In this document: positions 1 through 64,000 of the stretch, piece after piece
Layout: the number at the start of each line of letters is the position of its first letter
Numbering within the stretch: the first letter of the stretch is position 1
Virus record (IMG/VR): IMGVR_UViG_3300028833_000054
Coordinates: 182,482 to 246,481 of that record
Origin: a virus
Lineage: Duplodnaviria > Heunggongvirae > Uroviricota > Caudoviricetes
Direction: 5' to 3' (one strand)
DNA length: 64,000 nt
Program-made: the position numbers and the translations under genes
Notes under the pieces: generated by a model
The model's input: only the letters and a program-made list of their open reading frames with translations
What the model was told of the DNA's origin: nothing
Databases searched by the model: none

Positions 1-104
1 CTATAAATCCTTACTCAACAGGTAGTCAAATATCTCCTTATAGTTCTGGACAAGGAGGAATGTTCAATCCGTATTCTTCTGGTACACCGATGACATATTC
101 ATCT

Positions 105-956
105 CTAATGAGATAAAAAAGAGGCCTCTTTTTTATTAACAATTTTGCTTAATTCCTCATTTGAAGCATCATATTTTGTAGCAACAGTTTCATAATGCAA
201 ATACGGAACTAAAAAATTACTGTCAAGACCTTGGCGGTAAATTCCGTCTTTTACGCTCCAAGGAGAAACTTCAAGATACTCACCATCTACTACAATTCCA
301 AGAAGTTCACCATCTTTTATTGATTTTGGTTTTCCTGTGATTTGTTTAGGAGGCCAGATTTCTGATCCTCTTGTAAACTTATGTTTTCTCTTTTTTGTTG
401 TTTCAACAATGCTTGTGCTAGCTGTGTCATTAACTGTTTGTTTTTCGCGTGTGCTTCTGCCAGCTCTTTCTGTGCTATTATCGCTGACTGCTTTATTTCT
501 TCTGTTTGTTCCTTTGTCAATATCACTTTTACTACGCTTGACAGGTTTGTCAGGTTTCTCTGCATGCTGTTTACTAGTGCTTGTATTTTTTGTAGAGGTT
601 TTAGAAGATTTTCTTGATTTTTCTGAAGAGTCAGATGTTCCTTTTGATTTTCTTCCTCCATCTTTTTTATCTTCTTTCTTAGCAGTATTTCTCTTGTTTC
701 TAATGCTATTACGTCCGCTAGAAGTATTCCCAGCAGTATCTTTATCCACATTTTTCTTTGCAGGTTTTGTTTCTTTCTTTGGTTTCTTATCCTCCTTTGG
801 AGAGGACTTAGTTTCCTTTGACGGTTTACTTGTCTTCTTCTTTATTTCCTTTTTGGCTGCCTTAGAAGTTTGTTTAGAGGCTTCCTGCTTTTTGATAGCA
901 GGAGCCTCATCATCAAACAATGCAACGCTGGCCAGTATTTCTTTTTTCTTTGCCAT
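105..956 (-). CDS. Lys/Ser-rich basic protein (histone-H1-like disordered N-terminal ~200 aa plus ~80-aa globular C-terminal domain)
   Basis: 283-aa ORF. N-terminal two thirds is K/S/T/E low-complexity (KKEIKKKTSKPSKETK...). C-terminal 80 aa has ordinary composition. Start overlaps the stop of the upstream gene by 1 nt. Confidence 0.5.
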   Translation of the reverse strand: MAKKKEILASVALFDDEAPAIKKQEASKQTSKAAKKEIKKKTSKPSKETKSSPKEDKKPKKETKPAKKNVDKDTAGNTSSGRNSIRNKRNTAKKEDKKDGGRKSKGTSDSSEKSRKSSKTSTKNTSTSKQHAEKPDKPVKRSKSDIDKGTNRRNKAVSDNSTERAGRSTREKQTVNDTASTSIVETTKKRKHKFTRGSEIWPPKQITGKPKSIKDGELLGIVVDGEYLEVSPWSVKDGIYRQGLDSNFLVPYLHYETVATKYDASNEELSKIVNKKEASFLSH

Positions 957-1828
957 TAAAATTCTATAATTTTAAGAAGATGATTCTTATGTTTTCTGTT
1001 GTAGATGTAATAATTGTCTTCATTAAAATGGTTGACATCATAAGAATTATATCTCATCATATCAAGACCGATAAATCTTACTGGCCAAAATCTTGCAATT
1101 TCATCATTCATTCTTGGACTGTTGTAAAGAATGTCATGATAATGACCATATACCCACAAACTAAGAGTATTCCTATTAGCACGGTAAAGAGTATATGCAC
1201 CCTTGCTAAGAGTTTCTCTTTCCTGCTTGATATCATCTTTAAGAGTCATATCTCTTAAATACCAACCCTCAAGATTAGAGTCATTGACAGGAAGACAAAA
1301 ATCTGGAGCAGAATGAGTACAAACACAATTGATTTCTTTATCAGTTGCAAATTCTCCAGGAAGTGGAGTAATCGCTTCACCATACCAATAGCTCTTAGTA
1401 GGAACTCTCATATTTCTGTCAATGCTGATAGCTCCTCCCCAAAGCAAAATCTTATATGGATATTTGTCATTGTCGTGTTCAACAATTGTAAAATCTTCTG
1501 CAATGATTACATTAGGATAATCAGAAGCAAACTCATCATCAATATACTCAAACCAAATTGGGTCATCATGATTACCGCGGAAGAAAATAACAAAGATATT
1601 TCTTGAAGAAAACATTGTTTGCATTCTCTGGAAAAACTCTTTAGTTTTTTCTCTTGAATAAAAACCAAGACCGATATCTCCGCAAACAATAACACAACAA
1701 TTCTTAACCTTGCAAGAATTTACAAGGTCATCTGCAAATGTAAGAAACTCTCCATGAATATCTCCTACACTATAGATAGTTTTAACTAAATCAGTTTTAA
1801 GTTTAATTATTTTGTTTTGATATCTCAT
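956..1828 (-). CDS. Calcineurin-like metallophosphoesterase (PPP/ApaH-like)
   Basis: Motifs VGDIHGE, CGDIGLG and RGNHDD in the canonical order and spacing of the MPP superfamily. Confidence 0.65.
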   Translation of the reverse strand: MRYQNKIIKLKTDLVKTIYSVGDIHGEFLTFADDLVNSCKVKNCCVIVCGDIGLGFYSREKTKEFFQRMQTMFSSRNIFVIFFRGNHDDPIWFEYIDDEFASDYPNVIIAEDFTIVEHDNDKYPYKILLWGGAISIDRNMRVPTKSYWYGEAITPLPGEFATDKEINCVCTHSAPDFCLPVNDSNLEGWYLRDMTLKDDIKQERETLSKGAYTLYRANRNTLSLWVYGHYHDILYNSPRMNDEIARFWPVRFIGLDMMRYNSYDVNHFNEDNYYIYNRKHKNHLLKIIEF

Positions 1829-1829
1829 A

Positions 1830-2723
1830 TCAATTAGATTTGATTTTTACACTTTCTCCCTCTAATAACTTCAAAAGTGCATTATTTGTAATTCCTAAAA
1901 CAAATGAATGATTTTTTGTGTGTATTTTAATATATGAATCTTCTTTCGTTTCTGAAAAATTTTCTCTAAGATCTTTAGCAGCTTCTTCTCTCATCTTACT
2001 GGTTACCAATCCATTATGATAACAGCTGATAAAGAAATTATTATTTCTCATCCAAGGTTTGTTTCCTTGATAAATCATATCACGGTCAATATTCTGTTCA
2101 TTCCTATAAATCTTATTCATAAATTTATAGTCATAATCTCTTGTATTCTCAAATCCGCCTATAGATAATAATGTATTCAAACGAATAACTAATTGGCTTG
2201 GGTCACAACTTGCACACGGATGAATAATTCTATATCCTTTGTTATTTCCTACTCCATCTATAAAGGCAAGACGGTCAGCATATCTAACAAAACGTTGAGA
2301 ACCAAATTCATCTACCATATTCATCCATAAAGGCCTTTCATTTCCAATGCAATATTCTTTAACAGTGTCAATAAAATTTGGATGAATAATATTGTCATCA
2401 TCAAGGACATAAACAAGAGGATTTGAATCTTTATATACTCTATTCTTCAAATCTTGCAGCGGGCCATTCATCAGCTCTCCACCATAATTGTCTTGTCCTT
2501 CCTTTCCTTGATAGTACATTACATATGATATGTCATTTTCTAAACAAACTACTTCTGCTCTTTTAATATTCAACGGAGACATATCTGAATTGTATTGGTC
2601 AAAACACAATACCCATACGGGATGAAGCTCTTTTTCATCTTTGAATCTTGTTGCAATATTTTTAGCAATAGGATACAAATTCTCTGTCCTTACTACTGCA
2701 GTAACTAACAATATGTCTGTCAT
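1830..2723 (-). CDS. Putative GT-A-fold glycosyltransferase (DxD-type)
   Basis: 297-aa ORF with YVLDDDNIIHPNF (hydrophobic beta-strand followed by a DDD metal/sugar-nucleotide-binding-type motif). No other family assignment is possible by eye. Confidence 0.35.
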   Translation of the reverse strand: MTDILLVTAVVRTENLYPIAKNIATRFKDEKELHPVWVLCFDQYNSDMSPLNIKRAEVVCLENDISYVMYYQGKEGQDNYGGELMNGPLQDLKNRVYKDSNPLVYVLDDDNIIHPNFIDTVKEYCIGNERPLWMNMVDEFGSQRFVRYADRLAFIDGVGNNKGYRIIHPCASCDPSQLVIRLNTLLSIGGFENTRDYDYKFMNKIYRNEQNIDRDMIYQGNKPWMRNNNFFISCYHNGLVTSKMREEAAKDLRENFSETKEDSYIKIHTKNHSFVLGITNNALLKLLEGESVKIKSN

Positions 2724-3787
2724 AATTGTACTATTTTGTTTTTATCAGGAATCATTTCTCCAAATACAAGATAAATGTTATTTTCCCATTCTACTGGTTC
2801 CAAAAGGCATTTCCTTTTAATAAGCTGCATATCAATTATTTTGCTATCATAATTTTTCAAACAGTCCTGTATTTTTTCACAAAGAGATGATATACCGTTA
2901 TCAGTGTATTTGTCAAATTTATATGAATTTGGAATAGGATAGTCATCAAATGTACTTGCACATCCTTCATTAGGAAGCAATAGCAAGCAATCTCTTATAG
3001 CAGCTTCTCTTGGACACATCTCCCTACCTTCATATTCATAAAAATCTACATATACTTTAGCCTTATCATATAAAGCTATCATTTCTTCTTTTGTCAAATA
3101 TTTTCCAGATTTGTCTGGGCCTAGGCCAACAAATTCAATATTTGGCAAACTACCTTTTACAAGTTCAATGTACTTTCTATTTACTTCTTTGCAAGCATTA
3201 TAAAGTACAATATCTTCTTTTGTACTATTTCTTTTACTGTAAAATGAAGGATAAAGACCATGTTGAAATTTAATTCTATTTGTTATTCCATAATACAACA
3301 AATCTCTTCCTATCATCTCATTTTCATACAAATGCAAACAACGGTCTTCAATAGATTTAAGCTTCAGCAATTGTCTTCTTCTTGATATTTTTACTGAGGT
3401 ATCATTATAATCAAATCCAGATGAAAGCCACCATATAATCAATTGCAAATGTTTAAAATTACAAAAGAAATCTAAATTTTTTGGATTCTCTATCATAATC
3501 TCAGGGATAAGAAGCACGGTGTTTTCATCATCTGTTACTTCTTTCCATGTACCGTAATTTATGTCATATAGATTTTTATAATAATCATTTTGTTCAAAAA
3601 TACCGTCAAATCTATAATTGAACATTTTTGCATTTACTCCAAGAGATTTAAGATGAGCAGCCAATTTTTGCAACACTTCAGCTCCTCCTGATTTAACTTC
3701 AGGAGTATTTCCCCAAATCATCAATTTAGAATCTTTTGTAATTTTAATCATTTTTGTATGGACCGAATCTTTTTTCATAAATCTCAA
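2720..3787 (-). CDS. Putative GT-B-fold (GT4-like) glycosyltransferase
   Basis: 355-aa ORF. The C-terminal region EGREMCPREAAIRDCLLLLPNEGCAST resembles the E-x7-E / EG...EA...G nucleotide-sugar-binding motif of retaining GT-B enzymes. The real start may be an internal Met (3751 or 3721), which would remove the 43-nt overlap with the pol fragment. Confidence 0.35.
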   Translation of the reverse strand: MRFMKKDSVHTKMIKITKDSKLMIWGNTPEVKSGGAEVLQKLAAHLKSLGVNAKMFNYRFDGIFEQNDYYKNLYDINYGTWKEVTDDENTVLLIPEIMIENPKNLDFFCNFKHLQLIIWWLSSGFDYNDTSVKISRRRQLLKLKSIEDRCLHLYENEMIGRDLLYYGITNRIKFQHGLYPSFYSKRNSTKEDIVLYNACKEVNRKYIELVKGSLPNIEFVGLGPDKSGKYLTKEEMIALYDKAKVYVDFYEYEGREMCPREAAIRDCLLLLPNEGCASTFDDYPIPNSYKFDKYTDNGISSLCEKIQDCLKNYDSKIIDMQLIKRKCLLEPVEWENNIYLVFGEMIPDKNKIVQL

Positions 3788-5228
3788 TCAGATGATATTT
3801 TTCATCAATTGCTGTCATCATCTCTTTCTTATATGCTTTTCTTTGCATATAGAAATCAGTACAAATCTTTGGAATAAATCCTGGTAGATTACGTTTGTAG
3901 ACAGCACCAGATGTACACATAATTTCATCTGCTTGTCTTCTATGATTTTTGTTTTTCTCTATGAATGTTTCAGGAGAAATATTAAACTGTCTGATTGTTG
4001 TAGGATAAAGTGAAGCAAAGTCAAGTGCAATAACATTCTTATAAATTCCTGCAATTGGTTGATACACAAATGCTCCTTCATATCCTTCATCATTTCCGTC
4101 TGCTTTTTTCTTTCCCTGGTTTGGCATTACTCTGCCTTCTTTGTAAAGATATTCAGACTGAACGATTTCAAGACTTCTCACTGGACTGAATGCAGTCAAT
4201 GCATCAACATGCATAAGATTTGCAAGACCTAAGAATGCAGAACTTGTTTTAATCTTGTTGTCAATTTCACGAACAAGAATACTATCAATTGCATTATAAA
4301 AAACATATTCTGCAGGCTTTTGCCTCCACAGTTCTTTGAATCCCAATTGATGTTCTACCTTCTTTGCACCAACTACTGTATGTGATACCCAGTCAAGTTT
4401 GTTTGATTCTTTGACTTCAACAGACCTATCCCATTTGATATAAATCTCCATATAGTCATACAACAACTTATGCTTTGGAAGACTAATCTTCACTCCTGCC
4501 TCTGCCTGCTGTGGAGTATAATTATACCAAGTTCCAGTCGGTGACAAATATGAAATATCAATACCTAAATTGCTTGCACGATTGAACAAATATGGATAGT
4601 CATATCCAAAGAAATTCCAACCTGTTGCACATGGAGCTGGGTAAAGAAAACTCCTGAAAAATGTTTGCAACAATTCAACTTCAGTATCAAATGACAAATA
4701 TGTAAACTTGTAATTGGTTTTGAATCCCTTACAATGTTCATCAATCTGTTCTTGAATCCATTTTATTTCTGTTTCACTAAGCTTTACTCTTCCAAGAACA
4801 TATGCTTGGTCATCTACAACCCATGAAATTGTATTTACAGGATTTTTTGCCAAACTAGCTTCAGGAAATCCATCATCATCTACATCAACCTCAATATCAC
4901 AGAATGAAGTTTTTGGCATGTACAACTTATTGATTTCTGCAATTTCAGGGTTTGCTGCAATCAAATCTAAAAGAATTTCATGAATTCTTTGTTCAGTTAA
5001 AAATCCATTTACTGGGTCTTTTACAACAGCTTTATAATCCCAAGACTTAAATGAACCATCTGGAACTTCTCCTCGTTTACAATATTTCCATTGATACAGT
5101 TGTGTCTGTGGAATAATATAAGTTAAATATGATATTCCACCTTCTTTATTGATATAAGACAGCACAAGCTGACGAGCTGGCTGTCCTTGTTCATTCAATA
5201 CATCTCGTATTTCTGTAGTAACTATCAT
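3744..5228 (-). CDS. Family-B DNA polymerase, N-terminal fragment (3'-5' exonuclease domain plus palm motif A), T4 gp43-like; C-terminal half missing from the window
   Basis: Exo I FCDIEVD, Exo II GWNFFGYDYPYL, Exo III YNAIDSILV, motif A IALDFASLYPTTIRQFNISPETF (compare T4 gp43 DLTSLYPSIIRQVNISPETI), then GFIPKICTDFYMQRKAYKKEMM (compare T4 GIIPKEIAKVFFQRKDWKKKMF). The ORF stops about 30 aa later, before motif B (KxxxNSxYG) and motif C (YGDTDS). Confidence 0.8.
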   Translation of the reverse strand: MIVTTEIRDVLNEQGQPARQLVLSYINKEGGISYLTYIIPQTQLYQWKYCKRGEVPDGSFKSWDYKAVVKDPVNGFLTEQRIHEILLDLIAANPEIAEINKLYMPKTSFCDIEVDVDDDGFPEASLAKNPVNTISWVVDDQAYVLGRVKLSETEIKWIQEQIDEHCKGFKTNYKFTYLSFDTEVELLQTFFRSFLYPAPCATGWNFFGYDYPYLFNRASNLGIDISYLSPTGTWYNYTPQQAEAGVKISLPKHKLLYDYMEIYIKWDRSVEVKESNKLDWVSHTVVGAKKVEHQLGFKELWRQKPAEYVFYNAIDSILVREIDNKIKTSSAFLGLANLMHVDALTAFSPVRSLEIVQSEYLYKEGRVMPNQGKKKADGNDEGYEGAFVYQPIAGIYKNVIALDFASLYPTTIRQFNISPETFIEKNKNHRRQADEIMCTSGAVYKRNLPGFIPKICTDFYMQRKAYKKEMMTAIDEKYHLIEIYEKRFGPYKND

Positions 5229-5242
5229 ATAAATTATATCTT

Positions 5243-5785
5243 TTACTGGCTTACATTACTACCGAATCCTTTTTCTCCTCTTTTACTTTCTGAATGATAC
5301 TCTTCAAATTCTTTGGCACTAATCAAATTAGGCTTGCTCAAAATAATTGGTGAATGAATAAACTGAACAAGCTTCTGTCCTGTTCTGATAATAGTTGCTT
5401 CATCTGTAAAGTTTGCAATACCAAGATGAACTTCACCAGAGTAATCAGAATCAACAATCTCCGCAGTATAAACAAGACCTTGCTTTGTTGAAACACCAGA
5501 CTTATTTGCAGCCATCAACATTGTTCCAGGAGCAATTGCAGTCTTAATTCCTGAAGGAATAAGAATCCTTGACCCAGGAAGAAGAGTAATCTCAAGAACA
5601 GTCTTATCTTCAATTTTGGTGATATTATATCTTACATGAGCGTTTGGATTTTTAGATATTAAATCATGCAAGAAATCTCTCCCATATTCAGGTACATAAA
5701 AATCAACACCAGCTGCTTCAGCAGTTCCTCTTGTCAAATCATGTACATTTCTAACTTTAATGTAATTAAATTCATCTAATTTCAT
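5243..5785 (-). CDS. dut: dUTPase / dCTPase-family (trimeric dUTPase fold) nucleotidohydrolase
   Basis: All five dUTPase motifs are present: AAGVD, KSGVSTKQG, IVDSDYSGE, GQKLVQ and RGEKGFGSN. In T4-like phages the homolog (gp56) is a dCTPase/dUTPase. Confidence 0.75.
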   Translation of the reverse strand: MKLDEFNYIKVRNVHDLTRGTAEAAGVDFYVPEYGRDFLHDLISKNPNAHVRYNITKIEDKTVLEITLLPGSRILIPSGIKTAIAPGTMLMAANKSGVSTKQGLVYTAEIVDSDYSGEVHLGIANFTDEATIIRTGQKLVQFIHSPIILSKPNLISAKEFEEYHSESKRGEKGFGSNVSQ

Positions 5786-5809
5786 AAATTCAATATTTCT
5801 TTAGTTTCT

Positions 5810-5817
5810 TATAAATA
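5810..5817 (+). promoter_or_regulatory. TATAAATA box (T4 late-promoter-like) upstream of the plus-strand gene at 5849
   Basis: Exact TATAAATA 32 nt upstream of the ATG. Similar (A/T)ATAAATA(T) elements precede other plus-strand genes (16114-16124, 23733-23741). Confidence 0.3.
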
Positions 5818-5848
5818 TTCTATAACAAATTGGATTGAAAGTTTAAGT

Positions 5849-6841
5849 ATGGCATTATTAAATACTGAATATTCTGAAGTAATGAATTTTATTGCTATTC
5901 GCAGGTATCTTGACCTTTCAAAGGGCATCATAAATACTTGTAACGGTTATATCAATAAAACTTTAATTACTTATGGTCAAGGTGACACAAAAGATGCAGA
6001 ACATTCAAATGAAGATATTTTGAAATCAAAAATAGGTGATTTTGTCGAAAAGATAAAAAGATACACAAACATTGTAACAACTCTTACTAAACACATAGGA
6101 GAGTTGACTGAATTGATGAAATATTGTGTAGACCATATAAAGTATTATAGTGCTAAATATCTTATAAAAGAAATTCAATTATTGGGTTTAAGAATAAAAG
6201 CAATTGTAGTCAATATTAAAATAAAGATTGCACAAGCTTTAAGACAAGTTCTTGTAAATATTCTTCACGGAAAAGCAGCAGCTATCACAAATGCACTTGT
6301 AGCTGCAATCATATTAAAAGTACAAGTTATAGGACAATTAATTGGTGTAGCATTGGCAGCTATTGATAGTTTATTAAATATGCTTCCTCCTATGATAACT
6401 GTAAAACCTCATACTATGGCATTCTTCCCAACTCCTAAGAGTATGTCAAAGGTTGACCTTGTTCCAATCAATACAAATAGAAGTATCTGTGAAAGACTTC
6501 CTGAACCTGTGAATGTAGCTATAAGAGAAGCAGTAAAGATTACTGACAAATTGAATGTACCTATAAAACTAGCAATTGTAGCTGCTTGTGCTGCAAGTGG
6601 AATTGCTCAGGCTTCAAGCAAGAGTCATGAATTTAATATTATCGGTTGTAAACGTATAAACTTAATAGACCCAAAGAAGATAATAAAAGCTATAGAATTT
6701 ATTGTTGCATTAATTCCTATACCGCAAGCACTACCAAAGTATGAAAAAATTTCAATAATCAATCTTGGTTATCTTGCTTGGTTATTAACTACATTTGAAT
6801 TTGGCGGAAAGCGGTCATTTGGAATGATGGGCATGCCATAA
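5849..6841 (+). CDS. Hypothetical protein (Ile/Ala/Lys-rich, partly hydrophobic)
   Basis: 330-aa plus-strand ORF, flanked by a TATAAATA box (5810-5817) and a downstream hairpin terminator. No recognisable motifs. Confidence 0.4.
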   Translation: MALLNTEYSEVMNFIAIRRYLDLSKGIINTCNGYINKTLITYGQGDTKDAEHSNEDILKSKIGDFVEKIKRYTNIVTTLTKHIGELTELMKYCVDHIKYYSAKYLIKEIQLLGLRIKAIVVNIKIKIAQALRQVLVNILHGKAAAITNALVAAIILKVQVIGQLIGVALAAIDSLLNMLPPMITVKPHTMAFFPTPKSMSKVDLVPINTNRSICERLPEPVNVAIREAVKITDKLNVPIKLAIVAACAASGIAQASSKSHEFNIIGCKRINLIDPKKIIKAIEFIVALIPIPQALPKYEKISIINLGYLAWLLTTFEFGGKRSFGMMGMP

Positions 6842-6846
6842 ACAAA

Positions 6847-6876
6847 AGAGGAAATCATTTTGATTTCCTCTCTTTG
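6847..6876 (+). terminator. Rho-independent terminator-like hairpin
   Basis: agaggaaatc / gatttcctct 10-bp stem with a 5-nt loop, followed by a T-rich tract, immediately after the stop of the 5849-6841 gene. Confidence 0.5.
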
Positions 6877-7000
6877 TATTCTTTACAAACATGTTTCGGA
6901 GCTGGTAAAAATCCATCTGCAGTCAATTCAGTCTCTGTATATACTTTAGGCTTTAGATGTTTTCTTTTTCTATTAGAAATCCATTTTCTAATGAAATACA

Positions 7001-7432
7001 TTAATGTTTTTCTTTTGGGATTGGAATTGGTCTGCATTCTATAATCTTAGTTTTTTTGAATGTAGGGAAAAATATTATTTCATCAAAAAATGAATAATAT
7101 GCTTTAAGCTTAGGAGTGTCATAATCATCAAGCAAAGTTATTTCTTCAACTTGTGACTTTGTAATATCAGTCAAAGATTTCTTTATACCCATTATTACAT
7201 CACAATTAAGCTTGCTGTTGATATAAATAACTCCTGTATATCTTTTTGACTTAGCACCAGCAGCAATGAGTCTTTCAATTTCAGTATTGACAATGAACCT
7301 ATGGGTAGGTTTTGTAATATCCAACCCAGAATCTGCTATAAGTGTATCAATATCAATAATGTAAAAAGTATTGAGATTTGTAAATACATTCTTAAGTTTT
7401 CTATACGGTTCTATTGTAATATAAAACTTCAT
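7001..7432 (-). CDS. Hypothetical protein
   Basis: 143-aa ORF in the minus-strand gene string. Confidence 0.4.
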   Translation of the reverse strand: MKFYITIEPYRKLKNVFTNLNTFYIIDIDTLIADSGLDITKPTHRFIVNTEIERLIAAGAKSKRYTGVIYINSKLNCDVIMGIKKSLTDITKSQVEEITLLDDYDTPKLKAYYSFFDEIIFFPTFKKTKIIECRPIPIPKEKH

Positions 7433-7484
7433 TAAAAGAGACTTATTTTTCTTCTACTGTGTATTTATTCATTAAAATACAACA

Positions 7485-8264
7485 TTACTCTTCTTCGTAA
7501 GACATTCTAAGAGCGTCAGAAATGCTCTTAACTATTTCATTTACATCCATTTGTTCAACCAAACAGTCAACAAATTTCTCACCACCATTATCAAATTCAG
7601 CCTTTGCAATATTGTAAATTGATTTGCTAGGAAGATTGATTGTCAATGACAATGATACCTCAGTTGGATGCTTCTTGCAGGTCTTAGCCAAAATCTTTAC
7701 AGGGTCTGACTCTGCAACACCTGAGATTGATACAGGTTTGTTAACTACTGTAGGAGCAACAACAGTTGGCTCTATATAAGCAGGTTCTGGACGTCTTGTT
7801 GGAATTCTTGTAGGAGTTATATCTTCAACATAGTCTCCATTGTATTCATCATAAGATGGAAGAGGAAGCATATTACCTCTATATTTAGGAGGAGTATATC
7901 TTTTTTCTCCAATCTTTGACCTATCAATATTCAAACTATTTCCATTACCAGATGCACCTGTAATATCTTCAAGAGGTGGAACATCAACAGTCTGCTCACC
8001 TGCTGCTGGGTCCATATATGTATATTTTCCCATTTTGATAGTTTCAAATTTCCAAGTGTCAGAAGGATTTACAATTTCAACCATTACTTTTCCTTTAAGG
8101 TCTGCTGCATTTCTTGTCATTTGTGAAATAAATCTCTGATTACAAGCTTCTCCGCTTTTGAAATTGAAGAAATATTCTCCATCTGTACAAGTAATATTGT
8201 CAAGCGTTTCTACCTGACCTGCATTTTCACCATCTAACCACTGGAAATATCTTCTCTGTCTCAT
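7485..8264 (-). CDS. Hypothetical protein
   Basis: 259-aa ORF. Pro/Thr-rich linker in the middle. Confidence 0.45.
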   Translation of the reverse strand: MRQRRYFQWLDGENAGQVETLDNITCTDGEYFFNFKSGEACNQRFISQMTRNAADLKGKVMVEIVNPSDTWKFETIKMGKYTYMDPAAGEQTVDVPPLEDITGASGNGNSLNIDRSKIGEKRYTPPKYRGNMLPLPSYDEYNGDYVEDITPTRIPTRRPEPAYIEPTVVAPTVVNKPVSISGVAESDPVKILAKTCKKHPTEVSLSLTINLPSKSIYNIAKAEFDNGGEKFVDCLVEQMDVNEIVKSISDALRMSYEEE

Positions 8265-8297
8265 TATTCTTTAATATTAATTTTATTTACTTTTATA

Positions 8298-8660
8298 TTA
8301 GTTATTTGTACTTTTTGGCAAGATGAATCTTCCGTATTGCTGTTGGTATTCTTTGACCCAGGGGGTTTGCTCCCATCCTGGGGTTTCAAACCAGGAGAGG
8401 TAGTCTTCTCTGAAGTTTTCAAGAGCTTCTGTAAAATGCGCTTTATAATTTGCATGAGATATTACATTCAGTCTTCTTTCATAAATTGTAAAAGTGTGTC
8501 GTGTACCTTGTACTCTCCACACAACAGATAGCATTGGATCATATTTACTTACTTGTGCTTCAGAATATTCAATCGTAATTGGTCCTCTCCATCCCTTTGG
8601 ATTTATTTCTACTGTTTTAATTTCTGATATACAATTAGAAAAATCAAAATTGTTTGGCAT
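8298..8660 (-). CDS. Hypothetical protein
   Basis: 120-aa ORF. Confidence 0.4.
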   Translation of the reverse strand: MPNNFDFSNCISEIKTVEINPKGWRGPITIEYSEAQVSKYDPMLSVVWRVQGTRHTFTIYERRLNVISHANYKAHFTEALENFREDYLSWFETPGWEQTPWVKEYQQQYGRFILPKSTNN

Positions 8661-8662
8661 AA

Positions 8663-9088
8663 TTAAGCATCTACCTCCTCTTCTTCAGGATTACCTTGTG
8701 TGTAATTTGCACTTGCATCTGCATAAAACATTTTTCTGCGAACAATCTTTTCATCTCTTTCCTCTTTAGCTTCAATTGCTTCTTCTACCATCTTGATAAC
8801 ATCAGCATTTGACCGTCTATTTGCAAGAGCTCCAGAAATCTTTCTTGTTCCAAGCAAAGCAGAACCAATACCAAGGATAACGATTACTTTATCAACAAAC
8901 TCTAATATATTTCCTGCCTCGTCCTGATTTACAAGATAAAATACAAACAATCCAAGAAAAACAAGAATAGCAGTAAATGTTAAAATAACTCCGCAAAATC
9001 CAGTAGCTGAAGTTTCACCTGTCATTCCAGATGTAACCATTTCTTTGAATGACACTGTAATTTTGCCTGTTTCTTTATTTCTGCACAT
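8663..9088 (-). CDS. Small membrane protein (two predicted TM helices)
   Basis: 141-aa ORF with hydrophobic stretches GFCGVILTFTAILVFLGLFVFYLV and VIVILGIGSALLG. Confidence 0.45.
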   Translation of the reverse strand: MCRNKETGKITVSFKEMVTSGMTGETSATGFCGVILTFTAILVFLGLFVFYLVNQDEAGNILEFVDKVIVILGIGSALLGTRKISGALANRRSNADVIKMVEEAIEAKEERDEKIVRRKMFYADASANYTQGNPEEEEVDA

Positions 9089-9120
9089 TTCTCACCTACA
9101 TTTATTTAATATTATATATG

Positions 9121-9150
9121 AGAAAAAGAGTTAAGATTTCTCTTAACTCT
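9121..9150 (-). terminator. Rho-independent terminator-like hairpin
   Basis: agagttaaga/tcttaactct 10-bp stem with a 4-nt loop. The A-run on the plus side gives a U-run after the hairpin on the minus-strand transcript, just downstream of the 9190 stop. Confidence 0.5.
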
Positions 9151-9189
9151 CCCTAAAAATATGTTCAACAAAAATGATAAGTAAAGGAA

Positions 9190-9432
9190 TTAATCCTTTT
9201 TAGCGTCTAAAATATCATCGAGCTTCTCTGCTTTGACTGATACGATACTCCACTCATCCATGCAATGCTCGAACTCTTTCTCAACTCTGTCTGCAGCTTC
9301 CTGAGGAGAACCACAATTAGTAACCAAATATGTTTCTCTTGATTTCTTGATTTTAGGTTCACCCTGCTTGTTGACGATACCGGTATCTTCTTCAATAGAT
9401 ACTGTAACTTTGTAATACTCTGTAACTTTCAT
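9190..9432 (-). CDS. Hypothetical protein
   Basis: 80-aa ORF. Confidence 0.4.
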   Translation of the reverse strand: MKVTEYYKVTVSIEEDTGIVNKQGEPKIKKSRETYLVTNCGSPQEAADRVEKEFEHCMDEWSIVSVKAEKLDDILDAKKD

Positions 9433-9435
9433 TGT

Positions 9436-9720
9436 TTATTTAATTAAAATTGAACTTTCTTCTTTCTTTTCTTCTGTTTCACCAAGGATTTCCTTAGCAG
9501 CTGATTTGCTTACAAATTCATCAGGAATTGTACCACATTTATCGCAAACATAAACAGGAATAGGATACAATTCTTCTTTGCCAGTAGGACTAACAAGAGC
9601 TGACAATTTCTTAAGAATAATAGCTTCTCTAAAAACTTTGCTTCCACATTTCGGACAAACAACATTAGGAGATTTATAAATCGCCTTTGCTGTATTCAAC
9701 ATTTGTAAATTATCTGCCAT
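9436..9720 (-). CDS. Zinc-ribbon protein
   Basis: Two CxxC pairs: CPKCGSK ... CDKCGT. Confidence 0.45.
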   Translation of the reverse strand: MADNLQMLNTAKAIYKSPNVVCPKCGSKVFREAIILKKLSALVSPTGKEELYPIPVYVCDKCGTIPDEFVSKSAAKEILGETEEKKEESSILIK

Positions 9721-9735
9721 GATTATATAAATTAT

Positions 9736-10437
9736 TTATGCATTGATTTCTGGGTCATCTTTATGAATATACTGTTCAATAAACTTGAAATGCCTCTCAT
9801 AAATATGAATACTTCCACATGAAAAAATTATTTCAGGATAAAAATCAACATCAATATTGTTGTCTCTTAAATCCTTTACCAATTTGTTTGCAACATACTG
9901 ATGCCAAGCTAAATCATTCCTGAATCCAAATATTGCATCACAGCTTCTTTGATAAACAATGTAAACAAGCTTTTTATTTCTGACAAACTGATGTGTATAA
10001 CAAGTACACATAAAATCTGACATTCCATTCTTGTTATATTCATACTGCATTTCAGGACGAGTATAAATCATAACAGCTCTTCTTGTATAAGGGTCATCAA
10101 TAAGTTGTCTCAAACAATTTCTGTATTGATTTTTATTCTCTTCACTAAAAATACACCAACCATAATTTGAATTGATGAACCCGTCTTTGTCAGCAACTTG
10201 TTTCCAAACTTCTGGAACTTTACCAGGAATATCATATACATTCAAAGACTGTGACAAATACCAACTAAGTTCTCTTTCAACATAATCTTGATTTACTTGA
10301 TGAAATATTGTATTGTCAGTAGCAATGAAATTCTCACCGACAATTTCAACTGTCTTCCTTCCTTGACTGTCTACTGTAAACTCACCATTCTGATATTTCT
10401 TTGCAAACTCGTGTCTAATATCTTCTACTGTCTTCAT
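9736..10437 (-). CDS. ThyA-fold pyrimidine hydroxymethylase, dCMP-hydroxymethylase type (T4 gp42-like)
   Basis: Strong similarity along its length to the thymidylate synthase/dCMP hydroxymethylase fold: KTVEIVGENFIATD, INSNYGWCIFSEEN, RRAVMIYTRPEMQYEYNKNGMSDFMCT (catalytic Cys), YQRSCDAIFGFRNDLAW. The FGFRND position carries Asp (cytosine-specific dCH type) rather than the Asn of ThyA. Length 233 aa, like gp42 and unlike 264-aa ThyA. Confidence 0.7.
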   Translation of the reverse strand: MKTVEDIRHEFAKKYQNGEFTVDSQGRKTVEIVGENFIATDNTIFHQVNQDYVERELSWYLSQSLNVYDIPGKVPEVWKQVADKDGFINSNYGWCIFSEENKNQYRNCLRQLIDDPYTRRAVMIYTRPEMQYEYNKNGMSDFMCTCYTHQFVRNKKLVYIVYQRSCDAIFGFRNDLAWHQYVANKLVKDLRDNNIDVDFYPEIIFSCGSIHIYERHFKFIEQYIHKDDPEINA

Positions 10438-11057
10438 ATCAATTCTACATTCATTTCTTTTAACTTAGAGAGGATTTCATTACAGATATCATCAATATTA
10501 CGGTAATTACCATCTACTGTCTCTACATTGATTTTCATATAGTATCTCGGATGCAACCTATCCATAATTTCATTAAACAATTTAACCTCTCTTGTAACTG
10601 TCTTCAATCTTTTTTCTGGGTCATATTTTGATGTAAAAGACTTGTCATCATCATGAGATATAACAAATTCTGGACTAGCATCGAGATGAATTACAACTGG
10701 AGTAAAATACAAATTTTTGTTATGAATATCTCTTATCATTTCAAAAATTTTATCTGGGTCACCATTTCTGTAAATTTGTCCATACACATATTCACCAATA
10801 TGACTTCTGTCCATAAATGCGATTGTTTTATTACATCTCTTAAGAACATATTCTTGCATTGCCATTGTACTGCATTTTACAACTGCTTGCTTGAATGTTT
10901 CTCTTTGAACTTCATTTTGGTCTTCACCTTCTTCACATTTCGGCCCAGTAGCATGCATAAGAAAAATATCTGCAACGTTCTTATACTTATCTGCTAATTT
11001 GTTAATGATTGTGCTTTTACCAAGGTTGTCAGCTCCTTCAAATATCAATGTTACCAT
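10434..11057 (-). CDS. Thymidylate-kinase-family dNMP kinase
   Basis: P-loop IFEGADNLGKST and DRS motif (FMDRSHIGEYVYG). 207 aa. Overlaps the hydroxymethylase gene by 4 nt. Confidence 0.65.
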   Translation of the reverse strand: MVTLIFEGADNLGKSTIINKLADKYKNVADIFLMHATGPKCEEGEDQNEVQRETFKQAVVKCSTMAMQEYVLKRCNKTIAFMDRSHIGEYVYGQIYRNGDPDKIFEMIRDIHNKNLYFTPVVIHLDASPEFVISHDDDKSFTSKYDPEKRLKTVTREVKLFNEIMDRLHPRYYMKINVETVDGNYRNIDDICNEILSKLKEMNVELI

Positions 11058-11104
11058 ACTTTACAATTTTCTTGAAAATTATATCAGCACAGCTTTTAAG
11101 ATAT

Positions 11105-11131
11105 TAAAAAAGAGGAGCAAAAGCTCCTCTT
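11105..11131 (-). terminator. Rho-independent terminator-like hairpin
   Basis: aagaggagc/gctcctctt 9-bp stem with a 4-nt loop, flanked by an A-run (a U-run on the minus transcript), 14 nt downstream of the 11145 stop. Confidence 0.55.
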
Positions 11132-11144
11132 AATTGTGTAGTAA

Positions 11145-12206
11145 TTACTCTTCTTCTTTGTTAGGAAGATTGACCTTCTGCAAAGTGTCAGACAAAACAA
11201 TTCTGTACTTGCCGTTGTTTTCGAGAATGTCTGAGATGAATGCACGCATTTCATCATTGACTCTAAATTCGTGATGGTCAAATCTCTCTTCGAAATCCTT
11301 GCTCATTACACTGCGGTGAATAAGACCGCTGAAGATCCATTCTCCTGCATTGTCCTTGAATTGGACAAATACGCCATTCTTTGAAGAACCAGTAACTTTA
11401 CAGCTGACCTCTTGTCCAATTGTAAGTTCTTGTTCAATCTTGGAAGGAAGAATAATTTCGAGATACTTCTTGTAGCTGACAACAAATCCAGAGAAAGGAA
11501 GATAGTTGACAATCATAACAGGAATTGTCTTTCCAAGAAGAGCTTCAAAATCAGTAAGAATTCCAGCAGCTGCAAGTGAACCAGGCAAGAAGCACTTAAT
11601 TCCTTGGATATCAACGATATAACCACCGTTATTGATTTCCTTTACAGTTGCATAGTAAGCAGAAGTAGGATTCTTAATCTGTGCAACAAACTCTGCTTCA
11701 ATCTTAGCAAGATGACCGTCCCAAAGTGATACACGACCATTGTCCATAACCTTAGCATTAAGGTTGCTTTCAATAAGTGACTTCTTGAAATCAGGACGAG
11801 TCTTTACAGCAGCAACAAACAAATCGACAGACCTGCAGTTGAGAGTATCAAGATACTGTTTCTCCTTATTGAGGTCAATGACAGCTGACATTCCATTGAC
11901 AGTATCAATTGAAATCTCATGGTCAGAAACTGCTCTGACATCAGTAACAGAATAAACTGTTCCCTTCAATGCGTCCTTAGGATTGAACTTGTTGCTTCCA
12001 TCCATGTGTGCCTCATACATATCATACAACTCTTGTGCATAAGGCTCATGACAATAAACTTTGTCGTTTTGTGATTTTACCTTGACTGATTTGTTGACGA
12101 CAAGAGAATTACCTCCCTTATAACCGTTGTCATACAATGACCAATCAAAATTGTCATCTGACTTGGCAAGTATTTTACCAGTTAAAACAGTCTTTGTTTT
12201 TCCCAT
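11145..12206 (-). CDS. S1-domain RNA-binding protein (at least two S1/OB repeats)
   Basis: GTVYSVTDVRAVSDHEISIDTVNGMSAVIDLNKE and GQEVSCKVTGSSKNGVFVQFKDNAGEWIFSGLIHRSVMS...KYRIVLS fit the S1 pattern G.V.G.V....G.FV.....GL.H.S ... LS. Confidence 0.5.
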   Translation of the reverse strand: MGKTKTVLTGKILAKSDDNFDWSLYDNGYKGGNSLVVNKSVKVKSQNDKVYCHEPYAQELYDMYEAHMDGSNKFNPKDALKGTVYSVTDVRAVSDHEISIDTVNGMSAVIDLNKEKQYLDTLNCRSVDLFVAAVKTRPDFKKSLIESNLNAKVMDNGRVSLWDGHLAKIEAEFVAQIKNPTSAYYATVKEINNGGYIVDIQGIKCFLPGSLAAAGILTDFEALLGKTIPVMIVNYLPFSGFVVSYKKYLEIILPSKIEQELTIGQEVSCKVTGSSKNGVFVQFKDNAGEWIFSGLIHRSVMSKDFEERFDHHEFRVNDEMRAFISDILENNGKYRIVLSDTLQKVNLPNKEEE

Positions 12207-12208
12207 AC

Positions 12209-13096
12209 TTAACCTTCATTAATAATAGAAATAACAACCTTTGTGGTGGTAGTAGTAGAATCAAACAAAATTCTATCTACAACATAATCACCAGATGGAG
12301 TAGGACGGCGACCAAGAATAATTTTGTAAGTTTCATCAGTCTTATCCATCATATCAATGAACTTTGCTCTGAAGATAGATGCCTTGATTGCATAATCAGG
12401 AGCAGTTTCAAGCTCACCAATCTTATATACAAAGTTAGAAGGCTTATCCTTTGCAATATAGTCCTTGACGTAAACGTCCTTTCCTTCAACATAGAAAACC
12501 AATGCATCCTTTCTGTCATCAACCTTGATAATATCAGAGGTCTTAATGATTGAAGAAATAGTTGCAGCAGAAAGTTCTAGTGAAACGGGGTCCTGTACGG
12601 AGAAAACTGCATTATTGAACTTCTCATCAGACAAATACTGAAGTTCAGAAATTCTGAATCCGTCCATCTTCATCTTGAGGATGTCAGAAACAAACGAGAT
12701 AGATGTTGTCACATAATCTTCTGTGCCGTCTTGATTCTTCAAAACGTCATAAGCAATGACAATATCGAAATTAGAGTTACCCTTATCATCAACAGAAGCA
12801 CCAAAGCGCTCTACAATTTTGATAAGTTTTGGAAGTTGAATAAGAATGCCGGCCTTAATTCGATTCTCGCCGAGCTCCTTTTCCCCATCATGTTCAACAA
12901 CTGTCATATGACAGTCATCGAATGTAATCGATGAGAATCTCACACTGCCGCGGTCTTCAGAAAATGTTTTCGCGACAAATGCTTTGAGATTTGTGTCGAT
13001 TTCTATCAACAAACTTGGACGAATCTTTGCAAAATTCTTCAAGTAGTTGACAAACGGATCAACACTACCGTTAAGATTTAATTTTAACTGCATCAA
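12209..13096 (-). CDS. Hypothetical protein; possible gp45-like sliding clamp
   Basis: 295-aa ORF. N-terminal LKNFAKI resembles T4 gp45 LLKNFATI. The position in the replication module fits. Otherwise weak. Confidence 0.3.
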   Translation of the reverse strand: MMQLKLNLNGSVDPFVNYLKNFAKIRPSLLIEIDTNLKAFVAKTFSEDRGSVRFSSITFDDCHMTVVEHDGEKELGENRIKAGILIQLPKLIKIVERFGASVDDKGNSNFDIVIAYDVLKNQDGTEDYVTTSISFVSDILKMKMDGFRISELQYLSDEKFNNAVFSVQDPVSLELSAATISSIIKTSDIIKVDDRKDALVFYVEGKDVYVKDYIAKDKPSNFVYKIGELETAPDYAIKASIFRAKFIDMMDKTDETYKIILGRRPTPSGDYVVDRILFDSTTTTTKVVISIINEG

Positions 13097-13158
13097 GCAA
13101 AGTGTTTTAAAAGATTAAACATAATTCAAGCATTTAAAATGCTTTGAAATAATATATG

Positions 13159-13185
13159 AAAAAAGCAAGAATGATTAATTCTTGC
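13159..13185 (-). terminator. Terminator-like hairpin overlapping the 3' end of the tail-fibre gene
   Basis: gcaagaat/attcttgc 8-bp stem around the stop codon, with a 6-nt A-run on the plus side (U6 on the minus transcript). A second hairpin, aagcat/atgctt, lies at 13128-13144. Confidence 0.45.
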
Positions 13186-14161
13186 TTGATTTCAAAGTTT
13201 CAATTTGTGCTTCTAATTCTGTTATTCTCTCATGTAGTTTATCAATTGCGGCAAGAGCAATAACAGAAAGTTTAGAATAATCTACTGCTAAATGACCGTC
13301 TGTAGATGTTACAATTTCTGGATATAATGCTTCAACAGTTTGAGCAGAAACACCAATATTTGAAATCTTATCAGGGTCTGATCTCCAATAGAATATACCC
13401 TTTTTAATTGTTGCAAGATTATCTAAATTTATATCAATATTTCCAGTAAATGTCTTAAGAGTCTCATCTGAAGCGTGATATAAATTTCCAGCTCTGAAAT
13501 AAATTCTTTGGTCATAATATAATTTACTTGGAGCTGTATCATTGTCATATACTGTATTATTTGCAACTAAATAATAATTAGTAGTATTATCATCAATATT
13601 TGCTTTTGAAAGCATTGCTCCTGCCGCACCCCAAGTTATAGCTCCACTAGAATTCAAAATAAGTGCTTGATTGTATGCTTTTTGTTCTGGAACTTCATAA
13701 TAAACTGTATTTTGTTCACCGGTTCCAGTAATTGACAAAATAGGAACATATTTTGACTGAGGTGTAACAGTTCCAGCATTGTATAATGAATCTGCATATT
13801 TTACCCTTGAGTGAAACTGTCCATCTCCTCCAAAAACAGTAGTTGCTACATCACCCGCTGAACTTCCACCTGTGCCTTCATTCTTTGCAAGAACTTTGAA
13901 CTTTCCTGCAGCATTGTTACTATCACTGTTATCCCATATCAAAAGATATTGATTATCTGATATTTTACTTTCTGCGTTTTGAGAAGTGTTAAAAATATCA
14001 GTATTCATCTTTTCATATATCAAATTCATTCCTGCAGTCTCTTTGTCCTTTTCACATATACAATCAAGCAATGTAAAAGGTGCTAATGTATTAGCAGCAT
14101 AATCTACCAATGTTTGCGGAGTATAAGAACCACTTTGGAATTTTATATTGTTGTCTGCCAT
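13175..14161 (-). CDS. Tail fibre/spike protein with C-terminal intramolecular-chaperone (peptidase S74-like) domain
   Basis: The C-terminal ~110 aa, ASDETLK...ISNIGVSAQTVEALYPEIVTSTDGHLAVDYSKLSVIALAAIDKLHERITELEAQ, matches the auto-cleaving chaperone domain of endosialidase-type fibres (Ser-Lys dyad, GFIAQE-like, VDY motif). Confidence 0.6.
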   Translation of the reverse strand: MADNNIKFQSGSYTPQTLVDYAANTLAPFTLLDCICEKDKETAGMNLIYEKMNTDIFNTSQNAESKISDNQYLLIWDNSDSNNAAGKFKVLAKNEGTGGSSAGDVATTVFGGDGQFHSRVKYADSLYNAGTVTPQSKYVPILSITGTGEQNTVYYEVPEQKAYNQALILNSSGAITWGAAGAMLSKANIDDNTTNYYLVANNTVYDNDTAPSKLYYDQRIYFRAGNLYHASDETLKTFTGNIDINLDNLATIKKGIFYWRSDPDKISNIGVSAQTVEALYPEIVTSTDGHLAVDYSKLSVIALAAIDKLHERITELEAQIETLKSSKN

Positions 14162-14199
14162 GTTATAGTATTTCTCTTTAATTATTTATTTTAGATATA

Positions 14200-16053
14200 T
14201 TAAGACCTTCCTCTCAAGGTAATGTTTATTGGTCCTACAAGAGAATCCAATGATGTTCCATATTCAATTCCTTGTGATGAAGTAAATCCTCCTCTGAATA
14301 TAGGTTGTAAATCATTTATTTCTACAATATTTCCTAATTTGTCTTTTACCAATCTTGTAAGAACAATATCACCGTATTCATCTATTCCGTAATTTCCTTC
14401 ACCATAATAATATGAATTGTTCTTATCAGCATCAAAGAATATTGAAACAGAGTCAACACCTGCAACAGATTCTACTATTCTTACTAAATCAGAAACTGGA
14501 AGTCTGTCACGTCTTGTATTCTTAATAAAGTAATTTGACAATACAGTAATTATAGCACTTTTAACAGCATTGAAATTATAATTAGCCCAAATTTGAACAA
14601 AGATATTAACTGCAAAGTTTACAAATATAGGGTCAAGAATTCTGTTTTCTACTGTTATAATCTTTTGTCCTGAGTCATCAATAAGATTGATAATTCCTTG
14701 TTTCTCATCTTCTGTCAATAAGAATCTATCCTTTGAACAAGTGAAATAATTTTCACCAGTATTTATACGTTTGCTTATGTCAGGAACAAGATACAAATAA
14801 ACAATATTGTCATCTAACTTGGAATCATCATATTTCTCTTTAAGAATATCATACTCATTCTGTGCTTCAATCATTTGGTCATAAGCTTCTTCTGCTGCTT
14901 CAGAATTCTTTCCTGTGAGATTAACTTGTGCCATATAAGTTTCTTTTGTATACTCATACTTGTTCTTTGCTGTCAAATATTCTTTTTCAATCTTTGAATC
15001 TTCAACAGTATCAAATCCGCTGAATGCATCAATAATTGAGAACATATTCAATTTTGTTAAGAAATATCTGTAATTAATAGCATTTGCAAGAACAAAGCTT
15101 CTTGAAACATGAGGTGCAAGTTGTCTTGTTATTTCTATTGCTTCTTTTTCTGCACCAAACAATACTTCAGATGCAGATGAAAGAGTATATATACTGTTCA
15201 AATCAATTATATTTCCTTCAACATCATAACCACCTTCATCAAATGTCCAATAATTAACATCATCATTTTCAAGAATATTTCCAAGTGGACCAGCAGAAAC
15301 AATATATTCACAAAGAATTGATGCTCCCTTTTCAGGAACTGCACCAGAATTTCCTGTTCCAAAGAATACATCTATTCCTCCGTTAAAGGCAGGTTTGACA
15401 ATGCATGCTTTTTGCTCATATCCCATATCTAATAATGATGGAACTGCCATCCAAAGTTCTCCATTAACATAAATATTAACAAAGAAATTATCAACAAGTT
15501 CATTTGCTTTATTTGCAAAATTGAAAGATTGCAAAGCATAACCAGTTCCAGTAGCTTGTTGATACTTCAATTCACCTTGAATAATAGGAATTTCTATCTT
15601 ATTGTCATGAGCACCAACAGTAAGTCTCATATGTTTTCCAGGAAAAACTGCCATATAAGTCAAACCGTTTGAAGTATTTCTAATTTTTGTGAAATTGTTT
15701 ATTCTTATTGTTTGACCTGCTAAATCACTGCTATTATTGTATGTCATATACAATGCACCTCTTGCAGCAAGACCGGTTGAAGGAGTGTGACCTGCAAGAG
15801 AAGCAAGACCTCTGATAGATCTCTCGTGGAATGCTGTAGCGATATTAAGTTCAGTTATAGATGTTTCAATATAATACAATATCATTCTTCCGAGATGAAG
15901 AACAACATTTATAAGTTGAGCAAAAGGTGAAGCGATTGTAAATTCTTGATTGTTTAACTTATAAACATTTCTCAAATATTCATATACATCATCACGAAGC
16001 TCATTGAATCTTAATCTATTCGCTTTAAATATTTTAAATTCAGGAGTCATCAA
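14200..16053 (-). CDS. Hypothetical large protein (possible virion/baseplate component)
   Basis: 617-aa ORF adjacent to the fibre gene. No clear motifs. Confidence 0.45.
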   Translation of the reverse strand: MMTPEFKIFKANRLRFNELRDDVYEYLRNVYKLNNQEFTIASPFAQLINVVLHLGRMILYYIETSITELNIATAFHERSIRGLASLAGHTPSTGLAARGALYMTYNNSSDLAGQTIRINNFTKIRNTSNGLTYMAVFPGKHMRLTVGAHDNKIEIPIIQGELKYQQATGTGYALQSFNFANKANELVDNFFVNIYVNGELWMAVPSLLDMGYEQKACIVKPAFNGGIDVFFGTGNSGAVPEKGASILCEYIVSAGPLGNILENDDVNYWTFDEGGYDVEGNIIDLNSIYTLSSASEVLFGAEKEAIEITRQLAPHVSRSFVLANAINYRYFLTKLNMFSIIDAFSGFDTVEDSKIEKEYLTAKNKYEYTKETYMAQVNLTGKNSEAAEEAYDQMIEAQNEYDILKEKYDDSKLDDNIVYLYLVPDISKRINTGENYFTCSKDRFLLTEDEKQGIINLIDDSGQKIITVENRILDPIFVNFAVNIFVQIWANYNFNAVKSAIITVLSNYFIKNTRRDRLPVSDLVRIVESVAGVDSVSIFFDADKNNSYYYGEGNYGIDEYGDIVLTRLVKDKLGNIVEINDLQPIFRGGFTSSQGIEYGTSLDSLVGPINITLRGRS

Positions 16054-16133
16054 TAACTAATATCATTTGAATATTTATCTTGCTAATTTGTATACCAAAA
16101 ATCTCATACAACCAATAAATATACAAATATAAC

Positions 16134-16520
16134 TTGATTTGTATGAAGAAACTATTTGCTTTATTAGTTGCAGTTTCATTATTATCAGGATGTGGTCTTA
16201 TTCAAAAGATTTCACATAAGGACCAAAATAACACTGATGTAGAAAATACTCTCGGTGTTTCTTATATGAGATTTACTATGAACAAAGTTCTTGGTATTTC
16301 CCAGGTAGATTCTATGATTGTTGCAGACCATCTTACTCCTCTTAATGAATGGCTTTATGCCCCAATTGTTGGAGAAGATAAGAAGGCAATTTCTCAGTAC
16401 ATGTATATAAAATCTCTTGAAGAGGACAATGAATTGATTTATGTAGTAACTCAGACAAAAGTTGATACTTTGTTTAAATGTACAAAGAGAATAACAGAAA
16501 AAGTAATGCTTGATGAATAA
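16134..16520 (+). CDS. Lipoprotein (signal peptide plus lipobox)
   Basis: MKKLFALLVAVSLLSGCGL. The likely true start is at 16143 (MKKLF). Confidence 0.55.
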   Translation: MICMKKLFALLVAVSLLSGCGLIQKISHKDQNNTDVENTLGVSYMRFTMNKVLGISQVDSMIVADHLTPLNEWLYAPIVGEDKKAISQYMYIKSLEEDNELIYVVTQTKVDTLFKCTKRITEKVMLDE

Positions 16521-17196
16521 TATGAAAGAGATGGTATTCGGTTTTGTTCCAACACAATTTGATGGTACTGAATATGTAATTACTGAGGAGAATCTTGGTA
16601 CACTTCCTCTCCCTAATGCATATTCATATCTTCCATTTATGTCTCCTATTATGGACCAAGGCAGTGCTTCTACTTGTGTTCCTCACTCTATCAGTGCAGT
16701 ATATGATTATTATATTGCAATGAATCATCCTGAACTTACAAATAATGGTAAATTTGCAAACTCTGGTATTTCAATCCAACAAATTTATAAAAGCAGAACA
16801 AATTACGGTGATGGAATGTCATACAAAGAAGCATTTAAGTTCTGTCTTCACAAAGGTGTAGTATCAGAGCAGGATTACAAAAACAAGAAGTTTGACAATC
16901 CTATGAAGATTTACATGTACGGCCGTGTAATGTCAATTGGTGTTCTTAAAAGAGCAATTGTTGCAAACGGTCCTTGTCCTATTGCTACAATGGTAAGAAG
17001 TCTTGATAGAGATGATTTCTGGAACGGCAGTGGAAACTATGGCGGCCATGCAACTTGTTTGATTGGATATTCTGACAAGAAAGAAGCTTTTATACTTAGA
17101 AATTCTTGGGGAAGGTCATTTGGTTCTGGCGGATATGTTTGGTTCCCTTATTCTGATTTTGAGAAGATTCTTGAAGCTTGGACTGTGTTAATATAA
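16510..17196 (+). CDS. Papain-like cysteine peptidase (C1 family)
   Basis: QGSASTCVPHSISAV (Q-G-x-x-x-x-C...S, catalytic Cys), GGHATCLIGYSD (His) and FILRNSWGRSFGSGGYVWFPY (Asn-Ser-Trp-Gly), in papain order and spacing. Confidence 0.7.
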   Translation: MMNNMKEMVFGFVPTQFDGTEYVITEENLGTLPLPNAYSYLPFMSPIMDQGSASTCVPHSISAVYDYYIAMNHPELTNNGKFANSGISIQQIYKSRTNYGDGMSYKEAFKFCLHKGVVSEQDYKNKKFDNPMKIYMYGRVMSIGVLKRAIVANGPCPIATMVRSLDRDDFWNGSGNYGGHATCLIGYSDKKEAFILRNSWGRSFGSGGYVWFPYSDFEKILEAWTVLI

Positions 17197-17223
17197 AAAA
17201 TCCTATATAAAAAATTTCCTATA

Positions 17224-17246
17224 AGAGAGGCTAAGCCTCTCTTTTG
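17224..17246 (+). terminator. Rho-independent terminator-like hairpin
   Basis: agagaggc/gcctctct 8-bp stem with a 3-nt loop, followed by tttgcatttt. Confidence 0.55.
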
Positions 17247-17293
17247 CATTTTATATATTGACCAATAAATAATAAAATAGAAATTTTCACTCA

Positions 17294-17545
17294 ATGATTA
17301 AGAGAAATAAAGTGAATGCAAGGTATATCTCTGAACACGCACAAGATGTTTATACTGATTTGGGATTTGACTATAGAGGAAAATTGTTTGCACGAACATC
17401 TTCCCCTATAATATTCCGAAATATAAACAACTTTTATTTCATTGGTCAAATAGATAAGATGATATCATTACTAGTAGATATGACAAAACAGATAAAGTTG
17501 CAGTATATGATTTCATTACATAAAAATGATAGAAACGTAAATTAA
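17294..17545 (+). CDS. Hypothetical protein
   Basis: 83-aa ORF immediately upstream of the giant gene, separated from it by 1 nt. Confidence 0.35.
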   Translation: MIKRNKVNARYISEHAQDVYTDLGFDYRGKLFARTSSPIIFRNINNFYFIGQIDKMISLLVDMTKQIKLQYMISLHKNDRNVN

Positions 17546-17546
17546 T

Positions 17547-20500
17547 ATGAGCCAATTCAATTATACTAACTTGCATTTCTTTGATAAGCATGGAATAGAA
17601 CTTCCAATAACTTACAGCTCAAATTACATCGCAGAAATAATAAATGAAAGCGGTGATAATGCTGTATTCTATGGTTTGAAGGACTGTTCTACCGGAGAAT
17701 TTGAATTCATAAAGAAAAAAGCAGGAAATCGTTTTTCAGATAAAAGTGAAGAGGTTTGCCATTTAACAGTAGGAAACACTACATATGAAACTACTGCAAC
17801 CGTTGTCAAAGAAGATACTCCTGCATTTATTGGAGGAGAACAAACTACAGTAAAATATGTAAATGAAATTTCAGATATTGTTGTAAGTGATGATATTCAA
17901 GCAAAGATAGATGCTCTTCCTTTTCCTACTATAACTTTATCAAGTTCATTGTCTCTTCCTCCTGTATCTGTAGATTTGGTAGAGACACAATCAATTTATG
18001 TATTATGTGAATACAATAATGCTTTTGCAAAATTAGCAGAAGTTACAGGTGAAGATATTATTGATTTCAAAAATCATTATAAGATTCTTTTTTATCTTGA
18101 CAATAGAAGCCAAAAGGATTTCAGATTTTTCAGTGTAGATAATTCTGAATTGAAGTGGTCTGACAGAGCTATATTAAATTTCAACAAAGGAGATTTCAAA
18201 GTAAATATTGGTTTCTGTGGAGCAGAAGAAGGAATATATGAACAGATAATGTATGTTTGTATCCTTAAAGATTATAAAGAGTCTGACCCAACTTCTGGTG
18301 AAATTTATCCTATTGGTTCTATCAAATTAGAAGCAGAAGCAATAGGAGAAGATGAAAGATATAGAACATTATTCTCAAACTTCGGTATTCCAGACCCTAT
18401 CCATTATCAAGAAGTTTTTGCAAATACTTCTCTTGATGAGGGAAAAATGGACTACATGAAGCTTAACGAGAATTCTAAGAAATTATTCTTATCATATTCT
18501 GAAATATTCTCTTACATTGGTTCTTATAAAGCATTGATGAATGCAGTCAATGTGTTAGGTTATCATGATATTTTCTTCAAAGAATGGTATAAAGAAACTG
18601 GAAAAAATATAGTTTCAAAGGGTTATGTTACATATGATATGAGTTATAAATCAGATGCAAATGCTAACATAATTGACAATATTCCAATTGAAGAAAGAAT
18701 ATCATTGAAGAAGCTAAATTGGCTTTCAATGGTTTATAGAATAAACAAAGAGTTGTTAGATGAAGCAGAAGACCAATGGGGTTTCCCACAAATCATTGAA
18801 ATATATGACTATAACAATGAAGAGATAATAACAAAATTGTATAGTTTAAAGAAATGGTTGGAGAAATATATCATTGGATTAAACTGCAAAATCATTGATG
18901 TTTCAGGCGAAGGAATATATTTTGAGAGATATAAGCTTGATACTTACGGAATGTATCAGCAAGTGTTTGATTGGAACAACTCAAACAATCTTATTCCTAC
19001 TGTTGTAACTTCAGATGAAAATGGTCCTCTTGATTATTATCTTATTGACTCATCTGCATATTTGAATGTAGATATTGGACTATACAATGCTGCAACAATT
19101 GAAGATTATAAAAACTATACATTAGAGCAGTTCTGTGATGGTTATATTGGTACTGATAATATATATCATCAGAGAATGCCTGATGATGAGGAGGCCGCTT
19201 CTGTATATGTTGGAAGAACATTTGAATGCCTTAACAGATTTGAAGATTATGAATTGAAAGCAACATCATACGGTGAAGATTTCTTATTTGGAAAAGAATA
19301 TCTTGCAAAAGATAGTGCAGGAATTAGAATCCATGACAATGAAATCTATTTCAATCCATTTGAACTTCTTGAAAAAGAGCAACAAGCTGCATTTACTCTT
19401 CTTCCATTCATTCAACTTGAAAAGGCAAATATAAGAAAGAAAGAGACTAATTGGAACAATTCAGTAAAATACAGAATTAATCCTGAATTGACTGATGATT
19501 CATTAGAATCATATACAATAAAGAATTTGGAAACAGGAGATACATATTCAAGCACTGATTATATCATGCTTATTCCTCCTACATATTCTGAAATGGATGA
19601 TGTTGTCACAATAACTAGTTTCTCTGGGACAGAAATAGAAAAAGATGTGTATTATGTTCCAGAATTTCAAGAAGATGACTCTTCACTTTCAACAATAGTC
19701 AAGCACAATCAAACTATTAGAACATACGGTTTAAGATATTCAGCAATCAATAAGATGAATATGCCATTATTCTCTATTGCTGGATATGAAGTTGATGGAA
19801 AATCTGATTTCATTGATTTGCAAGAAGAATATTACATTGAAATCCTTGATGGAAAAATGTTGTTCAATGATGTTGAACATGATAGAAAAATATTCTTGAA
19901 TTTCAATTTTGATAAAGAAACAAATGAACAAGAAGTAAAGATAAGCATTATCTATACATCTGACAATTTCAAAATTGAATCATATGAAGATGAAGACTAT
20001 ATTCCTGCATTTATTCCTGGAAATGAATATTCTACATTTGTTGATAATTATGAAAATGATATAGACAATGCAATAATATATGACAATGTTCATTCTATAA
20101 AAGTAATGAACACCGGAGAATTCACTATAGATGTATATGCAAAAGATTTGCAAAACAATATATTTGCAAAGAATTGCGAAAATACAGTAAATGTATATCT
20201 TCCTAATTTCTCAATAAGCACTTATACGAATTCAAGCAATTCCGGTGAAGAACATAATTCAATTGCAGAATATATTTCAGAAGAAGAAAGAACATTCTTG
20301 AGAGATAACTATACAGATTTCTGTATTTACAACAATGCTTATATGATTAATGGATTTGTTAAAACAATTAATGACAGTAACAAAGAATTATCAATACAAT
20401 ATCCATCTTATAGTTATAGTATGCATAACCCAAAGGGTGGTGATTACTTGCATTTCATGAATATATCAGACAGATATTATACAGATGCTGTAGAATTTGA

Positions 20501-23500
20501 AGTAAACTCTACTCTTGATAAGACATACACAGGATATTTTATGGTCCTCGAAAAGAATGGTATCAATGCTTATACGAGAGTTATTGAAGAAAGTGATTCT
20601 CCTGCTTTGCTTGCAATAAGTAATGATATTATAACAGATGAAGTATATTCTGCTGCATCTTATATGTCTGCATTGTATAGTGCTGATAGTAATTTAGATT
20701 ATACAGATGTAAATTTAATATTGTATAACAATCTTGGAAATTATCCTATAATGCAAACATATGCATCTATGGTTAATGCAAATGCTATTCCTTACAGTGA
20801 TATCATTGAAGGATATACAGATGGAAAATATCGTTTGCTTATAGGTGAATATTCAGAACGTTCTTATATCTGGGCTTCACTTCTTGAACATATTGAACAA
20901 GATATTCCAAAGATTATAAATCATTATATTGATGATGCATCAAGTGAGATGATTATTATTCCTGATGATTCATCTTTCAATGATGATGAAGAAGAGTCAC
21001 AAGAAGATGAAGTTGTAATAGAAGAACCAACAGAAGAAGATGTTATCAATGACTGGTATTATATAGAACCACAACCTAGTGATTTTCTTGATGTTGTAGT
21101 AGATTTTGTTGAAAATCTTAAAACTGTAAATATAACAGTTCCTGCAAGTAAAATAGAAGAAGAGGAATTAGAAAATACTCTTGCTGATTTCAAAGAATCA
21201 TTAGAGAATATAATTGATTCTTCTGCAGAATTATATACTTATGAAGATGAAACTTTGTTTGATACTTCAACAGAAGTAATTGATTATATCAAATCTAAAG
21301 TAAATGATTTGTATTATACTATAGGAGATGTTTCTTCTAATTTGTATGTAGATACTAAATCATGTGTATGTTTGAACAATTATGAAACATATGATGTATT
21401 GATGAATATCTATCTCAAAAATATTTTGATAAATGAAGATGATACTGATACTTATGGAATAAAATACATATTAGGAGAACATAATGATTTGTATTCTGGT
21501 ACAGTAGGAGAACAAATATATGCAAAATATAAAGAAGATACAAATCTTGCTATGATGATGTCAAATGCAAAGATAACAGATGATATAATAAAGCAAGTTT
21601 GTTCATCTATTACAAATGCATTAAAAGTCAGAGGAAACAATATAGCAGAAATGCATAGAACATTTATAGAAGATTTTTATTCTAATTATGGAAATATAAC
21701 ATCTGCTTTTACCTCTGCTGTTGAAGTAGAATATTATGAAGAAGATGAGCTTACATCAGCATATTCAATTCTTTTTGAATCTGGTACAAGTAAAAATGAG
21801 TTGAGAAGCTCTGCACAAAAGATAATACTTCATACATTGGAAAGATTAGAAACTTATCCAGATGAAGATATTATACAATTGCAGTCATTTATTCCTCAAT
21901 ATTCTAAAATCTTGTTTGCAATATGTGTTTACATAGCTGATTGTACATTCTACAATATGCAAGATATTGTCGACTACAAAGATACTGCACTTAATTGTCT
22001 TTATGCTGAATATTTAGGAACTTATAGAGATGATGTGATTGTATTGTCATATGAAAATACATTAAAGGTTGCAGGAGGATTATACAATACATTCTTTACA
22101 GATAACGGAAAATTAGATGTAAATTCTGCATTGATTGAAGAATATGATATGACTAATGCAAGTGAATTTAAATTGTATGAAAAAATATTGTATAATTTAA
22201 CATCTCTTACTGCTAAGTTCTTGTCTGATAAATGGGTAACAAAGAACAATCCTAAGAATGAGTATGATGTCCTATATGCAGTTGCAGGAATTATTGCAAG
22301 TGAAGAAGAGGAAGAAACAGAAAATTCTGAATCTAATGAGGAGGAAACCTTTGTAGACAATCCTACTCCTGTATCTGAAAACGAAGAAGAGTCTGAAGAT
22401 GAAGAGACAGCATCATTGTACTACGTAAAGCCAAAAGGAAATGTATATGAAGGTCTATTATATACAAATCCTGTAAATACTGTTACTGCTTCAGGAAGAC
22501 CTATCAGCAAGGTAAACAACAAAAATGTTCTTCCTGATATTACAGCATTAATTCAAAAGCCTTACGTATCAGTATATATTCAGCCTACATGGAAAGCACA
22601 AGTAAGTATATCATTGATAACTCCTGAAAATGCTATTAAACTTGGATTTATACAAAATGAAGATGAATATGAAGAGATTGAAAACAAATATCTTTGTATA
22701 ATGTATTCTAATTCAGATTTCATGTGGCACTTCAGAAAAGGTGAAATGATTAAACTTATATTTGAATCTTTGACAAACAAAGAATATATTGGTCAATCAT
22801 CTTATGAAGTTGTTGGATATGATACTGAAGAACAAGTTGTAATAGTTAAAGGTGCTATCAATGCTGCATATGCTAGAAAAGAGAAACGTGAAGTTTGGGC
22901 AGAATTGCTTATCGATGACCCTAAATTCCCCCAAGCAGATATTGATAAATTGAAGGAATTTGCTAATGCTACAAATGTAGATGAAAGAAAGGTAGAACCA
23001 TTGATAAGAACATATAGATATATGATAGGAAATGATTCTCCTGCAGAAACTACTTACCGCTTGCCTATTAAGAAGTTAAATGGTACTTGGTATTATAAAG
23101 TATTCTATTTCGTCAATGGTATTCCTAGACCAATTGAAACTGTTAAAATTGACCCTCAAGAAAAGGTTAATATGTATATAAGTTATGCTCACAATGCATT
23201 TGTTGATTATACTATGACTGCTAACAAGTCAAAAGAAAACAGTAATGGAACTACTGATTTGTCAATTGATTACAACATATTGAACTGCAGAAAAATGCAA
23301 TTTATAGATGATACCTTTGTAGTATATGCTAAAGAATTTGACATCAATGAAGGCCTTGCAGCATGGATGAACAGTACAGTTCTTGATGAGCAAACAGTAG
23401 GAGAAATCTCAAAGAAGACTATTTACAAATATCGCTCTGAGAACGGATTTGTTCCTATCAAGATTTCTCCAGATTCTCCAAATGTTGCATTTACAGTAAA

Positions 23501-23726
23501 CTTTGAAGATATGGGTATTGATTTTGAAGAATCATATGTACAGTGGAAAGTTTACAGAAAACTTCCAACTAATAATGAAAGAGAATACATGTTTGAGTCA
23601 TTCAATAAAGTATTGTATTTAGATTATGTAGAGCCAGGAATATATGATATTGAGGCAAATGTATTTGATAAATACGGAAACACAGCAACAAAAGTATTCA
23701 AAGGTGCATATAAAGTAACAATTTAA
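17547..23726 (+). CDS. Giant acidic protein (2059 aa), function unknown; possible virion-associated or host-interaction protein
   Basis: Uninterrupted 6.2-kb ORF. D/E/Y/N/I-rich, with poly-acidic tracts (EEEEETENSESNEEE, DDEEESQEDE). No polymerase-type DxDGD or other catalytic motif seen. Confidence 0.6.
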   Translation: MSQFNYTNLHFFDKHGIELPITYSSNYIAEIINESGDNAVFYGLKDCSTGEFEFIKKKAGNRFSDKSEEVCHLTVGNTTYETTATVVKEDTPAFIGGEQTTVKYVNEISDIVVSDDIQAKIDALPFPTITLSSSLSLPPVSVDLVETQSIYVLCEYNNAFAKLAEVTGEDIIDFKNHYKILFYLDNRSQKDFRFFSVDNSELKWSDRAILNFNKGDFKVNIGFCGAEEGIYEQIMYVCILKDYKESDPTSGEIYPIGSIKLEAEAIGEDERYRTLFSNFGIPDPIHYQEVFANTSLDEGKMDYMKLNENSKKLFLSYSEIFSYIGSYKALMNAVNVLGYHDIFFKEWYKETGKNIVSKGYVTYDMSYKSDANANIIDNIPIEERISLKKLNWLSMVYRINKELLDEAEDQWGFPQIIEIYDYNNEEIITKLYSLKKWLEKYIIGLNCKIIDVSGEGIYFERYKLDTYGMYQQVFDWNNSNNLIPTVVTSDENGPLDYYLIDSSAYLNVDIGLYNAATIEDYKNYTLEQFCDGYIGTDNIYHQRMPDDEEAASVYVGRTFECLNRFEDYELKATSYGEDFLFGKEYLAKDSAGIRIHDNEIYFNPFELLEKEQQAAFTLLPFIQLEKANIRKKETNWNNSVKYRINPELTDDSLESYTIKNLETGDTYSSTDYIMLIPPTYSEMDDVVTITSFSGTEIEKDVYYVPEFQEDDSSLSTIVKHNQTIRTYGLRYSAINKMNMPLFSIAGYEVDGKSDFIDLQEEYYIEILDGKMLFNDVEHDRKIFLNFNFDKETNEQEVKISIIYTSDNFKIESYEDEDYIPAFIPGNEYSTFVDNYENDIDNAIIYDNVHSIKVMNTGEFTIDVYAKDLQNNIFAKNCENTVNVYLPNFSISTYTNSSNSGEEHNSIAEYISEEERTFLRDNYTDFCIYNNAYMINGFVKTINDSNKELSIQYPSYSYSMHNPKGGDYLHFMNISDRYYTDAVEFEVNSTLDKTYTGYFMVLEKNGINAYTRVIEESDSPALLAISNDIITDEVYSAASYMSALYSADSNLDYTDVNLILYNNLGNYPIMQTYASMVNANAIPYSDIIEGYTDGKYRLLIGEYSERSYIWASLLEHIEQDIPKIINHYIDDASSEMIIIPDDSSFNDDEEESQEDEVVIEEPTEEDVINDWYYIEPQPSDFLDVVVDFVENLKTVNITVPASKIEEEELENTLADFKESLENIIDSSAELYTYEDETLFDTSTEVIDYIKSKVNDLYYTIGDVSSNLYVDTKSCVCLNNYETYDVLMNIYLKNILINEDDTDTYGIKYILGEHNDLYSGTVGEQIYAKYKEDTNLAMMMSNAKITDDIIKQVCSSITNALKVRGNNIAEMHRTFIEDFYSNYGNITSAFTSAVEVEYYEEDELTSAYSILFESGTSKNELRSSAQKIILHTLERLETYPDEDIIQLQSFIPQYSKILFAICVYIADCTFYNMQDIVDYKDTALNCLYAEYLGTYRDDVIVLSYENTLKVAGGLYNTFFTDNGKLDVNSALIEEYDMTNASEFKLYEKILYNLTSLTAKFLSDKWVTKNNPKNEYDVLYAVAGIIASEEEEETENSESNEEETFVDNPTPVSENEEESEDEETASLYYVKPKGNVYEGLLYTNPVNTVTASGRPISKVNNKNVLPDITALIQKPYVSVYIQPTWKAQVSISLITPENAIKLGFIQNEDEYEEIENKYLCIMYSNSDFMWHFRKGEMIKLIFESLTNKEYIGQSSYEVVGYDTEEQVVIVKGAINAAYARKEKREVWAELLIDDPKFPQADIDKLKEFANATNVDERKVEPLIRTYRYMIGNDSPAETTYRLPIKKLNGTWYYKVFYFVNGIPRPIETVKIDPQEKVNMYISYAHNAFVDYTMTANKSKENSNGTTDLSIDYNILNCRKMQFIDDTFVVYAKEFDINEGLAAWMNSTVLDEQTVGEISKKTIYKYRSENGFVPIKISPDSPNVAFTVNFEDMGIDFEESYVQWKVYRKLPTNNEREYMFESFNKVLYLDYVEPGIYDIEANVFDKYGNTATKVFKGAYKVTI

Positions 23727-23761
23727 AAGTAGATAAATATTTAAAGAAAATTTGATTAAAC

Positions 23762-24103
23762 ATGAGCTATCGTTCTGGTTATACTGGACCACAAGTAAGT
23801 AAAGCCGTTAAATATATGACACATCCTAATGTTGGAACTGTGTTAACATTTGATACATCTGCAAATTTTCCTCCTAGAACAGGCGGAGATGATGCATTAG
23901 ATGGTCCTTATTTTGGTGGAAATGCTGAGAAGTTCTTATTTGTTGATGCAGCAAACAATATGATGTATAGATGGAGACACCTTACCCAAGAACAGTGGTT
24001 AGAAACACACGACAATTTAGATGATTATCCTGAAGACGGATATTCTTATGTACTTTGTTCTGGTGCTGGTTCTGGAGATTTAGTTTGGACTCCACTTGAA
24101 TAA
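23762..24103 (+). CDS. Hypothetical protein
   Basis: 113-aa ORF, followed by a hairpin terminator. Confidence 0.4.
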   Translation: MSYRSGYTGPQVSKAVKYMTHPNVGTVLTFDTSANFPPRTGGDDALDGPYFGGNAEKFLFVDAANNMMYRWRHLTQEQWLETHDNLDDYPEDGYSYVLCSGAGSGDLVWTPLE

Positions 24104-24107
24104 AAAA

Positions 24108-24134
24108 GAGGGATTGCAATTGCAATCCCTTTTA
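24108..24134 (+). terminator. Rho-independent terminator-like hairpin
   Basis: agggattgca/tgcaatccct stem followed by tttaattt. Ends the plus-strand block. Confidence 0.55.
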
Positions 24135-24419
24135 ATTTATCAAATAAAGCAAACACAACAAATAATGCAGTATTTGATCTTGTGCGTAAGTAAGTTTATG
24201 ATATCTTGCCTTTAATGCATCAATTGGAAAATGCGCAATAGTTATTACTCCTAATTGCCAACACCACCCAAATATAAGATAAAAAGGAAGACCATAAAGA
24301 ATACAGTGGATAAACAAATGATACCAATTGTTTCCTTTAGTTTCTGCCAAAAATGGAGTCTGAAGTAAATAATCTCCAATCAAATGACAGATAAGCAGTT
24401 TAACAAATATTTCTATCAT
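24132..24419 (-). CDS. Small integral membrane protein
   Basis: 95-aa ORF with two to three hydrophobic helices. Confidence 0.4.
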   Translation of the reverse strand: MIEIFVKLLICHLIGDYLLQTPFLAETKGNNWYHLFIHCILYGLPFYLIFGWCWQLGVITIAHFPIDALKARYHKLTYAQDQILHYLLCLLYLIN

Positions 24420-24639
24420 ATTCCATTATTAAATCTTTCAATTCTCTAAGCGCATTTACAGAAAGAACTTCTGACCAATTTCCGTGTACAAATCTAATAC
24501 CTCCGTTATATCTCGTATTGTATCTACTCCATACAGCTGCAATCTCATTAATATTGATTACAATTGTATCTTCAGGTTCGAAATTATCTACAATTTCAAC
24601 CCAAGGCCAATTAACTCTTTTTATATACTTGTACTCCAT
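24400..24639 (-). CDS. Hypothetical protein
   Basis: 79-aa ORF. Confidence 0.35.
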   Translation of the reverse strand: MEYKYIKRVNWPWVEIVDNFEPEDTIVININEIAAVWSRYNTRYNGGIRFVHGNWSEVLSVNALRELKDLIMEYDRNIC

Positions 24640-24640
24640 A

Positions 24641-25297
24641 TTAAATTATAGTTTCTTGTTTATTATAAACATTCTGCATATATTGTGCAAGTGAAATATC
24701 ACCTGCTTTGTGAAGCATATATTCATATATCTCATCAAATGAGAGAATCTTCATGTATCCAAGTTTTGCATCAACTCCAACATCTACTCTTAAATCAGGA
24801 GACTGTTCATTGAACTCATCCATAGAACCATGAACATGACCGTGAAGCATGATGCTTCCTCTTCCCTTTTGAGGCCAAGACAATGCAGGATAGTGAGACA
24901 TATAAATCAATTGGTCAGTTCCGTTAATCTTGCTTTTGCAGCGGATAAAATCTGCTCTTTCACAAGAGTGAAAACAACCGAAGTTAGAGCCAGTCTTTCC
25001 ATCTGCAGTCTTCTCCTTGTCGTGGTTTCCAAGAACAATACAAATTTTGCCATGAAGCTCTTTGTTCATTGACTTCAAGCGTTCAGCATTGGAACCCCAA
25101 AGAACATCACCAAGAATAAACACATAATCATCTGGACCAACCTTTGAGTTCCAGTCCTTCTTAAAATGCTCCCACATCTCATCACAATTTTCAAATGGAC
25201 GTTTGTTCATCCATAAGATATTGTCATGATAAAGATGCAAATCTGCAGTAAAGAAGACTTTGTGTTTATCAAGGTCTATTTCAGTGTTCCACTTCAT
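24641..25297 (-). CDS. Metallophosphoesterase (MPP superfamily)
   Basis: FFTADLHLYHD, ILGDVLWG, LGNHDKE and LHGHVHG are the metal-ligand motifs of calcineurin-like phosphoesterases. Confidence 0.65.
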   Translation of the reverse strand: MKWNTEIDLDKHKVFFTADLHLYHDNILWMNKRPFENCDEMWEHFKKDWNSKVGPDDYVFILGDVLWGSNAERLKSMNKELHGKICIVLGNHDKEKTADGKTGSNFGCFHSCERADFIRCKSKINGTDQLIYMSHYPALSWPQKGRGSIMLHGHVHGSMDEFNEQSPDLRVDVGVDAKLGYMKILSFDEIYEYMLHKAGDISLAQYMQNVYNKQETII

Positions 25298-25300
25298 ATA

Positions 25301-25747
25301 TTATTCTTTAATTTTTACAGGTACAAAAACATCATAACCACTTCCGTCATCATCTTGAAAATGATTGATGTCTTCATCATAAGTATATCCGAACTTAGTT
25401 CGCTTGTAAACAAACTTTTTACCGTTCCATACTGCTTCTGATGCATTTCTACATGTGCCAAAATATGTTTTTCCTTCAATCAGTTTATCCTTTGGAATTG
25501 CACCACAACGGATAAAGTTAGGAATTACATATTTTTCATACAGCTCTTTGTCAAGAACTGGTGGCTCTGGAATGCTATCCAAATTATCAACGTCGAACGG
25601 TTCCATTTCTTCCATCCACTTGATGATTCTTGGAACTCTTTCCTCTCGTTGCTTTTTCAATTTTTCTATTATATCTTCTTTCATATACTTAAATATATGA
25701 ATTTTTCTTAATATTAAAAAAGGAGATTGTTCAATCTCCTCTTTCAA
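25301..25747 (-). CDS. Hypothetical protein
   Basis: 148-aa ORF. Confidence 0.4.
   Translation of the reverse strand: MKEEIEQSPFLILRKIHIFKYMKEDIIEKLKKQREERVPRIIKWMEEMEPFDVDNLDSIPEPPVLDKELYEKYVIPNFIRCGAIPKDKLIEGKTYFGTCRNASEAVWNGKKFVYKRTKFGYTYDEDINHFQDDDGSGYDVFVPVKIKE
25714..25743 (-). terminator. Terminator-like hairpin
   Basis: aggagattg/caatctcct 9-bp stem with a 2-nt loop, flanked by an A-run, just below the 25748 stop. Confidence 0.45.
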
Positions 25748-26389
25748 TTATTCTGCGGCAGGTTCTGCAGTTTCAGCAGAATTATCCTGTGCTGCAGCTT
25801 CATCTGTAAATACAAGAAAATAACCCTGAGCAAGCATTCCCCAGCGCTGCTTCAAACGCTCACACATCTTAGCTTCTTTGTTGTACCATTCAACATGGTC
25901 ACGGAGAGTGTCATAAATAGGAACATACTCATCCCACATTTCAGCCATCTTCTTAGCAGCCTCAAGACCGAAACCTGCATAGTTTTCAAACATCAACATA
26001 CAGAACTGAAGAGGACCGTATTCCATAACAAGGTCTTTCTCTTCCTTTTCACACTCTGCAATAAACTTGTCAATATACTCTGCAAAGTTGATAACTCCAA
26101 CAAAGTATCTCTGAGCCCAGAAACCGTTCTCAATAAAATTCTTGATGAACTTTGCAACACGAAGAGCATTAGGCTTGTCAGCGACAAGATAATCATTCTT
26201 CTCCTGAAGAGCCTTAGTCCTGTCTTCAAACTCCTTCTTTGCTTGTGCTACCTCTTCTTCAGTAGGAACATGATTAGGGTCAATCCAAGACTCACCCATG
26301 TTATTAACATTGTACTCGCGAATAGCAGCCAATCTCTGTTCTGCTTGCTTTGCTACTTCATCAACTTCTTTAACTTTCTTTTTAGCCAT
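25748..26389 (-). CDS. Hypothetical protein (noticeably higher GC than neighbours)
   Basis: 213-aa ORF. Ala/Glu-rich termini. Confidence 0.45.
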   Translation of the reverse strand: MAKKKVKEVDEVAKQAEQRLAAIREYNVNNMGESWIDPNHVPTEEEVAQAKKEFEDRTKALQEKNDYLVADKPNALRVAKFIKNFIENGFWAQRYFVGVINFAEYIDKFIAECEKEEKDLVMEYGPLQFCMLMFENYAGFGLEAAKKMAEMWDEYVPIYDTLRDHVEWYNKEAKMCERLKQRWGMLAQGYFLVFTDEAAAQDNSAETAEPAAE

Positions 26390-26419
26390 ATAAATTCTTA
26401 TATTTGTTTGTATATTATA

Positions 26420-26647
26420 TTATAAAATCCTTTGTAAGTTTTTCCATTCTGAGAAATTACACTCACAATCCATATATAAATCCTTATCATTGTCAAAATT
26501 TTTAGGAAGAGCTGATACATCACAATATATCTTTCCTCTGTACATCAATGTTTTTCTTCCTGTAAGCTTTTGATAAGGAAATCTCTTGTATCCTTTTACA
26601 TAAATATCTCTATAGATTTTTATCCCAAAAAATGACATAATGCCCAA
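26420..26647 (-). CDS. Hypothetical small protein
   Basis: 75-aa ORF. Confidence 0.3.
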   Translation of the reverse strand: MGIMSFFGIKIYRDIYVKGYKRFPYQKLTGRKTLMYRGKIYCDVSALPKNFDNDKDLYMDCECNFSEWKNLQRIL

Positions 26648-27072
26648 ATTCCTCCACCAAGTAGTCCAAGTGTTACAAGAATATTGATAATTGCTTTGGT
26701 GAAAGTAAGTCTGTAACCACTAAAAACAAACAATACTCCAAATGACAATGAAGGATTTCCATCTTCATCTACAAAGTTTGAAATTTGAGGAGTAAGATAA
26801 TCACCCCAACCAAGTTCAGAACTAAGATATGTAACAATTGGGCTGAGTTTCATTTTAAGCATTGTTTCAGAATCATAATTTGCATTCATCAAATCTTCAT
26901 CTGAACAATCAATTTGAACATAAACAACATTTCCAAGCCAATTTTTCTGAAGCTTATATTTGTTGAATAGAGAATCTCTTCTCTGAATTTCTCTTTTTAT
27001 GTCCTTCTTAAATTTTCTAAAATTGGATAAGTCCTTGATGCATTGAACAAACCCTATTTCATAAATATCCAT
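26620..27072 (-). CDS. Hypothetical membrane-anchored protein (C-terminal TM helix)
   Basis: 150-aa ORF ending INILVTLGLLGGGIWALCHFLG. Confidence 0.35.
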   Translation of the reverse strand: MDIYEIGFVQCIKDLSNFRKFKKDIKREIQRRDSLFNKYKLQKNWLGNVVYVQIDCSDEDLMNANYDSETMLKMKLSPIVTYLSSELGWGDYLTPQISNFVDEDGNPSLSFGVLFVFSGYRLTFTKAIINILVTLGLLGGGIWALCHFLG

Positions 27073-27074
27073 AA

Positions 27075-27821
27075 TTAAGCACTTGCTCCTACTTCCATGT
27101 ACATATCATACAATGTAGGATAATTATTTTTTATTATACTTTGAAGTTCTGTCTTTCCTTTTCTAAGCCAGTTCTTCACACTTGATACAGGAATATTGTT
27201 ATCAAGAGCAATATCATCAATCTTCTTCTGATTGATAAGACGGTCATGCATAACAACTCTTAAATTATCAGGCAATCTGTCAATGCTCTTCAATGAAGCA
27301 TCATAGAATTCTGCAATAATTCTTTCCTTATCATATGCTTCATATGTTCCATTTGTATAAACGAGATTTACATCTCCAGAAACAGAATAAGATTCTGCAG
27401 CAGTATTCTGGTCAGCATCAGCTCCAATTGTTGAGTCATACAAATCACTAAAATCTACGCCAATCCTGTTTGAATACTTATCTTTTTCTTGGATATATTT
27501 CAATGCATTGTTTCTTGCAATTCTATACATCCATGTTGAAAATTGTGCAATCTTTGGGTCAAACTGGTCTCTTTTGAAATAAATGTTTTCAAGAGTCTTT
27601 GTAATGACCTCAGTTGTTGCATCATCGTCATTGACGATTTTGAAAATATAAGAACGAAGTCCCCAGTTAATTCTTTCACAAAGAAGACCAAAATTCTTGT
27701 CAGATGGGTCTTCAATGAATTGAACTGCTAATTTTTGAATACTCTTTTCCTTTTTAGGTTTTGCAACCTTTATTGCTTCTTTTGTGGTGAATAATTTCTC
27801 TGCTTTCGTCTTCTTACTCAT
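27075..27821 (-). CDS. Sigma-70-family RNA polymerase sigma factor (region 2 plus region 4)
   Basis: Region-2-like FSTWMYRIARNNALKYI and region-4 HTH LINQKKIDDIALDNNIPVSSVKNWLRKGKTEL. Confidence 0.6.
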   Translation of the reverse strand: MSKKTKAEKLFTTKEAIKVAKPKKEKSIQKLAVQFIEDPSDKNFGLLCERINWGLRSYIFKIVNDDDATTEVITKTLENIYFKRDQFDPKIAQFSTWMYRIARNNALKYIQEKDKYSNRIGVDFSDLYDSTIGADADQNTAAESYSVSGDVNLVYTNGTYEAYDKERIIAEFYDASLKSIDRLPDNLRVVMHDRLINQKKIDDIALDNNIPVSSVKNWLRKGKTELQSIIKNNYPTLYDMYMEVGASA

Positions 27822-27829
27822 AGTGAAAA

Positions 27830-28159
27830 TTATTTTTGTTCTTGCTTATTTTCAATTAATGTAAAATACTTTCCGAAGTTGTCTTTGTTAGAGATACTTC
27901 TCATCAACGGTTCAACATATTTATACGGCAAATTCCCAAGAGCTCTAATATATTCATTGAGAGCTGCGGCAGGAATTCCTTGTGGATACATATTTATTCC
28001 ATCAATGAAACGAGCTGCATCAGCATACGGAAGTTCTTTAAGAACAGTAGTCAAATCGTTCTTAAACAAGTCAGTAACATTGTAAGTTTTATCGTAAGAG
28101 AAAATTTGAGGAGTAGGCATATCAGAAGTACCTACATTTGCATTAGGATTATCTTGCAT
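27830..28159 (-). CDS. Hypothetical protein
   Basis: 109-aa ORF. Confidence 0.35.
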   Translation of the reverse strand: MQDNPNANVGTSDMPTPQIFSYDKTYNVTDLFKNDLTTVLKELPYADAARFIDGINMYPQGIPAAALNEYIRALGNLPYKYVEPLMRSISNKDNFGKYFTLIENKQEQK

Positions 28160-28192
28160 ATCGGTGATGATTTTTGATTTGATTATTTATTA

Positions 28193-29983
28193 TCAATATA
28201 ATAAAGTTGAACTTGGAATAATTTGTATTCTATCAATGAATTCTTGAGGAAACATACTTCTGCTGCTTGACAACAAATTATTGAAACATCCGTCAAGAAT
28301 AAAAGTTACACACCAATCTCTTTCACTTCTTACTCCTCGGCCTACACCTTGAAGAACAGAAATTGTTGTAGTGTCAGAGTACCATTGTGGGTTGAAATCC
28401 CTCTTTGCAGAAATGAATTTATCAGCCAAAGAAGGATAAGGAACCTTCATTATGATTTGGAATCGGCAGAGGTCATCATTTAGAGACAGACCTTCAACAA
28501 GACTCGGTCCTATCAATATTTTATCTGTCGAGTATTTGAAAACCTCTAGGTTGTCCTGTTTTCCTGCAGAGTCCTCATACAAAAGAACTCTTTTTTGTAT
28601 ATCATCAGGTAAAGCTTCTTTAAGTTGCTTTGCAAATGAATAACTTCCTGTCTGAACAATACCTCTTTTTCCTTTATACATATTAATAATATTTCCTATC
28701 ATCTTTGTTATATAAGGAAAACTTGTGTCTTTTTCCTTATATGACATCTTATAATCAGGAACATAGAATATTGGAGATTTTGAATAGTCAAATACTATTG
28801 GAAGTTTATAATACTTATAATTTTTAAAAGCTGTTTCTGTTGCAAATTTATCTGGGTCACCTATTGTTGCTGACATATACAAACGTTTCTTACAATTAGC
28901 ATGAAACGTTCTGTTCATAAGATATGACTCATTAATACAATTGAAAGATATGTCATCTTTCTCTTTGTCATTCTTTACAAGATATATAGTTCCTATTCGG
29001 TCAATGATATTGATATAGTCTTCAAATTTGCAATTGCAGTCAGTAACAAATTCGCAGTCATACAAAAGAGTTCTTGCAGCCTTCGTCAATTTTTCCTGCT
29101 CTTTATCATTACTTCCTCTGCCCAGATCTGACTTTATATATTCTGCCTCTTTTGCAAGTTTACTAATATAAGTGAAATAGTTTCGTAACAATTCTAACAA
29201 CTTGTCTTTATCATTTTCAAGATAGACCTTTTCTCTTATCTCTTCTATCTCGTCAATGAACTTTCCCTTATCTGTCAATCTTGAACCGTCAATAACATTT
29301 CTAAATTTTGTAATATCATTCTTACCAAATCTCGGACTAAAATGATTTTGAACAATATTTACAAGTTTATGTGCTTCATCGCATATAACAAAATCTCTAG
29401 AGTCAAACGGAACTACTGTACTTCCATTTGCTCTCAACTGAGGATTGACATAATTCTGTTGCAACAACCAATGAGTATACGTACAACAAGTTACTGGAGC
29501 TTTGATTGCTTTTTCTCGCTCTACCATATACTCACAAAACGGAGCACACTCTGTATAAAATGATTGTATTTCACCATAGCTTCTTGCTCCTTGCAATTTG
29601 CAAACACCAACTTTGAAATTAAGTCCATTAATCAAACAAGTGTAAGTTTGCTGTCCGCGTATTACACCCCAATTCGGAAGATAAATTTGTATATCATTTT
29701 GATACTGCTCTAACAATGACAAATCAGAGATTAGTATATATCCTCGCATATCAAAATACTCAGACAATACTCCTCCAATTGTCATTGCTATTACAGATTT
29801 TCCAGAACCTGTCGGCGCATCAAGAATAACATTGTCAGTGTCATTCAACCAATTAAGAATAATTCCGATTGCTGTTTCCTTCTGTTTTGGGCGATATTTG
29901 AAAGTTGGTCCAAATGTGTTCTTTGCCCATTCATCAACAAGTTCAGTAAGTTTTTCTTTAGTTATATTCTTGTCGTACTTCAT
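28193..29983 (-). CDS. SF2 DNA helicase, Rad3/XPD/DinG-like with putative Fe-S cluster domain
   Basis: Walker A DAPTGSGKS. Four Cys between Walker A and B (TCLING...VCKL...TECAPFCEY). DEAH box VICDEAHKL. Motif VI QGVGRGVRS. Confidence 0.65.
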   Translation of the reverse strand: MKYDKNITKEKLTELVDEWAKNTFGPTFKYRPKQKETAIGIILNWLNDTDNVILDAPTGSGKSVIAMTIGGVLSEYFDMRGYILISDLSLLEQYQNDIQIYLPNWGVIRGQQTYTCLINGLNFKVGVCKLQGARSYGEIQSFYTECAPFCEYMVEREKAIKAPVTCCTYTHWLLQQNYVNPQLRANGSTVVPFDSRDFVICDEAHKLVNIVQNHFSPRFGKNDITKFRNVIDGSRLTDKGKFIDEIEEIREKVYLENDKDKLLELLRNYFTYISKLAKEAEYIKSDLGRGSNDKEQEKLTKAARTLLYDCEFVTDCNCKFEDYINIIDRIGTIYLVKNDKEKDDISFNCINESYLMNRTFHANCKKRLYMSATIGDPDKFATETAFKNYKYYKLPIVFDYSKSPIFYVPDYKMSYKEKDTSFPYITKMIGNIINMYKGKRGIVQTGSYSFAKQLKEALPDDIQKRVLLYEDSAGKQDNLEVFKYSTDKILIGPSLVEGLSLNDDLCRFQIIMKVPYPSLADKFISAKRDFNPQWYSDTTTISVLQGVGRGVRSERDWCVTFILDGCFNNLLSSSRSMFPQEFIDRIQIIPSSTLLY

Positions 29984-30015
29984 TATGATATTATATCACA
30001 AGTAACAAATTAAGA

Positions 30016-30567
30016 TTACTTTTTAATCCAATATCCGTAAATTGAATAATTGCCGCAATCCCAAATATCATAATACTTGCCGTCCCTTGATGAGGAATAG
30101 TGTCCAGAGAGGCTCAATACTGCCGGATTAGTATTCTGTTTAGCAAACTCAGAAACCTTTGGACGCGTCATTCCTTTGCTTACCTTGACAGGAACCCAAA
30201 CAAATCCCTCATCAGTAAGATATTTGTCAACCACTTCACGTTCAGCTGGCATCAACTGCATCTTCCTTCCGATTTCACAGAGCTTATCATATACAGTATA
30301 CCAAGATTTTCCAAGAGCCTTTGCAACTGCTCTTACAGAACAGTCACCACAAACATGGTCATTAGGTTGAAAATACTCGAAATTGTCGTGATAAATTCTT
30401 ACTTTCTTTCTGCCGATTTTGATAATTTTCTGCAGAGTAATTGGTATAGAATATCCCATATTAAATATCATTAAATCCCATGCACTCTCTATTGAACTGT
30501 ATAATAGGATTATTTGTTGAAACATATCCTCTATAGATAGTATCTCTAATCTGTTCAATCGGATCAA
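30016..30567 (-). CDS. Hypothetical protein; possible papain-fold (C39-like) cysteine peptidase
   Basis: QPNDHVCGDCSVRAVAKALGKSW resembles the Q...DCGxA...G active-site region of C39-type peptidases, with a downstream His (SGHYS). Weak. Confidence 0.3.
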   Translation of the reverse strand: MIRLNRLEILSIEDMFQQIILLYSSIESAWDLMIFNMGYSIPITLQKIIKIGRKKVRIYHDNFEYFQPNDHVCGDCSVRAVAKALGKSWYTVYDKLCEIGRKMQLMPAEREVVDKYLTDEGFVWVPVKVSKGMTRPKVSEFAKQNTNPAVLSLSGHYSSSRDGKYYDIWDCGNYSIYGYWIKK

Positions 30568-31003
30568 AAATACATCTGCTCAATATATTGCACATTAAAA
30601 TATTTGAACTGTCTATAAGATTCTGGTCCTCAGGAAGATTGTATCGTCTTGCCTCGCTAAGCTCTGATACAAACATACCAGTTGCAAAAGCATTCAAATC
30701 ATACTTCTCTGCAAAGATATTGGCATTGCACCAGAAACAAATGCACTCCTTGTCTCTGAAGAACTGCAAATCTCTTGAAGTAACCAAATACCTCCAATCA
30801 TATCTCATATCAAGAAGACCGAGCTCAGTGCCGTGACCAAGAAATACAATTCTGTCATGGGTTCGAAGAGCATCTGTAAGTACATTCCTTGATATATGAT
30901 TTCCTGTAATAAGAGTAACATTGTCCCACCGCAAATAGTCCTGGTAAATTGCAGAACAAAATGCAGTAGAAGGGTCAGTTGGATGAATGAACAATGTTCT
31001 CAT
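30461..31003 (-). CDS. Hypothetical protein
   Basis: 180-aa ORF. Its 3' end overlaps the 30016-30567 ORF by 107 nt, so one of the two may use a later start. Confidence 0.35.
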   Translation of the reverse strand: MRTLFIHPTDPSTAFCSAIYQDYLRWDNVTLITGNHISRNVLTDALRTHDRIVFLGHGTELGLLDMRYDWRYLVTSRDLQFFRDKECICFWCNANIFAEKYDLNAFATGMFVSELSEARRYNLPEDQNLIDSSNILMCNILSRCIFDPIEQIRDTIYRGYVSTNNPIIQFNRECMGFNDI

Positions 31004-31054
31004 ATTATACTTTATTTAATACAAATATATGTACTTTTTTGTAAAAAAGAAAAT

Positions 31055-31074
31055 GGAGAGTATTTCTACTCTCC
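31055..31074 (-). terminator. Terminator-like hairpin
   Basis: ggagagta/tactctcc 8-bp stem with a 4-nt loop, flanked by an A7 run, downstream of the flotillin gene stop (31097). Confidence 0.45.
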
Positions 31075-31096
31075 ATCATATTGACAGGCAAGAGGT

Positions 31097-32881
31097 TTAG
31101 TCGTTGAGCGGCTGCTGCGGCTGTTCTTCAGCGGGCTGCTGTCCGTTCAGACCCTGGCCCATACCCGCACCGAGGGCGGCGCCAGCGAGAAGGCCGGCAG
31201 CATTCTTGAACCAGTTTCCACTCTGACCGGGGAGAGGAATGCTGTCCACAGCACCGATGGTAGGGGCGACAGTCTGAACCATGTTCTTCATGAAGTTGGC
31301 AGCGGTCTTACCATCTCCGGAGTCGTAGATGTTGATGTTGCCAAGGTTCATCTTCTCGAAGGCAGCGGCCTGAGCCTTAGCCATATCGGTGTAATTAATC
31401 TTTTCAACAATCTTGAACTGGATTGCAATTTCAGGGTGAGCCTCAGAGGCCTCAAGCATCTGCTTGTACGCTTCAGCTTCAGCGAGCAAGGACTGTTTCT
31501 TACCTTCAGCTTCAGCAAGCAACTTAGCCTGACTTGCCTTAGCCTCAGCCTCACCTCTCATGCGGGTAGCCTCAGCATCAGCCTTAGCTCTGGCAAGAGT
31601 AGCGGCAGAATAACCATCAGCTTCCTTCTTGAGCTTCTCCGCTTCAGCCTCAGCCTTAATGACGGTCTCCTTCTTGGCCATTTCAGCAGGAATAACCTTT
31701 TCCGCCTGGAGCTGCTGTTCAACCTTAGCAGCCTTGGCAGCTTCAACCTCACGTTCCTTTTCCTGACGCTTGATAGCAACCTGGGTCTCAGCATCAACCT
31801 GAGCTTCACCAGCAAGACGCTTAGCCTCTGCCTTCTTCACCTCAAGTTCAGCCTCAGACTGGGCAACTTCCTGCTTAGCAAGGTTAGTAGCAACCTGAGC
31901 CTTCTTGTCAGCATTGGCCTGACGGATGTCACGGTCAGCCTCAGCTTCAGCGACCTTTGCTTCCTTGTCAGCATTGGCCTTAGCCACATTGGTCTCCTTG
32001 TCAGCGTTGGCCTGAGCAACACTGGTCTCCTTCTCCGCGATAGCGCGAGCGACGTTGGTCTCCTTTTCAGCCTTAGCCTGCTCAACACCAGTGATACGTT
32101 CCTTTTCGGCCTGAGCAATAGCAAGGTCACGAGTCTTATTGGCATCAGCAACCTTAGACTTCTCTTCAGCATCTGCCTTAGCAATTGCAATCTCCTTCTC
32201 CTTGTTCTCACCAGCAATCCTGGACTTACCGAGTTTCTCCTGCTCAGCGATGCGGAACAGAGCTTCATTCTCCGTACGGGCAGCAGCTTCCTTACCCATA
32301 TTGACAATGATGTTGGCAGCATCCTGAATGTTGATGATGTTGATGTTCATCAGCTTCAGACCGTACTTCTTAAGTTCGTTGGTCACGTTCTCCGTAATCA
32401 TCTGCTGGAACTTCTCACGGTCAGTATTCATTTCAGAAATAGTCAACCGCGCGATGACGATACGCATCTGACCGTAAATAACCTCAGAGACAAGTTTTTC
32501 AATATCTCGCGGTTCCATTCCGAGCAAACGTTCTGCAGCAGTCTGCATCATAGCATCATCAGTATCAATTGCCACAGTAAGGTTGGTAGGAACATCAACA
32601 CGAATGTTCTCAGCAGAAAGAGCTCCCTTGAAATCAAGGTTCATCTGAATAGGCTGCAAGGACATAGTGGCATAACCCTGGACGATAGGCCACACAAAAG
32701 TACCCTTACCGTGAACAATCTTTGCAGAACGAATAGAACCTGCCTTTCCGGTCTTACCGTACTTGATAAGGATTTCATTAGGCTTACACTTCACATAATG
32801 TTTGATGACAACAAAGACGGAAGCGATGAGGACGGCGACGAGGACGCCAATCAAGATAGCAGCATTAACACTAATACTCAT
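31097..32881 (-). CDS. Flotillin-like SPFH/band-7 protein (YqiK/FloT-like) with long Ala/Glu/Lys coiled-coil and Gly-rich C-terminus
   Basis: N-terminal TM helix, SPFH domain (KPNEILIKYGKTGKAG...IVQGYATMSLQPIQ), then ~300 aa of AEAEA/KAEAE heptad-like repeats including five 12-aa KANADKETNVA repeats. Very high GC (about 55-60%) compared with the rest of the window. Confidence 0.75.
   Translation of the reverse strand: MSISVNAAILIGVLVAVLIASVFVVIKHYVKCKPNEILIKYGKTGKAGSIRSAKIVHGKGTFVWPIVQGYATMSLQPIQMNLDFKGALSAENIRVDVPTNLTVAIDTDDAMMQTAAERLLGMEPRDIEKLVSEVIYGQMRIVIARLTISEMNTDREKFQQMITENVTNELKKYGLKLMNINIINIQDAANIIVNMGKEAAARTENEALFRIAEQEKLGKSRIAGENKEKEIAIAKADAEEKSKVADANKTRDLAIAQAEKERITGVEQAKAEKETNVARAIAEKETSVAQANADKETNVAKANADKEAKVAEAEADRDIRQANADKKAQVATNLAKQEVAQSEAELEVKKAEAKRLAGEAQVDAETQVAIKRQEKEREVEAAKAAKVEQQLQAEKVIPAEMAKKETVIKAEAEAEKLKKEADGYSAATLARAKADAEATRMRGEAEAKASQAKLLAEAEGKKQSLLAEAEAYKQMLEASEAHPEIAIQFKIVEKINYTDMAKAQAAAFEKMNLGNINIYDSGDGKTAANFMKNMVQTVAPTIGAVDSIPLPGQSGNWFKNAAGLLAGAALGAGMGQGLNGQQPAEEQPQQPLND
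31890..32085 (-). repeat. Imperfect tandem DNA repeats (~36-39 bp unit, ~5 copies) encoding the KANADKETNVA coiled-coil repeats
   Basis: Recurring cttgtcagcattggcct / ggtctccttgtcagcgttggcctgagc units. Confidence 0.6.
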
Positions 32882-32917
32882 AATAAATTGTATTGTTAAA
32901 AATTAGTAAATAATTGA

Positions 32918-33544
32918 TTAAGCTTTGGAAGTACTTTCCGAGTCAGGAGTAGAACAAGGAGTACAGTAAATAGTAGTATTAACTTCAGATGTACTGTGAA
33001 CCCTTGAAATGTATGCATAGTCACCAGTCTTAAAATCGTCTGCAATATATCCGGTGTCAGGATGTGCAATAATTTCATTGATACGACCGTCCTGCTCAAT
33101 CTGCAGAATGACAATACCATTGCCTACAGTATACACCTGTCCATGCCGTCCAACAAGATCAGTCGGTTTTTCATGTACAATTGTTCCTTCAAGTTTCATA
33201 CATGCTCGGTAAGCAAGTAGCAGCAAGAAGAACATAACAATGCCGACAAAAACAGCAAGAACAGCATTCCAACCTTCAAGGCCAAACAACGCCCAAGAAC
33301 AAGAAAAACCTACACCAAAATTGATAAATCCCTTAAGAGAGAAAACATCAGATACTGAAAATCCGTATCCATCAACATTGGCATCAGCATCAGGAGTGCC
33401 ATCACCATCAAAATCAATGTCTCCATCGGCATCAACATCTCCGCCAGCAAGGGCAAGAATGACCTTAACGACAAAGAAAAGAAGGAAAAACAAAGCAACC
33501 CAACCACCAGTAGGATCTTTGATAATACTAATAAGAGGAATCAT
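32918..33544 (-). CDS. NfeD-like membrane protein (YqiJ-type partner of flotillin)
   Basis: Multi-TM N-terminal half plus C-terminal OB-fold beta-barrel (GRHGQVYTVGNGIVILQIEQDGRINEIIAHPD). Sits immediately upstream of the SPFH gene, as in bacterial nfeD-flotillin operons. Elevated GC. Confidence 0.6.
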   Translation of the reverse strand: MIPLISIIKDPTGGWVALFFLLFFVVKVILALAGGDVDADGDIDFDGDGTPDADANVDGYGFSVSDVFSLKGFINFGVGFSCSWALFGLEGWNAVLAVFVGIVMFFLLLLAYRACMKLEGTIVHEKPTDLVGRHGQVYTVGNGIVILQIEQDGRINEIIAHPDTGYIADDFKTGDYAYISRVHSTSEVNTTIYCTPCSTPDSESTSKA

Positions 33545-33607
33545 ATAATTATTACTTTAAAATTTACAATATAAATATATGTAATTTAGTTGATACTAAA
33601 AAATATT

Positions 33608-33811
33608 TTAGGAAATTATATTCTTATTATCATTTCCTTCTTTGAGTCCGTGTGCAAATCCATATTCATATACTTCATCAAGAACCTCAGTAATAGTTTT
33701 TGTTGAATACATTATATCTGAATATGCTTCTCTAATAATTTCTTTTTTTGTTTTCATTTTATGCTTCTGGAATTTCATCTGAAAATGGAGCAGGAGACGG
33801 TTTGATTGCAA
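33608..33811 (-). CDS. Hypothetical small protein
   Basis: 67-aa ORF. Confidence 0.3.
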   Translation of the reverse strand: MQSNRLLLHFQMKFQKHKMKTKKEIIREAYSDIMYSTKTITEVLDEVYEYGFAHGLKEGNDNKNIIS

Positions 33812-34064
33812 CTAAACCGCTATCTGCTTCAAGTTGATTTTTGTATTCTTTTGCTTTGTTCAAATACCAGTCTTCCTTCTTAAGGTCTTGTTCAATAGGA
33901 GTTTCTGGCTTCTCGCCAAGACGCAACCTATATTTAAATGCAGTCATTTCACACCAAAGAGCTGTTGCTGCAGTTCCAAAAACTCTTCTCAAAATCTCAA
34001 TTGCCTCAATATCATACTTGTTGTAATGAGACGGATGGTTCACCATTTCGTAATCTTTTGCCAT
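33759..34064 (-). CDS. Hypothetical protein
   Basis: 101-aa ORF. Overlaps the previous ORF by 53 nt. Confidence 0.35.
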   Translation of the reverse strand: MAKDYEMVNHPSHYNKYDIEAIEILRRVFGTAATALWCEMTAFKYRLRLGEKPETPIEQDLKKEDWYLNKAKEYKNQLEADSGLVAIKPSPAPFSDEIPEA

Positions 34065-34348
34065 ATTCTATAAAATATATTCTTTTTCTTTTTATTGATA
34101 TCTTTAATAATACTTCTTACTACTTCTCCGTAGCACTGACTAGGAGATAAAGGATCTGAGAAATAGAAATCATCGCCATAATATGCTTTAATCAGTTCTA
34201 CTGAAATTTTATTGTATATAGCCAATTGATTTCTATAAGCATGATATTCATATTCTTCTATAAGCATTAATTTGTCACCACGCTCTGCTTGCTCAAATTC
34301 TATATTATCAAACCACTTACCAAATATATCATAATCACCATCACCCAT
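34040..34348 (-). CDS. Hypothetical protein
   Basis: 102-aa ORF. Confidence 0.35.
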   Translation of the reverse strand: MGDGDYDIFGKWFDNIEFEQAERGDKLMLIEEYEYHAYRNQLAIYNKISVELIKAYYGDDFYFSDPLSPSQCYGEVVRSIIKDINKKKKNIFYRIWQKITKW

Positions 34349-34349
34349 A

Positions 34350-35153
34350 TCACTTAATCATATTGAGATATTCATCTTCAGTGAACTTAGAAATTCCTAA
34401 CTCATTGGCTTTCTTAATCTTAGCAGCACCTGCTTTGTCACCAACAATAAGAAATGTCAATCCTCTGGATATTCCAGATGCATATGTACCACCATTTGCA
34501 ATAACAGATTCTTTGATTTCATCTCTAGAGAAGTTCTTTAAAGTACCTGTTGCAAGAATAGTCATTCCGAACAATTTGTTACCAGTTGTCATAGGCTTAT
34601 CAAACTTTGTATTAAAATATTTGTAAACATTCTGAAGTTCTTCCTTTTCAGATGCCATGTAATTATGTACATTATTTCCTGCAACTTCACCAAGAACACC
34701 AACAACATCATCTAATGATGCCTTTTCTATTTCTTCAATAGAACCAAATCTCTCAAGAAGTTTCTTAGCATTTACTTTTCCAATACCTGCAATACCAAGA
34801 GACATCAAAACATTTTCTGCCTTTGCTTTGTTTCTTGAATTCATCAATTCATCAACAATATTTCTTGCAACAACTGGTCCACAACCTGCATGCTGCAATT
34901 GTTCTGCAGTAAGATTATATAAATCCCACCAGTTTCTGATATTAAGTGCAGGAACAATCTTTCGGAGAGTCTTTTCAGACAATCCATCAATATTCATACA
35001 CTCCTTAGTTACAAAATAATTTAATTTTGCAATTCTTCTTTCTTCACAATCAGGATTGCTACAATAAAGATGAGCACCATCTTCAAGGAGTCTTACTATC
35101 GGAGCTCCACAAAACGGACAAACAGTCGGTTCTTCAATTTTAATAGCTTTCAT
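34350..35153 (-). CDS. ligA: NAD-dependent DNA ligase, C-terminal fragment (Zn-finger, HhH and BRCT domains)
   Basis: CPFCGAPIVRLLEDGAHLYCSNPDC (Cys4 Zn finger), HhH region, and BRCT GMTILATGTLKNFSRDEIKESVIANGGTYASGISRGLTFLIVGDKAGAAKIKKANELGISKFTEDEYLNMI. The start codon overlaps the stop of the inserted GT2 gene (TAATG). Confidence 0.8.
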   Translation of the reverse strand: MKAIKIEEPTVCPFCGAPIVRLLEDGAHLYCSNPDCEERRIAKLNYFVTKECMNIDGLSEKTLRKIVPALNIRNWWDLYNLTAEQLQHAGCGPVVARNIVDELMNSRNKAKAENVLMSLGIAGIGKVNAKKLLERFGSIEEIEKASLDDVVGVLGEVAGNNVHNYMASEKEELQNVYKYFNTKFDKPMTTGNKLFGMTILATGTLKNFSRDEIKESVIANGGTYASGISRGLTFLIVGDKAGAAKIKKANELGISKFTEDEYLNMIK

Positions 35154-36406
35154 TAATTAGCAGGAGTATATATGTTACACAATGTTTTTAATTTTTCCTT
35201 TTCAAAAGGTTTACTCATATCAGTGCATTGATATTCTTCATTCCACAAAGGGTCATCAGAACCAAGTTCAAGAATTCTATTATGAATTTGTTCATCATAT
35301 TTTTTTCTCAAAAGAGAATTGGTTCTTTGTATTTCATCAAACCTATGTGATTGAGCAGTAGTTCCATCCCTTCTTGTTGTATTGTTTCCTTCATGTTGAA
35401 TATACAAAACTTTATCAACAATAGAAATTTTTCCATACAGAAATGTGCGAATCAACAAATCCATATCATCAAGAACTGATAACTCTATATTATGACCGCC
35501 AATCTTATGATAAAATTCTTTTTTCCAACATCTAACATGATTAGGAAGAGCATGAATTCCTCTGACAGAAACTGCATTAACAAGTGCAGTCAATGCAATA
35601 TTTCGTTCTTGGCCCATTACAAATACTTTTCTGTATTCGCCAAGACCATAAGCAAAATTCTCAGAATAATAAATTTCATGTCCATTTACTTCTTCCATTG
35701 CATGAGAATAAACAAAATCACTGTCAGGATATGCAGCAAAAGTATTATTCAGTTGTTCAAGACAATCTGGAAGAAGTTCATCATCATGGTCTACTTCAAC
35801 AAGATAATCTCCATCACAAGCAGAAGCAATCATATGCTTGTTGAAACCAATATTTCCATGATTAGTGATATTCTTGACTACTACAATTCTTGGGTCATGG
35901 AAATGTTCAATCATTTCAGAAGTAGCAGGAGAAGTACTATCATCAAGAATATACCAATTCCAATTGTGATAAGTTTGATTTAGCAAAGACTCATACAGTC
36001 TTACAAACATCTTTTTTGGAGTATTGAATGTACAAGTGAAAATTGAAAACAACTTTACTTCTTGTGGACGTTCTCTATTAATATTATTAAGAAATACTCC
36101 AATAATTGCTCTTGCTAAAGTATCAGGTTCAAAAGTATCTTTGTGAATCCATTTCTTTCTGAACTCAAATGACATTTCATTAAGAGGTTTGAAATCAATA
36201 TTTTCACCTACTGTAATAATACAATCAAATCCTTTTGCTTTATTGAGTTCAGACAAAAGATTGTTAGTATTTTTAACTATATGAAAATCAAACCCTTTCT
36301 CACCATAATACCACTTATACTCTGGGTCAGTTGAAGTAGTGACCAAAGAGTAATCATGTTCATCGGCGAGAGGGTCAATGATAAATGCTGAAATTCTATT
36401 CTTCAT
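35153..36406 (-). CDS. GT2-family (GT-A fold) glycosyltransferase inserted between the two halves of ligA
   Basis: FSIFTCTFNTPKKMFVRLYESLLNQTYHNWNWYILDDSTSPAT (classic GT2 N-terminus) and DxD motif VEVDHDDELLPD. Extra ~130-aa N-terminal domain of unknown function. Both ends overlap the ligA fragments by 1 nt. Confidence 0.7.
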   Translation of the reverse strand: MKNRISAFIIDPLADEHDYSLVTTSTDPEYKWYYGEKGFDFHIVKNTNNLLSELNKAKGFDCIITVGENIDFKPLNEMSFEFRKKWIHKDTFEPDTLARAIIGVFLNNINRERPQEVKLFSIFTCTFNTPKKMFVRLYESLLNQTYHNWNWYILDDSTSPATSEMIEHFHDPRIVVVKNITNHGNIGFNKHMIASACDGDYLVEVDHDDELLPDCLEQLNNTFAAYPDSDFVYSHAMEEVNGHEIYYSENFAYGLGEYRKVFVMGQERNIALTALVNAVSVRGIHALPNHVRCWKKEFYHKIGGHNIELSVLDDMDLLIRTFLYGKISIVDKVLYIQHEGNNTTRRDGTTAQSHRFDEIQRTNSLLRKKYDEQIHNRILELGSDDPLWNEEYQCTDMSKPFEKEKLKTLCNIYTPAN

Positions 36407-37680
36407 TATTCTAATTCTATATTTTCAGTAAGGCAGCGTTCATAGTCAACTCCAGTGACTTTCGGAATGACAGCTCCTCCTTTCTCTACAAAGACGTAAG
36501 CACCTATCTGTAGATTCAATTGATTGATATAATCAATGTTGTTCAAAGAGGCTTTAGATACAGTAGAACCGTCAATCTCAACAGGTTCAAGGATTCCTAC
36601 TGGAGTAAGCTTGCCAGTTCTACCCATCTGCCACTCAACACTAAGAAGCTTAGTAGAAGCAGATTCTTGTTTGAACTTGAAAGCCTTGGCCCATTTAGGT
36701 ACCTTCTGTGTATAACCCATCTGAAGTTGTTTCTCAATTGAGTCAAATTTGATCACACAACCGTCCATGCAGTAATCCTGCTTCTTCAAAAATCTATCTT
36801 CAAATTCTTTGATGAATGTAAGAACAGTATGTTGGTCAAGCGCAAGCCAATAATTAGGTGCATTGAAACCAAAAATATTTGCTACGGTAAGAGCCTTTGC
36901 TTGGCTGTCAAGATAAAGTTTATTGAATAAATCGTCATCATCAACAAATACTGCAAACGGCATAAACAAAAGCTTACGACTAGCTGTAACTTTCGGGTCA
37001 AGTTGTTTAATAGAGCCGGCAGCACAATTTCTCTCATTCGCAAACAAAGGAAGACCTTGCTCTTCACGTTCTTTATTGATTCTTTTGAATTCTGCTTTTG
37101 ACATCAGAATCTCACCGCGGATTTCAACATACTTAGGAACATAAATCTCCCAAAAATGATAGTCATTGACTACATCTGGATATATCATTCCATTTTCGTT
37201 TTTGTTTCCGTTAATTTTTAACTTCAAAGGAATAGACCTGATAGTCTTTACATTCTCAAGAATATTGTCACCTTTAAGACCAGAACCTCTAGTAGAAGCA
37301 GAAACAAGAACACCATCAACATAGATAAGAGAACAAGAAACTCCATCATATTTAGGCTCAACTATCCATGTATTGTATCCGTCATCTACAGATTCCATCC
37401 AAGACTTAAGCTCTTCCATATCATAGCAATTTGCAATAGAGCCCATGATACGTTTTCTTTCAACCGTAGTGAAGCCATCTTGCAAATCAGAACCTACACG
37501 TTGAGTCGGAGAATAAGGAAGAATGTAACCAGTCTCAGCCTCGAGTTCTTCCAACTGTTTCATTTTCATATCAAACATATAGTCTGACATGGTAGGTTCA
37601 CACTTTACATAATAATCATAATTTGCCTGGTTGAGTTCTTCAACAAGGTCTTCAATCAAACCATTTTTACTAATATCCAT
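36406..37680 (-). CDS. ligA: NAD-dependent DNA ligase, N-terminal fragment (Ia, adenylation/NTase and OB domains)
   Basis: SPTQRVG, adenylation motif EPKYDGVSCSLIY (KxDG), TRGSG, NERNCAAGS, AFKFK, MGRTGKLTPVGILEPV, collinear with E. coli LigA residues 1-~405. Ends exactly at the OB/Zn-finger boundary. Confidence 0.8.
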   Translation of the reverse strand: MDISKNGLIEDLVEELNQANYDYYVKCEPTMSDYMFDMKMKQLEELEAETGYILPYSPTQRVGSDLQDGFTTVERKRIMGSIANCYDMEELKSWMESVDDGYNTWIVEPKYDGVSCSLIYVDGVLVSASTRGSGLKGDNILENVKTIRSIPLKLKINGNKNENGMIYPDVVNDYHFWEIYVPKYVEIRGEILMSKAEFKRINKEREEQGLPLFANERNCAAGSIKQLDPKVTASRKLLFMPFAVFVDDDDLFNKLYLDSQAKALTVANIFGFNAPNYWLALDQHTVLTFIKEFEDRFLKKQDYCMDGCVIKFDSIEKQLQMGYTQKVPKWAKAFKFKQESASTKLLSVEWQMGRTGKLTPVGILEPVEIDGSTVSKASLNNIDYINQLNLQIGAYVFVEKGGAVIPKVTGVDYERCLTENIELE

Positions 37681-37710
37681 AACAAATATTGTATATTAGA
37701 ATATTATTAG

Positions 37711-38454
37711 TTATTTTACAAAAGTTCCGTCTTTGACAATCCAGCCACCTTCATCTTCAAACATCTCATAAAGGTCTTTCTTTGTATTCCAGTCTTCTGC
37801 CGTTTTCAGATATTCAGGAATTTTGTCGCAACATTCAAACACATTGAAACGATAATCTTTTGTCTTAATTACATAAGCATTCTTGACAGTTTTCTGAAGA
37901 GACTCATCTTCACAATATTTCTTAAATTCCTGTTCAATTGTATCATATTTGTCGAGTCTCGTCTTAAAACAAACATGATTTCCACCGTAATCTTCAATAA
38001 AGAAAATATAATGGTCTACAGTAGCAGAAACATTTTCATCAAGTTTAAGTTTATCTTTGAATACATCTGAAATCTTCAAATCAAATCCTTTTCTTTCAAG
38101 AATAACATTGATAGTATTCATCTTAGACATAAATACTCTATCATGTGCAATCTCGTGTGAACATCTTTTATAGCGTTCTTCAGAAACATGAGAGTCTTGC
38201 CACAAATGAATCATCTCATGAATAAGAATTTCCTGAATCTGTCGCTCAGTAAATACAAAATACCTGCAGAAAGCAATATCATGAATATTACCGTTCTTCG
38301 TTGGCTTATCACGATGACGAGAAAATCCTGCAGCATAAGCAAGACGATGAAGCATGAAATTTATTTTGTTTGCTCTTGGAAGAGAATTATTAAAGAGCAA
38401 AGCATTAAATAATTCATAATTTGATTTGATATTTTCAAGGTCTTTCTTATTCAT
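37711..38454 (-). CDS. HExxH zinc-metallopeptidase-like protein (SprT/WLM-like)
   Basis: ILIHEMIHLWQDSH ... CSHEIAH motif arrangement. 247 aa. Confidence 0.4.
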   Translation of the reverse strand: MNKKDLENIKSNYELFNALLFNNSLPRANKINFMLHRLAYAAGFSRHRDKPTKNGNIHDIAFCRYFVFTERQIQEILIHEMIHLWQDSHVSEERYKRCSHEIAHDRVFMSKMNTINVILERKGFDLKISDVFKDKLKLDENVSATVDHYIFFIEDYGGNHVCFKTRLDKYDTIEQEFKKYCEDESLQKTVKNAYVIKTKDYRFNVFECCDKIPEYLKTAEDWNTKKDLYEMFEDEGGWIVKDGTFVK

Positions 38455-39109
38455 AATTGTAAATATACTTAAATTTTGTTAAATCTATTTGTACATGATA
38501 TTCTTTTTCCTTTGTGGTACTAAACACTTCAGAAGAAACCAATACTGTGTCTTTACCAGAATAAACTAAAAATTTATTAGCATCAGAAATATATTGATAG
38601 TAAGAACAATAATCTTTAACAAATGGAAGAAAATAATCTCTCCATCTTTCAAGAAGTTCATCTGCTGCGCTTCTTGATATTTCTGCAAAAACTTTTTGAA
38701 AATTAGAAGAGATATATATTTTTTCTAAAAATACAAATGGATATACGGGATTAAAAATAAAACTATTGAAATCTTTTAAATTTCTCATATATGTCGGACT
38801 GGGTGCATACGGATATATCAAGCTTTTTTGAAATTTTACTGCGTATGATGGATTTTTACTAGCATAATCTTGTTGCAGTGTCATTGGCTTTCTTTCATAA
38901 ATACCAAATTCACCATAAGCAAAACCTTGTCCTTGTGTTCTAAGTATATTTTTTATATAATCATAATATTCTTCCTTTGTATAAATAACAGTATTGTTTG
39001 AAGAAAATCTCTTACCTAAGAAAATATCTTCAAACAATATCTTATCTTCTTCAGAAGCAATATTTTCAATATAATTTTTAAATATATCTACTAAATTCAG
39101 TACTTCCAT
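38447..39109 (-). CDS. Hypothetical protein
   Basis: 220-aa ORF. Confidence 0.4.
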   Translation of the reverse strand: MEVLNLVDIFKNYIENIASEEDKILFEDIFLGKRFSSNNTVIYTKEEYYDYIKNILRTQGQGFAYGEFGIYERKPMTLQQDYASKNPSYAVKFQKSLIYPYAPSPTYMRNLKDFNSFIFNPVYPFVFLEKIYISSNFQKVFAEISRSAADELLERWRDYFLPFVKDYCSYYQYISDANKFLVYSGKDTVLVSSEVFSTTKEKEYHVQIDLTKFKYIYNYE

Positions 39110-39200
39110 ATACTTTTGGTTTAAACAAATATATGAAAAATCTCAGACAATAAAAAATTTTATTGCCTGAGAACAAAGAATATATAGAGATAGAAACCTT

Positions 39201-39440
39201 TTACTTAGTGGAATTTTTACCACCTATGGTAGTTGTTTGCCACTCGCCTTCCAATCCCTTAGTCGTATACCCTGGTACAAATCCCGGGAAAGCTGTACCA
39301 CGAGTAGTTACTTTACCCATGTGCGCGTTATCAAGTGCCTTCCGCATACCGGCATATGATGCTGGATGATCAGATAAATTACCTTGAGGAATCAGACGTG
39401 GTGCGCCAACATCTACAGGTTTCATGTGTTCATTACTCAT
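39201..39440 (-). CDS. Hypothetical small protein in a GC-rich patch
   Basis: 79-aa ORF. A plus-strand 68-aa ORF (39163-39369) overlaps it. The coding strand is uncertain. Confidence 0.25.
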   Translation of the reverse strand: MSNEHMKPVDVGAPRLIPQGNLSDHPASYAGMRKALDNAHMGKVTTRGTAFPGFVPGYTTKGLEGEWQTTTIGGKNSTK

Positions 39441-39491
39441 AATATTATATACATAACTTTTTATATTTATTACAAAAATAAAAATAAAAGT

Positions 39492-40112
39492 TTATCGTCT
39501 TCCTCCACGGTGTTGATTTCCATTAGGTCTGTGATTTTCACTAGGTCTTGAACCAGGTTGTGGCTTTGGTGGAGGTGGTGTAGGACGATACCTTGGAAGA
39601 GGCATTGGTCTTGGACGATAATATAGTCTTGTATGATTATATGGAATAATTGTTCTTTCATAATAAAAATCATAAATTCTTCTATAAAGAACATGATTTC
39701 TAATTACTCCTGTATCTTTATCAACATACTTGTAAATACCTGTAATATCAATTACACCATTTAAATACATTTGATATAACTCAGGAAAATGATTCTTCAA
39801 TACTTCCATCATTTCAGAATGATTTCTGTAATAGTACTTCATAAAATGATACTTGACTTTGTAATCAACTGTACCATCTTCAAGTACAACTTCTTTCATT
39901 GAGTCAACATCCAAAACTCCTTCCATATAATATGTATAAAGTTGAGGATAATGATTTGCAAGAACATAAGAAATCTCGTCCATCTCTTTGACTCTTCTTT
40001 GATTTGCATAAGATGCTGTTGCACAAGATATGAAAATCATTGATGAAATCAATACGAGTAATAAACTAAATTTTTTCATAGTTAACGATCTTTGTAATTT
40101 TTCTCTAGCCAA
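39492..40112 (-). CDS. Secreted/lipoprotein with two ~45-aa internal repeats and a Pro-rich basic C-terminal tail
   Basis: Signal peptide MKKFSLLLVLISSMIFISCATA (the likely start is the internal Met at ~40079). Repeats LKNHFPELYQMY / LANHYPQLYTYYM. C-terminal PRPMPLPRYRPTPPPPKPQPGSRP. Confidence 0.45.
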   Translation of the reverse strand: MAREKLQRSLTMKKFSLLLVLISSMIFISCATASYANQRRVKEMDEISYVLANHYPQLYTYYMEGVLDVDSMKEVVLEDGTVDYKVKYHFMKYYYRNHSEMMEVLKNHFPELYQMYLNGVIDITGIYKYVDKDTGVIRNHVLYRRIYDFYYERTIIPYNHTRLYYRPRPMPLPRYRPTPPPPKPQPGSRPSENHRPNGNQHRGGRR

Positions 40113-41185
40113 GTTTGATATGTTCCAGAAATAACATTGTTCAACCAGTCTTCATTGTCTAAATACCATTTGACAGTTTTTTCAATTCCGGTGTCAAATG
40201 TTTCTTCTGGCTTCCAACCAAGTTCATTCTGCAATTTACTTGAGTCAATAGCATATCTCAAATCATGGCCTTTTCTATCTGTTACAAATTGTATGCTAGA
40301 CTCATAAGTTCTAACCCACAACGGCTCAGGATTTGTAATATATTTTTTATTGCTTCTAAGTTGTTTTTCATGTGCAAATACTTTAATAATCTTCTTGATT
40401 ATATCAATATTGCTCATTTCGTGGTTTCCTCCAACATTGTAAGTTTCACCAGACTTTCCATTGTGAAAAATAACATCAATTGCTGCTGCATGGTCTTCAA
40501 CATATAACCAATCTCTTACATTTTCACCTGTTCCATAAACTGGTATTTCTTCATGATTCTTCAACTTGTTTATTACAAGCGGAATAAGTTTTTCTGGAAA
40601 TTGATTTGGTCCGTAATTGTTACTGCAATTGCTAATTGTAACATTCAATCCATAAGTATCATGATAAGCTTTTACAATATGGTCTGAACTTGCTTTACTT
40701 GCAGAATACGGAGAATGAGGATTATATGGAGTAGTTTCAGTAAACTTATTCTCTGGATTCATATCAAGTGCACCATAAACTTCATCAGTTGAAACATGAT
40801 GAAATCTATGAATTGCAAGATTATCTTTCCACTTGTTAAGTGCAACTTCTAACAATCTGTATGTTCCAACAATATTAGTATTGATAAACTCACCCGGGTC
40901 AAGAATACTTCTGTCAACGTGACTTTCTGCAGCAAGATTGATTATATCCGTAACATTGTATAAATCAAATGCGTTTTCAACATCTGCTTTATTTGCAATA
41001 TCACCACAGAAAAACTTGTAATTCTTACTTTCTTCAATATCTTTCAAGTTTTCAAGGTTTCCCGCATAAGTAAGTTTGTCAAAATTAATAATCAAATAAT
41101 TAGGATAGTTTTTAACGAATCTCCTAACAACGTGACTACCGATGAAGCCTGCTCCACCGGTAATCATTATAACTTTCTCAAACAT
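40082..41185 (-). CDS. rmlB: dTDP-glucose 4,6-dehydratase
   Basis: ITGGAGFIGSHVVRRFVKNYPNYLIINFDKLTYAGNLENL N-terminus. SDR YxxxK (YSASKASSDH). Full-length colinearity with RfbB. Confidence 0.85.
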   Translation of the reverse strand: MFEKVIMITGGAGFIGSHVVRRFVKNYPNYLIINFDKLTYAGNLENLKDIEESKNYKFFCGDIANKADVENAFDLYNVTDIINLAAESHVDRSILDPGEFINTNIVGTYRLLEVALNKWKDNLAIHRFHHVSTDEVYGALDMNPENKFTETTPYNPHSPYSASKASSDHIVKAYHDTYGLNVTISNCSNNYGPNQFPEKLIPLVINKLKNHEEIPVYGTGENVRDWLYVEDHAAAIDVIFHNGKSGETYNVGGNHEMSNIDIIKKIIKVFAHEKQLRSNKKYITNPEPLWVRTYESSIQFVTDRKGHDLRYAIDSSKLQNELGWKPEETFDTGIEKTVKWYLDNEDWLNNVISGTYQTWLEKNYKDR

Positions 41186-42107
41186 AAAATCTAAATACTT
41201 TTTCTACTACTCTATCAACAGAAGTTGCCCACTGTGGAATAAAAGCATTATAAATGTTAATAACTTTGTCTTTTGATAACAAACCAAACTTAGGTCTCTC
41301 GACATTGGTAGGATAGTCTGATGTCTTACAAGGTTTGATTACTCCTCCAAAGAACATTGACCTCTTAGCAGCTTCTCTCTTATATGCAGCGAGAACCTCA
41401 CAAGCAAAATCATACCAAGTTGTATAACCTAAATTTGAAAAATGATAAATTCCTGATGTAAATGGTACAGTATTAGATGAATCACCAACAATGACATCAG
41501 TAACAATGAATTTTGCCAAATCACCAGCATAAGTAGGAGTTCCGAACTGGTCATCAACAACATTCATATCCTTGTTGTCCTTCATATTCTGAAGAGTAGT
41601 CAATACGAAATTCTTTCCGTATTCAGAATACAACCAAGATGTTCTGATAATCATATACTCAAGGTCTCCGCGTTTTGCAATATTCTGAATCTCTGTCTCA
41701 CCAAGAAGTTTTGTTCTTCCATAAGTGTTGAGAGGACCAGTAGGAGAATCTTCAGTCTTCAAATCAGGACTTCCGTCAAATACATAATCAGTTGAAATAT
41801 GGATAAGACGAATTTTTGACTTCTCGCAAGCTTCAGCAAGAAGCTTAGGACCATATCCATTTGCAAGGATAGCTGCATCTTCATTGTCAGTACAACCACC
41901 AACATTTGTATATGCAGCACAATTGATTACATAATCATAATCGCCGTCTTCGACATATTTCTTTACATGAGTAGAATCCGAAATATTCATTTCAGGCAAA
42001 TCTACTGCATCATATTCAAAAGAATCTCCGTAATTCTTTATAGCATCAATAATACACTTGCCAAGTTGACCATTGGCACCAGTGATAAGAATTTTAGTTT
42101 TCTGCAT
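41178..42107 (-). CDS. rmlD: dTDP-4-dehydrorhamnose reductase
   Basis: KILITGANGQLGKCI Rossmann start and YGRTKLLGE (YxxxK). About 300 aa. Confidence 0.8.
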   Translation of the reverse strand: MQKTKILITGANGQLGKCIIDAIKNYGDSFEYDAVDLPEMNISDSTHVKKYVEDGDYDYVINCAAYTNVGGCTDNEDAAILANGYGPKLLAEACEKSKIRLIHISTDYVFDGSPDLKTEDSPTGPLNTYGRTKLLGETEIQNIAKRGDLEYMIIRTSWLYSEYGKNFVLTTLQNMKDNKDMNVVDDQFGTPTYAGDLAKFIVTDVIVGDSSNTVPFTSGIYHFSNLGYTTWYDFACEVLAAYKREAAKRSMFFGGVIKPCKTSDYPTNVERPKFGLLSKDKVINIYNAFIPQWATSVDRVVEKVFRFYV

Positions 42108-42675
42108 AATAATCTATATTATAATCAAATAAATTGTTTTCATCTATATCTCCCCAAGTAGGGTGGCAGCAATCCTTCTTAGATAAAATAATAGCTCCAT
42201 CATATACCTTTCCCCAATCAATTCCCACAGAATTCCAGTCAAGTGCTGCTTCAGATTCTTTATCATAAGGATTATCACACTTGTATTGGAAGATTGTATC
42301 ATCTTTCAATGCAATAAATCCGTGGGCAAATCCACGAGGAATGAAAAATTGTTTATGATTGTCTTCAGTAAGAAATACACCGACAAATTTTCCAAAGGTA
42401 GGAGAACCTTTTCTAATATCTACTGCAACATCATAGACTGCACCTTTTACTACTCTAACGAGTTTTGACTGTGCAAATGGTGGTTTCTGCCAGTGAAGAC
42501 CTCTGATAACTCCAGCTCTTGATTTACTTTCATTATCTTGAACGAAAGTTGTGTTGCAAACTAATTCTCTAAACTGTTTGTCATTAAACGATTCAAAAAA
42601 ATGACCTCTGTCATCTTTAAAAATATCTGGGTCAATCACATAGACACCAGGAATTTCTTGTTCTGTTACTTTCAT
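42094..42675 (-). CDS. rmlC: dTDP-4-dehydrorhamnose 3,5-epimerase
   Basis: Cupin signature FVQDNESKSRAGVIRGLHWQ...KLVRVVKGAVYDVAVDIRKGSPTFGKF...PRGFAHGF. Confidence 0.8.
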   Translation of the reverse strand: MKVTEQEIPGVYVIDPDIFKDDRGHFFESFNDKQFRELVCNTTFVQDNESKSRAGVIRGLHWQKPPFAQSKLVRVVKGAVYDVAVDIRKGSPTFGKFVGVFLTEDNHKQFFIPRGFAHGFIALKDDTIFQYKCDNPYDKESEAALDWNSVGIDWGKVYDGAIILSKKDCCHPTWGDIDENNLFDYNIDYYAEN

Positions 42676-42739
42676 ACAATTATAACTATACTATTCTTTA
42701 AAATTGTATAAAATATATGAACAAAATATTAAACAAAAA

Positions 42740-42767
42740 AGGAATCTTTTTCAGATTCCTTTCTTTT
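42740..42767 (-). terminator. Bidirectional terminator-like hairpin downstream of the portal gene
   Basis: aggaatct/agattcct 8-bp stem with a 5-nt loop, between an A6 run and a T-rich run. Confidence 0.5.
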
Positions 42768-44577
42768 ACATTCCAAGGTCAGGTGGTGGAGCTTGTGGTA
42801 ATTCTCCTGTACCTGCTCCCATATCTGGTGCTTCTTCTGGGCCGCCACCTGCTTCTTCTGGGCCTCCGCCCATATCCATGCCGCCACCCATGTCAGGACC
42901 GCCCATATCCATTCCACCGCCGAGGTCCATGCCTCCCATATCTCCGCCAGGACCTCCAGGACCGGCACCTGCTTGAGCTTCCTTCTGAGCTTTTTCTGCT
43001 TTCTTCTTCTCATCTTCAAGCATCTTTTGATTGAGTGCCCAGTCATCATCAGTAAAACTTAAATATCTCTGAAGCAAGAACTTCATACTGAATACTGGAG
43101 ATTGGTCTGGATTTTGAAGTTGTGCCAATGTTTGGACTATACCTGTTCCTTGCTCCAGGATAGCCTTTTCCTTTGCTAAAGCGAATACATTCTCTTCAAC
43201 AAACTCTAATCCTAAGGCATTTTTTAGAATATTACTTGATGCAAATTCAGGATATTTCAAGCAGAACTGGTTCCACATTGGCTTCAAAAGAAGTTCCTTG
43301 ATAATATCACGGATTCTTCCAATGAACAAGCTATATTTGTATTCTTCCCTTGTCATATTGCTGTTATCAGGAACAACAGAAACTTCTTGTCCATCAAACA
43401 ACATATTGAATCTATCCTTAGGCAATCTTGTTTCAATCATGAATCTCTGCCAGAACCATTTCAAAGTTTCAGTAGAATTCAAATCATGACCTTCAACACC
43501 AAGTTCTGAAATTTCAGTTTGCTGACCATCTTTACTTGGAAATACAAAGTTCTTTGCAAATGCAAATTTAGGTTGACCATTGACAGTAATTTCACCAGAC
43601 ATGTTGTCAATGTTAATATCTTCTTTGTACCTTGACTCAAGCTCACGAAGTCTTGTCTTAATTCTTTGTTCTGATTGAGTTCCTACAGGAACAACAATTT
43701 TAATTCTCTTCTGTGCATTCTGAATATTCCAAATAATATGAGAATTTTCAAGAGTACGAAGCATATTAAAAGAGTGAATAAGTCTTTCACAATATGACAA
43801 ATGAGATACAAAACTGTTCTTTGCCCATGAAATATAGATAACATTAGTATCAGGAAGAATTCTTTCCTTTACACTGTCACCTTTATACTGAATCCAAACT
43901 TTATACTCATTTCCATAAGCATCTGTTTTAATTTCAGGTTGCAATGTAATAGGATCAAGTTCTTGGAAACCAACTATATCAGTAGCCTTTGTTCCTTCTT
44001 TATTGGATGAATAAATTATTTCAAATGCAAGAAAACCGTCAATCAAGAATTTCTTAACATAAGACCAAGCATCATTTCCTTCATTAAAATGGAATAAATG
44101 ATATACTCTTCTGTATGCTAAATTGATACCATCTACAATTTCTTTACCATTCTCTTTCTTAAGAATTGATTTCAATTGTTTTGTATTCGGATATGCGAAG
44201 TAATGCATATCATCATTAACAATGGTCTCATCAGCAATTGTTTCAAGAACATAGTTGATTTCACCTTGAAGTGCAAACTTTCTAAGGAAATCACGACGCA
44301 TCTGATAAGATTGGTCATAATATGCAATATAGTCATTTTGACCTGCAATATTAGCATGCTTTCTGTATTCCTCATTGTCATATATCATTTGGTTGGTGAG
44401 ATTGTCATTCATGGCAGTCTCATCAGCACCAATACCTCTCATCTGTTTGATAAGAGAACTATTCCATTTAATGCCAATTGCAGACAAATTAAGAAGATTA
44501 GACTCTAGCCTTCTTCTTGCATTTCCGTCAGTATCATTCTTATTGTCTAAGGTTTTTAATATGTATCTCTTAGGCAT
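42766..44577 (-). CDS. Portal protein (T4 gp20-like) with C-terminal Gly/Met/Asp-rich repetitive tail
   Basis: Core resembles gp20 (ERLIHSFNMLRTLENSHIIWNI..., TETLKWFWQRFMIETRLPKDRF compared with T4 [22 protein letters not shown]). C-terminal ~70 aa GPGGPGGDMGGMDLGGGMDMGGPDMGGGMDMGGGPEEAGGGPEEAP. Confidence 0.6.
   Translation of the reverse strand: MPKRYILKTLDNKNDTDGNARRRLESNLLNLSAIGIKWNSSLIKQMRGIGADETAMNDNLTNQMIYDNEEYRKHANIAGQNDYIAYYDQSYQMRRDFLRKFALQGEINYVLETIADETIVNDDMHYFAYPNTKQLKSILKKENGKEIVDGINLAYRRVYHLFHFNEGNDAWSYVKKFLIDGFLAFEIIYSSNKEGTKATDIVGFQELDPITLQPEIKTDAYGNEYKVWIQYKGDSVKERILPDTNVIYISWAKNSFVSHLSYCERLIHSFNMLRTLENSHIIWNIQNAQKRIKIVVPVGTQSEQRIKTRLRELESRYKEDINIDNMSGEITVNGQPKFAFAKNFVFPSKDGQQTEISELGVEGHDLNSTETLKWFWQRFMIETRLPKDRFNMLFDGQEVSVVPDNSNMTREEYKYSLFIGRIRDIIKELLLKPMWNQFCLKYPEFASSNILKNALGLEFVEENVFALAKEKAILEQGTGIVQTLAQLQNPDQSPVFSMKFLLQRYLSFTDDDWALNQKMLEDEKKKAEKAQKEAQAGAGPGGPGGDMGGMDLGGGMDMGGPDMGGGMDMGGGPEEAGGGPEEAPDMGAGTGELPQAPPPDLGM
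42790..42960 (-). repeat. Short tandem coding repeats (GGMDMGG units) at the portal C-terminus
   Basis: Repeated ccatatccat gcc(a/g)cc(a/g)cc units. Generates spurious ORFs in other frames. Confidence 0.55.
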
Positions 44578-44601
44578 TATAATACAATTTCATTTTTATA
44601 T

Positions 44602-45246
44602 TTATTTGTCCTTTCTTATGATAGACTCTTGCACTACAGCTAAATTTGCACCTCTAATTGAATCTGTAAATACTAAATAAGGAATATATTCCCAAACGTC
44701 ATATTCAATGAGACGGATATTTTCAATTGCACTCTTCTTATATTTTCTATATGCTTTTGATATTGGAACTCCACACATGCCGTCAAATACCTTAAGCAAT
44801 TCCTTTCTTCTTGTCTCATCAACTAAGTTCATCATCAAAGAATTACTGAGTTGCAGTCCTTCATTATAAATTCCATAAGAATAAAAATCAGGATTTGATT
44901 TTGCAATTATATCAAGCAATCTACCTCTTACATCATTAGGAAGAAGATTAAAATTTATTCCATATATATACTTGTCATCAACATTTGTACAGAATATAAC
45001 AGGAACATAATCTCTAAATTCATATTTTCCTTCTTTGTCAATATGTTCAGAATTATACTTAAATGTATAAATTAAAGACGGCAATACATCCTTTGTGTAA
45101 TCTTCCATATGTAATCCTGTAACCTGCTTTGATTTATATGGCCCTCTTAAATTTTTATCAAGTGTGTCTGTTACAAGATATTCAAATGCCAACTTTTCAA
45201 GAGTTCGTTTGTCAGAATTATTTCTATAACTATCGTAAAATCCCAT
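44602..45246 (-). CDS. Hypothetical protein
   Basis: 214-aa ORF between the portal and gp4-like genes. Confidence 0.4.
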   Translation of the reverse strand: MGFYDSYRNNSDKRTLEKLAFEYLVTDTLDKNLRGPYKSKQVTGLHMEDYTKDVLPSLIYTFKYNSEHIDKEGKYEFRDYVPVIFCTNVDDKYIYGINFNLLPNDVRGRLLDIIAKSNPDFYSYGIYNEGLQLSNSLMMNLVDETRRKELLKVFDGMCGVPISKAYRKYKKSAIENIRLIEYDVWEYIPYLVFTDSIRGANLAVVQESIIRKDK

Positions 45247-45247
45247 A

Positions 45248-45832
45248 TTAAATTATTCCCATTTTTTGAAGAGTAACCTCTGTAAATACTCTAAATTCAA
45301 TTCCTCTTTCTTCACACCAAGCAACTGCTGCTTTCCACTTTGCATTATTCTGCAAATAAGTTCTTGCAGCTTCATTAAATCTTTTCTGCTCTTGTAATTT
45401 TGCACCAACAGGAGGAGGAACAGGTCTCTCTGTTTGATGTTTCGGTTTTATTTCAATGAACATCTTTTTTGTCTTTGTTCCATCTTCATCATCATCTGCT
45501 CTAATCTCAAGATAAAAATCTGGATAATAATTGTTTATTGGCCAATTTGCTGGGTCAAGAGGAGAAGAATTATATTTTCTGCAAGCATCTAAGTCAACAG
45601 CTGCAGGATTCTTATATTGAATTGAAGCAGTCTCACAGCCCCACTCAATAACAGCAGGATTGTCATCACACCAACGAGCAAATGCCATTTCCCAAGCTGA
45701 ACGGTAAATAACTTCACCTCCAACTACTTTACTTGGATTTTTTGGAACATAGACACCTTGATGCGGTTTTCCCGATTTCTCCTCATTCATTATGTTTGGT
45801 CTATGAGATTTTTTATATGCTAAGGTACTCAT
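45248..45832 (-). CDS. Head completion protein (T4 gp4-like, nuclease fold)
   Basis: GVYVPKNPSKVVGGEVIYRSAWEMAF...VIEWGCETASIQYKNP and C-terminal AKWKAAVAWCEERGIEFRVFTE parallel gp4 (KWVPKNPQKY..., AKWEAAERYANKLGVKF). PD-(D/E)xK-like YPDFYLEI...FIEIKP. Confidence 0.55.
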   Translation of the reverse strand: MSTLAYKKSHRPNIMNEEKSGKPHQGVYVPKNPSKVVGGEVIYRSAWEMAFARWCDDNPAVIEWGCETASIQYKNPAAVDLDACRKYNSSPLDPANWPINNYYPDFYLEIRADDDEDGTKTKKMFIEIKPKHQTERPVPPPVGAKLQEQKRFNEAARTYLQNNAKWKAAVAWCEERGIEFRVFTEVTLQKMGII

Positions 45833-46716
45833 TGTTGTAATTCTTCTTTTTTAATTAAATTTTCAAAGTATCTTACTGTATTTTCAAATACTCTGATTTT
45901 TGCAGCGTCTTCTGGTTTATTCTCTATTTTCAACAATCTAACTTTTGCTTTTGCTAAATCCAATTCAAAATAGTAATTAACTTTAAACCAGCTTCCAGTA
46001 TGTGAAATAGAATCTTTATGTATTCTATATATCAATAATTTATCTTTAAGCTTGTATGCAGTTCCTCCAAAAGAAAAGAATTCTGTCCAAAACATATAAT
46101 CTCCATAACTCGAATATTTGAATTTCAATTTATATTTAAGCAAAATATCTCTTCTTATACAAGAGCATTGATTACACCAAGATAATGGATGAAATACATG
46201 TTCTAAAGCAGGAGATTCATTAAATTTATCTGTTGCTTCATCATTAGGAAATACATCAAACCATCTTCTCTTCAAATCTGGCCATACTTCTTTTGACTCC
46301 TCTGGATTCTCCAATTGTCCAGTTAAGCTATTAGACCATTTCGGAATAACTGTACTACAACACGCATCATATTCATGATGATTATCCATAAATTCTACAT
46401 ACTTTTCAATCAATGTTTTATCAGGTATATCATCACCATCTAAACGAATAATATATTCTGTATCACAAAGTTGATATGATAAATTGTGTGCATCAATATA
46501 TGGCTTTGTCTTGTCTGTGCAATTTATATATAACTTAAATCTTTCATCTTGTTTACAAAACATTTCATAAATAATCTGAATGCTGTTGTCAGTTGACCAG
46601 TCATCAACAATATAGCACACAAAATCTTTGTAAGTTTGTGACTGAATAGCTTTGAGTGTAGGAATTATAAAATTTTCTACATTATGTACGGCCATTGCGA
46701 TTCCAACTTTCATCAT
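45829..46716 (-). CDS. GT2-family glycosyltransferase (paralog A)
   Basis: VGIAMAVHNVENFIIPTLKAIQSQTYKDFVCYIVDDWSTDNS, ERFKLYIN, YIDAHNLSY, DGDD. Confidence 0.75.
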   Translation of the reverse strand: MMKVGIAMAVHNVENFIIPTLKAIQSQTYKDFVCYIVDDWSTDNSIQIIYEMFCKQDERFKLYINCTDKTKPYIDAHNLSYQLCDTEYIIRLDGDDIPDKTLIEKYVEFMDNHHEYDACCSTVIPKWSNSLTGQLENPEESKEVWPDLKRRWFDVFPNDEATDKFNESPALEHVFHPLSWCNQCSCIRRDILLKYKLKFKYSSYGDYMFWTEFFSFGGTAYKLKDKLLIYRIHKDSISHTGSWFKVNYYFELDLAKAKVRLLKIENKPEDAAKIRVFENTVRYFENLIKKEELQQ

Positions 46717-47876
46717 CTCAAATCCATTATAAAATATGTTTCACCTACACCGTTGTTATATTTTAAGTATGCTCTCCAAACCTCATCTTGATTTCTTGCA
46801 TAAACAACATGATTTCCAGTCTGTATTGCATATTCCAAAAATATAGCAAACATTGTATCATCTATATGCTCTTCAGTAAATACAAAAGTATGTCCTTTAA
46901 CACAATTCATAACAGATATAACCTGTGTCATCAGAGCATATACTTGTTTAGTAGAATTGTTAAATTGAATAACATTATATGAATTAAGTATATCTTTCCA
47001 TTTTTCTCCTATCTTATGCATATCTTGTGAATTGATAAAGAATGCATTGATATACTTTTCTATAGAAAAATTAGATTCATTTTCACATAGAAAATAATTT
47101 GATGTGTTCAAAGTAGGAGTTCCATCAGGCCAACCTCTGCTTGCTTTCTTAATCCATTCATCAAATGATTTTGTATAATAATGTTTCACATAACCGCATC
47201 TATATTTAGGAGGAAAATGAGTATGTGATTGATAATCAACTACATGTAATCCTCCAATATTGTATTTAACTGGATTTGAACACATTGGAATATGTGAACC
47301 GTTAAACCAACAATTTTGAAATCTATCATATCCTCCTCTCAATATTGATTTGACAAATACATTTTCTTTGAACATCAATATTGGTTTAACAGGCTCTGGA
47401 AATCTTTCTTGTACTGAACCCTCTTCTTTATGATATTTTCCATTACTTCCATATACAATCCAATTAAAAGATATTGCATCTTCTTGAATCGTATCCAAAA
47501 ATTCCTTTATGTTACTATATACTCCTAATTCAAGAAATTCGTCAGCGTCAAAATATCCACACCATTTGTAATTTCCTTCATGCGCAAACATAGAATATAT
47601 CTGAACTTGAAAAGAGTCAAATCCTCTACAATCAAATATTTCTACTGTTTTATTTTCAATATAGTCTTTCAACAAAGTTTCTACAGAAGCATCATCATTA
47701 TTATCACATATAATAACTTTGTCAAATCCTAAATTAAGATAATGATCTACATATTCTATTAAATAATCATTTTCTCCTTTTGCACATGTAAATACAAGAT
47801 ACTTTTCTGCATCATCTGGGTCTTTATGATAGTATCTATCTATTTTATCTGTATGAAAATGATACACTTCGTTCAT
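46713..47876 (-). CDS. Putative GT-A-fold glycosyltransferase (DUF23/GT92-like)
   Basis: YLVFTCAKGENDYLIEYVDHYLNLGFDKVIICDNNDD and FDADEFLE (DxD). Confidence 0.45.
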   Translation of the reverse strand: MNEVYHFHTDKIDRYYHKDPDDAEKYLVFTCAKGENDYLIEYVDHYLNLGFDKVIICDNNDDASVETLLKDYIENKTVEIFDCRGFDSFQVQIYSMFAHEGNYKWCGYFDADEFLELGVYSNIKEFLDTIQEDAISFNWIVYGSNGKYHKEEGSVQERFPEPVKPILMFKENVFVKSILRGGYDRFQNCWFNGSHIPMCSNPVKYNIGGLHVVDYQSHTHFPPKYRCGYVKHYYTKSFDEWIKKASRGWPDGTPTLNTSNYFLCENESNFSIEKYINAFFINSQDMHKIGEKWKDILNSYNVIQFNNSTKQVYALMTQVISVMNCVKGHTFVFTEEHIDDTMFAIFLEYAIQTGNHVVYARNQDEVWRAYLKYNNGVGETYFIMDLR

Positions 47877-48325
47877 TACTTTTTAATTTGATTTATCAAT
47901 TCCTCAATTCTTATTCTATTATTTATAGCATAAATAATTGAGTCAATTGTTTTTATAGTTTCCAACATATACTTTGCATGTTGGTCTAGAAGTTCAATTT
48001 GATATTTTTCATCTTTTAAATCAGCATCAATTTGTGCATTGATTGCAGCCTCAGAAGAATATCTAATTTGTGCTTGTGTTTTATAATAGTTGTATTTTTG
48101 TGAATACTTAAATTTATATTCTCTGCTCAAGTATGAAATTTTAGACAACAACCCAAAATAATAATCAAGAGAATCTTGTCTTCTTGAATATATGACATTT
48201 TGCAGGTCTGGTAGATCTGCAAAATTTTTCATTTTTCCATTGAGTTCAGTAATCAAACTTGACCATTTCTGCTGATGCTCAAGAATATAATCTTCTAAAG
48301 TTTGTGGTTTCTGCTCTTCCATCAA
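47876..48325 (-). CDS. Hypothetical protein (coiled-coil-like)
   Basis: 149-aa ORF. Confidence 0.4.
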   Translation of the reverse strand: MMEEQKPQTLEDYILEHQQKWSSLITELNGKMKNFADLPDLQNVIYSRRQDSLDYYFGLLSKISYLSREYKFKYSQKYNYYKTQAQIRYSSEAAINAQIDADLKDEKYQIELLDQHAKYMLETIKTIDSIIYAINNRIRIEELINQIKK

Positions 48326-49146
48326 TCACAAAGATTTTTATATTTTATCTTTTCTTCTTTATACTTTTTTACTTGTTCATAATCTTTTTGCAAAGCAAAT
48401 CTTGTTTCTTTAAATTCTGACAATTTTGCCATAATATTATAGGGCACAAAGTAAAAATCAGAAGTAGAAGATGCATTTGTTTTATAATCACAATGAATAG
48501 ATTTTTCTACATTTGATTTATATAATCTTCCTCCACAGGCAAGTACATTCCACCAAAAAATATAATCACCTAATCCGTATGATATATACTTTGGATGATA
48601 TTTATCATAAAATGATTTTCTTATAGATGAAGAAGGATTTGACCAAATAACAGTATTTCCGCAATATGAATAGGCATTGTTTTTGTTGAACCAATCTAAT
48701 TCTTCTTTGCTGTGTGCATCTGCAAAGTCTTTGTCTTCTTCATATGTCAATTCAATTATTTCTCCATTTACAGCTTTGCATCTTTTCATTTTTGTTGAAA
48801 ATGCATCTATATTTGGATGTGTATTTAAGAATTCGACATGAAACTTTAAGTAATCTTCATATAAAATATCATCTGCATCTATTCTGAACAAATATTCTCC
48901 ATTTGCATATTCATAAGATAAATTGTGTGAATCAATATACTTGTCTGCTGTTATATTTACAAACAACTTAAATCTATTATCTTTCAAACAATACTCTTCA
49001 AGAATAATTTTTGCAGTATTATCTGTAGAATGATCATCTACTATAATAACTTCAAAATCAGTATATGTCTGTTTGATAATAGAATCTAATGTTTTTCGTA
49101 TACTTAATTCATTGTTATATGTTCCTATGCAAATACTAACTAACAT
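48322..49146 (-). CDS. GT2-family glycosyltransferase (paralog B)
   Basis: VSICIGTYNNELSIRKTLDSIIKQTYTDFEVIIVDDHSTDNT, NRFKLFVN, YIDSHNLSYEYA, DADD. Confidence 0.75.
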   Translation of the reverse strand: MLVSICIGTYNNELSIRKTLDSIIKQTYTDFEVIIVDDHSTDNTAKIILEEYCLKDNRFKLFVNITADKYIDSHNLSYEYANGEYLFRIDADDILYEDYLKFHVEFLNTHPNIDAFSTKMKRCKAVNGEIIELTYEEDKDFADAHSKEELDWFNKNNAYSYCGNTVIWSNPSSSIRKSFYDKYHPKYISYGLGDYIFWWNVLACGGRLYKSNVEKSIHCDYKTNASSTSDFYFVPYNIMAKLSEFKETRFALQKDYEQVKKYKEEKIKYKNLCD

Positions 49147-50387
49147 TATTCTGCAGTATCACTTTCAAGGAATTCATCAATGTCAGATGCAGCATCTTGT
49201 GAAGGAAGTTCAAATGAAGGACGAATTATAGTTTCATCAAGATTATGAAGTACTTCATCAGTCAATACTTTACTTGTCCACAATTCTGTAATAGGAAGTT
49301 CTTCTCCAAGGTGTTTAACGATAATCTTCCTACTCTTCTGTGTTGCACCAATCTTAGGAAAAGCATATTTTGTTTCACCGTTGAACTCGAATATCTTAAC
49401 AATTTCTTTGTCCTTATCACTAAGCTTATCATATTCTTTTTGAGTCAATAAAATTCCTTCCATAATTCCAGAATTCTCCCATGTCAAATATGCTTCAAGA
49501 CCAACATAAGGATTAGGTGCTTTGAAAAAAGGAATATTAAACTTAACCTTCTGCGGAATAGTAAATCTTGATTTCTCAGGTTTTGCAGTAACAATAACAC
49601 CAGTCTTTGTAAAATCACCAATTTTCTTCTCTGCAATCTTATCAGATTCTTTATCATCAAGCTTTGCGGTTGAAAGCATCAAAGTGACTGAAGAATTGTA
49701 TTGAATACCAGAGCCGCCAGAAACTACACTCTTAGAGAACAAATCCTGTGTCTGATAAATGTGGGAGCAAACAATCATTGGTGCTTGAGCCCTTGCAAGA
49801 GCAGTAGCATTTGTTCTGAACAAAGCTTTAATCTCTTGCTGTTTTGTCATATCTCTCTTTTGATTAGCTTCAAGAGTATCTGTCAATTCTTTTGTAGAGG
49901 TGAGGTTTCCAAGTGAGTCAAGGACAAATATCAATTTCGGCCTAGAGTCCTCAGGTTGGTCATTTACCTTCTTCAGGAGGTTTGCCATAAAAGTACTTAC
50001 CTCTGAAATAGTAGTAACTTGTTTAATAACAAACTTTGTCGCGTCACAACCAAGTCTCTCAATAAAGTCTTTGTCAATTGCTCCTTCAGAATCCATATAA
50101 ACTGGTGTATATCCTTTCTTCTGTGCTTCACGACAAGCAGAAACTGCAAGATAAGATTTACCTGCACCTGGAGCACCTGCAAGAGTTGTAACTCTGCCAG
50201 ACGGAATTCCTTTGAACAAAGAACCTGTCATACAAGCATTAAGAATATAACTTCCTGAATTGATATATTCTTTGATAACAGCTGTCTTACTTTCAGAAAG
50301 AATTTCTGCAGAATTATCAACAGAACTAATTAAATCAAACACTGACATTTCTTTATCAGTAGTTGTTATAGATGATTTCTTTGCCAT
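49146..50387 (-). CDS. uvsX: UvsX-like (RecA/Rad51 superfamily) recombinase
   Basis: Walker A LAGAPGAGKS. FVLDSLGNLTSTKE and DMTKQQEIKALFR compare with T4 UvsX VFIDSLGNLASKKE and DMTRAKTMKSLFR. Confidence 0.8.
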   Translation of the reverse strand: MAKKSSITTTDKEMSVFDLISSVDNSAEILSESKTAVIKEYINSGSYILNACMTGSLFKGIPSGRVTTLAGAPGAGKSYLAVSACREAQKKGYTPVYMDSEGAIDKDFIERLGCDATKFVIKQVTTISEVSTFMANLLKKVNDQPEDSRPKLIFVLDSLGNLTSTKELTDTLEANQKRDMTKQQEIKALFRTNATALARAQAPMIVCSHIYQTQDLFSKSVVSGGSGIQYNSSVTLMLSTAKLDDKESDKIAEKKIGDFTKTGVIVTAKPEKSRFTIPQKVKFNIPFFKAPNPYVGLEAYLTWENSGIMEGILLTQKEYDKLSDKDKEIVKIFEFNGETKYAFPKIGATQKSRKIIVKHLGEELPITELWTSKVLTDEVLHNLDETIIRPSFELPSQDAASDIDEFLESDTAE

Positions 50388-50442
50388 AAACTAATAATTA
50401 ACAATTTAATATTTTATCAAAAAAATAAGAAGTATATTTCTT

Positions 50443-51273
50443 TTATGAAATAACTTCTTCATAAAGGTATTCATTTTCCTTTATTTTTCTTTTTACCACT
50501 TCATCTGCATCAATTTTAACAAAACACAACCCAGGAGGAGATGGTAAAAAATCAACTATACCACTTTCTGCTACAAAAATATTTGGAACAAATTGTATTG
50601 ATGTATCAATTCCTGCATAATATTCATACAAAGCTTTATTCAAATAAGATTCTTCATTTACTTTTGGTATATAGTGATGGTCTTTAAGGTCTTTACCTAT
50701 CAAATATTCTATTTTTGTACACAACTTATTAAATTCTTTTGGTGCAGCGGCACAGAAACAAGCACCTATCCATAAAAATTCAGAATAAGGAATGTATGAA
50801 GCCTTTGTATTATCTGTTTCTTGTAAAGTTTGAATACATTTTATATCATAATATGGATTTTGACCGGGTATATAAATTTCATCATGAATCGCTTTAGTAT
50901 ACATAATATGATATGATATAAGAACCTTTCCTGTATAAAAATGATTACTTATATTTGTCCAAAAGTCGGCAGGTCTTTCAATAAAAGAACTGTCAGCATC
51001 AACAAATATAGTAGCATCTGCATCATAGTCTAAAACTCCTTTAATATATGAAAACTTCATATAATTTACTATTGGATACGGAAGTTGATATATTTTATGT
51101 ACATTGAACTTCAAAAATGAATCATTTCTAAATTTCTCGAAATACTCCAAATTATCAGTAAGTATATCTATTATCTTCTGTGACCCAGGAAATAAATTAT
51201 CTAACGATGCAAAAAGCTTATCTGCAAAGATGCAATAAACACTTGTTGCTATATAAACTAATTGTATAGTCAT
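50443..51273 (-). CDS. Hypothetical protein; possible nucleotide-sugar transferase (GT-A-like)
   Basis: IFVDADSSFIE DxD-like motif after a hydrophobic strand. Weak. Confidence 0.3.
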   Translation of the reverse strand: MTIQLVYIATSVYCIFADKLFASLDNLFPGSQKIIDILTDNLEYFEKFRNDSFLKFNVHKIYQLPYPIVNYMKFSYIKGVLDYDADATIFVDADSSFIERPADFWTNISNHFYTGKVLISYHIMYTKAIHDEIYIPGQNPYYDIKCIQTLQETDNTKASYIPYSEFLWIGACFCAAAPKEFNKLCTKIEYLIGKDLKDHHYIPKVNEESYLNKALYEYYAGIDTSIQFVPNIFVAESGIVDFLPSPPGLCFVKIDADEVVKRKIKENEYLYEEVIS

Positions 51274-51275
51274 AA

Positions 51276-52142
51276 TTACTTAAATTCTATTAAGTTTTCT
51301 TTTATGTAGTCAACAAAATTAAAAAAGTTTTTAAGGTCTTCAGGAAGATACAAATAGGAAATTATATGTCTGTAATTAGCATAGAAATCGTTTTCAGGGT
51401 CTTCATAATCTCTAAAGTCATCGAAGAAGAATTCAGACATTCCTTTTGCTCTTTGTTGAACAATAGATGAAGTTTTCAACGGAAGATAATTTCCTGGAAA
51501 ATCCTCTGCATAAAATCTATTATGCATTACAGGAAGAGGTCTCCGCAAAGATTCTTCATACAAGGCAGGAACATTAATCCAATAAAATGAACCAGGGTAT
51601 TGCCAACGATATTTTGAACAAGTTAATCGTTCAGAATAATATGCAAAATGACCACAAAGTATTTGTCTATTGACACGTATCAATCTATTTTTTAATTCTT
51701 CAATATCATGCAAATTGAAATAATACATAGATAATACCCAATCTATTGTAGAGTCATTTAAAGAATTTGTTGCTCCTTTACTATGTGCAAAAAATACAAT
51801 TGATTTTTCTGCTGACATCTTATCAAATACTCTTGTTTTAAGAGTTTCTCCTTCTCTGTAGTCAATATTATTTTGTACTACATTAAATGTAACATTTTTA
51901 TAAATTCCTATATTGAAAAATCTTTCCTCCCAAGTTCTTATAAGTTTTTCATCATTTGTATCAGAAACAGAAAATGTTATATCATATTCATCAAATACAT
52001 TTGCAAACTCCTTTAAGCACGTAAAATGATATTTGTATATCTCAGGAATTTCACCATCTGGGATATACAAATGATAAACTAATTTGAATTTTGGAGTTTC
52101 CATATTATTTCCAATAAGAATAAAGTCCTTTATTAATTTCAT
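51276..52142 (-). CDS. Hypothetical protein
   Basis: 288-aa ORF within the glycosyltransferase cluster. Confidence 0.35.
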   Translation of the reverse strand: MKLIKDFILIGNNMETPKFKLVYHLYIPDGEIPEIYKYHFTCLKEFANVFDEYDITFSVSDTNDEKLIRTWEERFFNIGIYKNVTFNVVQNNIDYREGETLKTRVFDKMSAEKSIVFFAHSKGATNSLNDSTIDWVLSMYYFNLHDIEELKNRLIRVNRQILCGHFAYYSERLTCSKYRWQYPGSFYWINVPALYEESLRRPLPVMHNRFYAEDFPGNYLPLKTSSIVQQRAKGMSEFFFDDFRDYEDPENDFYANYRHIISYLYLPEDLKNFFNFVDYIKENLIEFK

Positions 52143-53124
52143 ATTCAGGCCACTTAAACCTGTCTCTCATCTTAAGAGTCTTTGCCCAATTCCACATCTT
52201 TCTCAATCCTATTTCAAGACCATGATTGTCTGCATAATCAAGCAAGTCAATTGATTTTTGATATGAAGGAACTGCATGCTTAACTTCATATCTTGCCTCC
52301 TTGTAAACAACTTCAGCATCCCAACCAAATACTTCGAGCATCATTTCTTTAGCTTCATTGATTGTGCAAGCCTTTGTACCGCCAACATTTATAATCTGTT
52401 TACTTGCTTCTTTATATGTTGCTGCAGCCCACAAACAAGGTGTTGTATCATCAATATAGCTGAATGCTCTTGTCTGTTCACCAGAACCATACACTGTAAG
52501 TGGTTCACCATTAAGATGTTGATACATCCAAATACCTAATACATTTCTATATCTGTCAAAAATATTCTGACCGATTCCATAAACATTGTGAGGTCTGATT
52601 ATACACCAATCAAGACCGTGTTGTAATCCTGCAGATTGTATATCAAGTTCACAAGCATATTTTGATATTGCATAAGGGTCAAGAGGATGAGGAGTAAGTG
52701 TTTCATCAAATAATTCACCTTTTATTCCATCACCGTAAACACTCATTGATGATGTGTAAACAAGACGCTTAACATCATATTCAATACAACAATTGATTAT
52801 ATTAGCAGTTGAAATAGAGTTGTTACTCCAATTGAATCTTCTAATAAATGGTGACAATCCTTCTGCGGCATAAGCAGCAAGATGAAAAACATAAGTAGGA
52901 CGGTACTTGTCAAAAATTTCCATCAACTTGACATCTTCAACATCAGATTTTATAAAAACAAAATTCTTATAATTCTCTGTCAGTCCATCAAGATTCTCTT
53001 GCAACCCACCAAACAAGTTGTCAATTCCAACGACAGTATATTCAGGAAATCTTCTTAAAATATAATCTGCTAAATTAGAACCTAATAAACCAGCTACTCC
53101 TGTGATAATTATTGATTTTCCCAT
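52105..53124 (-). CDS. NAD-dependent sugar epimerase/dehydratase (extended SDR)
   Basis: Rossmann ITGVAGLLGSNLADYIL, catalytic SMSVYG and YAISKYACE (YxxxK). Confidence 0.7.
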   Translation of the reverse strand: MGKSIIITGVAGLLGSNLADYILRRFPEYTVVGIDNLFGGLQENLDGLTENYKNFVFIKSDVEDVKLMEIFDKYRPTYVFHLAAYAAEGLSPFIRRFNWSNNSISTANIINCCIEYDVKRLVYTSSMSVYGDGIKGELFDETLTPHPLDPYAISKYACELDIQSAGLQHGLDWCIIRPHNVYGIGQNIFDRYRNVLGIWMYQHLNGEPLTVYGSGEQTRAFSYIDDTTPCLWAAATYKEASKQIINVGGTKACTINEAKEMMLEVFGWDAEVVYKEARYEVKHAVPSYQKSIDLLDYADNHGLEIGLRKMWNWAKTLKMRDRFKWPEYEINKGLYSYWK

Positions 53125-53591
53125 TCTCGTAAATGAATTATTCTTTGGTTTGAACTTCCTCTAAAAGGAAGACTCAAATCCCGTTGAGCATATCTATATG
53201 GACCATCAACAAGTATATCACATTTTTTAAGTATTGCTTTCTTCAACGGGTGTTTAATAAGATTTTCATATACATCTCCACTATAAACCCAAATATCTTT
53301 ATCAGGAAATTTTGTTTTTATTTCACAAATAAGAAAGTACAACTCAATTAAACTCTTTAAATTCTGGTCTAAAGGGTCTCCTCCTGACAGTGTAATTCCT
53401 TTGATATAAGATTTATCAAGTTTGGTAAAAAGGTCCTTCTTAATTTCTCTAAGAGCCTTCCCTTGTTTGTAATTCCATGTTTCTGGATTATGACAACCTT
53501 TACAATGATGAGAACAACCTGCTACCCAGAGCGTTACCCTAAATCCTTCTCCATTATTTACATCTGGCGATGTTATATTCAAATATCTCAT
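53109..53591 (-). CDS. nrdG: Anaerobic ribonucleotide reductase activating protein (radical SAM)
   Basis: VAGCSHHCKGCHNPETW (Cx3Cx2C) plus glycine-rich SAM motif GITLSGGDPL. 160 aa. Confidence 0.7.
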   Translation of the reverse strand: MRYLNITSPDVNNGEGFRVTLWVAGCSHHCKGCHNPETWNYKQGKALREIKKDLFTKLDKSYIKGITLSGGDPLDQNLKSLIELYFLICEIKTKFPDKDIWVYSGDVYENLIKHPLKKAILKKCDILVDGPYRYAQRDLSLPFRGSSNQRIIHLREWENQ

Positions 53592-53594
53592 ATA

Positions 53595-54551
53595 TTATAT
53601 AATATTCTCTATCTTATATTTTTCTATAACTTTATCATAATTGCCTTCTTCGACAAGACAGTCTTTAAAATACATTGCAGTATTAAACATCACTTCTTTA
53701 ACATTTGCAACGGTAACATCATTCTTTACTATATGTTTGTCATCATATAGAGTTAAAGCAATATAAGTAAAATATGCAATATAGTAGTATTGTAAATTGC
53801 TATATTTTTGATAACATGCTGGTTCTTCTACTTCCTTTTCATAATCCCATGTTGAAGAAGCATTTGGACCTGTATATATAATTTTATACTCATCTACTAT
53901 ATGAAGTTTTCCACCTAATGCCATTACTTGTAACCAAAATATAGTATCACCTGCCATATAATGAATACATTTTGGATGATGTTTGTCATAAAATGATTTT
54001 CTTAAACAAGACCCAGGATTGTGATACAAATATACATCATCACAATATCCTGCCAAATGAGATATTGCTGGAGGACAATTATTAAAATATGAAACCCACT
54101 CATCATAATTTTTAATAATATGTGGTTCATATCTGCTTTTATCAATATTATTGATATCTATTATCCTCGTATTTTCATAAAATATCAATTTTCCGCTACA
54201 TCCATCTATATCAGGATGTGCATCCATATAATTAACAAAGCACTCTAAAAAGTCTGGAAGCAATACATCGTCATGGTCAAGTCTAAAAAGCAATTCGCCG
54301 GAAGCATATTCATATGATTTGTTGAAAGAATCAATATATGGCCATTTACAATTTGTAGTATTTACAAATAATTTAAACCTCTTGTCTCTTACACAATATT
54401 CATTTGAAACAATATTTACCGTATTGTCTGTAGAATAATCATCTACTATAATTACCTCATAATCATTGAAAGTTTGAGACAATACAGAATCTAATGTCCG
54501 GCGAATTGTTTTTTCAGAGTTATATGTTGTTACACATATACTTACTTTCAT
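53595..54551 (-). CDS. GT2-family glycosyltransferase (paralog C) between nrdD and nrdG
   Basis: VSICVTTYNSEKTIRRTLDSVLSQTFNDYEVIIVDDYSTDNT, KRFKLFVN, YIDSFNKSYEYA, DHDDVLLPDFLE. Confidence 0.75.
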   Translation of the reverse strand: MKVSICVTTYNSEKTIRRTLDSVLSQTFNDYEVIIVDDYSTDNTVNIVSNEYCVRDKRFKLFVNTTNCKWPYIDSFNKSYEYASGELLFRLDHDDVLLPDFLECFVNYMDAHPDIDGCSGKLIFYENTRIIDINNIDKSRYEPHIIKNYDEWVSYFNNCPPAISHLAGYCDDVYLYHNPGSCLRKSFYDKHHPKCIHYMAGDTIFWLQVMALGGKLHIVDEYKIIYTGPNASSTWDYEKEVEEPACYQKYSNLQYYYIAYFTYIALTLYDDKHIVKNDVTVANVKEVMFNTAMYFKDCLVEEGNYDKVIEKYKIENII

Positions 54552-54554
54552 ATA

Positions 54555-56297
54555 TTAATTTTTAATATGTTTTACTCTATCTTTTGTTTCTGCAATTTTA
54601 CCGTTGTTAAAAGCAGTAGTATAATTACCTGTAAGATAACCAGTTACACGACGAAGTCTTGTAATATTGTCACTTCCACACTTTGGACATTTTTCACCAA
54701 TCTCATCTTGATAACCGCAATCCTCACAGCAGTCAAGAGGAAGGTTGACAGCAAAATAAGGAATATCCTTGTCCATTGCATAATTGACAAGAGTTTCAAG
54801 AGCATCAATGTTGTTCTTTACTGTAGAAGGAAGCTCAACATAAGTAATTGTTCCTGCATTTCCCTTGTTTGCCCACTGTGACTCAATATCGATCTTCTGG
54901 AAGGGGTCCATCTCTTTCCAAACAGGAACGTGGATAGAGTTGGTGAAATAATCTCTGTCAGAAACTCCTTCAATGATTCCGTATTTCTTTCTGAAGTTCT
55001 TCAATGCAGTGTAGCAAAGATTCTCTGCAGGTGTGAAATAAACACCGAAATTAAGTTTGTATTCCTCCTTATACTTCTTGCAAGTATCACCATACAACTT
55101 AACTATTTCATCTGTGAGTTCCTTTCCTATACCAACAAAATGGTCACAGCCAAACAAAGCGTGAGAAGTCTCATTCATACCGAGAAGGCCGATGGTCAAA
55201 GTTCCGTGCTTGAGAGCCGATACAATTCCTTCTTCAGGAATATAACCAGCCATTGTGTGATTTTCATACATAAACTTTGCTGACTCCATAGGTTGTTTGC
55301 AAATCCAGTTGAAACGCTCAATCAACATATCCTTTGCTTCTTCCAACTTTGTCTTCATCATCTCAATGAAATATCTCTTCAACATTTCATCGGTATACAT
55401 ATTGTTGGTCTCTGCAATACATTTCTCCTTAGCTTCCATTGCAATTGTAGGAAGAATAATTGTAACAGGACAAATGTTTCCTCTACCGTCTTTCTGCTGT
55501 CCGAGACCATTAATATCAAATCCATTAACAGTTCTGCAACCCATTGTAGCATAATATGTTAAAGGATTATTTCTATCCCAACCAGCATTCATTGTAGTAT
55601 CACAGTTACAGTAGTTAGGATAAATTCTCTGCGCAGTTGACTTCAATGCAAGGCGGAACAAATCGTAGTTAGGTGAATCAGGTTCGCGGTTTACTCCCTT
55701 CATACATTGGAAAATTCCACAAGGGAAGATTGAAGTTCTGCCAAATTTACCAAGACCTTCAATTGAAACTTCAAGAAGAGCCTTAGTAATCATTCTTCCT
55801 TCATCAGAAGTACAGGTACCGTAGTTGATACTTGTAAAAGGAAGTTGATTTCCTGAACGTGACTGAAGAGTATTCAAATTATGATACATTCCTTCAACTG
55901 CCTGATGGATTTCTTTCTTAAGCATATCCATTGCATAATTGTAAACCTTAGCAGTGCAAGTTGCATAGAATTGGTCATTGATTGAAAGATTTTTCAACTC
56001 TTCTCTTGTCTTATTATCAATATCTTTCTCATCAATATATTTTGCTCCATCTTTAAAATGCTTGTAAAAACTCATTCTAACATAAGGAACCATTGTCCAA
56101 TCAAGATGGCTAGCTGAAACACCACCAAACTGTTGGAGTGACTGAAGTTGGAAAATAACAGCAACGAGCTGCATAGCAGTATTGACTGAACTTGCAGGAC
56201 GTACATCTGTCTGACGGGTATTGAAACCCTTATCTAGTAAATCATCAAAAGGAATAGTTAAACAGTTATGCATTCCTGTTGCATATGAATCTAAATC
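54555..56297 (-). CDS. nrdD: Anaerobic ribonucleoside-triphosphate reductase, exon 2
   Basis: Colinear with the NrdD body (NCLTIPFDDLLDKGF... matches E. coli NCMLIDLKGMLTQGF...). C-terminal Zn ribbon CCEDCGYQDEIGEKCPKCGS and glycyl-radical motif RLRRVTGYL. The in-frame extension upstream of the annotated Met gives ...DLDSYATGMHNC, matching NrdD HDLDYSPFFPMFNC. Confidence 0.8.
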   Translation of the reverse strand, partial: DLDSYATGMHNCLTIPFDDLLDKGFNTRQTDVRPASSVNTAMQLVAVIFQLQSLQQFGGVSASHLDWTMVPYVRMSFYKHFKDGAKYIDEKDIDNKTREELKNLSINDQFYATCTAKVYNYAMDMLKKEIHQAVEGMYHNLNTLQSRSGNQLPFTSINYGTCTSDEGRMITKALLEVSIEGLGKFGRTSIFPCGIFQCMKGVNREPDSPNYDLFRLALKSTAQRIYPNYCNCDTTMNAGWDRNNPLTYYATMGCRTVNGFDINGLGQQKDGRGNICPVTIILPTIAMEAKEKCIAETNNMYTDEMLKRYFIEMMKTKLEEAKDMLIERFNWICKQPMESAKFMYENHTMAGYIPEEGIVSALKHGTLTIGLLGMNETSHALFGCDHFVGIGKELTDEIVKLYGDTCKKYKEEYKLNFGVYFTPAENLCYTALKNFRKKYGIIEGVSDRDYFTNSIHVPVWKEMDPFQKIDIESQWANKGNAGTITYVELPSTVKNNIDALETLVNYAMDKDIPYFAVNLPLDCCEDCGYQDEIGEKCPKCGSDNITRLRRVTGYLTGNYTTAFNNGKIAETKDRVKHIKN

Positions 56298-56381
56298 CGT
56301 TTACTTCTATATTTTCATATAAAAACTGACTATATCATCAACCGTTTGGTTGTTGCGCACTTCGAATAGTTCTGCATTACT

Positions 56382-56690
56382 CTATTCTACATCCTTACAC
56401 TCATCAGGATTAGTCGATACACTGTTATGAGTTCTTTTTTCTCTTCTAATTTTAAGAGATTTTAAGTGCATATGTTTTTGAAATTTTGGTTCCCAAGAAT
56501 TTTTCAGAAGTTGTTCAATTATAGTTCTTGAAATATTAAAATTATCTTTACAATACTTATATAATTTCGTATGACCTAAACAAGTATAAACTAAAATGTC
56601 ATTATAATATACAAAATATTCATAAGGACAATCTCTGTCCATCATTTTGTTATAAGCATCTTCTGATAATTTTTTTTCCTTTATTTGCAA
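56382..56690 (-). CDS. Hypothetical ORF inside the intron (possible detached/frameshifted C-terminal DNA-binding part of the homing endonuclease)
   Basis: 102-aa ORF overlapping the 3' end of the GIY-YIG ORF by 41 nt in another frame. Confidence 0.3.
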   Translation of the reverse strand: MQIKEKKLSEDAYNKMMDRDCPYEYFVYYNDILVYTCLGHTKLYKYCKDNFNISRTIIEQLLKNSWEPKFQKHMHLKSLKIRREKRTHNSVSTNPDECKDVE

Positions 56691-57210
56691 TACTTAATTT
56701 TCTTAATTCTTCTTCTGTTTTTATTCTTCCTGTATTTGCTGCAATTAATTTAGAAATATGTTCAGGAGAAAGATGCTTTCCTTTATTGATTTCACTTAAT
56801 TTTTTTCTCGTTTCTAAAGAATGTGTTTTTCCATACATCGGATTTAATTCTCCAATACGAGTTGATGCAAATTTACTAAGTTTATCATGGCGTTGAGGAC
56901 TATCATAATTTCCAGTATTTCCTCCACATCCTCCTTCATGAAAATTAGCTTTACATTCTCCTTTATCCCAGTATTCTTTTATAAGTTGTCTTTCTAAATC
57001 AAATGCTGCAGATTCTTCCAAATTTTCAAAGAGCAATTTTACATCTACATCTGTAGGATATTTAGAAATAATATTTTTGAAATAGTCATTTCTACTATGA
57101 ACAGTATCTAAATATCTATTTCCTGTTCCTTTTCCTATATAAAATATCTCATCAGTTGATTTGAAGAAATATGCGTAAATATAAAATTTTTTCATATGCA
57201 TTGAACTCAA
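56650..57210 (-). CDS. GIY-YIG homing endonuclease with NUMOD3 repeats
   Basis: YIYAYFFKSTDEIFYIGKGTGNRY (GIY...YIG), downstream Arg/Glu/Asn catalytic residues, and two NUMOD3-like repeats MYGKTHSLETRKKLSEINKGK and HLSPEHISKLIAANTGR. Confidence 0.75.
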   Translation of the reverse strand: MSSMHMKKFYIYAYFFKSTDEIFYIGKGTGNRYLDTVHSRNDYFKNIISKYPTDVDVKLLFENLEESAAFDLERQLIKEYWDKGECKANFHEGGCGGNTGNYDSPQRHDKLSKFASTRIGELNPMYGKTHSLETRKKLSEINKGKHLSPEHISKLIAANTGRIKTEEELRKLSIANKGKKIIRRCL

Positions 57211-57404
57211 TTTAGCTCGGTATTTCCAGCTATCCAGAATCTGGACCTTAGGTTCTCTTAGTCAGTGTATTCGTGAGTGATTCAATCTCCTTATTTAACT
57301 GATACCGATAGCAAACAAATATTATTTTAATATTTATTCACACCCCAGCAGTTGGGTTCACGCAATTTTCAAAATCTGTTCCCAGATTAGGCCACAATTA
57401 ATTT

Positions 57405-57902
57405 ATGGATATAAATTTCATTGTTCAAATGATTGTTTCTTGCCATTTCTGACATGCAATTCCACAAAGCAAAGTCTTTTGTAATGACTCTTGTTGCTTC
57501 ACCGACTCGGCCACCGAATGATTTCTCATCTACATTAGCATTCTGATTCTGAACATTCTTTGCTTCAAGCTTTTCCTTGATACCTTTCATTATCTTGGAT
57601 TTCTGTTCACGAACTCTTGTTCTTTTGTCTCTGTAAAGAATAAAAGCTTTTGCAACTTCAAACTTATTTTTCTTAATCAAAAACTTCTCAATGACATCTT
57701 GAATGTCTTCAATTGACGCTGTTCCTTCAGCAGAATCTTCAAACTTTGCAAGGTCTTCATCAAGAAGTTCCAAAAATTTTGGAGTGCATTCTTGCTTGCA
57801 GGAACTGAATGCTTGACCTACGGCCTTGTGTGCTTTTTCACGATTGTAAACTTCCTGTTTACCGTCTCTTTTGATTACTTTTTCTAGCATATATTTTACC
57901 AA
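57405..57902 (-). CDS. nrdD: Anaerobic ribonucleoside-triphosphate reductase, exon 1 (ATP-cone plus N-terminal region)
   Basis: ATP-cone VIKRDGKQEVYNREKAHKAV. Ends ...NNHLNNEIYIH, aligned with NrdD ...GDIHYH. The ORF reads 5 further codons (KLIVA) into the intron before a stop at 57387-57389. Confidence 0.75.
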
Positions 57903-57948
57903 TTTTTTATTTTTCTGTGAATATATTTATTGAGCCAAGAGCTCAAAT

Positions 57949-59832
57949 TCACAAGATGATATCCTTCAATTTGTTATCTAAATCTGTCCTTTCGTCACCC
58001 TGGCCAGGATTATTTTCGAGATGAAATTTTACTGAATCATAAACATATTTGAACGGAATCTCATCCTTTCTTGACTCTTCATCTTTCAAGAATTGTTGTA
58101 AATTATATATAGAAAAGTTGAAATAATTAGGAGTCCATCCACCCTTTAGTTCTGGCATATCTTTACAAGATTCAGTTATAATTCTAGAGGATTCATTCAT
58201 TATATCTTTATAACTTTCCCACCATTTTTCAGTAAAATTCAAATTTCCAAAATTAGAATCTCCTTCATTGTAATTCATTACACTAAATAGATATTTTAAT
58301 CCTATTACCGGTAAGACCATATGATGATTGATATTCAATATATTTAGAAGATGATTATCTTCAGGGAATTTATGCATTATAGCAGGAGTCATATATTTGT
58401 CAAAGTTCTCAAAAAATCCAGGAGTATACAATGTACAATATCCGCAGAACGGATAACCTCCTTGACAGAAACAATTTGCAAATGAAGATATTGCATATTT
58501 TCTTCCATAATAGTTATATGATTTAATCATTGTTTCAACAAATACAGGAGAATACAAAATATCATCATCAATGCATATAATAACATCATCTTTTGAGAAA
58601 TGTTGTATTACATACAAATGCTTTTTCCATGATTTCAATTCAGCATCATCATACCAATGAATTTGAATATTAAGATTTGATTTAATCAATTCTATGAGTT
58701 CTTGAGGAAACAGCTTATACTCTTCAAGATATTTCAAATCTTTATTATAATCAGGAATAGGAAAATCAGATTTTGCTAAATTAAGAACAATAATATCAGG
58801 AACAATACTATTTTCAAGAATAGTTTTCAATACAAGAGCAACATTGTTTATTCTATTTTTCCAACTTGATATTGTAACTATAAGTTTATTGTTTCCAATA
58901 TATTTTGTTTTATCTGAAGTTCTTTCTATATCAAGTCCTAAAGCAGGAAAATCTACTGGAGTGTTAGCAGTCAATGCATGCTTTTTATTGTTCTCATATA
59001 AAAATTTTAATGATGCTGGAGGGTCAACATAAGTGCTCTCTGAGACAGCTAATGTGTCATTAATAATATCCCAAAATCTTGGAATAAACTTCGATGGTCT
59101 GCCTCTAAAGTAGTGCCTCTGCAAAGAATCTTCCATAGATGGAAGTGTTGTTGCATACAAGTCTAATATAGGACTCTTGCTTTCTTCATGCCTGTCTGCT
59201 GCAGCTTTATCTGTCCACGCATTGACATCATTGAACAGCATTTTGCTATCTTCTGGCAAATGAAATATTTCAGGAAGAAGTATGCTTTTATTGATAGCAA
59301 ACAACACTCCTATAAAAATATCATCTACACATTTGTGTAAAACATCATCTGTCAAATACTTCTTGTAATTACCCCAGTCTTTCTTTCTGTACAATGTTGC
59401 AGGACCGTTGAAACACCACATATTGTGTGTCAATACTATCTTATTAAGAGTAACAGGATGCTGTTTACCATAAAAACAATATGAAACATACATGTTCTCT
59501 ATAAAATTCTCAGGATACAAATGGTCATCATCAACAGAAATTATAAGGTCATTGTCATCAACAATGTCAAGAGTATGAAGATGTTTCTTCCAAGCTTTAT
59601 AATTCTCAATAAACCAATAAAGCTCTATATATCCTTTGTGTTCATTTATGAGTGATAATAAATCATCGGGAAGGTCTTCCTCCATATTAGGAAAATCTTC
59701 TGTACACAAATTAAGAATTATTTTATAGGGCTTTATTGTTTGCTTTAATATAGTTTCAATAACAGGTTTTACATTATGGATTCTTTTGTACCAACTTGTC
59801 ATTGTAATATACAATTTCTCTGGTATAATCAT
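57949..59832 (-). CDS. Tandem-duplicated putative glycosyltransferase (two GT-A/DXD 'sugar-binding-region'-like modules)
   Basis: Two ~210-aa homologous halves: TSWYKRIHNVKPVIETILKQTIKPYKIILNL...WKKHLHTLDIVDDNDLIISVDDDHLYPENFIENMYVSYCFYG and SSWKNRINNVALVLKTILENSIVPDIIVLNL...WKKHLYVIQHFSKDDVIICIDDDILYSPVFVETMIKSYNYYG. Confidence 0.5.
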   Translation of the reverse strand: MIIPEKLYITMTSWYKRIHNVKPVIETILKQTIKPYKIILNLCTEDFPNMEEDLPDDLLSLINEHKGYIELYWFIENYKAWKKHLHTLDIVDDNDLIISVDDDHLYPENFIENMYVSYCFYGKQHPVTLNKIVLTHNMWCFNGPATLYRKKDWGNYKKYLTDDVLHKCVDDIFIGVLFAINKSILLPEIFHLPEDSKMLFNDVNAWTDKAAADRHEESKSPILDLYATTLPSMEDSLQRHYFRGRPSKFIPRFWDIINDTLAVSESTYVDPPASLKFLYENNKKHALTANTPVDFPALGLDIERTSDKTKYIGNNKLIVTISSWKNRINNVALVLKTILENSIVPDIIVLNLAKSDFPIPDYNKDLKYLEEYKLFPQELIELIKSNLNIQIHWYDDAELKSWKKHLYVIQHFSKDDVIICIDDDILYSPVFVETMIKSYNYYGRKYAISSFANCFCQGGYPFCGYCTLYTPGFFENFDKYMTPAIMHKFPEDNHLLNILNINHHMVLPVIGLKYLFSVMNYNEGDSNFGNLNFTEKWWESYKDIMNESSRIITESCKDMPELKGGWTPNYFNFSIYNLQQFLKDEESRKDEIPFKYVYDSVKFHLENNPGQGDERTDLDNKLKDIIL

Positions 59833-59891
59833 TTGTATAGAAAATATATTTAATATTATATCAGAGAAATTAAAGCTGTATTTATAACAAT

Positions 59892-59915
59892 AAAGGGAGG
59901 ATTTCTCCTCCCTTT
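59892..59915 (-). terminator. Terminator-like hairpin
   Basis: aaagggagga/tcctcccttt 10-bp stem with a 4-nt loop, just below the 59918 stop. Confidence 0.4.
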
Positions 59916-59917
59916 AT

Positions 59918-60145
59918 TTAATCAGATACATTGTATATCATATTTACACAATCCTTTGCAGTATCAATACATTCTCTAATAGTTCCTGCGAATAACAATG
60001 TTTTGCGGCCCTCAAAGTATTGATTAAGCTCATACAAATCATTTATTCTTTGCTCTATCTTGAATGTATTATCTCCAATTGTTGCAACTAAATTAGATGC
60101 TAACATTTTAGAAAATAGTACAAATTGCTTACGTGTCAGTGTCAT
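59918..60145 (-). CDS. Hypothetical small protein
   Basis: 75-aa ORF. Confidence 0.35.
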   Translation of the reverse strand: MTLTRKQFVLFSKMLASNLVATIGDNTFKIEQRINDLYELNQYFEGRKTLLFAGTIRECIDTAKDCVNMIYNVSD

Positions 60146-60157
60146 ATCAATTAATTT

Positions 60158-63100
60158 TTATTTTATATAATATTCAATATAATTGCTTCCAGGGCCAGTA
60201 GCAGGATATACCTTTGAATCATCTAATTTATCATACAATACTGGAGCAGAAACGTTGTTTATTACAGCATAACCAGGAACAATATCGTGAACAAGTTCGT
60301 TAATTCCGTTATAAATCTTCAACTCATAGAAGTACAAGTCTTGTGCTACATATGCAGTTGGATCTTCATATCTGTAATCAAGAGCATTATTCAAGAAGTA
60401 AGTGTAGTAGATTCTAAGTGGAAGATTTGAAGGAGTATTATTTTCATAACTCCAATTATCAACATTGAATATATTGAAGTTATTAGGATCACTCTGTCTG
60501 TAAATCTTTACCTTATTATCTTGAGTATGACAAATGTCAAGAACTATAATATCACTATTTCTTCCAATATCTCCTGAGAATACTGATGCTGGATTAGTAC
60601 CGTTTGTAGTAGCTACATTCCACTTTGTTGCGGGGCTTCCATTACGGTAAGTGAAGTATCCTGTAAAGATATTAGCTTTACCTGAATGTCCACTACCACC
60701 TCTGTGGAAGTCAGTAACTGAAGTTATTGTGCTCTCATCGTTTACATCATCTGCTGTTGCTGCACCAAACAAAGGTTGAACCTCATACCAGTCTGAGCTC
60801 TTGTTCTTAAAGATATATTCATATCTGTAATTTCCGCAAAGAGGAATTCCACCAAGCTCAAAGTAAGTCAATCCGTTTGCTCTTCCAGGATGGATGTATT
60901 TCAAAGGATTTACTCTTGCTGTTTGAGTGTATTCAGGAGTTGATGTGTTACCACCCCAGCTGTAAGGAATGCTGTCATAGTTTCCTGCTCTTACGCAACC
61001 TTCAAATGATTTCTGTGATTTGCTTGCAACTCTTACAGCGTCAGCAAAGCTACAACCGTAGAAGGTCTTCCAGAATCCAGGTACTCTTGAAATCAATGAT
61101 TCACAACCTGCGAACATTCTCTTAAGAGATACAATTTCAATGTCATCTGCTGGGTGCAAGAATGGAATATCTTCCTCTGAATTGATAGTAGAAAGAAGAG
61201 TACAATTTGCAAATGTTTCTTCGAATGAAACTGCCTTAGTGTTGTAAACGAAGAAGTTAGCAGGCAAAGTAGTTAAATTAGTATTCTTAAAGGTCTTGTT
61301 GAATGAAACAATTTCAACGCAGTTGTTAAACAATCCGCTAGTAGGAATCTGTTCAAGAGTAGTATTCTCAAACAAGCTATCTGCAGAAGTGCAATCTACA
61401 CAAGTCTTATAGATATTACCAACACTTATAAGCTTTGAGTAATCCTTATTGCTTATATTGAATCTTGGCATTGTTCTGAAGACTGCGGCACCGTTTGACT
61501 GGTATGCAACTAATCCACCAGGATTTTCAAGATTTCTAGGAACATCTGCCCAACTTGCAGGGAACAAATCTGAAGAAGTACCAGTACCGAAGCAAGGAAG
61601 TATACCTGAAACATTTCCTTCTGATATTACATGGAACCACTTAATATTCTGAGTATTAGAAGTTCTTTGTACACCATTGATTGTTCTCTCAATAGGAGTA
61701 ACTGTAATATCATATTCAGTATTAGCTGAACGGTAAGTATGGTAAATAACCTTTTCACCATCAGAATCACCAGTTATTGCATCAAGATGTGCATCAGAAG
61801 TTTGTTCTGCAGCATCACCCCAATCAATAATGATAGGTCCTACAACATTGTAGTAAAGTCTTACTGTTGTGTAGTTTCCACTGCCAGTTACTACTGTCAT
61901 GTGAAGTTCTGTTGCTTCATACTCTGTATAATTTCCTAAGTAGTCTCTTGAAATTGATATTGAGTAGTTGAAAGGATCTTCACCAGTTCCAGTAGTAATA
62001 GAACCAATATATTGGCTATATCTACCACCTCTTGTGACCTTGATATCAACATCATCTTCAAGTTCTGTGATAGTAATTTCATGCATTGTATTAGCAAGAA
62101 GCTTAACAGTTGCAGGATTATTAGAAGCAGTAACAATAACCTTGTTGAAAGGAGGTTCTGTCAAGTTTCTAATTGAAGTATTCTGCAAAGACTCAATCAA
62201 CAATCTCTTATCAGTAACCAACTTGTTAGAGTTAAGAACTGTAATATTAGCAGTAATAGGCTTGTAGAATGAAACAGTGTATTCATCATCCTTGCTTATC
62301 TCTGCAGGAAGCTCTTCCATTATGATAGGTGCTGGTTTATTGTAATAGTAACCAGGTTGTTCTGAGTAAGTAGATTCAACATTAACTACAAGACGTCTAA
62401 GACCGAAGCAACCATTTTCAGGGTCATAAACATTTGTTGGCATAGTAATTACACCGACATTTGAAGGTGAGGTCTTAATTCTGTAGATGTTAGAATCTCC
62501 ATCAACTTGAACATCTGCATAACCAGGAATTCTTTCATGCATTCCACGAGTCTCATCTTGCAAGTAAATTACACGAGAAACAATGTTGTAAACGTGGATA
62601 GGAATACTTCTGTTAATAGTAGGAAGATTCTTAGAAGAAATTCTTATTGCAGCTGCCTGAGTTCTTGAAACATCAGCACCAGTAATGCTAAGAGTTCTAG
62701 TAGTAGATGAGTATTCATATGCATTTGCACCGTAGTGAACAAGGTACTCAGGATTTGATACTACGAAATCAAGTTCATCATCTGTTGTATCAGAAGGAGT
62801 GAATACGATTGTGAATGATTGAGTTTCACCTTCATATAATGAAATTCCCTCATTGTAATCAATCTCATGATTAGTAGAATCCATAATCTGAATAGATTGA
62901 AGAGTTGCGCTAGGAGCAATTGAAAGTGATGCACTCATTGTGCTGTACTTGTTAGATACTGCTGAAATATCATAGTATCTTGTACCTGAAGTAGAACCTT
63001 CAAACATTACTTCAACTGAAGAAGATGTCATATTTCTGTATCTCAAATCAGGGTCAATTGTCCATGTAACTCCCTTGTCTGATGCAAGAACGAAGTCATC

Positions 63101-63943
63101 TGGCAAATATTTTACATTATATGTATACCACTTATTAGGAACAATATCTATAGGTCCGTCAATCTGGATTCCACTAAGACCAGTTGTAGAAGAAACGTTT
63201 ACAATAAGGTTGCAACCTACTTGTCTGAACATTGCTTCAATACCGTCCTTGTAACCGCTTGATACTGTGCAACCTGCTCCAATATTTACTACACCGGTAA
63301 GATAAGGGATATTAAGGCTGTAAGTAGTATCATCAGCAATGCCTCTCTTTGTAAGAAGAGTCTTCCAAGTATTGAACTCGGTCTGAGTTTGAATATTCCA
63401 GATGAATCCAGTCAAACGTACATTAGCAAGAACATTTCCAGTTGTTCCGATAATTCTTTCAAGAATAGTCCAAGTATTGATGTTAGGACAATTCTCAATC
63501 CACAAGGTTGAAAGGTTCTTGTAATTTACGAAGCTGATACCTGCATTTGTGATATAGTTCATATTAACAAGCTTAACAGTAGCGATTGAAGCAGGATATG
63601 CTACACTTCTAAGATTTGCACCAGTTGTTGAGAAGTCAATATTAGTGATAGCAGTATCAGTTGCCTTAACAGACTCAATAGTATTAATCTGCTGGAGACC
63701 GTTAAGCAAGCTAAGTTTCTTACAACCTCTAACATCAATGTTCTTCAATGAGGTATTAGTAGCAGATACTGTCAAGTTAGTCAAGTTCTCATTGTAGTAA
63801 GGAGAATCCCAACCAAGAAGAATATCTGTAATCTTAGTAGCATTACCAATTGCGACAGAGTCAGCGTACTTGTCAGCAAGTTGTCCGAATGAAAGTATAT
63901 ATGGAGCACCGTAGATAATAGTTTCAGTATTGTTGAATCTCAT
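60158..63943 (-). CDS. Large fibre/adhesin-like structural protein with N-terminal leucine-rich-repeat-like region
   Basis: 1261-aa ORF. N-terminal ~200 aa have LRR-like periodicity (LTNLTVSATNTSLKNIDVRGCKKLSLLNGLQQINTIESVKATDTAITNIDFS...LSTLWIENCPNINTW). Long beta-rich Ser/Thr/Asn/Tyr body typical of receptor-binding fibres. Confidence 0.5.
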   Translation of the reverse strand: MRFNNTETIIYGAPYILSFGQLADKYADSVAIGNATKITDILLGWDSPYYNENLTNLTVSATNTSLKNIDVRGCKKLSLLNGLQQINTIESVKATDTAITNIDFSTTGANLRSVAYPASIATVKLVNMNYITNAGISFVNYKNLSTLWIENCPNINTWTILERIIGTTGNVLANVRLTGFIWNIQTQTEFNTWKTLLTKRGIADDTTYSLNIPYLTGVVNIGAGCTVSSGYKDGIEAMFRQVGCNLIVNVSSTTGLSGIQIDGPIDIVPNKWYTYNVKYLPDDFVLASDKGVTWTIDPDLRYRNMTSSSVEVMFEGSTSGTRYYDISAVSNKYSTMSASLSIAPSATLQSIQIMDSTNHEIDYNEGISLYEGETQSFTIVFTPSDTTDDELDFVVSNPEYLVHYGANAYEYSSTTRTLSITGADVSRTQAAAIRISSKNLPTINRSIPIHVYNIVSRVIYLQDETRGMHERIPGYADVQVDGDSNIYRIKTSPSNVGVITMPTNVYDPENGCFGLRRLVVNVESTYSEQPGYYYNKPAPIIMEELPAEISKDDEYTVSFYKPITANITVLNSNKLVTDKRLLIESLQNTSIRNLTEPPFNKVIVTASNNPATVKLLANTMHEITITELEDDVDIKVTRGGRYSQYIGSITTGTGEDPFNYSISISRDYLGNYTEYEATELHMTVVTGSGNYTTVRLYYNVVGPIIIDWGDAAEQTSDAHLDAITGDSDGEKVIYHTYRSANTEYDITVTPIERTINGVQRTSNTQNIKWFHVISEGNVSGILPCFGTGTSSDLFPASWADVPRNLENPGGLVAYQSNGAAVFRTMPRFNISNKDYSKLISVGNIYKTCVDCTSADSLFENTTLEQIPTSGLFNNCVEIVSFNKTFKNTNLTTLPANFFVYNTKAVSFEETFANCTLLSTINSEEDIPFLHPADDIEIVSLKRMFAGCESLISRVPGFWKTFYGCSFADAVRVASKSQKSFEGCVRAGNYDSIPYSWGGNTSTPEYTQTARVNPLKYIHPGRANGLTYFELGGIPLCGNYRYEYIFKNKSSDWYEVQPLFGAATADDVNDESTITSVTDFHRGGSGHSGKANIFTGYFTYRNGSPATKWNVATTNGTNPASVFSGDIGRNSDIIVLDICHTQDNKVKIYRQSDPNNFNIFNVDNWSYENNTPSNLPLRIYYTYFLNNALDYRYEDPTAYVAQDLYFYELKIYNGINELVHDIVPGYAVINNVSAPVLYDKLDDSKVYPATGPGSNYIEYYIK

Positions 63944-64000
63944 GTTAGGAGGAGTTACCTTGTAAGGCTTATTCTTCTCTGCACGGACATAAGCATCAAC

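Follow-up and report, generated by a model that had tools for sequence, protein, structure and literature searches.

A Flotillin Gene with an NfeD-like Partner in a Lak-Related Gut Phage: Probably an Old Inheritance with Selected Codon Usage

Introduction

What bacterial flotillins and their NfeD partners do for the cell is still debated. Flotillin operons begin with the gene for NfeD, whose OB-like domain in the cytosol attaches to the coiled coil of flotillin and makes the oligomers more stable; together the two proteins stabilize unfolded membrane proteins in an ATP-independent manner (PMC11222466). Interaction and client stabilization have been shown for Staphylococcus aureus NfeD-FloA, in which NfeD consists of a membrane part and a cytosolic five-stranded OB-like barrel that contacts the flotillin coiled coil, and FloA is a shorter paralogue, detected at 37 kDa (PMC11222466); that complex serves as our working model. 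In Bacillus subtilis (YuaF, also called NfeD2, and FloT) and in Escherichia coli (YqiJ and YqiK) a short, protease-less NfeD likewise lies directly upstream of a flotillin of ~500 aa that is anchored at its N-terminus and has a coiled coil rich in EA, an operon arrangement that is described in part in PMC11222466.

The SPFH fold and the logic of cage formation recur in the HflK/C-FtsH and QmcA-YbbJ cages of E. coli (7wi3, 9cz2, 8z5g), which belong to other SPFH subfamilies. QmcA-YbbJ is a solved SPFH-NfeD pair, HflK/C faces the periplasm, and eukaryotic flotillins, which are hetero-oligomeric, attach to the membrane through lipidation and a hairpin instead of a transmembrane helix. Eukaryotic flotillin assembles as a 44-mer dome around a membrane patch 30 nm across (PMC13000311) and lacks an NfeD partner (PMC11222466).

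Flotillins with a membrane partner are already known from phages. csAssE-Sib (OR575929) and similar gut phage contigs of ~150 kb carry a flotillin gene, already annotated 'flotillin family protein' in the csAssE-Sib GenBank entry, with a gene for a membrane partner homologous to the one described here upstream of it and replication genes nearby. The pair that we describe, from a stretch of 64,000 nucleotides of a Caudoviricetes genome in IMG/VR (the window), adds another member. In the literature we found no functional study of phage flotillin pairs and no paper on the IMG/VR relatives.

Results and Discussion

The first-pass annotation had recognized two co-oriented minus-strand open reading frames, and they lie exactly where it placed them:

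31097..32881, minus strand: flotillin-type SPFH gene, 594 aa (matches in Pfam Band_7, NCBIfam FloT, PDB and Foldseek)
32918..33544, minus strand: gene for a short NfeD-like membrane partner, 208 aa

The larger protein scores 91.1 bits against Pfam Band_7 (PF01145; cutoff 23.6, E 1.2e-25), placing it in the SPFH superfamily, and its sole NCBIfam match is FloT (NF058507), at 151.9 bits against an equivalog cutoff of 700. For the Flot C-terminal domain (PF15975), which precomputed annotation assigns to many bacterial homologues, the phage protein reaches 16.7 bits, below the cutoff of 27. As both the FloT equivalog and the PF15975 thresholds are missed, we regard the protein as a divergent member of the flotillin family and not as a FloT orthologue. 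Its PDB sequence matches are all to flotillin-1/2 (best E ~1e-17), and a Foldseek search with a predicted model of low confidence (pLDDT 56) returns flotillin complexes 9l3g and 9bq2 at the top (E ~1e-13), prohibitin, HflK/C and stomatin trailing at E 1e-9 or weaker and the HflK/C and QmcA cages matching at 1e-8 to 1e-6. By sequence and model, then, the phage protein is classed in the flotillin subfamily (FloT/YqiK/reggie type). Its predicted parts are as follows:

32798..32878, minus strand: N-terminal membrane helix, residues 2-28 (model helix; Kyte-Doolittle maximum of 3.24 over residues 1-32)
32234..32788, minus strand: SPFH / Band 7 domain, residues 32-216 (Pfam match limits; alpha/beta elements in the model)
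31439..32320, minus strand: Ala/Glu/Lys-rich helical (coiled-coil) region, residues 188-481 (low-confidence model, composition)
31962..32087, minus strand: tandem 33-nt (11-residue) repeat array inside the coiled coil (TRF)
31157..31222, minus strand: C-terminal hydrophobic Gly/Ala helix NAAGLLAGAALGAGMG, ~residues 554-575 (alignment, hydrophobicity, model)

This is the architecture of a flotillin, with an N-terminal anchor, an SPFH domain and a long Glu/Ala-rich coiled coil, the latter two following one another as in eukaryotic flotillin-1/2 (9bq2, 9l3g). A transmembrane helix had been proposed at the N-terminus and a hydrophobic helix is indeed found within residues 1-32; basic residues K27, H28, K31 and K33 lie at or just after its end, so that by the positive-inside rule the bulk of the protein is predicted to be cytoplasmic. 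The long coiled coil, also proposed, is borne out by composition (24% A, 16% E and 14% K over residues 216-500) and by model helices, of low confidence, at 188-286, 294-423 and 426-481. The claim of five KANADKETNVA repeats within it holds only in so far as an array exists: TRF reports a period of 33 with 3.8 copies and 75% matches, so that roughly three of the 11-residue copies are well preserved and another two or three are degenerate. Copy number differs among relatives, flotillins of 571-576 aa lacking 33 residues at this point. The C-terminal tail is Gly/Ala-rich, as had been noticed; hydrophobicity peaks at residues 560-578, the model places a helix at 554-571 with low pLDDT, and a Gln/Pro/Glu tail ending in LND comes after the NAAGLLAGAALGAGMG helix. 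The helix occurs in all eight phage-clade sequences and is missing from bacterial, csAssE-Sib and KIT04 homologues; the flotillin of this clade bears terminal additions of its own.

The partner is predicted to contain three elements:

33191..33514, minus strand: membrane region with helices 11-32, 70-87 and 93-118 (hydrophobicity scan, model helices)
33362..33445, minus strand: acidic loop, residues 34-61, predicted disordered (pLDDT 31-36; composition)
32954..33145, minus strand: C-terminal five-stranded OB-like beta-barrel, residues 134-197 (predicted model)

The best fold matches of the barrel are all four of the solved NfeD domains, the soluble domain of YuaF (2k14) included, and a viral NfeD-like protein in BFVD matches by fold as well. 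Searches at the sequence level gave no matches to Pfam, NCBIfam or PHROG models and no NfeD match in PDB profile searches; with the E limit relaxed to 10, PF01957, the NfeD C-terminal domain, still does not match the window partner. When 21 homologous C-terminal domains were compared with family models, three of them matched PF01957, the sole family matched by more than one, at a best E of 0.01 that falls short of the threshold. The term NfeD-like can accordingly be kept for fold and operon position, not for sequence. The barrel is of NfeD type, three hydrophobic helices precede it, a co-oriented SPFH gene lies directly downstream, and the protein is homologous to that encoded by the open reading frame upstream of a Parabacteroides flotillin gene. 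Pfam and the model reveal no ClpP-type serine protease domain in the 208 residues, and the partner is for that reason of the short NfeD type rather than the long PH1510/YbbK-like one. Its acidic loop, longer than in bacterial and csAssE-Sib homologues, holds 11 D/E and zero K/R and includes DVDADG and DIDFDG, motifs of the DxDxDG type; it may possibly bind cations. The Band_7 match, the NfeD-type barrel and the gene order together uphold the description of a bacterial-type NfeD-flotillin pair carried by a phage. The pair departs from YuaF-FloT in its low FloT equivalog score (152 bits versus a cutoff of 700), in having no sequence-level NfeD match and in being phage-borne, not chromosomal; and while for S. 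aureus NfeD-FloA, with the same gene order, the interaction was demonstrated, the phage pair is known from sequence and models.

Three further features delimit a transcription unit:

33568..33583, minus strand: promoter-like motif TACATATATTTATATT whose core resembles TAnnTTTG, 23 nt ahead of the partner ATG
32882..32917, minus strand: AT-rich spacer of 36 nt between partner and flotillin (read from the sequence)
31042..31077, minus strand: intrinsic-terminator-like hairpin with 11 pairs, a GAAA loop and a T-run, 20 nt past the flotillin stop

TAnnTTTG is the Bacteroidota -7 consensus, and the motif at 33568..33583, a consensus-style match, may be called promoter-like and of Bacteroidota type. 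Exact matches to TACATATATTTRTATT number two in the 64 kb, versus 0.72 expected, the second (31018-31033) lying ahead of the next gene; in the related contigs L169 and L171 the motif likewise stands before the partner gene, and in L003 and L171 it stands before other genes. The spacer contains neither a terminator-like site nor a purine run resembling a Shine-Dalgarno sequence. The hairpin is identical in sequence in L171 and differs in sequence in L003, where the same 11-pair shape is kept. A self-contained operon running from the promoter-like motif through partner and flotillin to an intrinsic terminator would best explain these features.

The DNA on either side had been taken to be phage, and rightly so, as it encodes a portal, a baseplate wedge protein, a tail-fibre chaperone domain and NrdD. 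The portal is 45% identical to that of the Prevotella Lak phages; the large, AT-rich tailed phage is a distant relative of the Prevotella Lak megaphages, a gut phage whose host is probably Prevotella. The operon is located in the replication and nucleotide-metabolism region and adjoins a variable slot, with an indel at 30426-31007 and different genes there in L003 and L169.

A check of homologous phages for the pair found it in the same syntenic slot in L003, L004, L005, L169, L171 and L172, with a partial copy on L008. Patchy presence was not seen, the pair occupying the same position in all related contigs retrieved, although retrieval used these two proteins and only carriers of the pair are visible in such a set. 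The gene order of the window recurs in pig-gut contigs as long as 69.5 kb and in one IMG/VR contig, and four divergent relatives from independent assemblies share the position of the pair. Between the window and L003, neighbouring proteins share 42-83% identity, and synonymous divergence among syntenic relatives is high (dS ~0.7-1.8). The flotillin has the lowest dN of five genes compared (0.11-0.17, versus 0.29-0.47 for the partner, which is among the fastest-evolving proteins of the neighbourhood); no other protein of the neighbourhood is as well conserved, and the flotillin is under strong purifying selection. Flotillin dS is also below that of its neighbours when the window, or the near-identical L169, is compared with L171 and L003; the low dS and high identity could in part reflect gene exchange between related phages.

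The best 80 bacterial loci are all from Bacteroidales, with flotillins 46-49% identical to the phage protein. The operon of Parabacteroides (L006, 4487-4981 and 5001-6629) has the same gene order and orientation; the flotillins align end to end over residues 9-550, and Bacteroidales partners, 25-34% identical to that of the phage, share the layout of a transmembrane helix, an acidic loop, two more transmembrane helices and a small barrel. The phage flotillin differs in having additional 11-residue repeats and, at its C-terminus, the hydrophobic Gly/Ala helix; the phage partner is ~40 residues longer, with an enlarged acidic loop and a tail at the C-terminus. A partner-like open reading frame lies upstream in 74 of 78 Bacteroidales loci and in all 79 IMG/VR viral loci, 78 of which are csAssE-Sib-like, and flotillin relatives are encoded at 173 IMG/VR loci, including a common group of ~150-kb human-gut phages. 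In the csAssE-Sib clade the flotillin shares 68% identity with its Bacteroidales counterparts and 45% with the window protein, and, unlike the latter, shows no GC3 anomaly and no C-terminal hydrophobic extension. It groups with Bacteroidales in a neighbour-joining tree of flotillins and so may be a separate acquisition; in the partner tree the window and csAssE-Sib clades group together, on long branches.

We think it probable that these observations are jointly accounted for by a self-contained operon of old vertical descent, with selected codon usage and a role as a membrane scaffold. The pair would descend from the NfeD-flotillin operon carried by nearly all sampled Bacteroidales, would have entered the phage lineage before its diversification and would have been inherited with the phage since. 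For the role in infection we draw on knowledge of the family. The flotillin would anchor through its N-terminal helix, leaving its bulk in the cytoplasm, and would oligomerize, by way of the SPFH domain and the long coiled coil, to form a dome or clamp around an area of the inner membrane; the cytoplasmic OB-like barrel of the partner would bind the coiled coil and stabilize the oligomer, and until the cell lyses the phage-made scaffold would stabilize or organize the host membrane together with the proteins in it. The clade-specific Gly-rich C-terminal helix and enlarged acidic loop suggest a phage-adapted assembly, separate from the flotillin of the host.

The same proteins might do a different job, directed mainly against other phages or host defences and not at general membrane stabilization, whether by superinfection exclusion at the membrane, by protection of the membrane against abortive-infection effectors or by control of a membrane protease, FtsH for example, in the manner of HflK/C. 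The functional suggestions of the first-pass annotation (membrane remodelling, exclusion, counter-defence) are likewise speculative, and the data are compatible with them. Such a job would suit an accessory pair beside a variable slot, the terminal additions on the flotillin and a membrane partner that evolves fast, as expected in conflict; SPFH cages, moreover, are known to enclose FtsH (7wi3 and 9cz2 are among the fold matches). However, the pair matches no PADLOC defence model, its flotillin is under strong purifying selection and no gene for a client protein is consistently linked, and we judge this alternative unlikely.

The first reading of the locus had put the GC content of both genes at 55-60% by eye, nearly double that of the surroundings. 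On computation a difference persists, smaller than stated and in one gene only: GC is 50.3% in the flotillin gene, 40.5% in the partner gene and 33.1% in the window, with steps near 31.05 kb and 32.9 kb that are abrupt and a single 200-nt stretch, 31100-31299, coding for the Gly/Ala tail, at 61.5%. GC3 is 0.529 for the flotillin, aberrant against 0.11-0.37 for the other 64 open reading frames (>=80 aa), and an ordinary 0.273 for the partner. Encoded with the codon usage of the window, the flotillin amino acids would give 38.6% GC (GC3 0.22), so that about 1/3 of the excess is due to protein composition and about 2/3 to synonymous choice. That choice is stringent: AAA is used for 7% versus 60% expected and AGA for 10% versus 73%, CAA for 0 of 35 and ATA not at all, while AAG, CAG, CGT, GGT, GCT and NNC are favoured and A-ending codons nearly eliminated (A3 0.09, against 0.16 in the partner and 0.20-0.49 elsewhere in the window). 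The partner and a few other phage genes have the same A-avoiding bias in weaker form, the partner ranking third of 66 open reading frames on a flotillin-referenced codon index. In every relative the flotillin is the most biased gene (GC3 0.25-0.54 versus 0.11-0.32 for other genes), the bias being kept despite near-saturated synonymous divergence. Flotillin RSCU correlates weakly (r 0.25-0.44) with the averages of sampled Bacteroidales groups and matches none of them. The codon shift does correlate (r 0.68) with the flotillin-versus-flank shift in 78 Bacteroidales loci, a value inflated by the non-independence of codons of one family and by the contribution that any shift towards GC makes. The best reading of these sequence statistics is that an Ala/Glu/Gly-rich protein and selected codon usage, not a scar of transfer, make the flotillin gene GC-rich, the selection being, as best the codon usage suggests, for very efficient translation or high expression. 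Strong translation is expected for a scaffold needed in many copies.

Across the relatives the flotillin gene shows a gradation in GC3 (0.54, 0.53, 0.52, 0.39, 0.25), a spread that could also represent stages of decay from a GC-rich ancestor. The bias might then be a fading relic of an ancient acquisition, slowly and neutrally ameliorated, with no selection on codons or expression; partner A3 tracks the series (0.15, 0.16, 0.15, 0.25, 0.33), and by a rough calculation the dS of 0.68 between the window and L171 permits a Prevotella-like ancestor with GC3 ~0.7. Yet at dS 1.0-1.8, the distances to L003 and L172, drift towards GC3 ~0.2 should be complete, and protein divergence from any bacterium exceeds 50%. 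Nor is the pattern a plain GC signal, T- and C-ending codons being favoured and A-ending ones removed, and the same direction of bias is found in other phage genes and in bacterial flotillins relative to their flanks. Neutral decay is decidedly improbable.

Recent horizontal capture from a GC-richer host or mobile element, its composition still unadjusted, was the view of the first-pass annotation. The flotillin GC3 of 0.53 does lie far beyond the range of the window, and the nearest bacterial relatives, Bacteroidales, have GC3 of 0.44-0.67, Prevotella likewise favouring AAG and CAG. Against this, the family is ~85-94% conserved within Bacteroidales, the window clade branching outside, and the best bacterial identity is 46-49%; a search for the donor lineage among 185,579 species representatives finds Bacteroidales nearest, at 49% at best, with no close homologue and no plausible recent donor, and the best matches among 5.8 billion protein clusters are at 48-49%. 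The pair is syntenic in relatives at dS ~0.7-1.8, partner GC3 (0.27) is native to the phage range where a captured insert should be atypical throughout, and the RSCU correlation is weak with every sampled Bacteroidales group. No mobility gene was found in the flanks of the locus, and the sole flanking repeat is the promoter-like motif that also stands ahead of other genes. We regard recent capture as very unlikely and do not retain it.

Finally, a bacterial fragment joined into a phage contig, to which the abrupt GC steps near 31.05 kb and 32.9 kb might have pointed, is excluded for practical purposes because independent assemblies share both junctions (~31.0 and 33.6 kb), L169 being 96.7% identical over 5,329 nt across the two and the gene order being common to the pig-gut and IMG/VR contigs.

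Concluding Remarks

A phage that retains such a pair bears the cost of doing so. Strong purifying selection on the flotillin, its codon adaptation, more extreme than that of any other gene in the 64 kb, and the persistence of the pair while the phage lineage diverged deeply imply that the pair confers a concrete benefit in infection. The locus also carries a caution for genome scans, as a sharp GC step in a phage need not mark recent transfer and can stem from protein composition together with selected codon usage. Phage flotillin loci are, moreover, an unexploited natural experiment on membrane scaffolding in infection. A bolder proposal, which we offer as speculation with little expectation that it will prove correct, is that several abundant gut phage lineages (the Lak-related clade, ~150-kb csAssE-Sib-like phages and at least one T5-like Vibrio phage) each build a very highly expressed flotillin/NfeD cage of their own, a virus-made compartment at the host inner membrane, apart from the flotillin of the host itself. 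The glycine-zipper-like C-terminal helix of the present clade would sit at the expected apex of the dome, the acidic loop of the partner would possibly bind cations, and the compartment could protect or reorganize the membrane against abortive-infection effectors or premature lysis. If true, phage-encoded SPFH scaffolds would constitute a new class of host-takeover device, and a virus-made cage would offer an easy way into the question, long debated, of what bacterial flotillins do.

Gene Pair and Surroundings

The two co-oriented ORFs that the first-pass annotation had named as a flotillin and its upstream partner are found in the ORF listing at exactly the same coordinates, 36 nt apart on the minus strand; the pair is real and was correctly identified.

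Features of the gene pair and its immediate vicinity (window coordinates)
31018-31033, minus strand, 16-nt motif, copy 2, past the terminator and ahead of the next gene
31097-32881, minus strand, flotillin gene, 594 aa
32918-33544, minus strand, partner gene, 208 aa
33568-33583, minus strand, 16-nt motif, copy 1, 23 nt upstream of the partner ATG
33759-34064, minus strand, DUF3310 protein, PHROG 'nucleotide kinase' families

Around the pair lie phage genes for a portal, a baseplate wedge protein, a tail-fibre chaperone domain, NrdD, a RecA-like protein and thymidylate synthase, and neither the flotillin, the partner nor the neighbouring genes gave a PADLOC defence-system match. Opposite the flotillin gene, in the codon-aligned antisense frame, is a 487-aa Leu/Ser-rich ORF (31436-32899, plus strand); it is open because TTA, CTA and TCA, whose complements are stop codons, are unused in the flotillin gene, and we regard it as an almost certain artefact rather than a gene. 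All relatives examined encode the DUF3310 protein or a homologue shortly upstream of the partner. A 102-aa protein (34040-34348, minus strand) has a sub-threshold Pfam match (E 0.002, 18 bits vs a cutoff of 27) to Tad8, an inhibitor of type II Thoeris. An NAD-dependent DNA ligase is apparently split into two genes (34350-35153 and 36406-37680, minus strand), one with the adenylation and OB parts, as judged from the homologue in the related contig L003, and the other with the zinc-finger, HHH and BRCT parts, with a GT2 glycosyltransferase gene (35153-36406) between them, a layout that is kept in relatives. Sugar-nucleotide genes at 38447-42107 (minus strand), including an RmlD-type reductase and an epimerase/dehydratase, and the GT2 gene further along suggest phage modification of a rhamnose-containing glycan. 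On the opposite strand a 2,059-aa ORF (17547-23726, plus strand) with no PHROG match is 25-30% identical to its 1,925-aa counterpart in L003, far more diverged than its neighbours.

Identity of the Two Proteins

The 594-aa protein matches Pfam Band_7 well over threshold and its sole sequence relatives in the PDB are flotillin-1 and flotillin-2, while its sole NCBIfam match, FloT, reaches 152 bits vs an equivalog cutoff of 700. The monomer model is of low confidence (pLDDT 56) and served for secondary structure and SPFH subfamily ranking alone; it comprises an N-terminal helix, an alpha/beta SPFH domain and ∼290 helical residues, and in Foldseek it ranks flotillin complexes above prohibitin, HflK/C, stomatin and erlin. 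The N-terminal anchor is borne out by hydrophobicity. Five tandem 11-residue repeats had been described at first pass; about three are good units and two or three others are degenerate, the array consisting of a 33-nt unit in 3.8 copies with 75% matches, and 33 residues are missing at this position in shorter flotillin relatives. Towards its C-terminus the flotillin of this phage clade has two specific features, the hydrophobic Gly/Ala helix NAAGLLAGAALGAGMG and a conserved terminal LND; in known SPFH cages the C-terminal region is located at the apex.

Scans of Pfam, PHROGs, NCBIfam and PADLOC gave no significant family-model match for the partner. Over its whole core it aligns with a 164-aa ORF directly upstream of a Parabacteroides flotillin gene (26% identity, E 9e-16), and a structural model based on 28 homologues has a TM helix, then a disordered acidic loop, two more TM helices and a five-stranded barrel whose ten-residue block pLDDT means are mostly 83-90. 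The acidic loop is enlarged, carries two DxDxDG motifs and is specific to this phage clade. Among 21 homologous C-terminal domains PF01957 is the only family matched by more than one, at E 0.01 or weaker, and PDB profile searches with the full-length partner and with C-terminal-domain alignments matched no NfeD chain. Profile matches to potassium channels, through the TM segments, and to designed 'Bagel' beta-propellers, through a beta-hairpin motif, were discarded as spurious. Because the link to NfeD is only hinted at in sequence, the earlier label NfeD-like holds for the predicted fold and the operon position and not for membership of a sequence model, and it is in this sense that we refer to the partner as a short NfeD-like protein.

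Relatives and History of the Pair

A search of 5.8 billion protein clusters returned 57 at 75-96% identity to the flotillin, all of them unnamed metagenome proteins, below which identity falls to 49% or less and the named matches are flotillins of Prevotella, Parabacteroides and Leyella; just 34 relatives of the partner were obtained from the same clusters. In a megablast, positions 30000-35000 matched none of 50,697 phage records. Related contigs from pig-gut and other metagenomes have a common local order, BRCT/HHH ligase part, small ORF, DUF3310, partner and flotillin; in the longer ones a helicase comes next after a variable slot. This slot directly follows the flotillin terminator and is occupied by HAD_SAK_2 in L003 and by a 142-aa ORF in L169, a near-identical contig. 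Between L003 and the window neighbouring proteins are 42-83% identical, the flotillin (83%) being the most conserved and the partner (53%) among the least.

A chimeric assembly, which the first-pass annotation had named as one way in which its claim could fail, is excluded since L169, an independent assembly, matches the window at 96.7% identity over 5,329 nt across both ends of the pair. The two differ by a 580-nt indel at 30426-31007 that carries an ORF for 180 aa (30461-31003) with no family match.

Recent capture from a host or another element, as had been proposed, is not supported: the best 80 bacterial loci among 185,579 species genomes are all from Bacteroidales and only 46-49% identical to the flotillin, and in a tree the Bacteroidales flotillins compared (∼85-94% mutual identity) leave the window clade outside on a long branch. 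An ORF of ∼165 aa lies just upstream of the flotillin gene in 74 of 78 Bacteroidales loci. Flotillin relatives are encoded at 173 IMG/VR loci, and the 80 kept are nearly all from ∼150-kb gut phages resembling csAssE-Sib (OR575929). In these phages the flotillin shares 68% identity with the bacterial proteins and 45% with that of the window, and an upstream partner is, as here, always present. Vibrio phage KIT04 has a flotillin too, so that phage-borne flotillins are already annotated in public records. One 25-kb 'viral' contig, L010 (IMGVR_UViG_3300045988_141550), encodes a flotillin 93-94% identical to Bacteroides and Phocaeicola proteins and is probably bacterial sequence, either flanking a prophage or misclassified, in which case its flotillin would not be a phage gene.

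Base Composition and Codon Usage

The pair had been described as 55-60% GC, nearly double that of the surrounding DNA. The anomaly is real although smaller, with 50.3% for the flotillin gene (GC1 0.61, GC2 0.37, GC3 0.53) and 40.5% for the partner gene vs 33.1% for the window, and it concerns the flotillin gene and not the synonymous sites of the partner, which are unremarkable (GC3 0.27; 0.11-0.37 in the other 64 window ORFs of at least 80 aa). In 200-nt windows the flotillin gene ranges over 43-55%, with a single peak of 61.5% at 31100-31299, encoding the Gly/Ala-rich tail. Recoding the flotillin with window codon frequencies gives 38.6% GC and GC3 0.22, from which about one-third of the GC excess is due to amino-acid composition and about two-thirds to codon choice. 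The codon usage is not a plain GC shift but a near-abolition of A-ending codons, with T-ending and C-ending codons both preferred.

A-ending codons in the flotillin gene and in the window background
AAA (Lys): flotillin 7%, background 60%
CAA (Gln): flotillin 0 of 35, background 67%
AGA (Arg): flotillin 10%, background 73%
GCA (Ala): flotillin 10%, background 58%
ATA, TTA, TCA, ACA, GTA, CCA: flotillin 0, background 20-46%

On a codon index referenced to the flotillin gene the partner is third of 66 ORFs, with A3 of 0.16 vs 0.20-0.49 in the remaining ORFs, and is followed by an unknown 213-aa protein, an unknown 294-aa protein, an S1-domain protein and NrdD. A phage-encoded S1-like protein of 353 aa with S1 RNA-binding domains (11145-12206, minus strand; Pfam S1 E 4e-8, PDB ribosomal protein bS1 E 1.5e-6) has one of the most codon-biased genes in the window. 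In all four relatives flotillin is the most biased gene (GC3 0.52, 0.54, 0.39 and 0.25 vs 0.11-0.32 in other genes). Its dN (Nei-Gojobori, 0.11-0.17) is the lowest of five genes compared and its dS (0.68-1.8) is below that of its neighbours when the window, or near-identical L169, is compared with L171 and L003, the pattern that would be expected of a constrained, codon-selected gene.

The RSCU of the flotillin gene correlates poorly both with its own phage background (r 0.18) and with every Bacteroidales group (r 0.25-0.44), and its shift relative to background correlates with that of bacterial flotillins relative to their flanks at r 0.68, a value whose p-value is inflated since codons within a family are non-independent. 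A Prevotella-like usage was considered and dropped; the AAG and CAG preferences agree but the overall RSCU r is only 0.25. No tRNA genes were detected in the 64 kb to account for the bias.

Given also the depth of the lineage, the codon evidence speaks for prolonged selection on codon usage, with high expression as its simplest purpose. The link to expression is indirect, since none of the window genes could be recognised as that of the major capsid protein and those most like the flotillin gene on the index encode two unknowns and the S1-domain protein. The signatures of a recent transfer and of one that is slowly fading both fit less well; neutral decay is retained as a minority view because the strength of the bias is graded among relatives.

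Proposed Transcription Unit

A hairpin of 11 pairs followed by a T-run lies 20 nt past the flotillin stop codon; in L171 it recurs with identical sequence in the same place, and in L003 another sequence forms an equal 11-pair shape. Exactly two perfect copies of the 16-nt motif TACATATATTTRTATT occur in the window vs 0.72 expected, and the motif is also found before the partner in L169 and L171 and before other genes in L003 and L171. A recurrent form, (T)ACATATATTTG/A-TATT, stands 15-25 nt upstream of start codons in the window, L003, L169, L171 and L172, and its core agrees with TAnnTTTG, the Bacteroidota -7 promoter consensus. We read the motif as a putative -7 promoter element of the Bacteroidota type, in use across this phage group. 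Reading the flanking copies as the scars of an insertion was rejected, since the motif stands at the same distance before other starts in relatives. No Shine-Dalgarno-like sequence was detected in the spacer between partner and flotillin.

Phage, Host and Possible Role

The closest phage relatives of the portal protein (42766-44577, minus strand) are the ∼540-550-kb Prevotella Lak megaphages (45% identity over 72% of the protein), and a large phage related to Lak may be the source of the window. The Lak-like portal, an operon with Bacteroidales affinity, the promoter-like motif and the sampling of several related contigs from pig gut together make Prevotella or another member of the Bacteroidales the likely host. 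Stop codons among the 66 ORFs are TAA in 53, TGA in 11 and TAG in 2, and the ORFs are intact under the standard code; Lak phages recode TAG, which may lend interest to the scarcity of TAG stops.

The pair belongs to a known operon type, already annotated in other phages, of which it represents a divergent and phage-adapted form. Our literature search found no study of these annotated operons or of any phage-encoded flotillin, nor anything on csAssE-Sib. In flotillin operons the NfeD gene comes first. The OB-like domain of NfeD, which is cytosolic, binds to the coiled coil of the flotillin and keeps the oligomers stable, and unfolded membrane proteins are held by the complex without ATP consumption (PMC11222466). 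In eukaryotes, 44 flotillin subunits build a dome over a membrane patch of 30 nm (PMC13000311). An analogous membrane-anchored oligomeric scaffold would be formed by the phage pair on the inner membrane of the host, facing the cytoplasm, an orientation with which the positive residues after the flotillin N-terminal helix agree. Such a scaffold could serve to stabilise the membrane until lysis, to exclude other phages, to protect against membrane-acting defences or to control a protease.

Follow-up and report, generated by a model that had tools for sequence, protein, structure and literature searches.

Several enzymes of DNA metabolism in T4-like phages are encoded by genes that mobile elements have split, among them gene 60/39, nrdA in Aeh1, and the split gene 43. 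For NAD+-dependent DNA ligase, the closest described system is that of phage T5, in which ligA and ligB encode a two-subunit enzyme split in the linker that joins the OB domain to the Zn finger (PMC3632103). The ligases of T5-like phages (Demerecviridae, annotated as ligA/ligB or subunit A/B) are cut in this same linker, and the subunit genes lie side by side on one strand within a replication gene block. No glycosyltransferase (GT) is encoded in the T5-type gap, which consists of a 200-nt spacer or contains two small hypothetical ORFs; Vibrio phage D232, of the T5 type, carries small ORFs between its ligase subunits. Chains A and B of PDB entries 9hu3/9i5i match T5-like subunit A at E = 3e-106. 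Our literature search found no paper on these PDB entries, on a GT-bearing split ligase, or on the rumen phage group described here.

We analyzed a 64,000-nt stretch of a phage genome, referred to here as the window, in which a ligase gene is likewise broken and a family 2 GT (GT2) gene lies between its halves. The sequence-only reading of this locus had described ligA as two ORFs with a 1,254-bp GT2 gene between them on the same strand, and a TAATG overlap of 1 nt at each junction. The ORF list and the Pfam domains bear out the two ligase ORFs (ligN and ligC), and the intervening gene and both overlaps, read on the coding strand, are as it described them (Table 1). All three genes are on the minus strand, a detail that it had not given. 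Its claim of unusualness was overstated, however: in T5-like phages, a break of the NAD+ ligase at this linker is the norm, and the structure of one such enzyme has been solved.

Table 1. Features of the split ligase locus and of the genes discussed with it (window coordinates)
Feature	Coordinates	Strand	Description
ligN, N-terminal subunit of NAD+-dependent DNA ligase	36406..37680	-	424 aa; adenylation/NTase, OB, weak domain Ia match
GT2 (GT-A fold) glycosyltransferase	35153..36406	-	417 aa; Pfam, conserved columns, AF2 model
ligC, C-terminal ligase subunit	34350..35153	-	267 aa; Cys4 Zn finger, HhH, BRCT
Junction 1, TAATG	36404..36408	-	1-nt overlap, ligN stop / GT start
Junction 2, TAATG	35151..35155	-	1-nt overlap, GT stop / ligC start
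SprT-like gene	37711..38454	-	Immediately upstream of ligN; Pfam on near-identical and related loci
RmlB-like dehydratase, RmlD, and RmlC genes	40082..42675	-	dTDP-6-deoxyhexose/rhamnose pathway
T4-type dCMP hydroxymethylase	9736..10437	-	PDB 1b49 match, E = 2.4e-71

The ORFs of ligN, GT, and ligC occupy three different frames (0, 2, and 1), and each begins and ends cleanly with a start and a stop codon of its own. The SprT-like gene belongs to a conserved syntenic frame of SprT-like, ligase, DUF3310, helicase, and sigma-like genes. A promoter and terminator scan identified a terminator-like hairpin upstream of the block (39141-39172) and no terminator-like site between the three cistrons; promoter-like sites were no more numerous than expected from shuffled sequence. 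We infer that ligN, GT, and ligC are co-transcribed within a replication operon. Translational coupling of the three cistrons, proposed earlier from the TAATG junctions, is probable in the window, where the 1-nt overlaps favor it, but the motif is limited to the window and its closest relatives. Junction 1 is identical in L001, L013, and L017; in more distant relatives, TAATG is replaced by a gap of +1 to +63 nt or by a longer overlap.

The break in ligA falls in the OB/Zn-finger linker. In ligN, Pfam detects the adenylation domain (DNA_ligase_aden, PF01653, E = 3.3e-63) and the OB domain (DNA_ligase_OB, PF03120, E = 7.9e-28, residues 343-415), and the protein matches NCBIfam LigA PRK07956 at E = 3.9e-116. 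Domain Ia (Nlig-Ia, PF22745) is a weak match, with an E-value of 0.0094 that lies under the curated cutoff; the family is reported without a mark of weakness for the L001 protein, which is 96% identical to ligN of the window, and the TIGR00575 alignment on ligN begins at residue 12. The lysine of the KxDG motif is K110, within KYDG, and K110, Y111, D112, and G113 are invariant across 16 homologs. ligC matches positions 394-664 of PRK07956 (E = 1.3e-54) and contains DNA_ligase_ZBD (PF03119, 1.1e-6), HHH_2 (PF12826, 5.8e-11), and BRCT (PF00533, 1.3e-8) domains, with all four Zn cysteines (C12, C15, C31, and C36) intact.

Aligned with P0151, an intact ligase of 709 aa, ligN spans residues 7-410 and ligC spans residues 412-707. 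On E. coli LigA (PDB 2owo), ligC aligns to residues 404-668; its residue 8 pairs with residue 404, where the Zn finger begins. A multiple alignment shows that essentially no residues were lost or gained at the break. These alignments agree with the OB/Zn-finger boundary originally proposed for the break. In P0151 numbering, chain A of 9hu3 ends at about residue 397-402 and chain B begins at about 412-416, while the break in the window is at 410-412.

P0151 is encoded on a 320-kb contig from a T4-portal jumbo phage and sits at the same syntenic position as the ligase of the window, ahead of a ResIII helicase and a sigma-like gene. It has the same domain order and is 62% identical over ligN; unlike the ligase of the window, it is one uninterrupted chain, and its linker contains no gene. 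Identity of the window halves to the T5-type subunits of L011 and L012 is 27-31%. Because the halves are so much closer to the intact jumbo-phage ligases than to the T5-type subunits, the fission in this lineage looks independent of the T5-type fission. T5-type subunit A is also shorter (~324 aa), aligns only from about ligN residue 103-110, and appears to be without domain Ia. The locus would thus offer a second, phylogenetically independent two-subunit LigA to set beside the solved T5-type enzyme, one with at least a weak domain Ia match.

As with the split genes of T4-like phages, two polypeptides, encoded separately, here make up an essential DNA-metabolism enzyme of a T4-like phage. In contrast to the splits caused by mobile elements, the cargo is a conserved metabolic enzyme with variable small genes and no homing endonuclease. 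The polB gene of the window is itself apparently split: one ORF holds only its N-terminal half, and the C-terminal half was found neither in the window nor in L138, a 9.9-kb contig whose polB N-terminal half is 100% identical.

The reading that we prefer, and that we consider likely to be correct, is a stably split two-subunit NAD+ ligase in T4-like jumbo phages of rumen and gut metagenomes, with the gap between the halves serving as a cargo slot that holds a once-captured GT2. In this enzyme, ligN would bring NAD+ binding, the adenylated lysine, and the OB domain, and ligC would bring the DNA-clamping Zn-finger, HhH, and BRCT modules. By analogy with the solved T5-type A/B ligase, the two proteins are predicted to assemble as a heterodimer, reassembling non-covalently around nicked DNA. 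Conservation of both halves, taken with that solved enzyme, suggests that the predicted heterodimer seals nicks. LigA genes called "truncated" in phage bins from gut and rumen would then encode functional subunits and not be pseudogenes, which is a caution for annotation.

The sequence-only reading had allowed for either a two-subunit enzyme or a recent insertion, and the distribution of the split favors the former. IMG/VR contained only four ligN relatives, and most gene context came from metagenome contigs and exact-protein look-ups; blastn of the 4-kb region against the phage collection gave no match, hence that collection holds no annotated close relative. All ligN homologs at ≥63% identity are split forms of 411-433 aa. 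The clade of the ligN tree that includes the window comprises 47 sequences, all of them split and none full-length. The search for an uninterrupted ligA among relatives, suggested earlier, did recover intact forms (P0151 and L030), but these lie outside this clade. The order ligN, GT, ligC, with other genes between ligN and GT in some cases and a DUF5662 gene between GT and ligC in some, is found in L001, L013, L017, L039, L055, L037, L057, L007, L021, L008, and L027 and is kept down to about 58-62% ligN identity. Within the tree of the window's own family, intact and split forms are interleaved. The deep nodes are poorly supported (31-49%), with the L008-type clade placed apart, and for this reason a single ligase-side origin of all GT-bearing split forms is unproven. 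Values of dN/dS are 0.06-0.14 for ligN, 0.05-0.18 for GT, and 0.14-0.23 for ligC, indicating that all three genes are under purifying selection. By these sequence comparisons, the split is an old, stable arrangement rather than a recent disruption.

It is hardly credible that a recent disruptive insertion inactivated the ligase, leaving an incipient pseudogene, or that the break is an assembly or sequencing artefact. All that speaks for this is the interruption of a normally single gene, but the catalytic residues are intact, each piece starts and stops cleanly, dN/dS is low in both ligase halves, and the same architecture recurs on many contigs that come independently from different samples and collections. 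The split-only homologs, the clade-wide split forms, and the low dN/dS refute recent inactivation or artefact, and the many contigs alike rule out an error at the junctions, which had been named earlier as an alternative. Removal of the intervening region as RNA (a group I or II intron) or as protein (an intein), to give a single-chain ligase, has a probability that we place close to nil, and we found nothing in its favor. An Rfam search of positions 33500-38500 on both strands returned only noise, with no significant family, and the GT is conserved and complete as an enzyme that folds on its own. There are dozens of stop codons per frame across the region, and the three different frames together with the stops at both junctions are not those of an in-frame intein. 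Splicing is thereby refuted for the known intron and intein classes, in agreement with the earlier impression that the junction DNA carries no such signature. The comparison once drawn with homing-endonuclease cassettes finds no support. The gap contains no homing endonuclease (HNH, GIY-YIG, or LAGLIDADG) in the window or in the examined relatives' cargo, and no intron or intein in any insert variant. We found no transposase among the cargo genes of relatives, and the repeats flanking the GT are short, chance-level matches, none of which bracket the insert.

In relatives, the gap between the ligase halves contains one to nine genes. In every case the GT is separated from ligC by at most one gene, and this placement is constant through roughly 40% divergence while the other small cargo genes turn over upstream of it; the cargo ORFs match MGS-like, DUF5662, or nothing. 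In the L009 lineage, the ligase is split by a spacer of only 102 nt, with no insert. Because L009 is split without an insert and relatives carry up to nine genes, the gap left by fission behaves as a variable cargo slot. The earlier description of a ligase "split by" an inserted GT2 was right about where the GT2 lies, but L009 shows that it overstated causation. According to our preferred reading, the fission gap would now serve as a cargo slot in a replication operon transcribed as one unit; a GT2 was taken into the slot once from the phage's own glycan-synthesis transferase family and then inherited, with other small genes gained and lost upstream of it. After fission, an intergenic gap may thus persist as a long-lived cargo slot in an essential operon, with one conserved gene and changing others. 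The fixed place of the GT next to ligC could reflect functional coupling instead of passive carriage.

L009 also bears on how the fission arose. It may have begun with an element in the OB/Zn linker that was mobile or recombining, with the split coming first, the GT and other cargo being secondary, and the junction spreading by homologous recombination; we regard this as possible, though on balance doubtful. The insert-free split of L009 fits such a course. L009 and the intact L030 are ~90% identical in DNA sequence on both flanks, with a ~360-nt divergent patch centered at the junction, within which L009 is 72-75% identical to the clade of the window versus 56-58% to L030. L009 shares with that clade the ligN ending "...VDYERxLxxNIEL-stop", and the final ~35 nt of its ligN match window-clade loci at 92-94%. 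Divergence between the window and L001 likewise shifts along the locus (dS of 0.30, 0.72, and 0.92). However, no version of the gap contains an endonuclease, transposase, intron, or flanking repeat, and the data fit either order, an empty split first or loss of an insert. The 102-nt spacer of L009 contains no recognizable remnant of a GT or other cargo, so an insert that was lost and one that was never present are indistinguishable. The OB/Zn-finger linker emerges as a site of repeated natural fission, with at least two uses, one in T5-like phages and one in the T4-like jumbo lineage, and L009 as a possible third.

The GT consists of a conserved N-terminal alpha/beta domain (~residues 1-115), a GT-A catalytic domain (Glycos_transf_2, PF00535, E = 1.6e-19, residues 121-257), and a C-terminal helical region. 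D155-D156 and D206-H207-D208-D209 (the DxD motif) are invariant. The AlphaFold2 (AF2) model has a mean pLDDT of 90.1, and its nearest structures are K4CP (chondroitin polymerase), SpsA, TarP, and RmlT (Foldseek probability 1.00, E-values down to 1.9e-13); NCBIfam matches to WcaA, TuaG, and EpsE are weak. As modeled, the protein has the typical GT-A fold of polysaccharide and teichoic-acid transferases, sharing fold and DxD motif with these enzymes and with WcaA-like proteins. It is just 13-23% identical to the solved structures, however, and differs from them in its own conserved ~115-aa N-terminal domain and C-terminal helical extension. The protein is soluble, without a membrane segment, and acidic (pI 5.5). 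Hydrophobicity and pI were uninformative as a guide to substrate class, ligN being acidic as well. The GT tree places 23 ligase-context GTs inside one 62-sequence clade (bootstrap 97), and the GTs known to be outside the ligase all lie outside it. Because the ligase-embedded GTs form one clade, the tree shows a single origin and a single capture. Other GTs of the same family in related phages are found in glycan clusters with GT92, GT8, DUF4422, and UDP-glucose dehydrogenase. Rather than being part of the ligase, the embedded GT most likely works on its own as a soluble GT-A enzyme within the phage's extensive glycosylation program; the assignment of its substrate is one that we infer.

The window also encodes a T4-type dCMP hydroxymethylase; thymidylate synthases match this product at only about 1e-7, far short of its match to PDB 1b49. 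By sequence, this gene implies 5-hydroxymethylcytosine (hmC) DNA in the phage. It appears unlikely that the embedded GT glycosylates hmC, or extends a sugar on it, in newly made phage DNA, and that its position within the ligase operon was selected because it has to be produced along with the replication and repair machinery. The hydroxymethylase, an adjacent kinase-like protein, and a dUTPase/dCTP-deaminase-like gene beside polB together form the hmC gene set of T-even phages, nrdD and nrdG have another GT2 between them, and the Rml sugar-nucleotide pathway, a possible source of the sugar donor, is 3.7 kb upstream. The soluble nature of the GT and its clade-wide fixation next to ligC point the same way. 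On the other hand, the hmC-DNA transferases reported so far (T4 alpha-GT, T4 beta-GT, and RB69 ORF003c) have the GT-B fold (PMC6024577), whereas the embedded GT has the GT-A fold and is nearest to polysaccharide and teichoic-acid transferases. No DNA GT is among its top 50 PDB or viral fold-search matches, and the best viral structural match is a 1,443-aa multi-domain GT. The sister clades of its family reside in large glycan clusters and not in DNA-metabolism operons, and the acidity of the protein also weighs against action on DNA. More improbable still is a new GT-A-class DNA glycosyltransferase acting on phage hmC DNA and coupled to the ligase, through co-translation or a three-protein assembly, in a way that ties nick sealing to sugar modification and for which the fission was retained. 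GTs embedded in DNA-metabolism operons may nevertheless act on DNA, and the occurrence of many GT-A transferases in such operons together with a dCMP hydroxymethylase makes this lineage a candidate for new DNA sugar modifications.

The ligase gene ligA of the window is divided into an N-terminal ORF (ligN) and a C-terminal ORF (ligC), with a GT2 glycosyltransferase gene (GT) between them on the same strand, an arrangement proposed in the sequence-only reading and borne out by the ORFs and by Pfam and NCBIfam searches. Pfam assigned an adenylation domain (E = 3.3e-63), an OB fold (7.9e-28), and a weak domain Ia match to ligN and Glycos_transf_2 (1.6e-19) to the ORF between the halves; the Zn-binding, HhH, and BRCT domains are all in ligC. 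Positions 1-389 of the NCBIfam LigA models align to ligN and 394-664 to ligC. The KxDG lysine (K110) is kept in ligN, and ligC retains the four Zn cysteines. Alignments confirmed that the break falls at the OB/Zn boundary: residues 7-410 of an intact 709-aa relative correspond to ligN and 412-707 to ligC, residue 404 of E. coli LigA (PDB 2owo) aligns with ligC residue 8, and in a multiple alignment the break lies within the short linker joining OB and Zn domains, where almost no residues have been gained or lost. The junction sequence reads TAATG at ligN/GT and GT/ligC alike, as had been noted, and each of the three genes lies in a different reading frame. These frames and the stop codons exclude an intein. 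Rfam searches of both strands of the ligase region returned nothing credible, in agreement with the earlier view by eye that intron and intein signatures are absent. No repeats bracket the GT, and no terminator-like sites lie inside the three-gene block.

Features of the window
Feature	Positions	Strand	Length (aa)	Remark
Four ORFs downstream of polB	105-3787	minus	355, 297, 290, 283	
Family-B polymerase (polB)	3744-5228	minus	494	Exonuclease domain; pol-domain positions 24-146 of 453
dUTPase/dCTP-deaminase-like	5243-5785	minus		Directly upstream of polB; Pfam on the corresponding ORF of contig L138
dCMP hydroxymethylase, T4 gp42-type	9736-10437	minus		PDB 1b49, E = 2.4e-71, vs ~1e-7 for thymidylate synthases
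Thymidylate-kinase-like ATPase	10434-11057	minus		Adjoins dCMP hydroxymethylase
Large ORF	17547-23726	plus	2059	Strand opposite to nearly all else; no Pfam match
Band_7/flotillin-like	31097-32881	minus	594	Middle long, repetitive, Ala/Glu/Lys-rich
ligC	34350-35153	minus	267	
GT2 gene (GT)	35153-36406	minus	417	
ligN	36406-37680	minus	424	
TnsA-like/head closure	45248-45832	minus	194	
nrdG (activase)	53109-53591	minus		
Second GT2 gene	53595-54551	minus	318	Weak GtrB-like PHROG matches
nrdD	54555-56273	minus		
NUMOD3 protein	56650-57210	minus	186	PHROG 'homing endonuclease', E = 1e-23
Very large ORF	60158-63943	minus	1261	No Pfam match

Among the best 120 ligN homologs, all those with at least 63% identity are 411-433 aa long and are therefore split forms; below 63%, split (386-422 aa) and full-length (666-736 aa) forms are mixed. 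Uninterrupted ligA, proposed earlier as a point of comparison, does exist in related phages, among these homologs only below 63% ligN identity. In a neighbor-joining tree of ligN, weakly supported at its deep nodes, the window belongs to a clade of 47 sequences, every one split, and another clade, of 50 sequences, has only full-length forms. Synteny (SprT-like/ligase/DUF3310/ResIII helicase/small gene/sigma-like) is kept throughout. Compared with five relatives, the window has a Nei-Gojobori dN/dS of 0.06-0.14 in ligN, 0.05-0.18 in GT, and 0.14-0.23 in ligC. These low values indicate that neither ligase half is decaying, which argues against a pseudogene and against the earlier suggestion that the insertion may be recent; we reject both. 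The most likely explanation of the locus is a stable two-subunit LigA, with the space between its subunit genes serving as a cargo slot for one anciently captured GT.

The DNA between the ligase halves (the gap) was compared across relatives, mostly metagenome contigs.

Gap contents, in order from ligN to ligC
Gap	Loci
None, ligase intact	L010, L014-16, L022-26, L028-33, L035, L038
102-nt spacer, gene-free	L009
GT	window, L001, L013, L017, L008, L027, L057
GT, DUF5662	L007, L021
97-aa ORF, GT, DUF5662	L037
Cys-rich ORF (207 aa), GT	L039
Eight small ORFs (one MGS-like), GT; nine genes, 4.9 kb	L055

P0221-P0236, a large group of 386-392-aa ligN proteins clustering with L009, probably also come from loci with a gene-free spacer. 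The small-ORF series of L055 is repeated in L018 up to the contig end, and its first four ORFs are found in L019 and L020, again up to the contig end. The GT adjoins ligC in all GT-bearing loci, or is second to last where DUF5662 comes after, and additional cargo genes lie between ligN and GT. No cargo protein in the gaps of the window or its relatives resembles a homing endonuclease or transposase, and the analogy drawn earlier with homing-endonuclease cassettes is not supported. Intergenic spacing is tight at all loci (-43 to +63 nt). The exact pair of TAATG overlaps is confined to the window and its closest relatives and is missing from distant ones; the translational coupling read from the overlaps is therefore plausible in the window but not a conserved requirement. 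The relatives' cargo (spans 11263-14920 in L055, 2894-6603 in L018, and 8509-9051 in L007) includes an MGS-like domain protein, DUF5662, two small proteins (~90 and 122 aa) related to each other, and a protein of about 208 aa, Cys-rich and zinc-ribbon-like, which L039 has without other small ORFs.

The GT family is large and well conserved (445 matches, mean column identity 61%), and its residues D155-D156 and D206-H-D208-D209 are invariant. All 23 known ligase-gap GTs fall in a single 62-sequence clade (bootstrap 97), including those of the L008-type lineage, though the ligN tree sets that lineage apart. GTs of known non-ligase location lie outside this clade, in other and more basal ones, and reside in glycan gene clusters with GT92, GT8, DUF4422, UDP-glucose dehydrogenase, and epimerases. 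On the simplest reading, one glycan transferase from the phage's own family would have been captured once into the ligase gap and then inherited.

By default, we take the GT to be a member of an extensive phage glycan program. In addition to this GT, the window holds five or more GT2 or GT92-type genes, and the donor could possibly be a dTDP-6-deoxyhexose from the Rml genes 3.7 kb upstream. The GT protein is soluble and acidic, with only weak NCBIfam matches (WcaA, TuaG, EpsE). The closest solved structures to its AlphaFold2 model (mean pLDDT 90.1) are the GT-A enzymes K4CP, SpsA, TarP, RmlT (TDP-rhamnose-using), and WrtF, which build polysaccharides or decorate teichoic acids; the top viral structural match is a multi-domain GT of 1443 aa (TM 0.76).

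A role on DNA, with the GT glycosylating hydroxymethylcytosine (hmC) in the phage genome, seems unlikely to us but should be taken seriously, as several features speak for it. The window has a gene for a T4-type dCMP hydroxymethylase; together with the kinase-like and dUTPase/dCTP-deaminase-like genes, it makes up the set by which T-even phages replace C with 5-hmC, so that hmC very probably replaces C in the window's DNA too. T-even phages glycosylate their hmC. The position of the GT within a replication operon is also constant, and another GT2 gene is wedged between nrdD and nrdG. Against a DNA-acting GT, its fold is GT-A, whereas known hmC transferases have the GT-B fold (PMC6024577). With nrdD/GT2/nrdG, the window has two sites, counting the ligase gap, at which a GT lies between functionally coupled DNA-metabolism genes.

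The GT may have caused the split, or it may have entered a ligase already split. L009, with its split ligase and no insert, is a mosaic: its flanks are ~90% DNA-identical to the intact locus L030 (6001-8124 of L009 vs 6962-8977 of L030), and a junction-centered patch of ~360 nt is too divergent for blastn alignment. Across a broader stretch around the junction (L009 residues about 316-433), protein identity falls to 56-72%, and within it residues 356-413 are 72-75% identical to the window vs 56-58% to L030. L009 ligN has the ending common to the window clade (VDYERxLxxNIEL-stop), where intact relatives of L030 instead read DYERHILENxDFE, and its final ~35 nt match window-clade loci at 92-94%. 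No cargo remnant is recognizable in the L009 spacer. The likeness of this patch and ending to the window clade suggests that the split junction can move among related phages by recombination. Between the window and L001 (4727-8063), dS climbs along the locus from 0.30 (ligN) to 0.72 (GT) and 0.92 (ligC), with amino acid identities of 96%, 88%, and 75%; L013 is 94-98% identical to the window over the full locus. The stepwise rise points again to recombination within the locus, with a window/L001 mosaic whose breakpoints would lie near gene junctions.

Two-subunit NAD+ ligases are already known, T5 being annotated with subunits A and B (PMC3632103). In genomes of T5-like phages, subunit A (~324 aa) is separated from the subunit B that follows (~250 aa) by either ~200 nt of spacer DNA or two small ORFs. 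PDB entries 9hu3 and 9i5i pair a 339-aa chain A, 'DNA ligase (NAD(+))', with a 248-aa 'DNA ligase subunit B' chain, and chain A matches Shivani subunit A at E = 3e-106. The break in the T5-type enzyme lies in this OB/Zn linker too. The window halves, though, are only 27-31% identical to T5-type subunits, compared with 62% to intact ligases of related jumbo phages, and T5-type subunit A apparently lacks domain Ia, to which ligN has its weak match. The two fissions are thus best read as independent. Our literature search found no paper on 9hu3 or on a ligase with an embedded GT; apparently, neither an independent ligase fission in T4-like jumbo phages, nor a conserved GT in the gap, nor its variable cargo has been described before.

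No annotated phage gave a blastn match to the 4-kb ligase region. Proteins encoded in the window include T4-type portal, RecA/UvsX-like, NrdD, NrdG, sigma-like, and ResIII helicase proteins, along with an RmlB/D/C-like sugar-nucleotide set and an N-terminal piece of a family-B polymerase. Its relatives are contigs of 150-320 kb, seemingly from rumen and gut metagenomes, and among annotated sequences the polymerase is closest to that of Prevotella Lak megaphages (38% identity). This gene content, the contig sizes, and the Lak match indicate a T4-like jumbo phage, with Bacteroidota as its probable hosts. The polB ORF matches a 502-position PHROG family ('DNA polymerase') over the full length, and polB therefore also looks split. 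Neither the window nor L138, a 9.9-kb contig with an identical N-terminal half that continues into terminase and baseplate genes, revealed a C-terminal half. The four ORFs downstream have no Pfam match, and the 355-aa ORF has none in PHROGs or the PDB either.

The NUMOD3 protein, encoded just upstream of nrdD, is the sole homing-endonuclease-like gene product seen in the window and lies outside the ligase gap. The Band_7/flotillin-like gene has a GC content of 50-56%, vs ~32% around it, and is kept in L001 and L055. The 194-aa protein has matches in Pfam (TnsA-like endonuclease N-terminal domain) and in PHROGs ('head closure'); its gene lies between the portal gene and the GT-gene block and is also found in L009, L055, and L056.

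Follow-up and report, generated by a model that had tools for sequence, protein, structure and literature searches.

Glycosyltransferase genes probably spread among the core genes of a gut megaphage by whole-ORF insertion

The four GT2 glycosyltransferase (GT) genes in a 64,000-nt window (W) from a Lak-related gut megaphage (UvsX of W is 52-55% identical to Lak megaphage UvsX) probably form, to judge from sequence comparison, a functional, vertically inherited glycosylation set that was spread among core genes by whole-ORF insertion (Table 1). The set would also include rmlBCD, the NDP-sugar epimerase, the GT92-like enzyme and further GT-like ORFs, and in the Lak-related clade its members would alternate with core genes for replication and the head rather than be gathered in one cluster. 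The relatives compared (A, B, C, D, F, G, H, those with L-numbers and an IMG/VR contig) are metagenomic contigs, mostly partial, from 10 to 12 sampled lineages.

Table 1. Genes of the window discussed in the text
Feature	Position	Strand	Description
dCMP hydroxymethylase, T4 gp42 type	9736..10437	-	PDB 1b49
nucleotide-kinase-like gene	10434-11057		upstream of dCMP hydroxymethylase; PHROG 761 match
ligC	34350..35153	-	NAD+-dependent DNA ligase, C-terminal half; Pfam DNA_ligase_ZBD, HHH_2, BRCT (Zn finger, HhH, BRCT)
GT_lig	35153..36406	-	417-aa GT2/GT-A, between ligase halves; PF00535 E 1.6e-19
ligN	36406..37680	-	split ligase, N-terminal half (Ia, adenylation, OB fold); DNA_ligase_aden E 3e-63, DNA_ligase_OB
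rmlB, rmlD, rmlC	40082..42675	-	dTDP-rhamnose pathway; adjoin portal gene; named from translations
gp4-like head closure gene	45248..45832	-	core gene downstream of GT_gp4; PHROG 218 E 2e-39
GT_gp4	45829..46716	-	295-aa GT2 paralog; PF00535 E 2.8e-18
GT92-like / Glyco_tranf_2_4 glycosyltransferase	46713..47876	-	Pfam PF13704 E 7e-13, PF01697
orf149	47876..48322	-	conserved gene separating GT_uvsX from GT92
GT_uvsX	48322..49146	-	274-aa GT2 paralog directly after uvsX; PF00535 E 2.2e-24
uvsX recombinase	49146..50387	-	core gene; Pfam RecA
orf276 (weak GT6-like), orf288, SDR-family NDP-sugar epimerase/dehydratase	50443..53124	-	candidate glycan genes, uvsX to nrdG
nrdG, anaerobic RNR activase	53109..53591	-	Pfam Fer4_12 E 1e-43
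GT_nrd	53595..54551	-	318-aa GT2 paralog, exactly between nrdD stop and nrdG start; PF00535 E 7e-29
nrdD C-terminal part	54555..56273	-	Pfam NRDD profile positions 55-562
mobile insertion in nrdD	56298..57405	-	GIY-YIG/NUMOD3 homing endonuclease (56650-57210) + 102-aa ORF
nrdD N-terminal part (ATP-cone region)	57387..57902	-	99% identical to L001

The sequence-only reading had described four paralogous GT2 genes, each wedged against a conserved core gene, and this observation was confirmed in part. All four ORFs are present, all on the minus strand; each matches Pfam Glycos_transf_2 (PF00535) well above the gathering score, and the neighbours it named (ligA, indeed split in two, gp4, uvsX and nrdD/nrdG) were all identified by profile matches. 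The extended similarity and motifs ascribed to all four hold for GT_gp4, GT_uvsX and GT_nrd, which share 32-48% identity over 236-258 aa and are by this measure true paralogs, but not for GT_lig, which has NWNWYILDDSTS and DHDDEL, aligns with the other three over the generic GT2 core only (27-29% identity over 80-236 aa) and carries an extra 120-aa N-terminal domain. GT_lig stands apart, so the four do not make up one paralog family; we assign it to a separate, older GT2 family with a large orthologous set of its own (at least 120 cluster representatives, each of nearly full length and 53-88% identical). In trees the GT_uvsX, GT_gp4 and GT_mid orthogroups had 99.5-100% bootstrap, and the paralogs of W were never sisters.

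That the four might be unrelated GT2s acquired independently from hosts, their likeness and placement coincidental, is extremely improbable. The separateness of the GT_lig family, and the great size of the GT2 family and its commonness in phages, would agree with such pickup, but the similarity of the paralogs extends over about 240 aa and takes in a C-terminal half specific to the family, whereas generic, unrelated metagenome GT2s match the paralog family only in the first 100-130 residues. The suggestion that the paralogs might be no closer than random GT2s fails likewise, at about 240 aa shared against about 110 aa. Moreover, none of the full-length matches in a search of 5.8 billion proteins bears a bacterial taxon name, and those whose contigs were examined lie in the same phage gene context. 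For the three paralogs themselves, independent host origin is already refuted.

Five Asp residues (D155, D156, D206, D208 and D209 in GT_lig numbering) are invariant in all four GTs and among 26 GT_lig orthologs, and the GT-A fold of GT_lig was confirmed in an AF2 model (pLDDT 87.6; nearest folds K4CP, SpsA, RmlT and TarP). The GTs lack a hydrophobic segment (maximum KD19 ≤ 1.4), indicating solubility, and all are acidic (pI 5.0-5.7), as are LigN and UvsX. We infer that they are soluble GT-A enzymes using nucleotide sugars to build a glycan, for which the predicted acceptor could be a virion protein, the host envelope or hmC-DNA.

Overlapping stop and start codons, reported earlier for every GT, occur at GT_lig (a 1-nt TAATG overlap on either side) and GT_gp4 (ATGA overlaps with GT92 and with gp4) but not at GT_nrd, which has 3-nt gaps on both sides. 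Nor is tight wedging special to the GTs: it is region-wide, with a gap of ≤ 5 nt at 20 of 32 junctions and overlaps at 14. The tightly packed minus strand, for which the sequence-only reading suggested possible selection for co-transcription of GTs with early genes, also bears portal, gp4 and a gp2-like gene. A near-identical relative (96-99% identical) has all four GTs at 97-98% identity, and dN/dS against the near-identical contig is 0.05-0.17 for all four, which are under purifying selection.

Among relatives, GT occupancy varies at uvsX/orf149, orf149/GT92, GT92/gp4, nrdD/nrdG and ligN/ligC, and GT insertions and deletions are ORF-precise; a fifth GT was gained or lost as a whole ORF, and GT_mid is a 904-bp ORF-precise indel between A and W. 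GT_uvsX and GT_gp4 are, on tree evidence, conserved orthologs: GT_gp4 has counterparts in A (98% identity) and B (GT299, 73%; clade bootstrap 200/200), its junction being empty in C, L014 and L015, while the GT_uvsX orthogroup (bootstrap 199/200) is absent from H and D. Relative D has the order uvsX-orf149-gp4 with no GTs, orf149 lying directly between uvsX and gp4. No sampled lineage but W, the IMG/VR contig and A has a GT_nrd at nrdD/nrdG; in B and H nrdD is followed directly by nrdG with nothing between. GT_nrd groups with the GTs at GT92/gp4 in B, G and H (bootstrap 96.5%, and 75% with H), and may have relocated from the gp4 side, a direction that depends on three lineages and on NJ bootstrap support; duplication with differential loss fits equally. 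The synteny comparison bears out an ancient, stable arrangement at three of the four positions, which are old and stable, but not at the GT_nrd site; this tells in part against the first interpretation. The first proposal that a GT cassette was duplicated and inserted several times fits the occupancy differences at five junctions, the ORF-precise indels and the grouping of GT_nrd. Around the GTs, the gp4-like gene is 66-100% identical across all relatives and the nrdD C-terminal part 91-100% identical to relatives; the GT92-like gene is kept in every GT-bearing relative sampled over the interval (54-99% identity), and orf149, which had no match in Pfam or PHROG, ranges from 39 to 100%.

Two GTs have been replaced by 59-66% identical alleles within 97-100% identical flanks, and between W and A identity changes over at gene boundaries. 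GT_uvsX, for example, is 59% identical in W and A between flanks of 97-100% (dS 1.26, dN/dS 0.25); dS is 0.70-1.26 for swapped GTs vs. 0.05-0.43 for flanks, and swapped GTs have dN/dS of 0.25-0.34. The 3' half of orf288 is also divergent between W and A.

Our favored account is that promoter-less units, each a whole ORF from its start to its stop codon, came to be inserted at the few sites that a dense, translationally coupled genome permits, namely stop/start junctions and, within LigA, the linker between the OB and Zn-finger domains. Between orf149 and gp4, old duplications would have given rise to the three paralogs, and one GT type would later have moved from GT92/gp4 to nrdD/nrdG in the lineage of W. 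Occupancy would still be shifting by whole-ORF gain or loss, and new alleles would come in from diverged relatives by homologous recombination, flanking core genes acting as homology arms.

The ligA insertion would be ancient and fixed, the ligase having since been made as two polypeptides. W, L016 and D share the alignment column of the cut, which lies within the OB/Zn-finger linker. In 8/8 sampled clade members (W, the IMG/VR contig, B, C, F, L014, L015 and L016) the gene after ligN is a GT, and in the six with a locus reaching far enough (W, the IMG/VR contig, C, L014, L015 and L016) the GT is in turn followed by ligC. Identities (%) of GT_lig and LigN run parallel (98/96, 86/82, 74/73, 62/60, 61/61 and 61/58), and by these comparisons ligN-GT-ligC is fixed in all eight, down to 58% LigN identity. 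LigN database matches at about 63% identity or more are all 411-433 aa, the N-terminal piece only; ligC is colinear with intact LigA of relatives, with dN/dS of 0.19 against the near-identical contig and 0.15 against C. Because both halves are under purifying selection, we infer that the ligase works as two polypeptides. Two readings of the fission stand side by side: GT insertion caused it, or the GT entered an already split gene. Relative D has ligN-ligC without a GT, and in the ligase tree such D-type split ligases lacking a GT cluster with intact ligases (100% bootstrap); 53/60 replicates place every split form, together with three intact ones, on one side of a split. The GT_lig-type gene of more distant huge phages would belong to an ordinary multi-GT cluster, presumably its ancestral setting: no ligase lies within 5 kb of homologs at 41-55% identity, and at the two loci with annotated neighbours (L019 and L024) they lie among DUF4422, GT2 and GT92 genes.

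As for the other candidate glycan genes, the rmlB, rmlD and rmlC orthologs in relatives have precomputed Pfam Epimerase/GDP_Man_Dehyd, RmlD_sub_bind and dTDP_sugar_isom matches, and the rml genes are conserved in B, C, F, L015 and L016. The SDR-family gene matches Pfam Epimerase (E 3.7e-43), while orf276 scores 33.6 bits against NCBIfam Gltr_6, far under the family cutoff. Glycosylation of hmC-DNA is a live but unproven function because W encodes a T4-type dCMP hydroxymethylase, matching the T4 deoxycytidylate hydroxymethylase structure at 243 bits (E 2.4e-71; thymidylate synthases about 35 bits) and sharing 55-56% identity with gp42 from T4-like Aeromonas phages. It is possible, if doubtful, that the GTs sugar the phage's own hydroxymethylcytosine DNA, the base coming from this enzyme and the sugars possibly including rhamnose; placement would then be functional, linkage to uvsX, nrdD/G and ligase giving co-expression with replication, and the swapping of alleles would be the mark of an arms race against modification-dependent restriction systems. 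The bona fide hydroxymethylase adjoins a nucleotide kinase, a pairing that fits DNA-hypermodification clusters (PMC13326640), and the T4 DNA beta-glucosyltransferase gene likewise neighbours uvsX, with segA between them (PMC2988022). The solubility of the GTs, the divergent alleles within near-identical backbones and the lack of Wzx/Wzy-type or lipid-carrier Pfam families among the scanned W ORFs also favor this function. However, the DNA glycosyltransferases in the publications considered (T4 alpha/beta-GT, RB69 ORF003c and the DLP3 and RL38J1 enzymes) are all GT-B, whereas the GTs of W are GT-A, with nearest solved relatives that make polysaccharides or decorate teichoic acid. Rhamnosylated DNA does not appear in the published accounts of phage DNA glycosylation considered, at least seven GT-like genes are many for base modification, and acidity speaks against DNA as acceptor, though LigN and UvsX share it. 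The hmC-DNA reading is about function, and it can hold together with the evolutionary account given here.

The interpretation that these GTs occupy the niches of homing endonuclease genes (HEGs) is supported in part. Two positions coincide with T4 HEG sites, mobC at nrdG/nrdD and segA at uvsX/beta-gt (PMC2988022), and we suggest that the sites match because both kinds of gene persist only at permissive places. It is very unlikely that HEG-type elements carry or recently carried the GTs as cargo, a HEG having cut at nrdD/nrdG, uvsX, gp4 and ligA, brought in a GT and later been lost, even though HEG-associated gene splitting is known in T4-like phages (PMC2988022), a live GIY-YIG HEG lies 2 kb from GT_nrd, and the cassettes are promoter-less and ORF-precise like many seg/mob genes. 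That live HEG (PHROG 314 homing endonuclease, E 1e-23, with Pfam NUMOD3) served as an internal positive control for real mobility: its 1108-bp insertion is missing from L001 (97-99% identical) and B, where NrdD is continuous, the N-terminal part in L001 running straight into the C-terminal part. The HEG insertion differs between 97-99% identical genomes and the four GTs do not, GT_nrd being present in the contig without it. Pfam and PHROG profile searches of the GTs and the genes beside them found neither a nuclease domain nor the remnant of a HEG. The GTs are also fixed and under purifying selection, with same-site orthologs down to 58-73% core-gene identity, and the GT_lig family is conserved as much as LigN itself. 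By these comparisons the GTs do not home, and they are best regarded as old conserved cargo, occasionally duplicated, moved or swapped, rather than selfish HEG-like elements. The search for terminal or flanking repeats at the GTs yielded a single 10-mer, TAATATATGA, at both GT_nrd junctions; it has three copies on that strand in the 64 kb, and both junction copies are in stop-spacer-start context. This 10-nt repeat is the sole trace of how the first insertion at a new junction happened.

The relatives against which the four GT2 ORFs were compared were recovered by exact-protein look-up and IMG/VR scans; they are metagenomic contigs only, most of them partial, and trees were built by neighbour joining with bootstrap. 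All four ORFs (named by neighbour: GT_lig, GT_gp4, GT_uvsX and GT_nrd) lay exactly where the sequence-only reading had placed them, and its identification of the adjoining genes (split ligase, gp4, uvsX, nrdD and nrdG) was confirmed by Pfam and PHROGs. Each matched PF00535 (Glycos_transf_2) at 66.9–101.3 bits against a cutoff of 23.3 (E ~1.6e–19 to 7e–29), and none had hydrophobic segments. The acidic motif residues D155, D156, D206, D208 and D209 (GT_lig numbering) were invariant in all four, and again in 26 GT_lig orthologs. Fold prediction covered GT_lig alone among the four: the AlphaFold (AF2) model (pLDDT 87.6, pTM 0.88) had a GT-A fold, and Foldseek gave a probability of 1.00 to K4CP, SpsA, RmlT, TarP and TarS, the closest solved structures being chondroitin polymerase K4CP, SpsA, the Listeria TDP-rhamnose transferase RmlT, TarP/TarS and heparosan synthase.

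Coordinates of the principal features in the window
Feature	Positions	Strand	Remarks
GT_lig	35153-36406		GT2 ORF between the ligase halves
GT_gp4	45829-46716		GT2 ORF next to gp4
GT_uvsX	48322-49146		GT2 ORF next to uvsX
GT_nrd	53595-54551		GT2 ORF between nrdD and nrdG
ligN	36406-37680		Ia, adenylation and OB domains (Pfam)
ligC	34350-35153		Zn finger, HhH and BRCT (Pfam)
Mobile element in nrdD	56298-57405	-	1108 bp; interrupts nrdD
GIY-YIG/NUMOD3 homing endonuclease ORF	56650-57210	-	within nrdD element
102-aa ORF	56382-56690	-	within nrdD element
nrdD pieces flanking element	57387-57902 and 54555-56273	-	flanking coding sequence intact
627-aa protein	57949-59832	-	built of two halves that resemble each other; DDD motif in both (DDDHLYP, IDDDILY)
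dCMP hydroxymethylase (T4 gp42 type)	9736-10437	-	E 2.4e-71 to PDB 1b49 (T4 gp42)
Thymidylate-kinase-like gene	10434-11057	-	overlaps hydroxymethylase gene
Papain-like protease ORF	16513-17196	+	in opposite-strand block
2059-aa ORF	17547-23726	+	in opposite-strand block

The extended similarity and shared motifs that had been read across all four ORFs hold for GT_gp4, GT_uvsX and GT_nrd (32–48% identity over 236–258 residues) but not for GT_lig, whose 27–29% identity to the other three is confined to the GT2 core and which carries a 120-residue N-terminal extension. Generic GT2s from metagenomes and bacteria aligned with only the first 100–130 residues of the three, and nearly all matches in a metagenome scan with the GT family alignment were to the generic GT2 N-terminal region. 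GT_lig has an orthologous family of its own, of at least 120 cluster representatives (53–88% identity, nearly all 408–427 aa). Judged from these alignments, GT_gp4, GT_uvsX and GT_nrd are true paralogs and GT_lig belongs to a different family. Because synonymous sites are saturated among paralogs at 32–48% amino acid identity, dN/dS was calculated on orthologs instead; dS already exceeded 1 for orthologs in the window and relative B (contig L006). All four GTs were present at 97–98% identity, with dN/dS of 0.05–0.17, in a near-identical IMG/VR contig that is itself 96–99% identical to the window.

From ~24 kb to 64 kb every gene of the window lies on the minus strand, packed tightly. The two junctions of each GT measure –1/–1 nt for GT_lig, –4/–4 for GT_gp4, –1/–1 for GT_uvsX and +3/+3 for GT_nrd, such that the description of all four as wedged in by overlapping stop and start codons fits the first three and fails for GT_nrd. 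Nor is this arrangement special: region-wide, 20 of the 32 junctions have gaps of 5 nt or less, and 14 overlap. The proposal that these positions are homing endonuclease gene (HEG) landing sites in T4-like phages stands for two gene pairs, with mobC at nrdG/nrdD and segA at uvsX/beta-gt; mobA is found at 60/39, the nrdD intron of T4 houses I-TevII, and split nrdA (mobE in Aeh1), 39/60 and gene 43 are linked to HEG insertions (Edgell et al. 2010, PMC2988022). Like the seg/mob genes, the GTs are inserted between or inside conserved core genes, their insertion may leave an essential enzyme as two polypeptides, and their ORFs share the frequent seg/mob lack of a promoter and overlap of the start with the upstream stop, although that is the genome-wide norm here. 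Unlike seg/mob genes, they carry no nuclease domain and would encode metabolic enzymes, the four show no presence/absence variation between near-identical genomes, and they are kept across the clade under purifying selection.

A genuine HEG in the same window served as positive control. Pfam and PHROGs found no nuclease family in any GT ORF, nor in orf149 (the conserved ORF between GT_uvsX and the GT92 gene), while the same searches did pick up the GIY-YIG/NUMOD3 ORF of the element interrupting nrdD. Neither the 97–99% identical IMG/VR contig nor B, in which NrdD runs uninterrupted, has this element. By analogy it looks like a T4 I-TevII-style intron; Rfam gave no group I intron model at the insertion, even with E up to 1, and no family anywhere in the window.

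The GT flanks were likewise searched for direct repeats and HEG remnants, and nothing was found beyond one 10-mer at GT_nrd; the only repeats linking the GT loci in the direct-repeat scan were coding-sequence paralogy, and no transposase family was matched among the scanned window ORFs. (The relative L016 has an IS605 OrfB/TnpB (Cas12f-like) gene between its portal gene and rmlC, at 2611–3786 on the minus strand, so genuine transposable elements do enter the region in some lineages.) Over its 64 kb, the coding strand of the window has only three copies of the 10-mer, TAATATATGA, and two of them (53597 and 54557, minus) are the GT_nrd|nrdG and nrdD|GT_nrd junctions, at both ends of an insertion whose exact limits are the start codon and a point 3 nt ahead of the nrdG ATG; relative A (contig L004) has the 10-mer at the upstream GT_nrd junction only. 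It could be a microhomology trace of insertion, or merely a shared stop-spacer-start context. Since the GTs are present where the real HEG is absent, lack a nuclease domain, and share no repeats other than coding paralogy, they are not HEG-like: they occupy the HEG niche without any HEG hallmark that could be tested. Genomic position alone does not, then, identify a selfish element; ordinary cargo genes reach the same junctions as HEGs in densely packed phage genomes.

Of deposited phages, the Prevotella Lak megaphages are the closest, with UvsX 52–55% identical; the host is probably a Prevotella-like bacterium. Megablast of the 34–55 kb segment against deposited phages gave no match, UvsX alone matched within 20 kb either side in a synteny comparison with Lak-C1, and Lak phages were not among the matches listed or the organism tallies for GT_nrd, GT_lig and this LigA. 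A protein identical to GT_nrd is carried on a 364-kb contig, which marks the source as a huge phage.

Among the metagenomic relatives, GT content varied between uvsX and gp4. The order is uvsX-orf149-gp4 with no GT in relative D and uvsX-orf149-GT92-GT-gp4 in relative H; GT92 directly adjoins gp4 in relatives C (contig L008), L014 and L015; the window has GT_uvsX, GT92 and GT_gp4; A has those and a further GT, GT_mid; and B has five GTs. Orthogroups were firmly resolved (uvsX 199/200, gp4 200/200, mid 200/200), and the paralogs of the window were never sisters (0/200), which implies that the duplications are old. GT_mid lies in A as a 904-bp ORF-precise cassette at orf149|GT92, a junction that in the window is a bare TAATG. 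Between window and A, uvsX, nrdG, nrdD, the epimerase gene, gp4, GT92 and GT_gp4 are 97–100% identical, as against only 59% for GT_uvsX and 66% for GT_nrd, and nucleotide identity switches at gene boundaries. This switch, together with dS of 0.70–1.26 in GT_uvsX and GT_nrd vs. 0.05–0.43 in the flanks, at GT dN/dS of 0.25–0.34, indicates on sequence grounds that their divergence is recombinational import of diverged alleles, not in-place positive selection. Whole-ORF cassette replacement inside 97–100% identical flanks points to selection for glycan diversity.

Two studies of T4-type phages describe ORF-level insertion, deletion and replacement between core blocks (Arbiol et al. 2010, PMC2839356; Comeau et al. 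2014, PMC4122927). The GT loci resemble the T4-type hyperplastic regions described there, in that close relatives exchange ORFs at fixed places between core-gene blocks. The T4-type shuffling described there uses promoter/stem-loop (PeSL) cassettes in intergenic DNA; the GT junctions here, unlike these, have gaps of 3 nt or less or overlaps of 1–4 nt, and no shared intergenic motif was found at them.

Beside the GTs, the 3′ half of orf288 (51276–52142, minus) has 62–80% nucleotide identity between window and A (L004 2474–3299) inside flanks of 94–99%, and by this pattern is probably another replacement hotspot; the region was called in A as two ORFs of 162 and 98 aa. Two further irregularities were seen: UvsX of B was called as two ORFs (198 and 177 aa) by a frame shift (L006 4601–5783), and orf149 of A has an in-frame TAA where the window has Glu (L004 6531). 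These may be assembly errors or real pseudogenisation, and neither is TAG recoding.

At nrdD|nrdG a GT occurs in the window, the near-identical IMG/VR contig and A only; in B and H, nrdD is followed directly by nrdG. GT_nrd groups with the GT found between GT92 and gp4 in B and in relative G (193/200) and, at lower support, with the one in H (151/200), which indicates, as far as the tree goes, that this GT type was relocated, or duplicated and then lost, the direction of the move being drawn from three lineages. Relative F was dropped as evidence of relocation, its 699-aa ORF being a GT2-GT92 fusion placed with 5% bootstrap.

GT_lig lies between the halves of an NAD+-dependent DNA ligase. Together ligN and ligC, the N- and C-terminal halves, hold the full LigA domain set and are colinear with intact relatives across the linker with no residues lost; the cut, in the OB/Zn-finger linker, falls at the same alignment column in the window, L016 and D. 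The split is real, with TAA stops, a frame change and the same architecture in independent assemblies from different samples. TAG recoding as the cause of the 'split' genes was rejected (junction stops are TAA, frames differ, and the in-frame stop in orf149 of A is TAA); TAG is rare here yet used as a stop. With dN/dS of 0.06–0.11 for ligN and 0.15–0.19 for ligC, both halves are, by this measure, maintained by purifying selection.

A GT2 of 413–434 aa directly follows ligN in all eight clade members sampled (the window, the IMG/VR contig, B, C, F, L014, L015 and L016, with LigN identity down to 58%), the exception being extra ORFs in the gap in C, and ligC follows the GT in every contig that reaches that far. 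GT_lig identity tracks LigN identity (GT_lig/LigN pairs 98/96, 86/82, 74/73, 62/60, 61/61 and 61/58), and the two have thus been inherited together. C has eight additional small ORFs (79–214 aa; one weak MGS match) between ligN and GT_lig (L008 11263–14920), and L015 a DUF5662 gene between GT_lig and ligC, so the ligase gap acts as an insertion hotspot. In distant huge phages, GT_lig homologs (41–55%) have no ligase within 5 kb, and in two annotated distant loci they sit in ordinary GT clusters with DUF4422, GT2 and GT92 genes.

In D no GT lies between the ligase halves, which directly neighbour each other across a TAA stop, a frame change and 100 bp. We had taken this to mean that the ligA split predates the GT, a conclusion withdrawn when bootstraps placed the D-type split ligases with intact 666-aa ligases (100/100). 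In 53 of 60 replicates, one split of the tree set all split ligases and three intact sequences apart from the rest; from these two groupings, ligase fission would have occurred either once with later re-fusion, or twice. Either the GT caused the ligA split in the clade of the window, or it entered an existing gap. T4-like phages offer parallels in 43A/43B of Aeromonas phages 25 and 44RR, nrdA of Aeh1 and topoisomerase 39/60, and there too gene 43 may already have been split when the inserted gene arrived (PMC2988022). As in those split genes, the break in a replication enzyme falls where it is tolerated and neither piece has been lost, and the ambiguity between insertion and prior split seen at gene 43 applies also to ligA. 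Unlike them, the enzyme here is NAD+-dependent LigA cut in the OB/Zn-finger linker, and what occupies the gap is a glycosyltransferase gene that is fixed throughout a large clade, one of uncultivated gut/rumen megaphages. The literature searched gave no description of a split LigA. The split offers a natural way to ask whether two chains can do the work of LigA.

The best account of the GTs, from the gene content and comparisons, would be as conserved, working cargo of a glycosylation gene set, which also comprises rmlBCD, an SDR epimerase/dehydratase, the GT92-like gene, a weak GT6-like orf276 and the two-domain 627-aa protein. These genes would have become interleaved with core genes in this clade by infrequent insertions, each ORF-precise and at a permissive site. 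The set would since have diversified as genes were duplicated, one was relocated, whole ORFs were gained or lost, and alleles were exchanged through homologous recombination. That the GTs share sites with HEGs would follow from constraints common to both: where intergenic DNA is nearly absent, an incoming ORF that brings no promoter would survive only at a stop/start junction or in an inter-domain linker. Jumbo phages carry polymorphic clusters of paralogous GTs with NDP-sugar enzymes (Iyer et al. 2021, PMC7824862, section 3.4.10). The present set resembles these in combining several paralogous GTases with sugar-nucleotide enzymes (epimerases/dehydratases, cupin isomerases) and in sporadic presence and polymorphism between related phages. 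Unlike those contiguous clusters, its genes are dispersed singly among uvsX, gp4, nrdD/G, portal and ligase, with one GT between the halves of a split ligase; the distant GT_lig relatives are still in the contiguous form. The new features are this dispersed layout and the GT fixed inside split LigA.

The hydroxymethylase of the window matched ThyA at ~35 bits only and is 55–56% identical to annotated gp42 of Aeromonas phages, which suggests hydroxymethylcytosine (hmC) DNA in a Lak-related megaphage and, with the kinase, makes DNA glycosylation a serious candidate. (A dUTPase-like gene lies at 5243–5785.) The pairing of a gp42-type hydroxymethylase with an adjacent nucleotide kinase is as in T-even hmC systems (PMC6024577, PMC13326640), and a GT gene adjoins uvsX as beta-gt does in T4. 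Known DNA glycosyltransferases as described are all of GT-B fold (PMC6024577, PMC13326640); unlike in the T-even hmC and the arabinosyl/hexosyl cytosine systems, the GTs here are GT-A/GT2, and no GT-B family was matched among the scanned ORFs of the window, whose 64 kb are part of a genome of at least 364 kb. The enzymes most closely related to these GTs act in polysaccharide synthesis or in the decoration of teichoic acids. Two further comparisons weigh neither way: in IMG/VR the hydroxymethylase and GT_lig matches were on different contigs, and the isoelectric points, considered as a pointer to DNA binding, are acidic for the GTs (5.0–5.7) but also for LigN and UvsX. On balance we consider DNA a rather unlikely acceptor, with virion protein and host-envelope glycans sharing the remaining probability. 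A bolder proposal, which we hold to be slightly less probable again, is that dispersed GT-A/GT2 enzymes fed by phage dTDP-rhamnose-type sugars would form a new class of phage DNA glycosyltransferases building variable oligosaccharides on hmC, the ligase GT being co-translated as replication machinery and allele swapping reflecting an arms race with modification-dependent restriction. The joint presence of a hydroxymethylase, many GT-A enzymes and a rhamnose pathway raises a concrete question: do Lak-related megaphages glycosylate DNA, virions or hosts?

The 627-aa protein, with no Pfam, PHROG or NCBIfam match, is 51% identical to its B ortholog, and in F and L014 fragments of it follow gp4 as a small ORF of their own; its repeated halves suggest that two GT-like enzymes may be joined in it. 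The ORF for family B DNA polymerase (PolB; 3744–5228, minus) extends over the exonuclease domain but only into the beginning of the polymerase domain, matching a 502-position PHROG profile end to end and positions 116–488 of an 856-position profile. The 352-aa ORF that follows it (2720–3778, minus) had no match in Pfam, PHROGs, NCBIfam or PDB; by these spans, PolB may be another split gene. At the end of the portal protein is a long low-complexity tail rich in Gly, Met, Asp and Pro (42766–42950, minus; GGMDLGGGMDMGG...), and the SPFH/Band_7 gene (31097–32881) lies in a stretch (31000–33000) with GC of 0.45–0.51 vs. a window average of ~0.32. Finally, 16143–24103 (plus) is an opposite-strand block with reversed GC skew.
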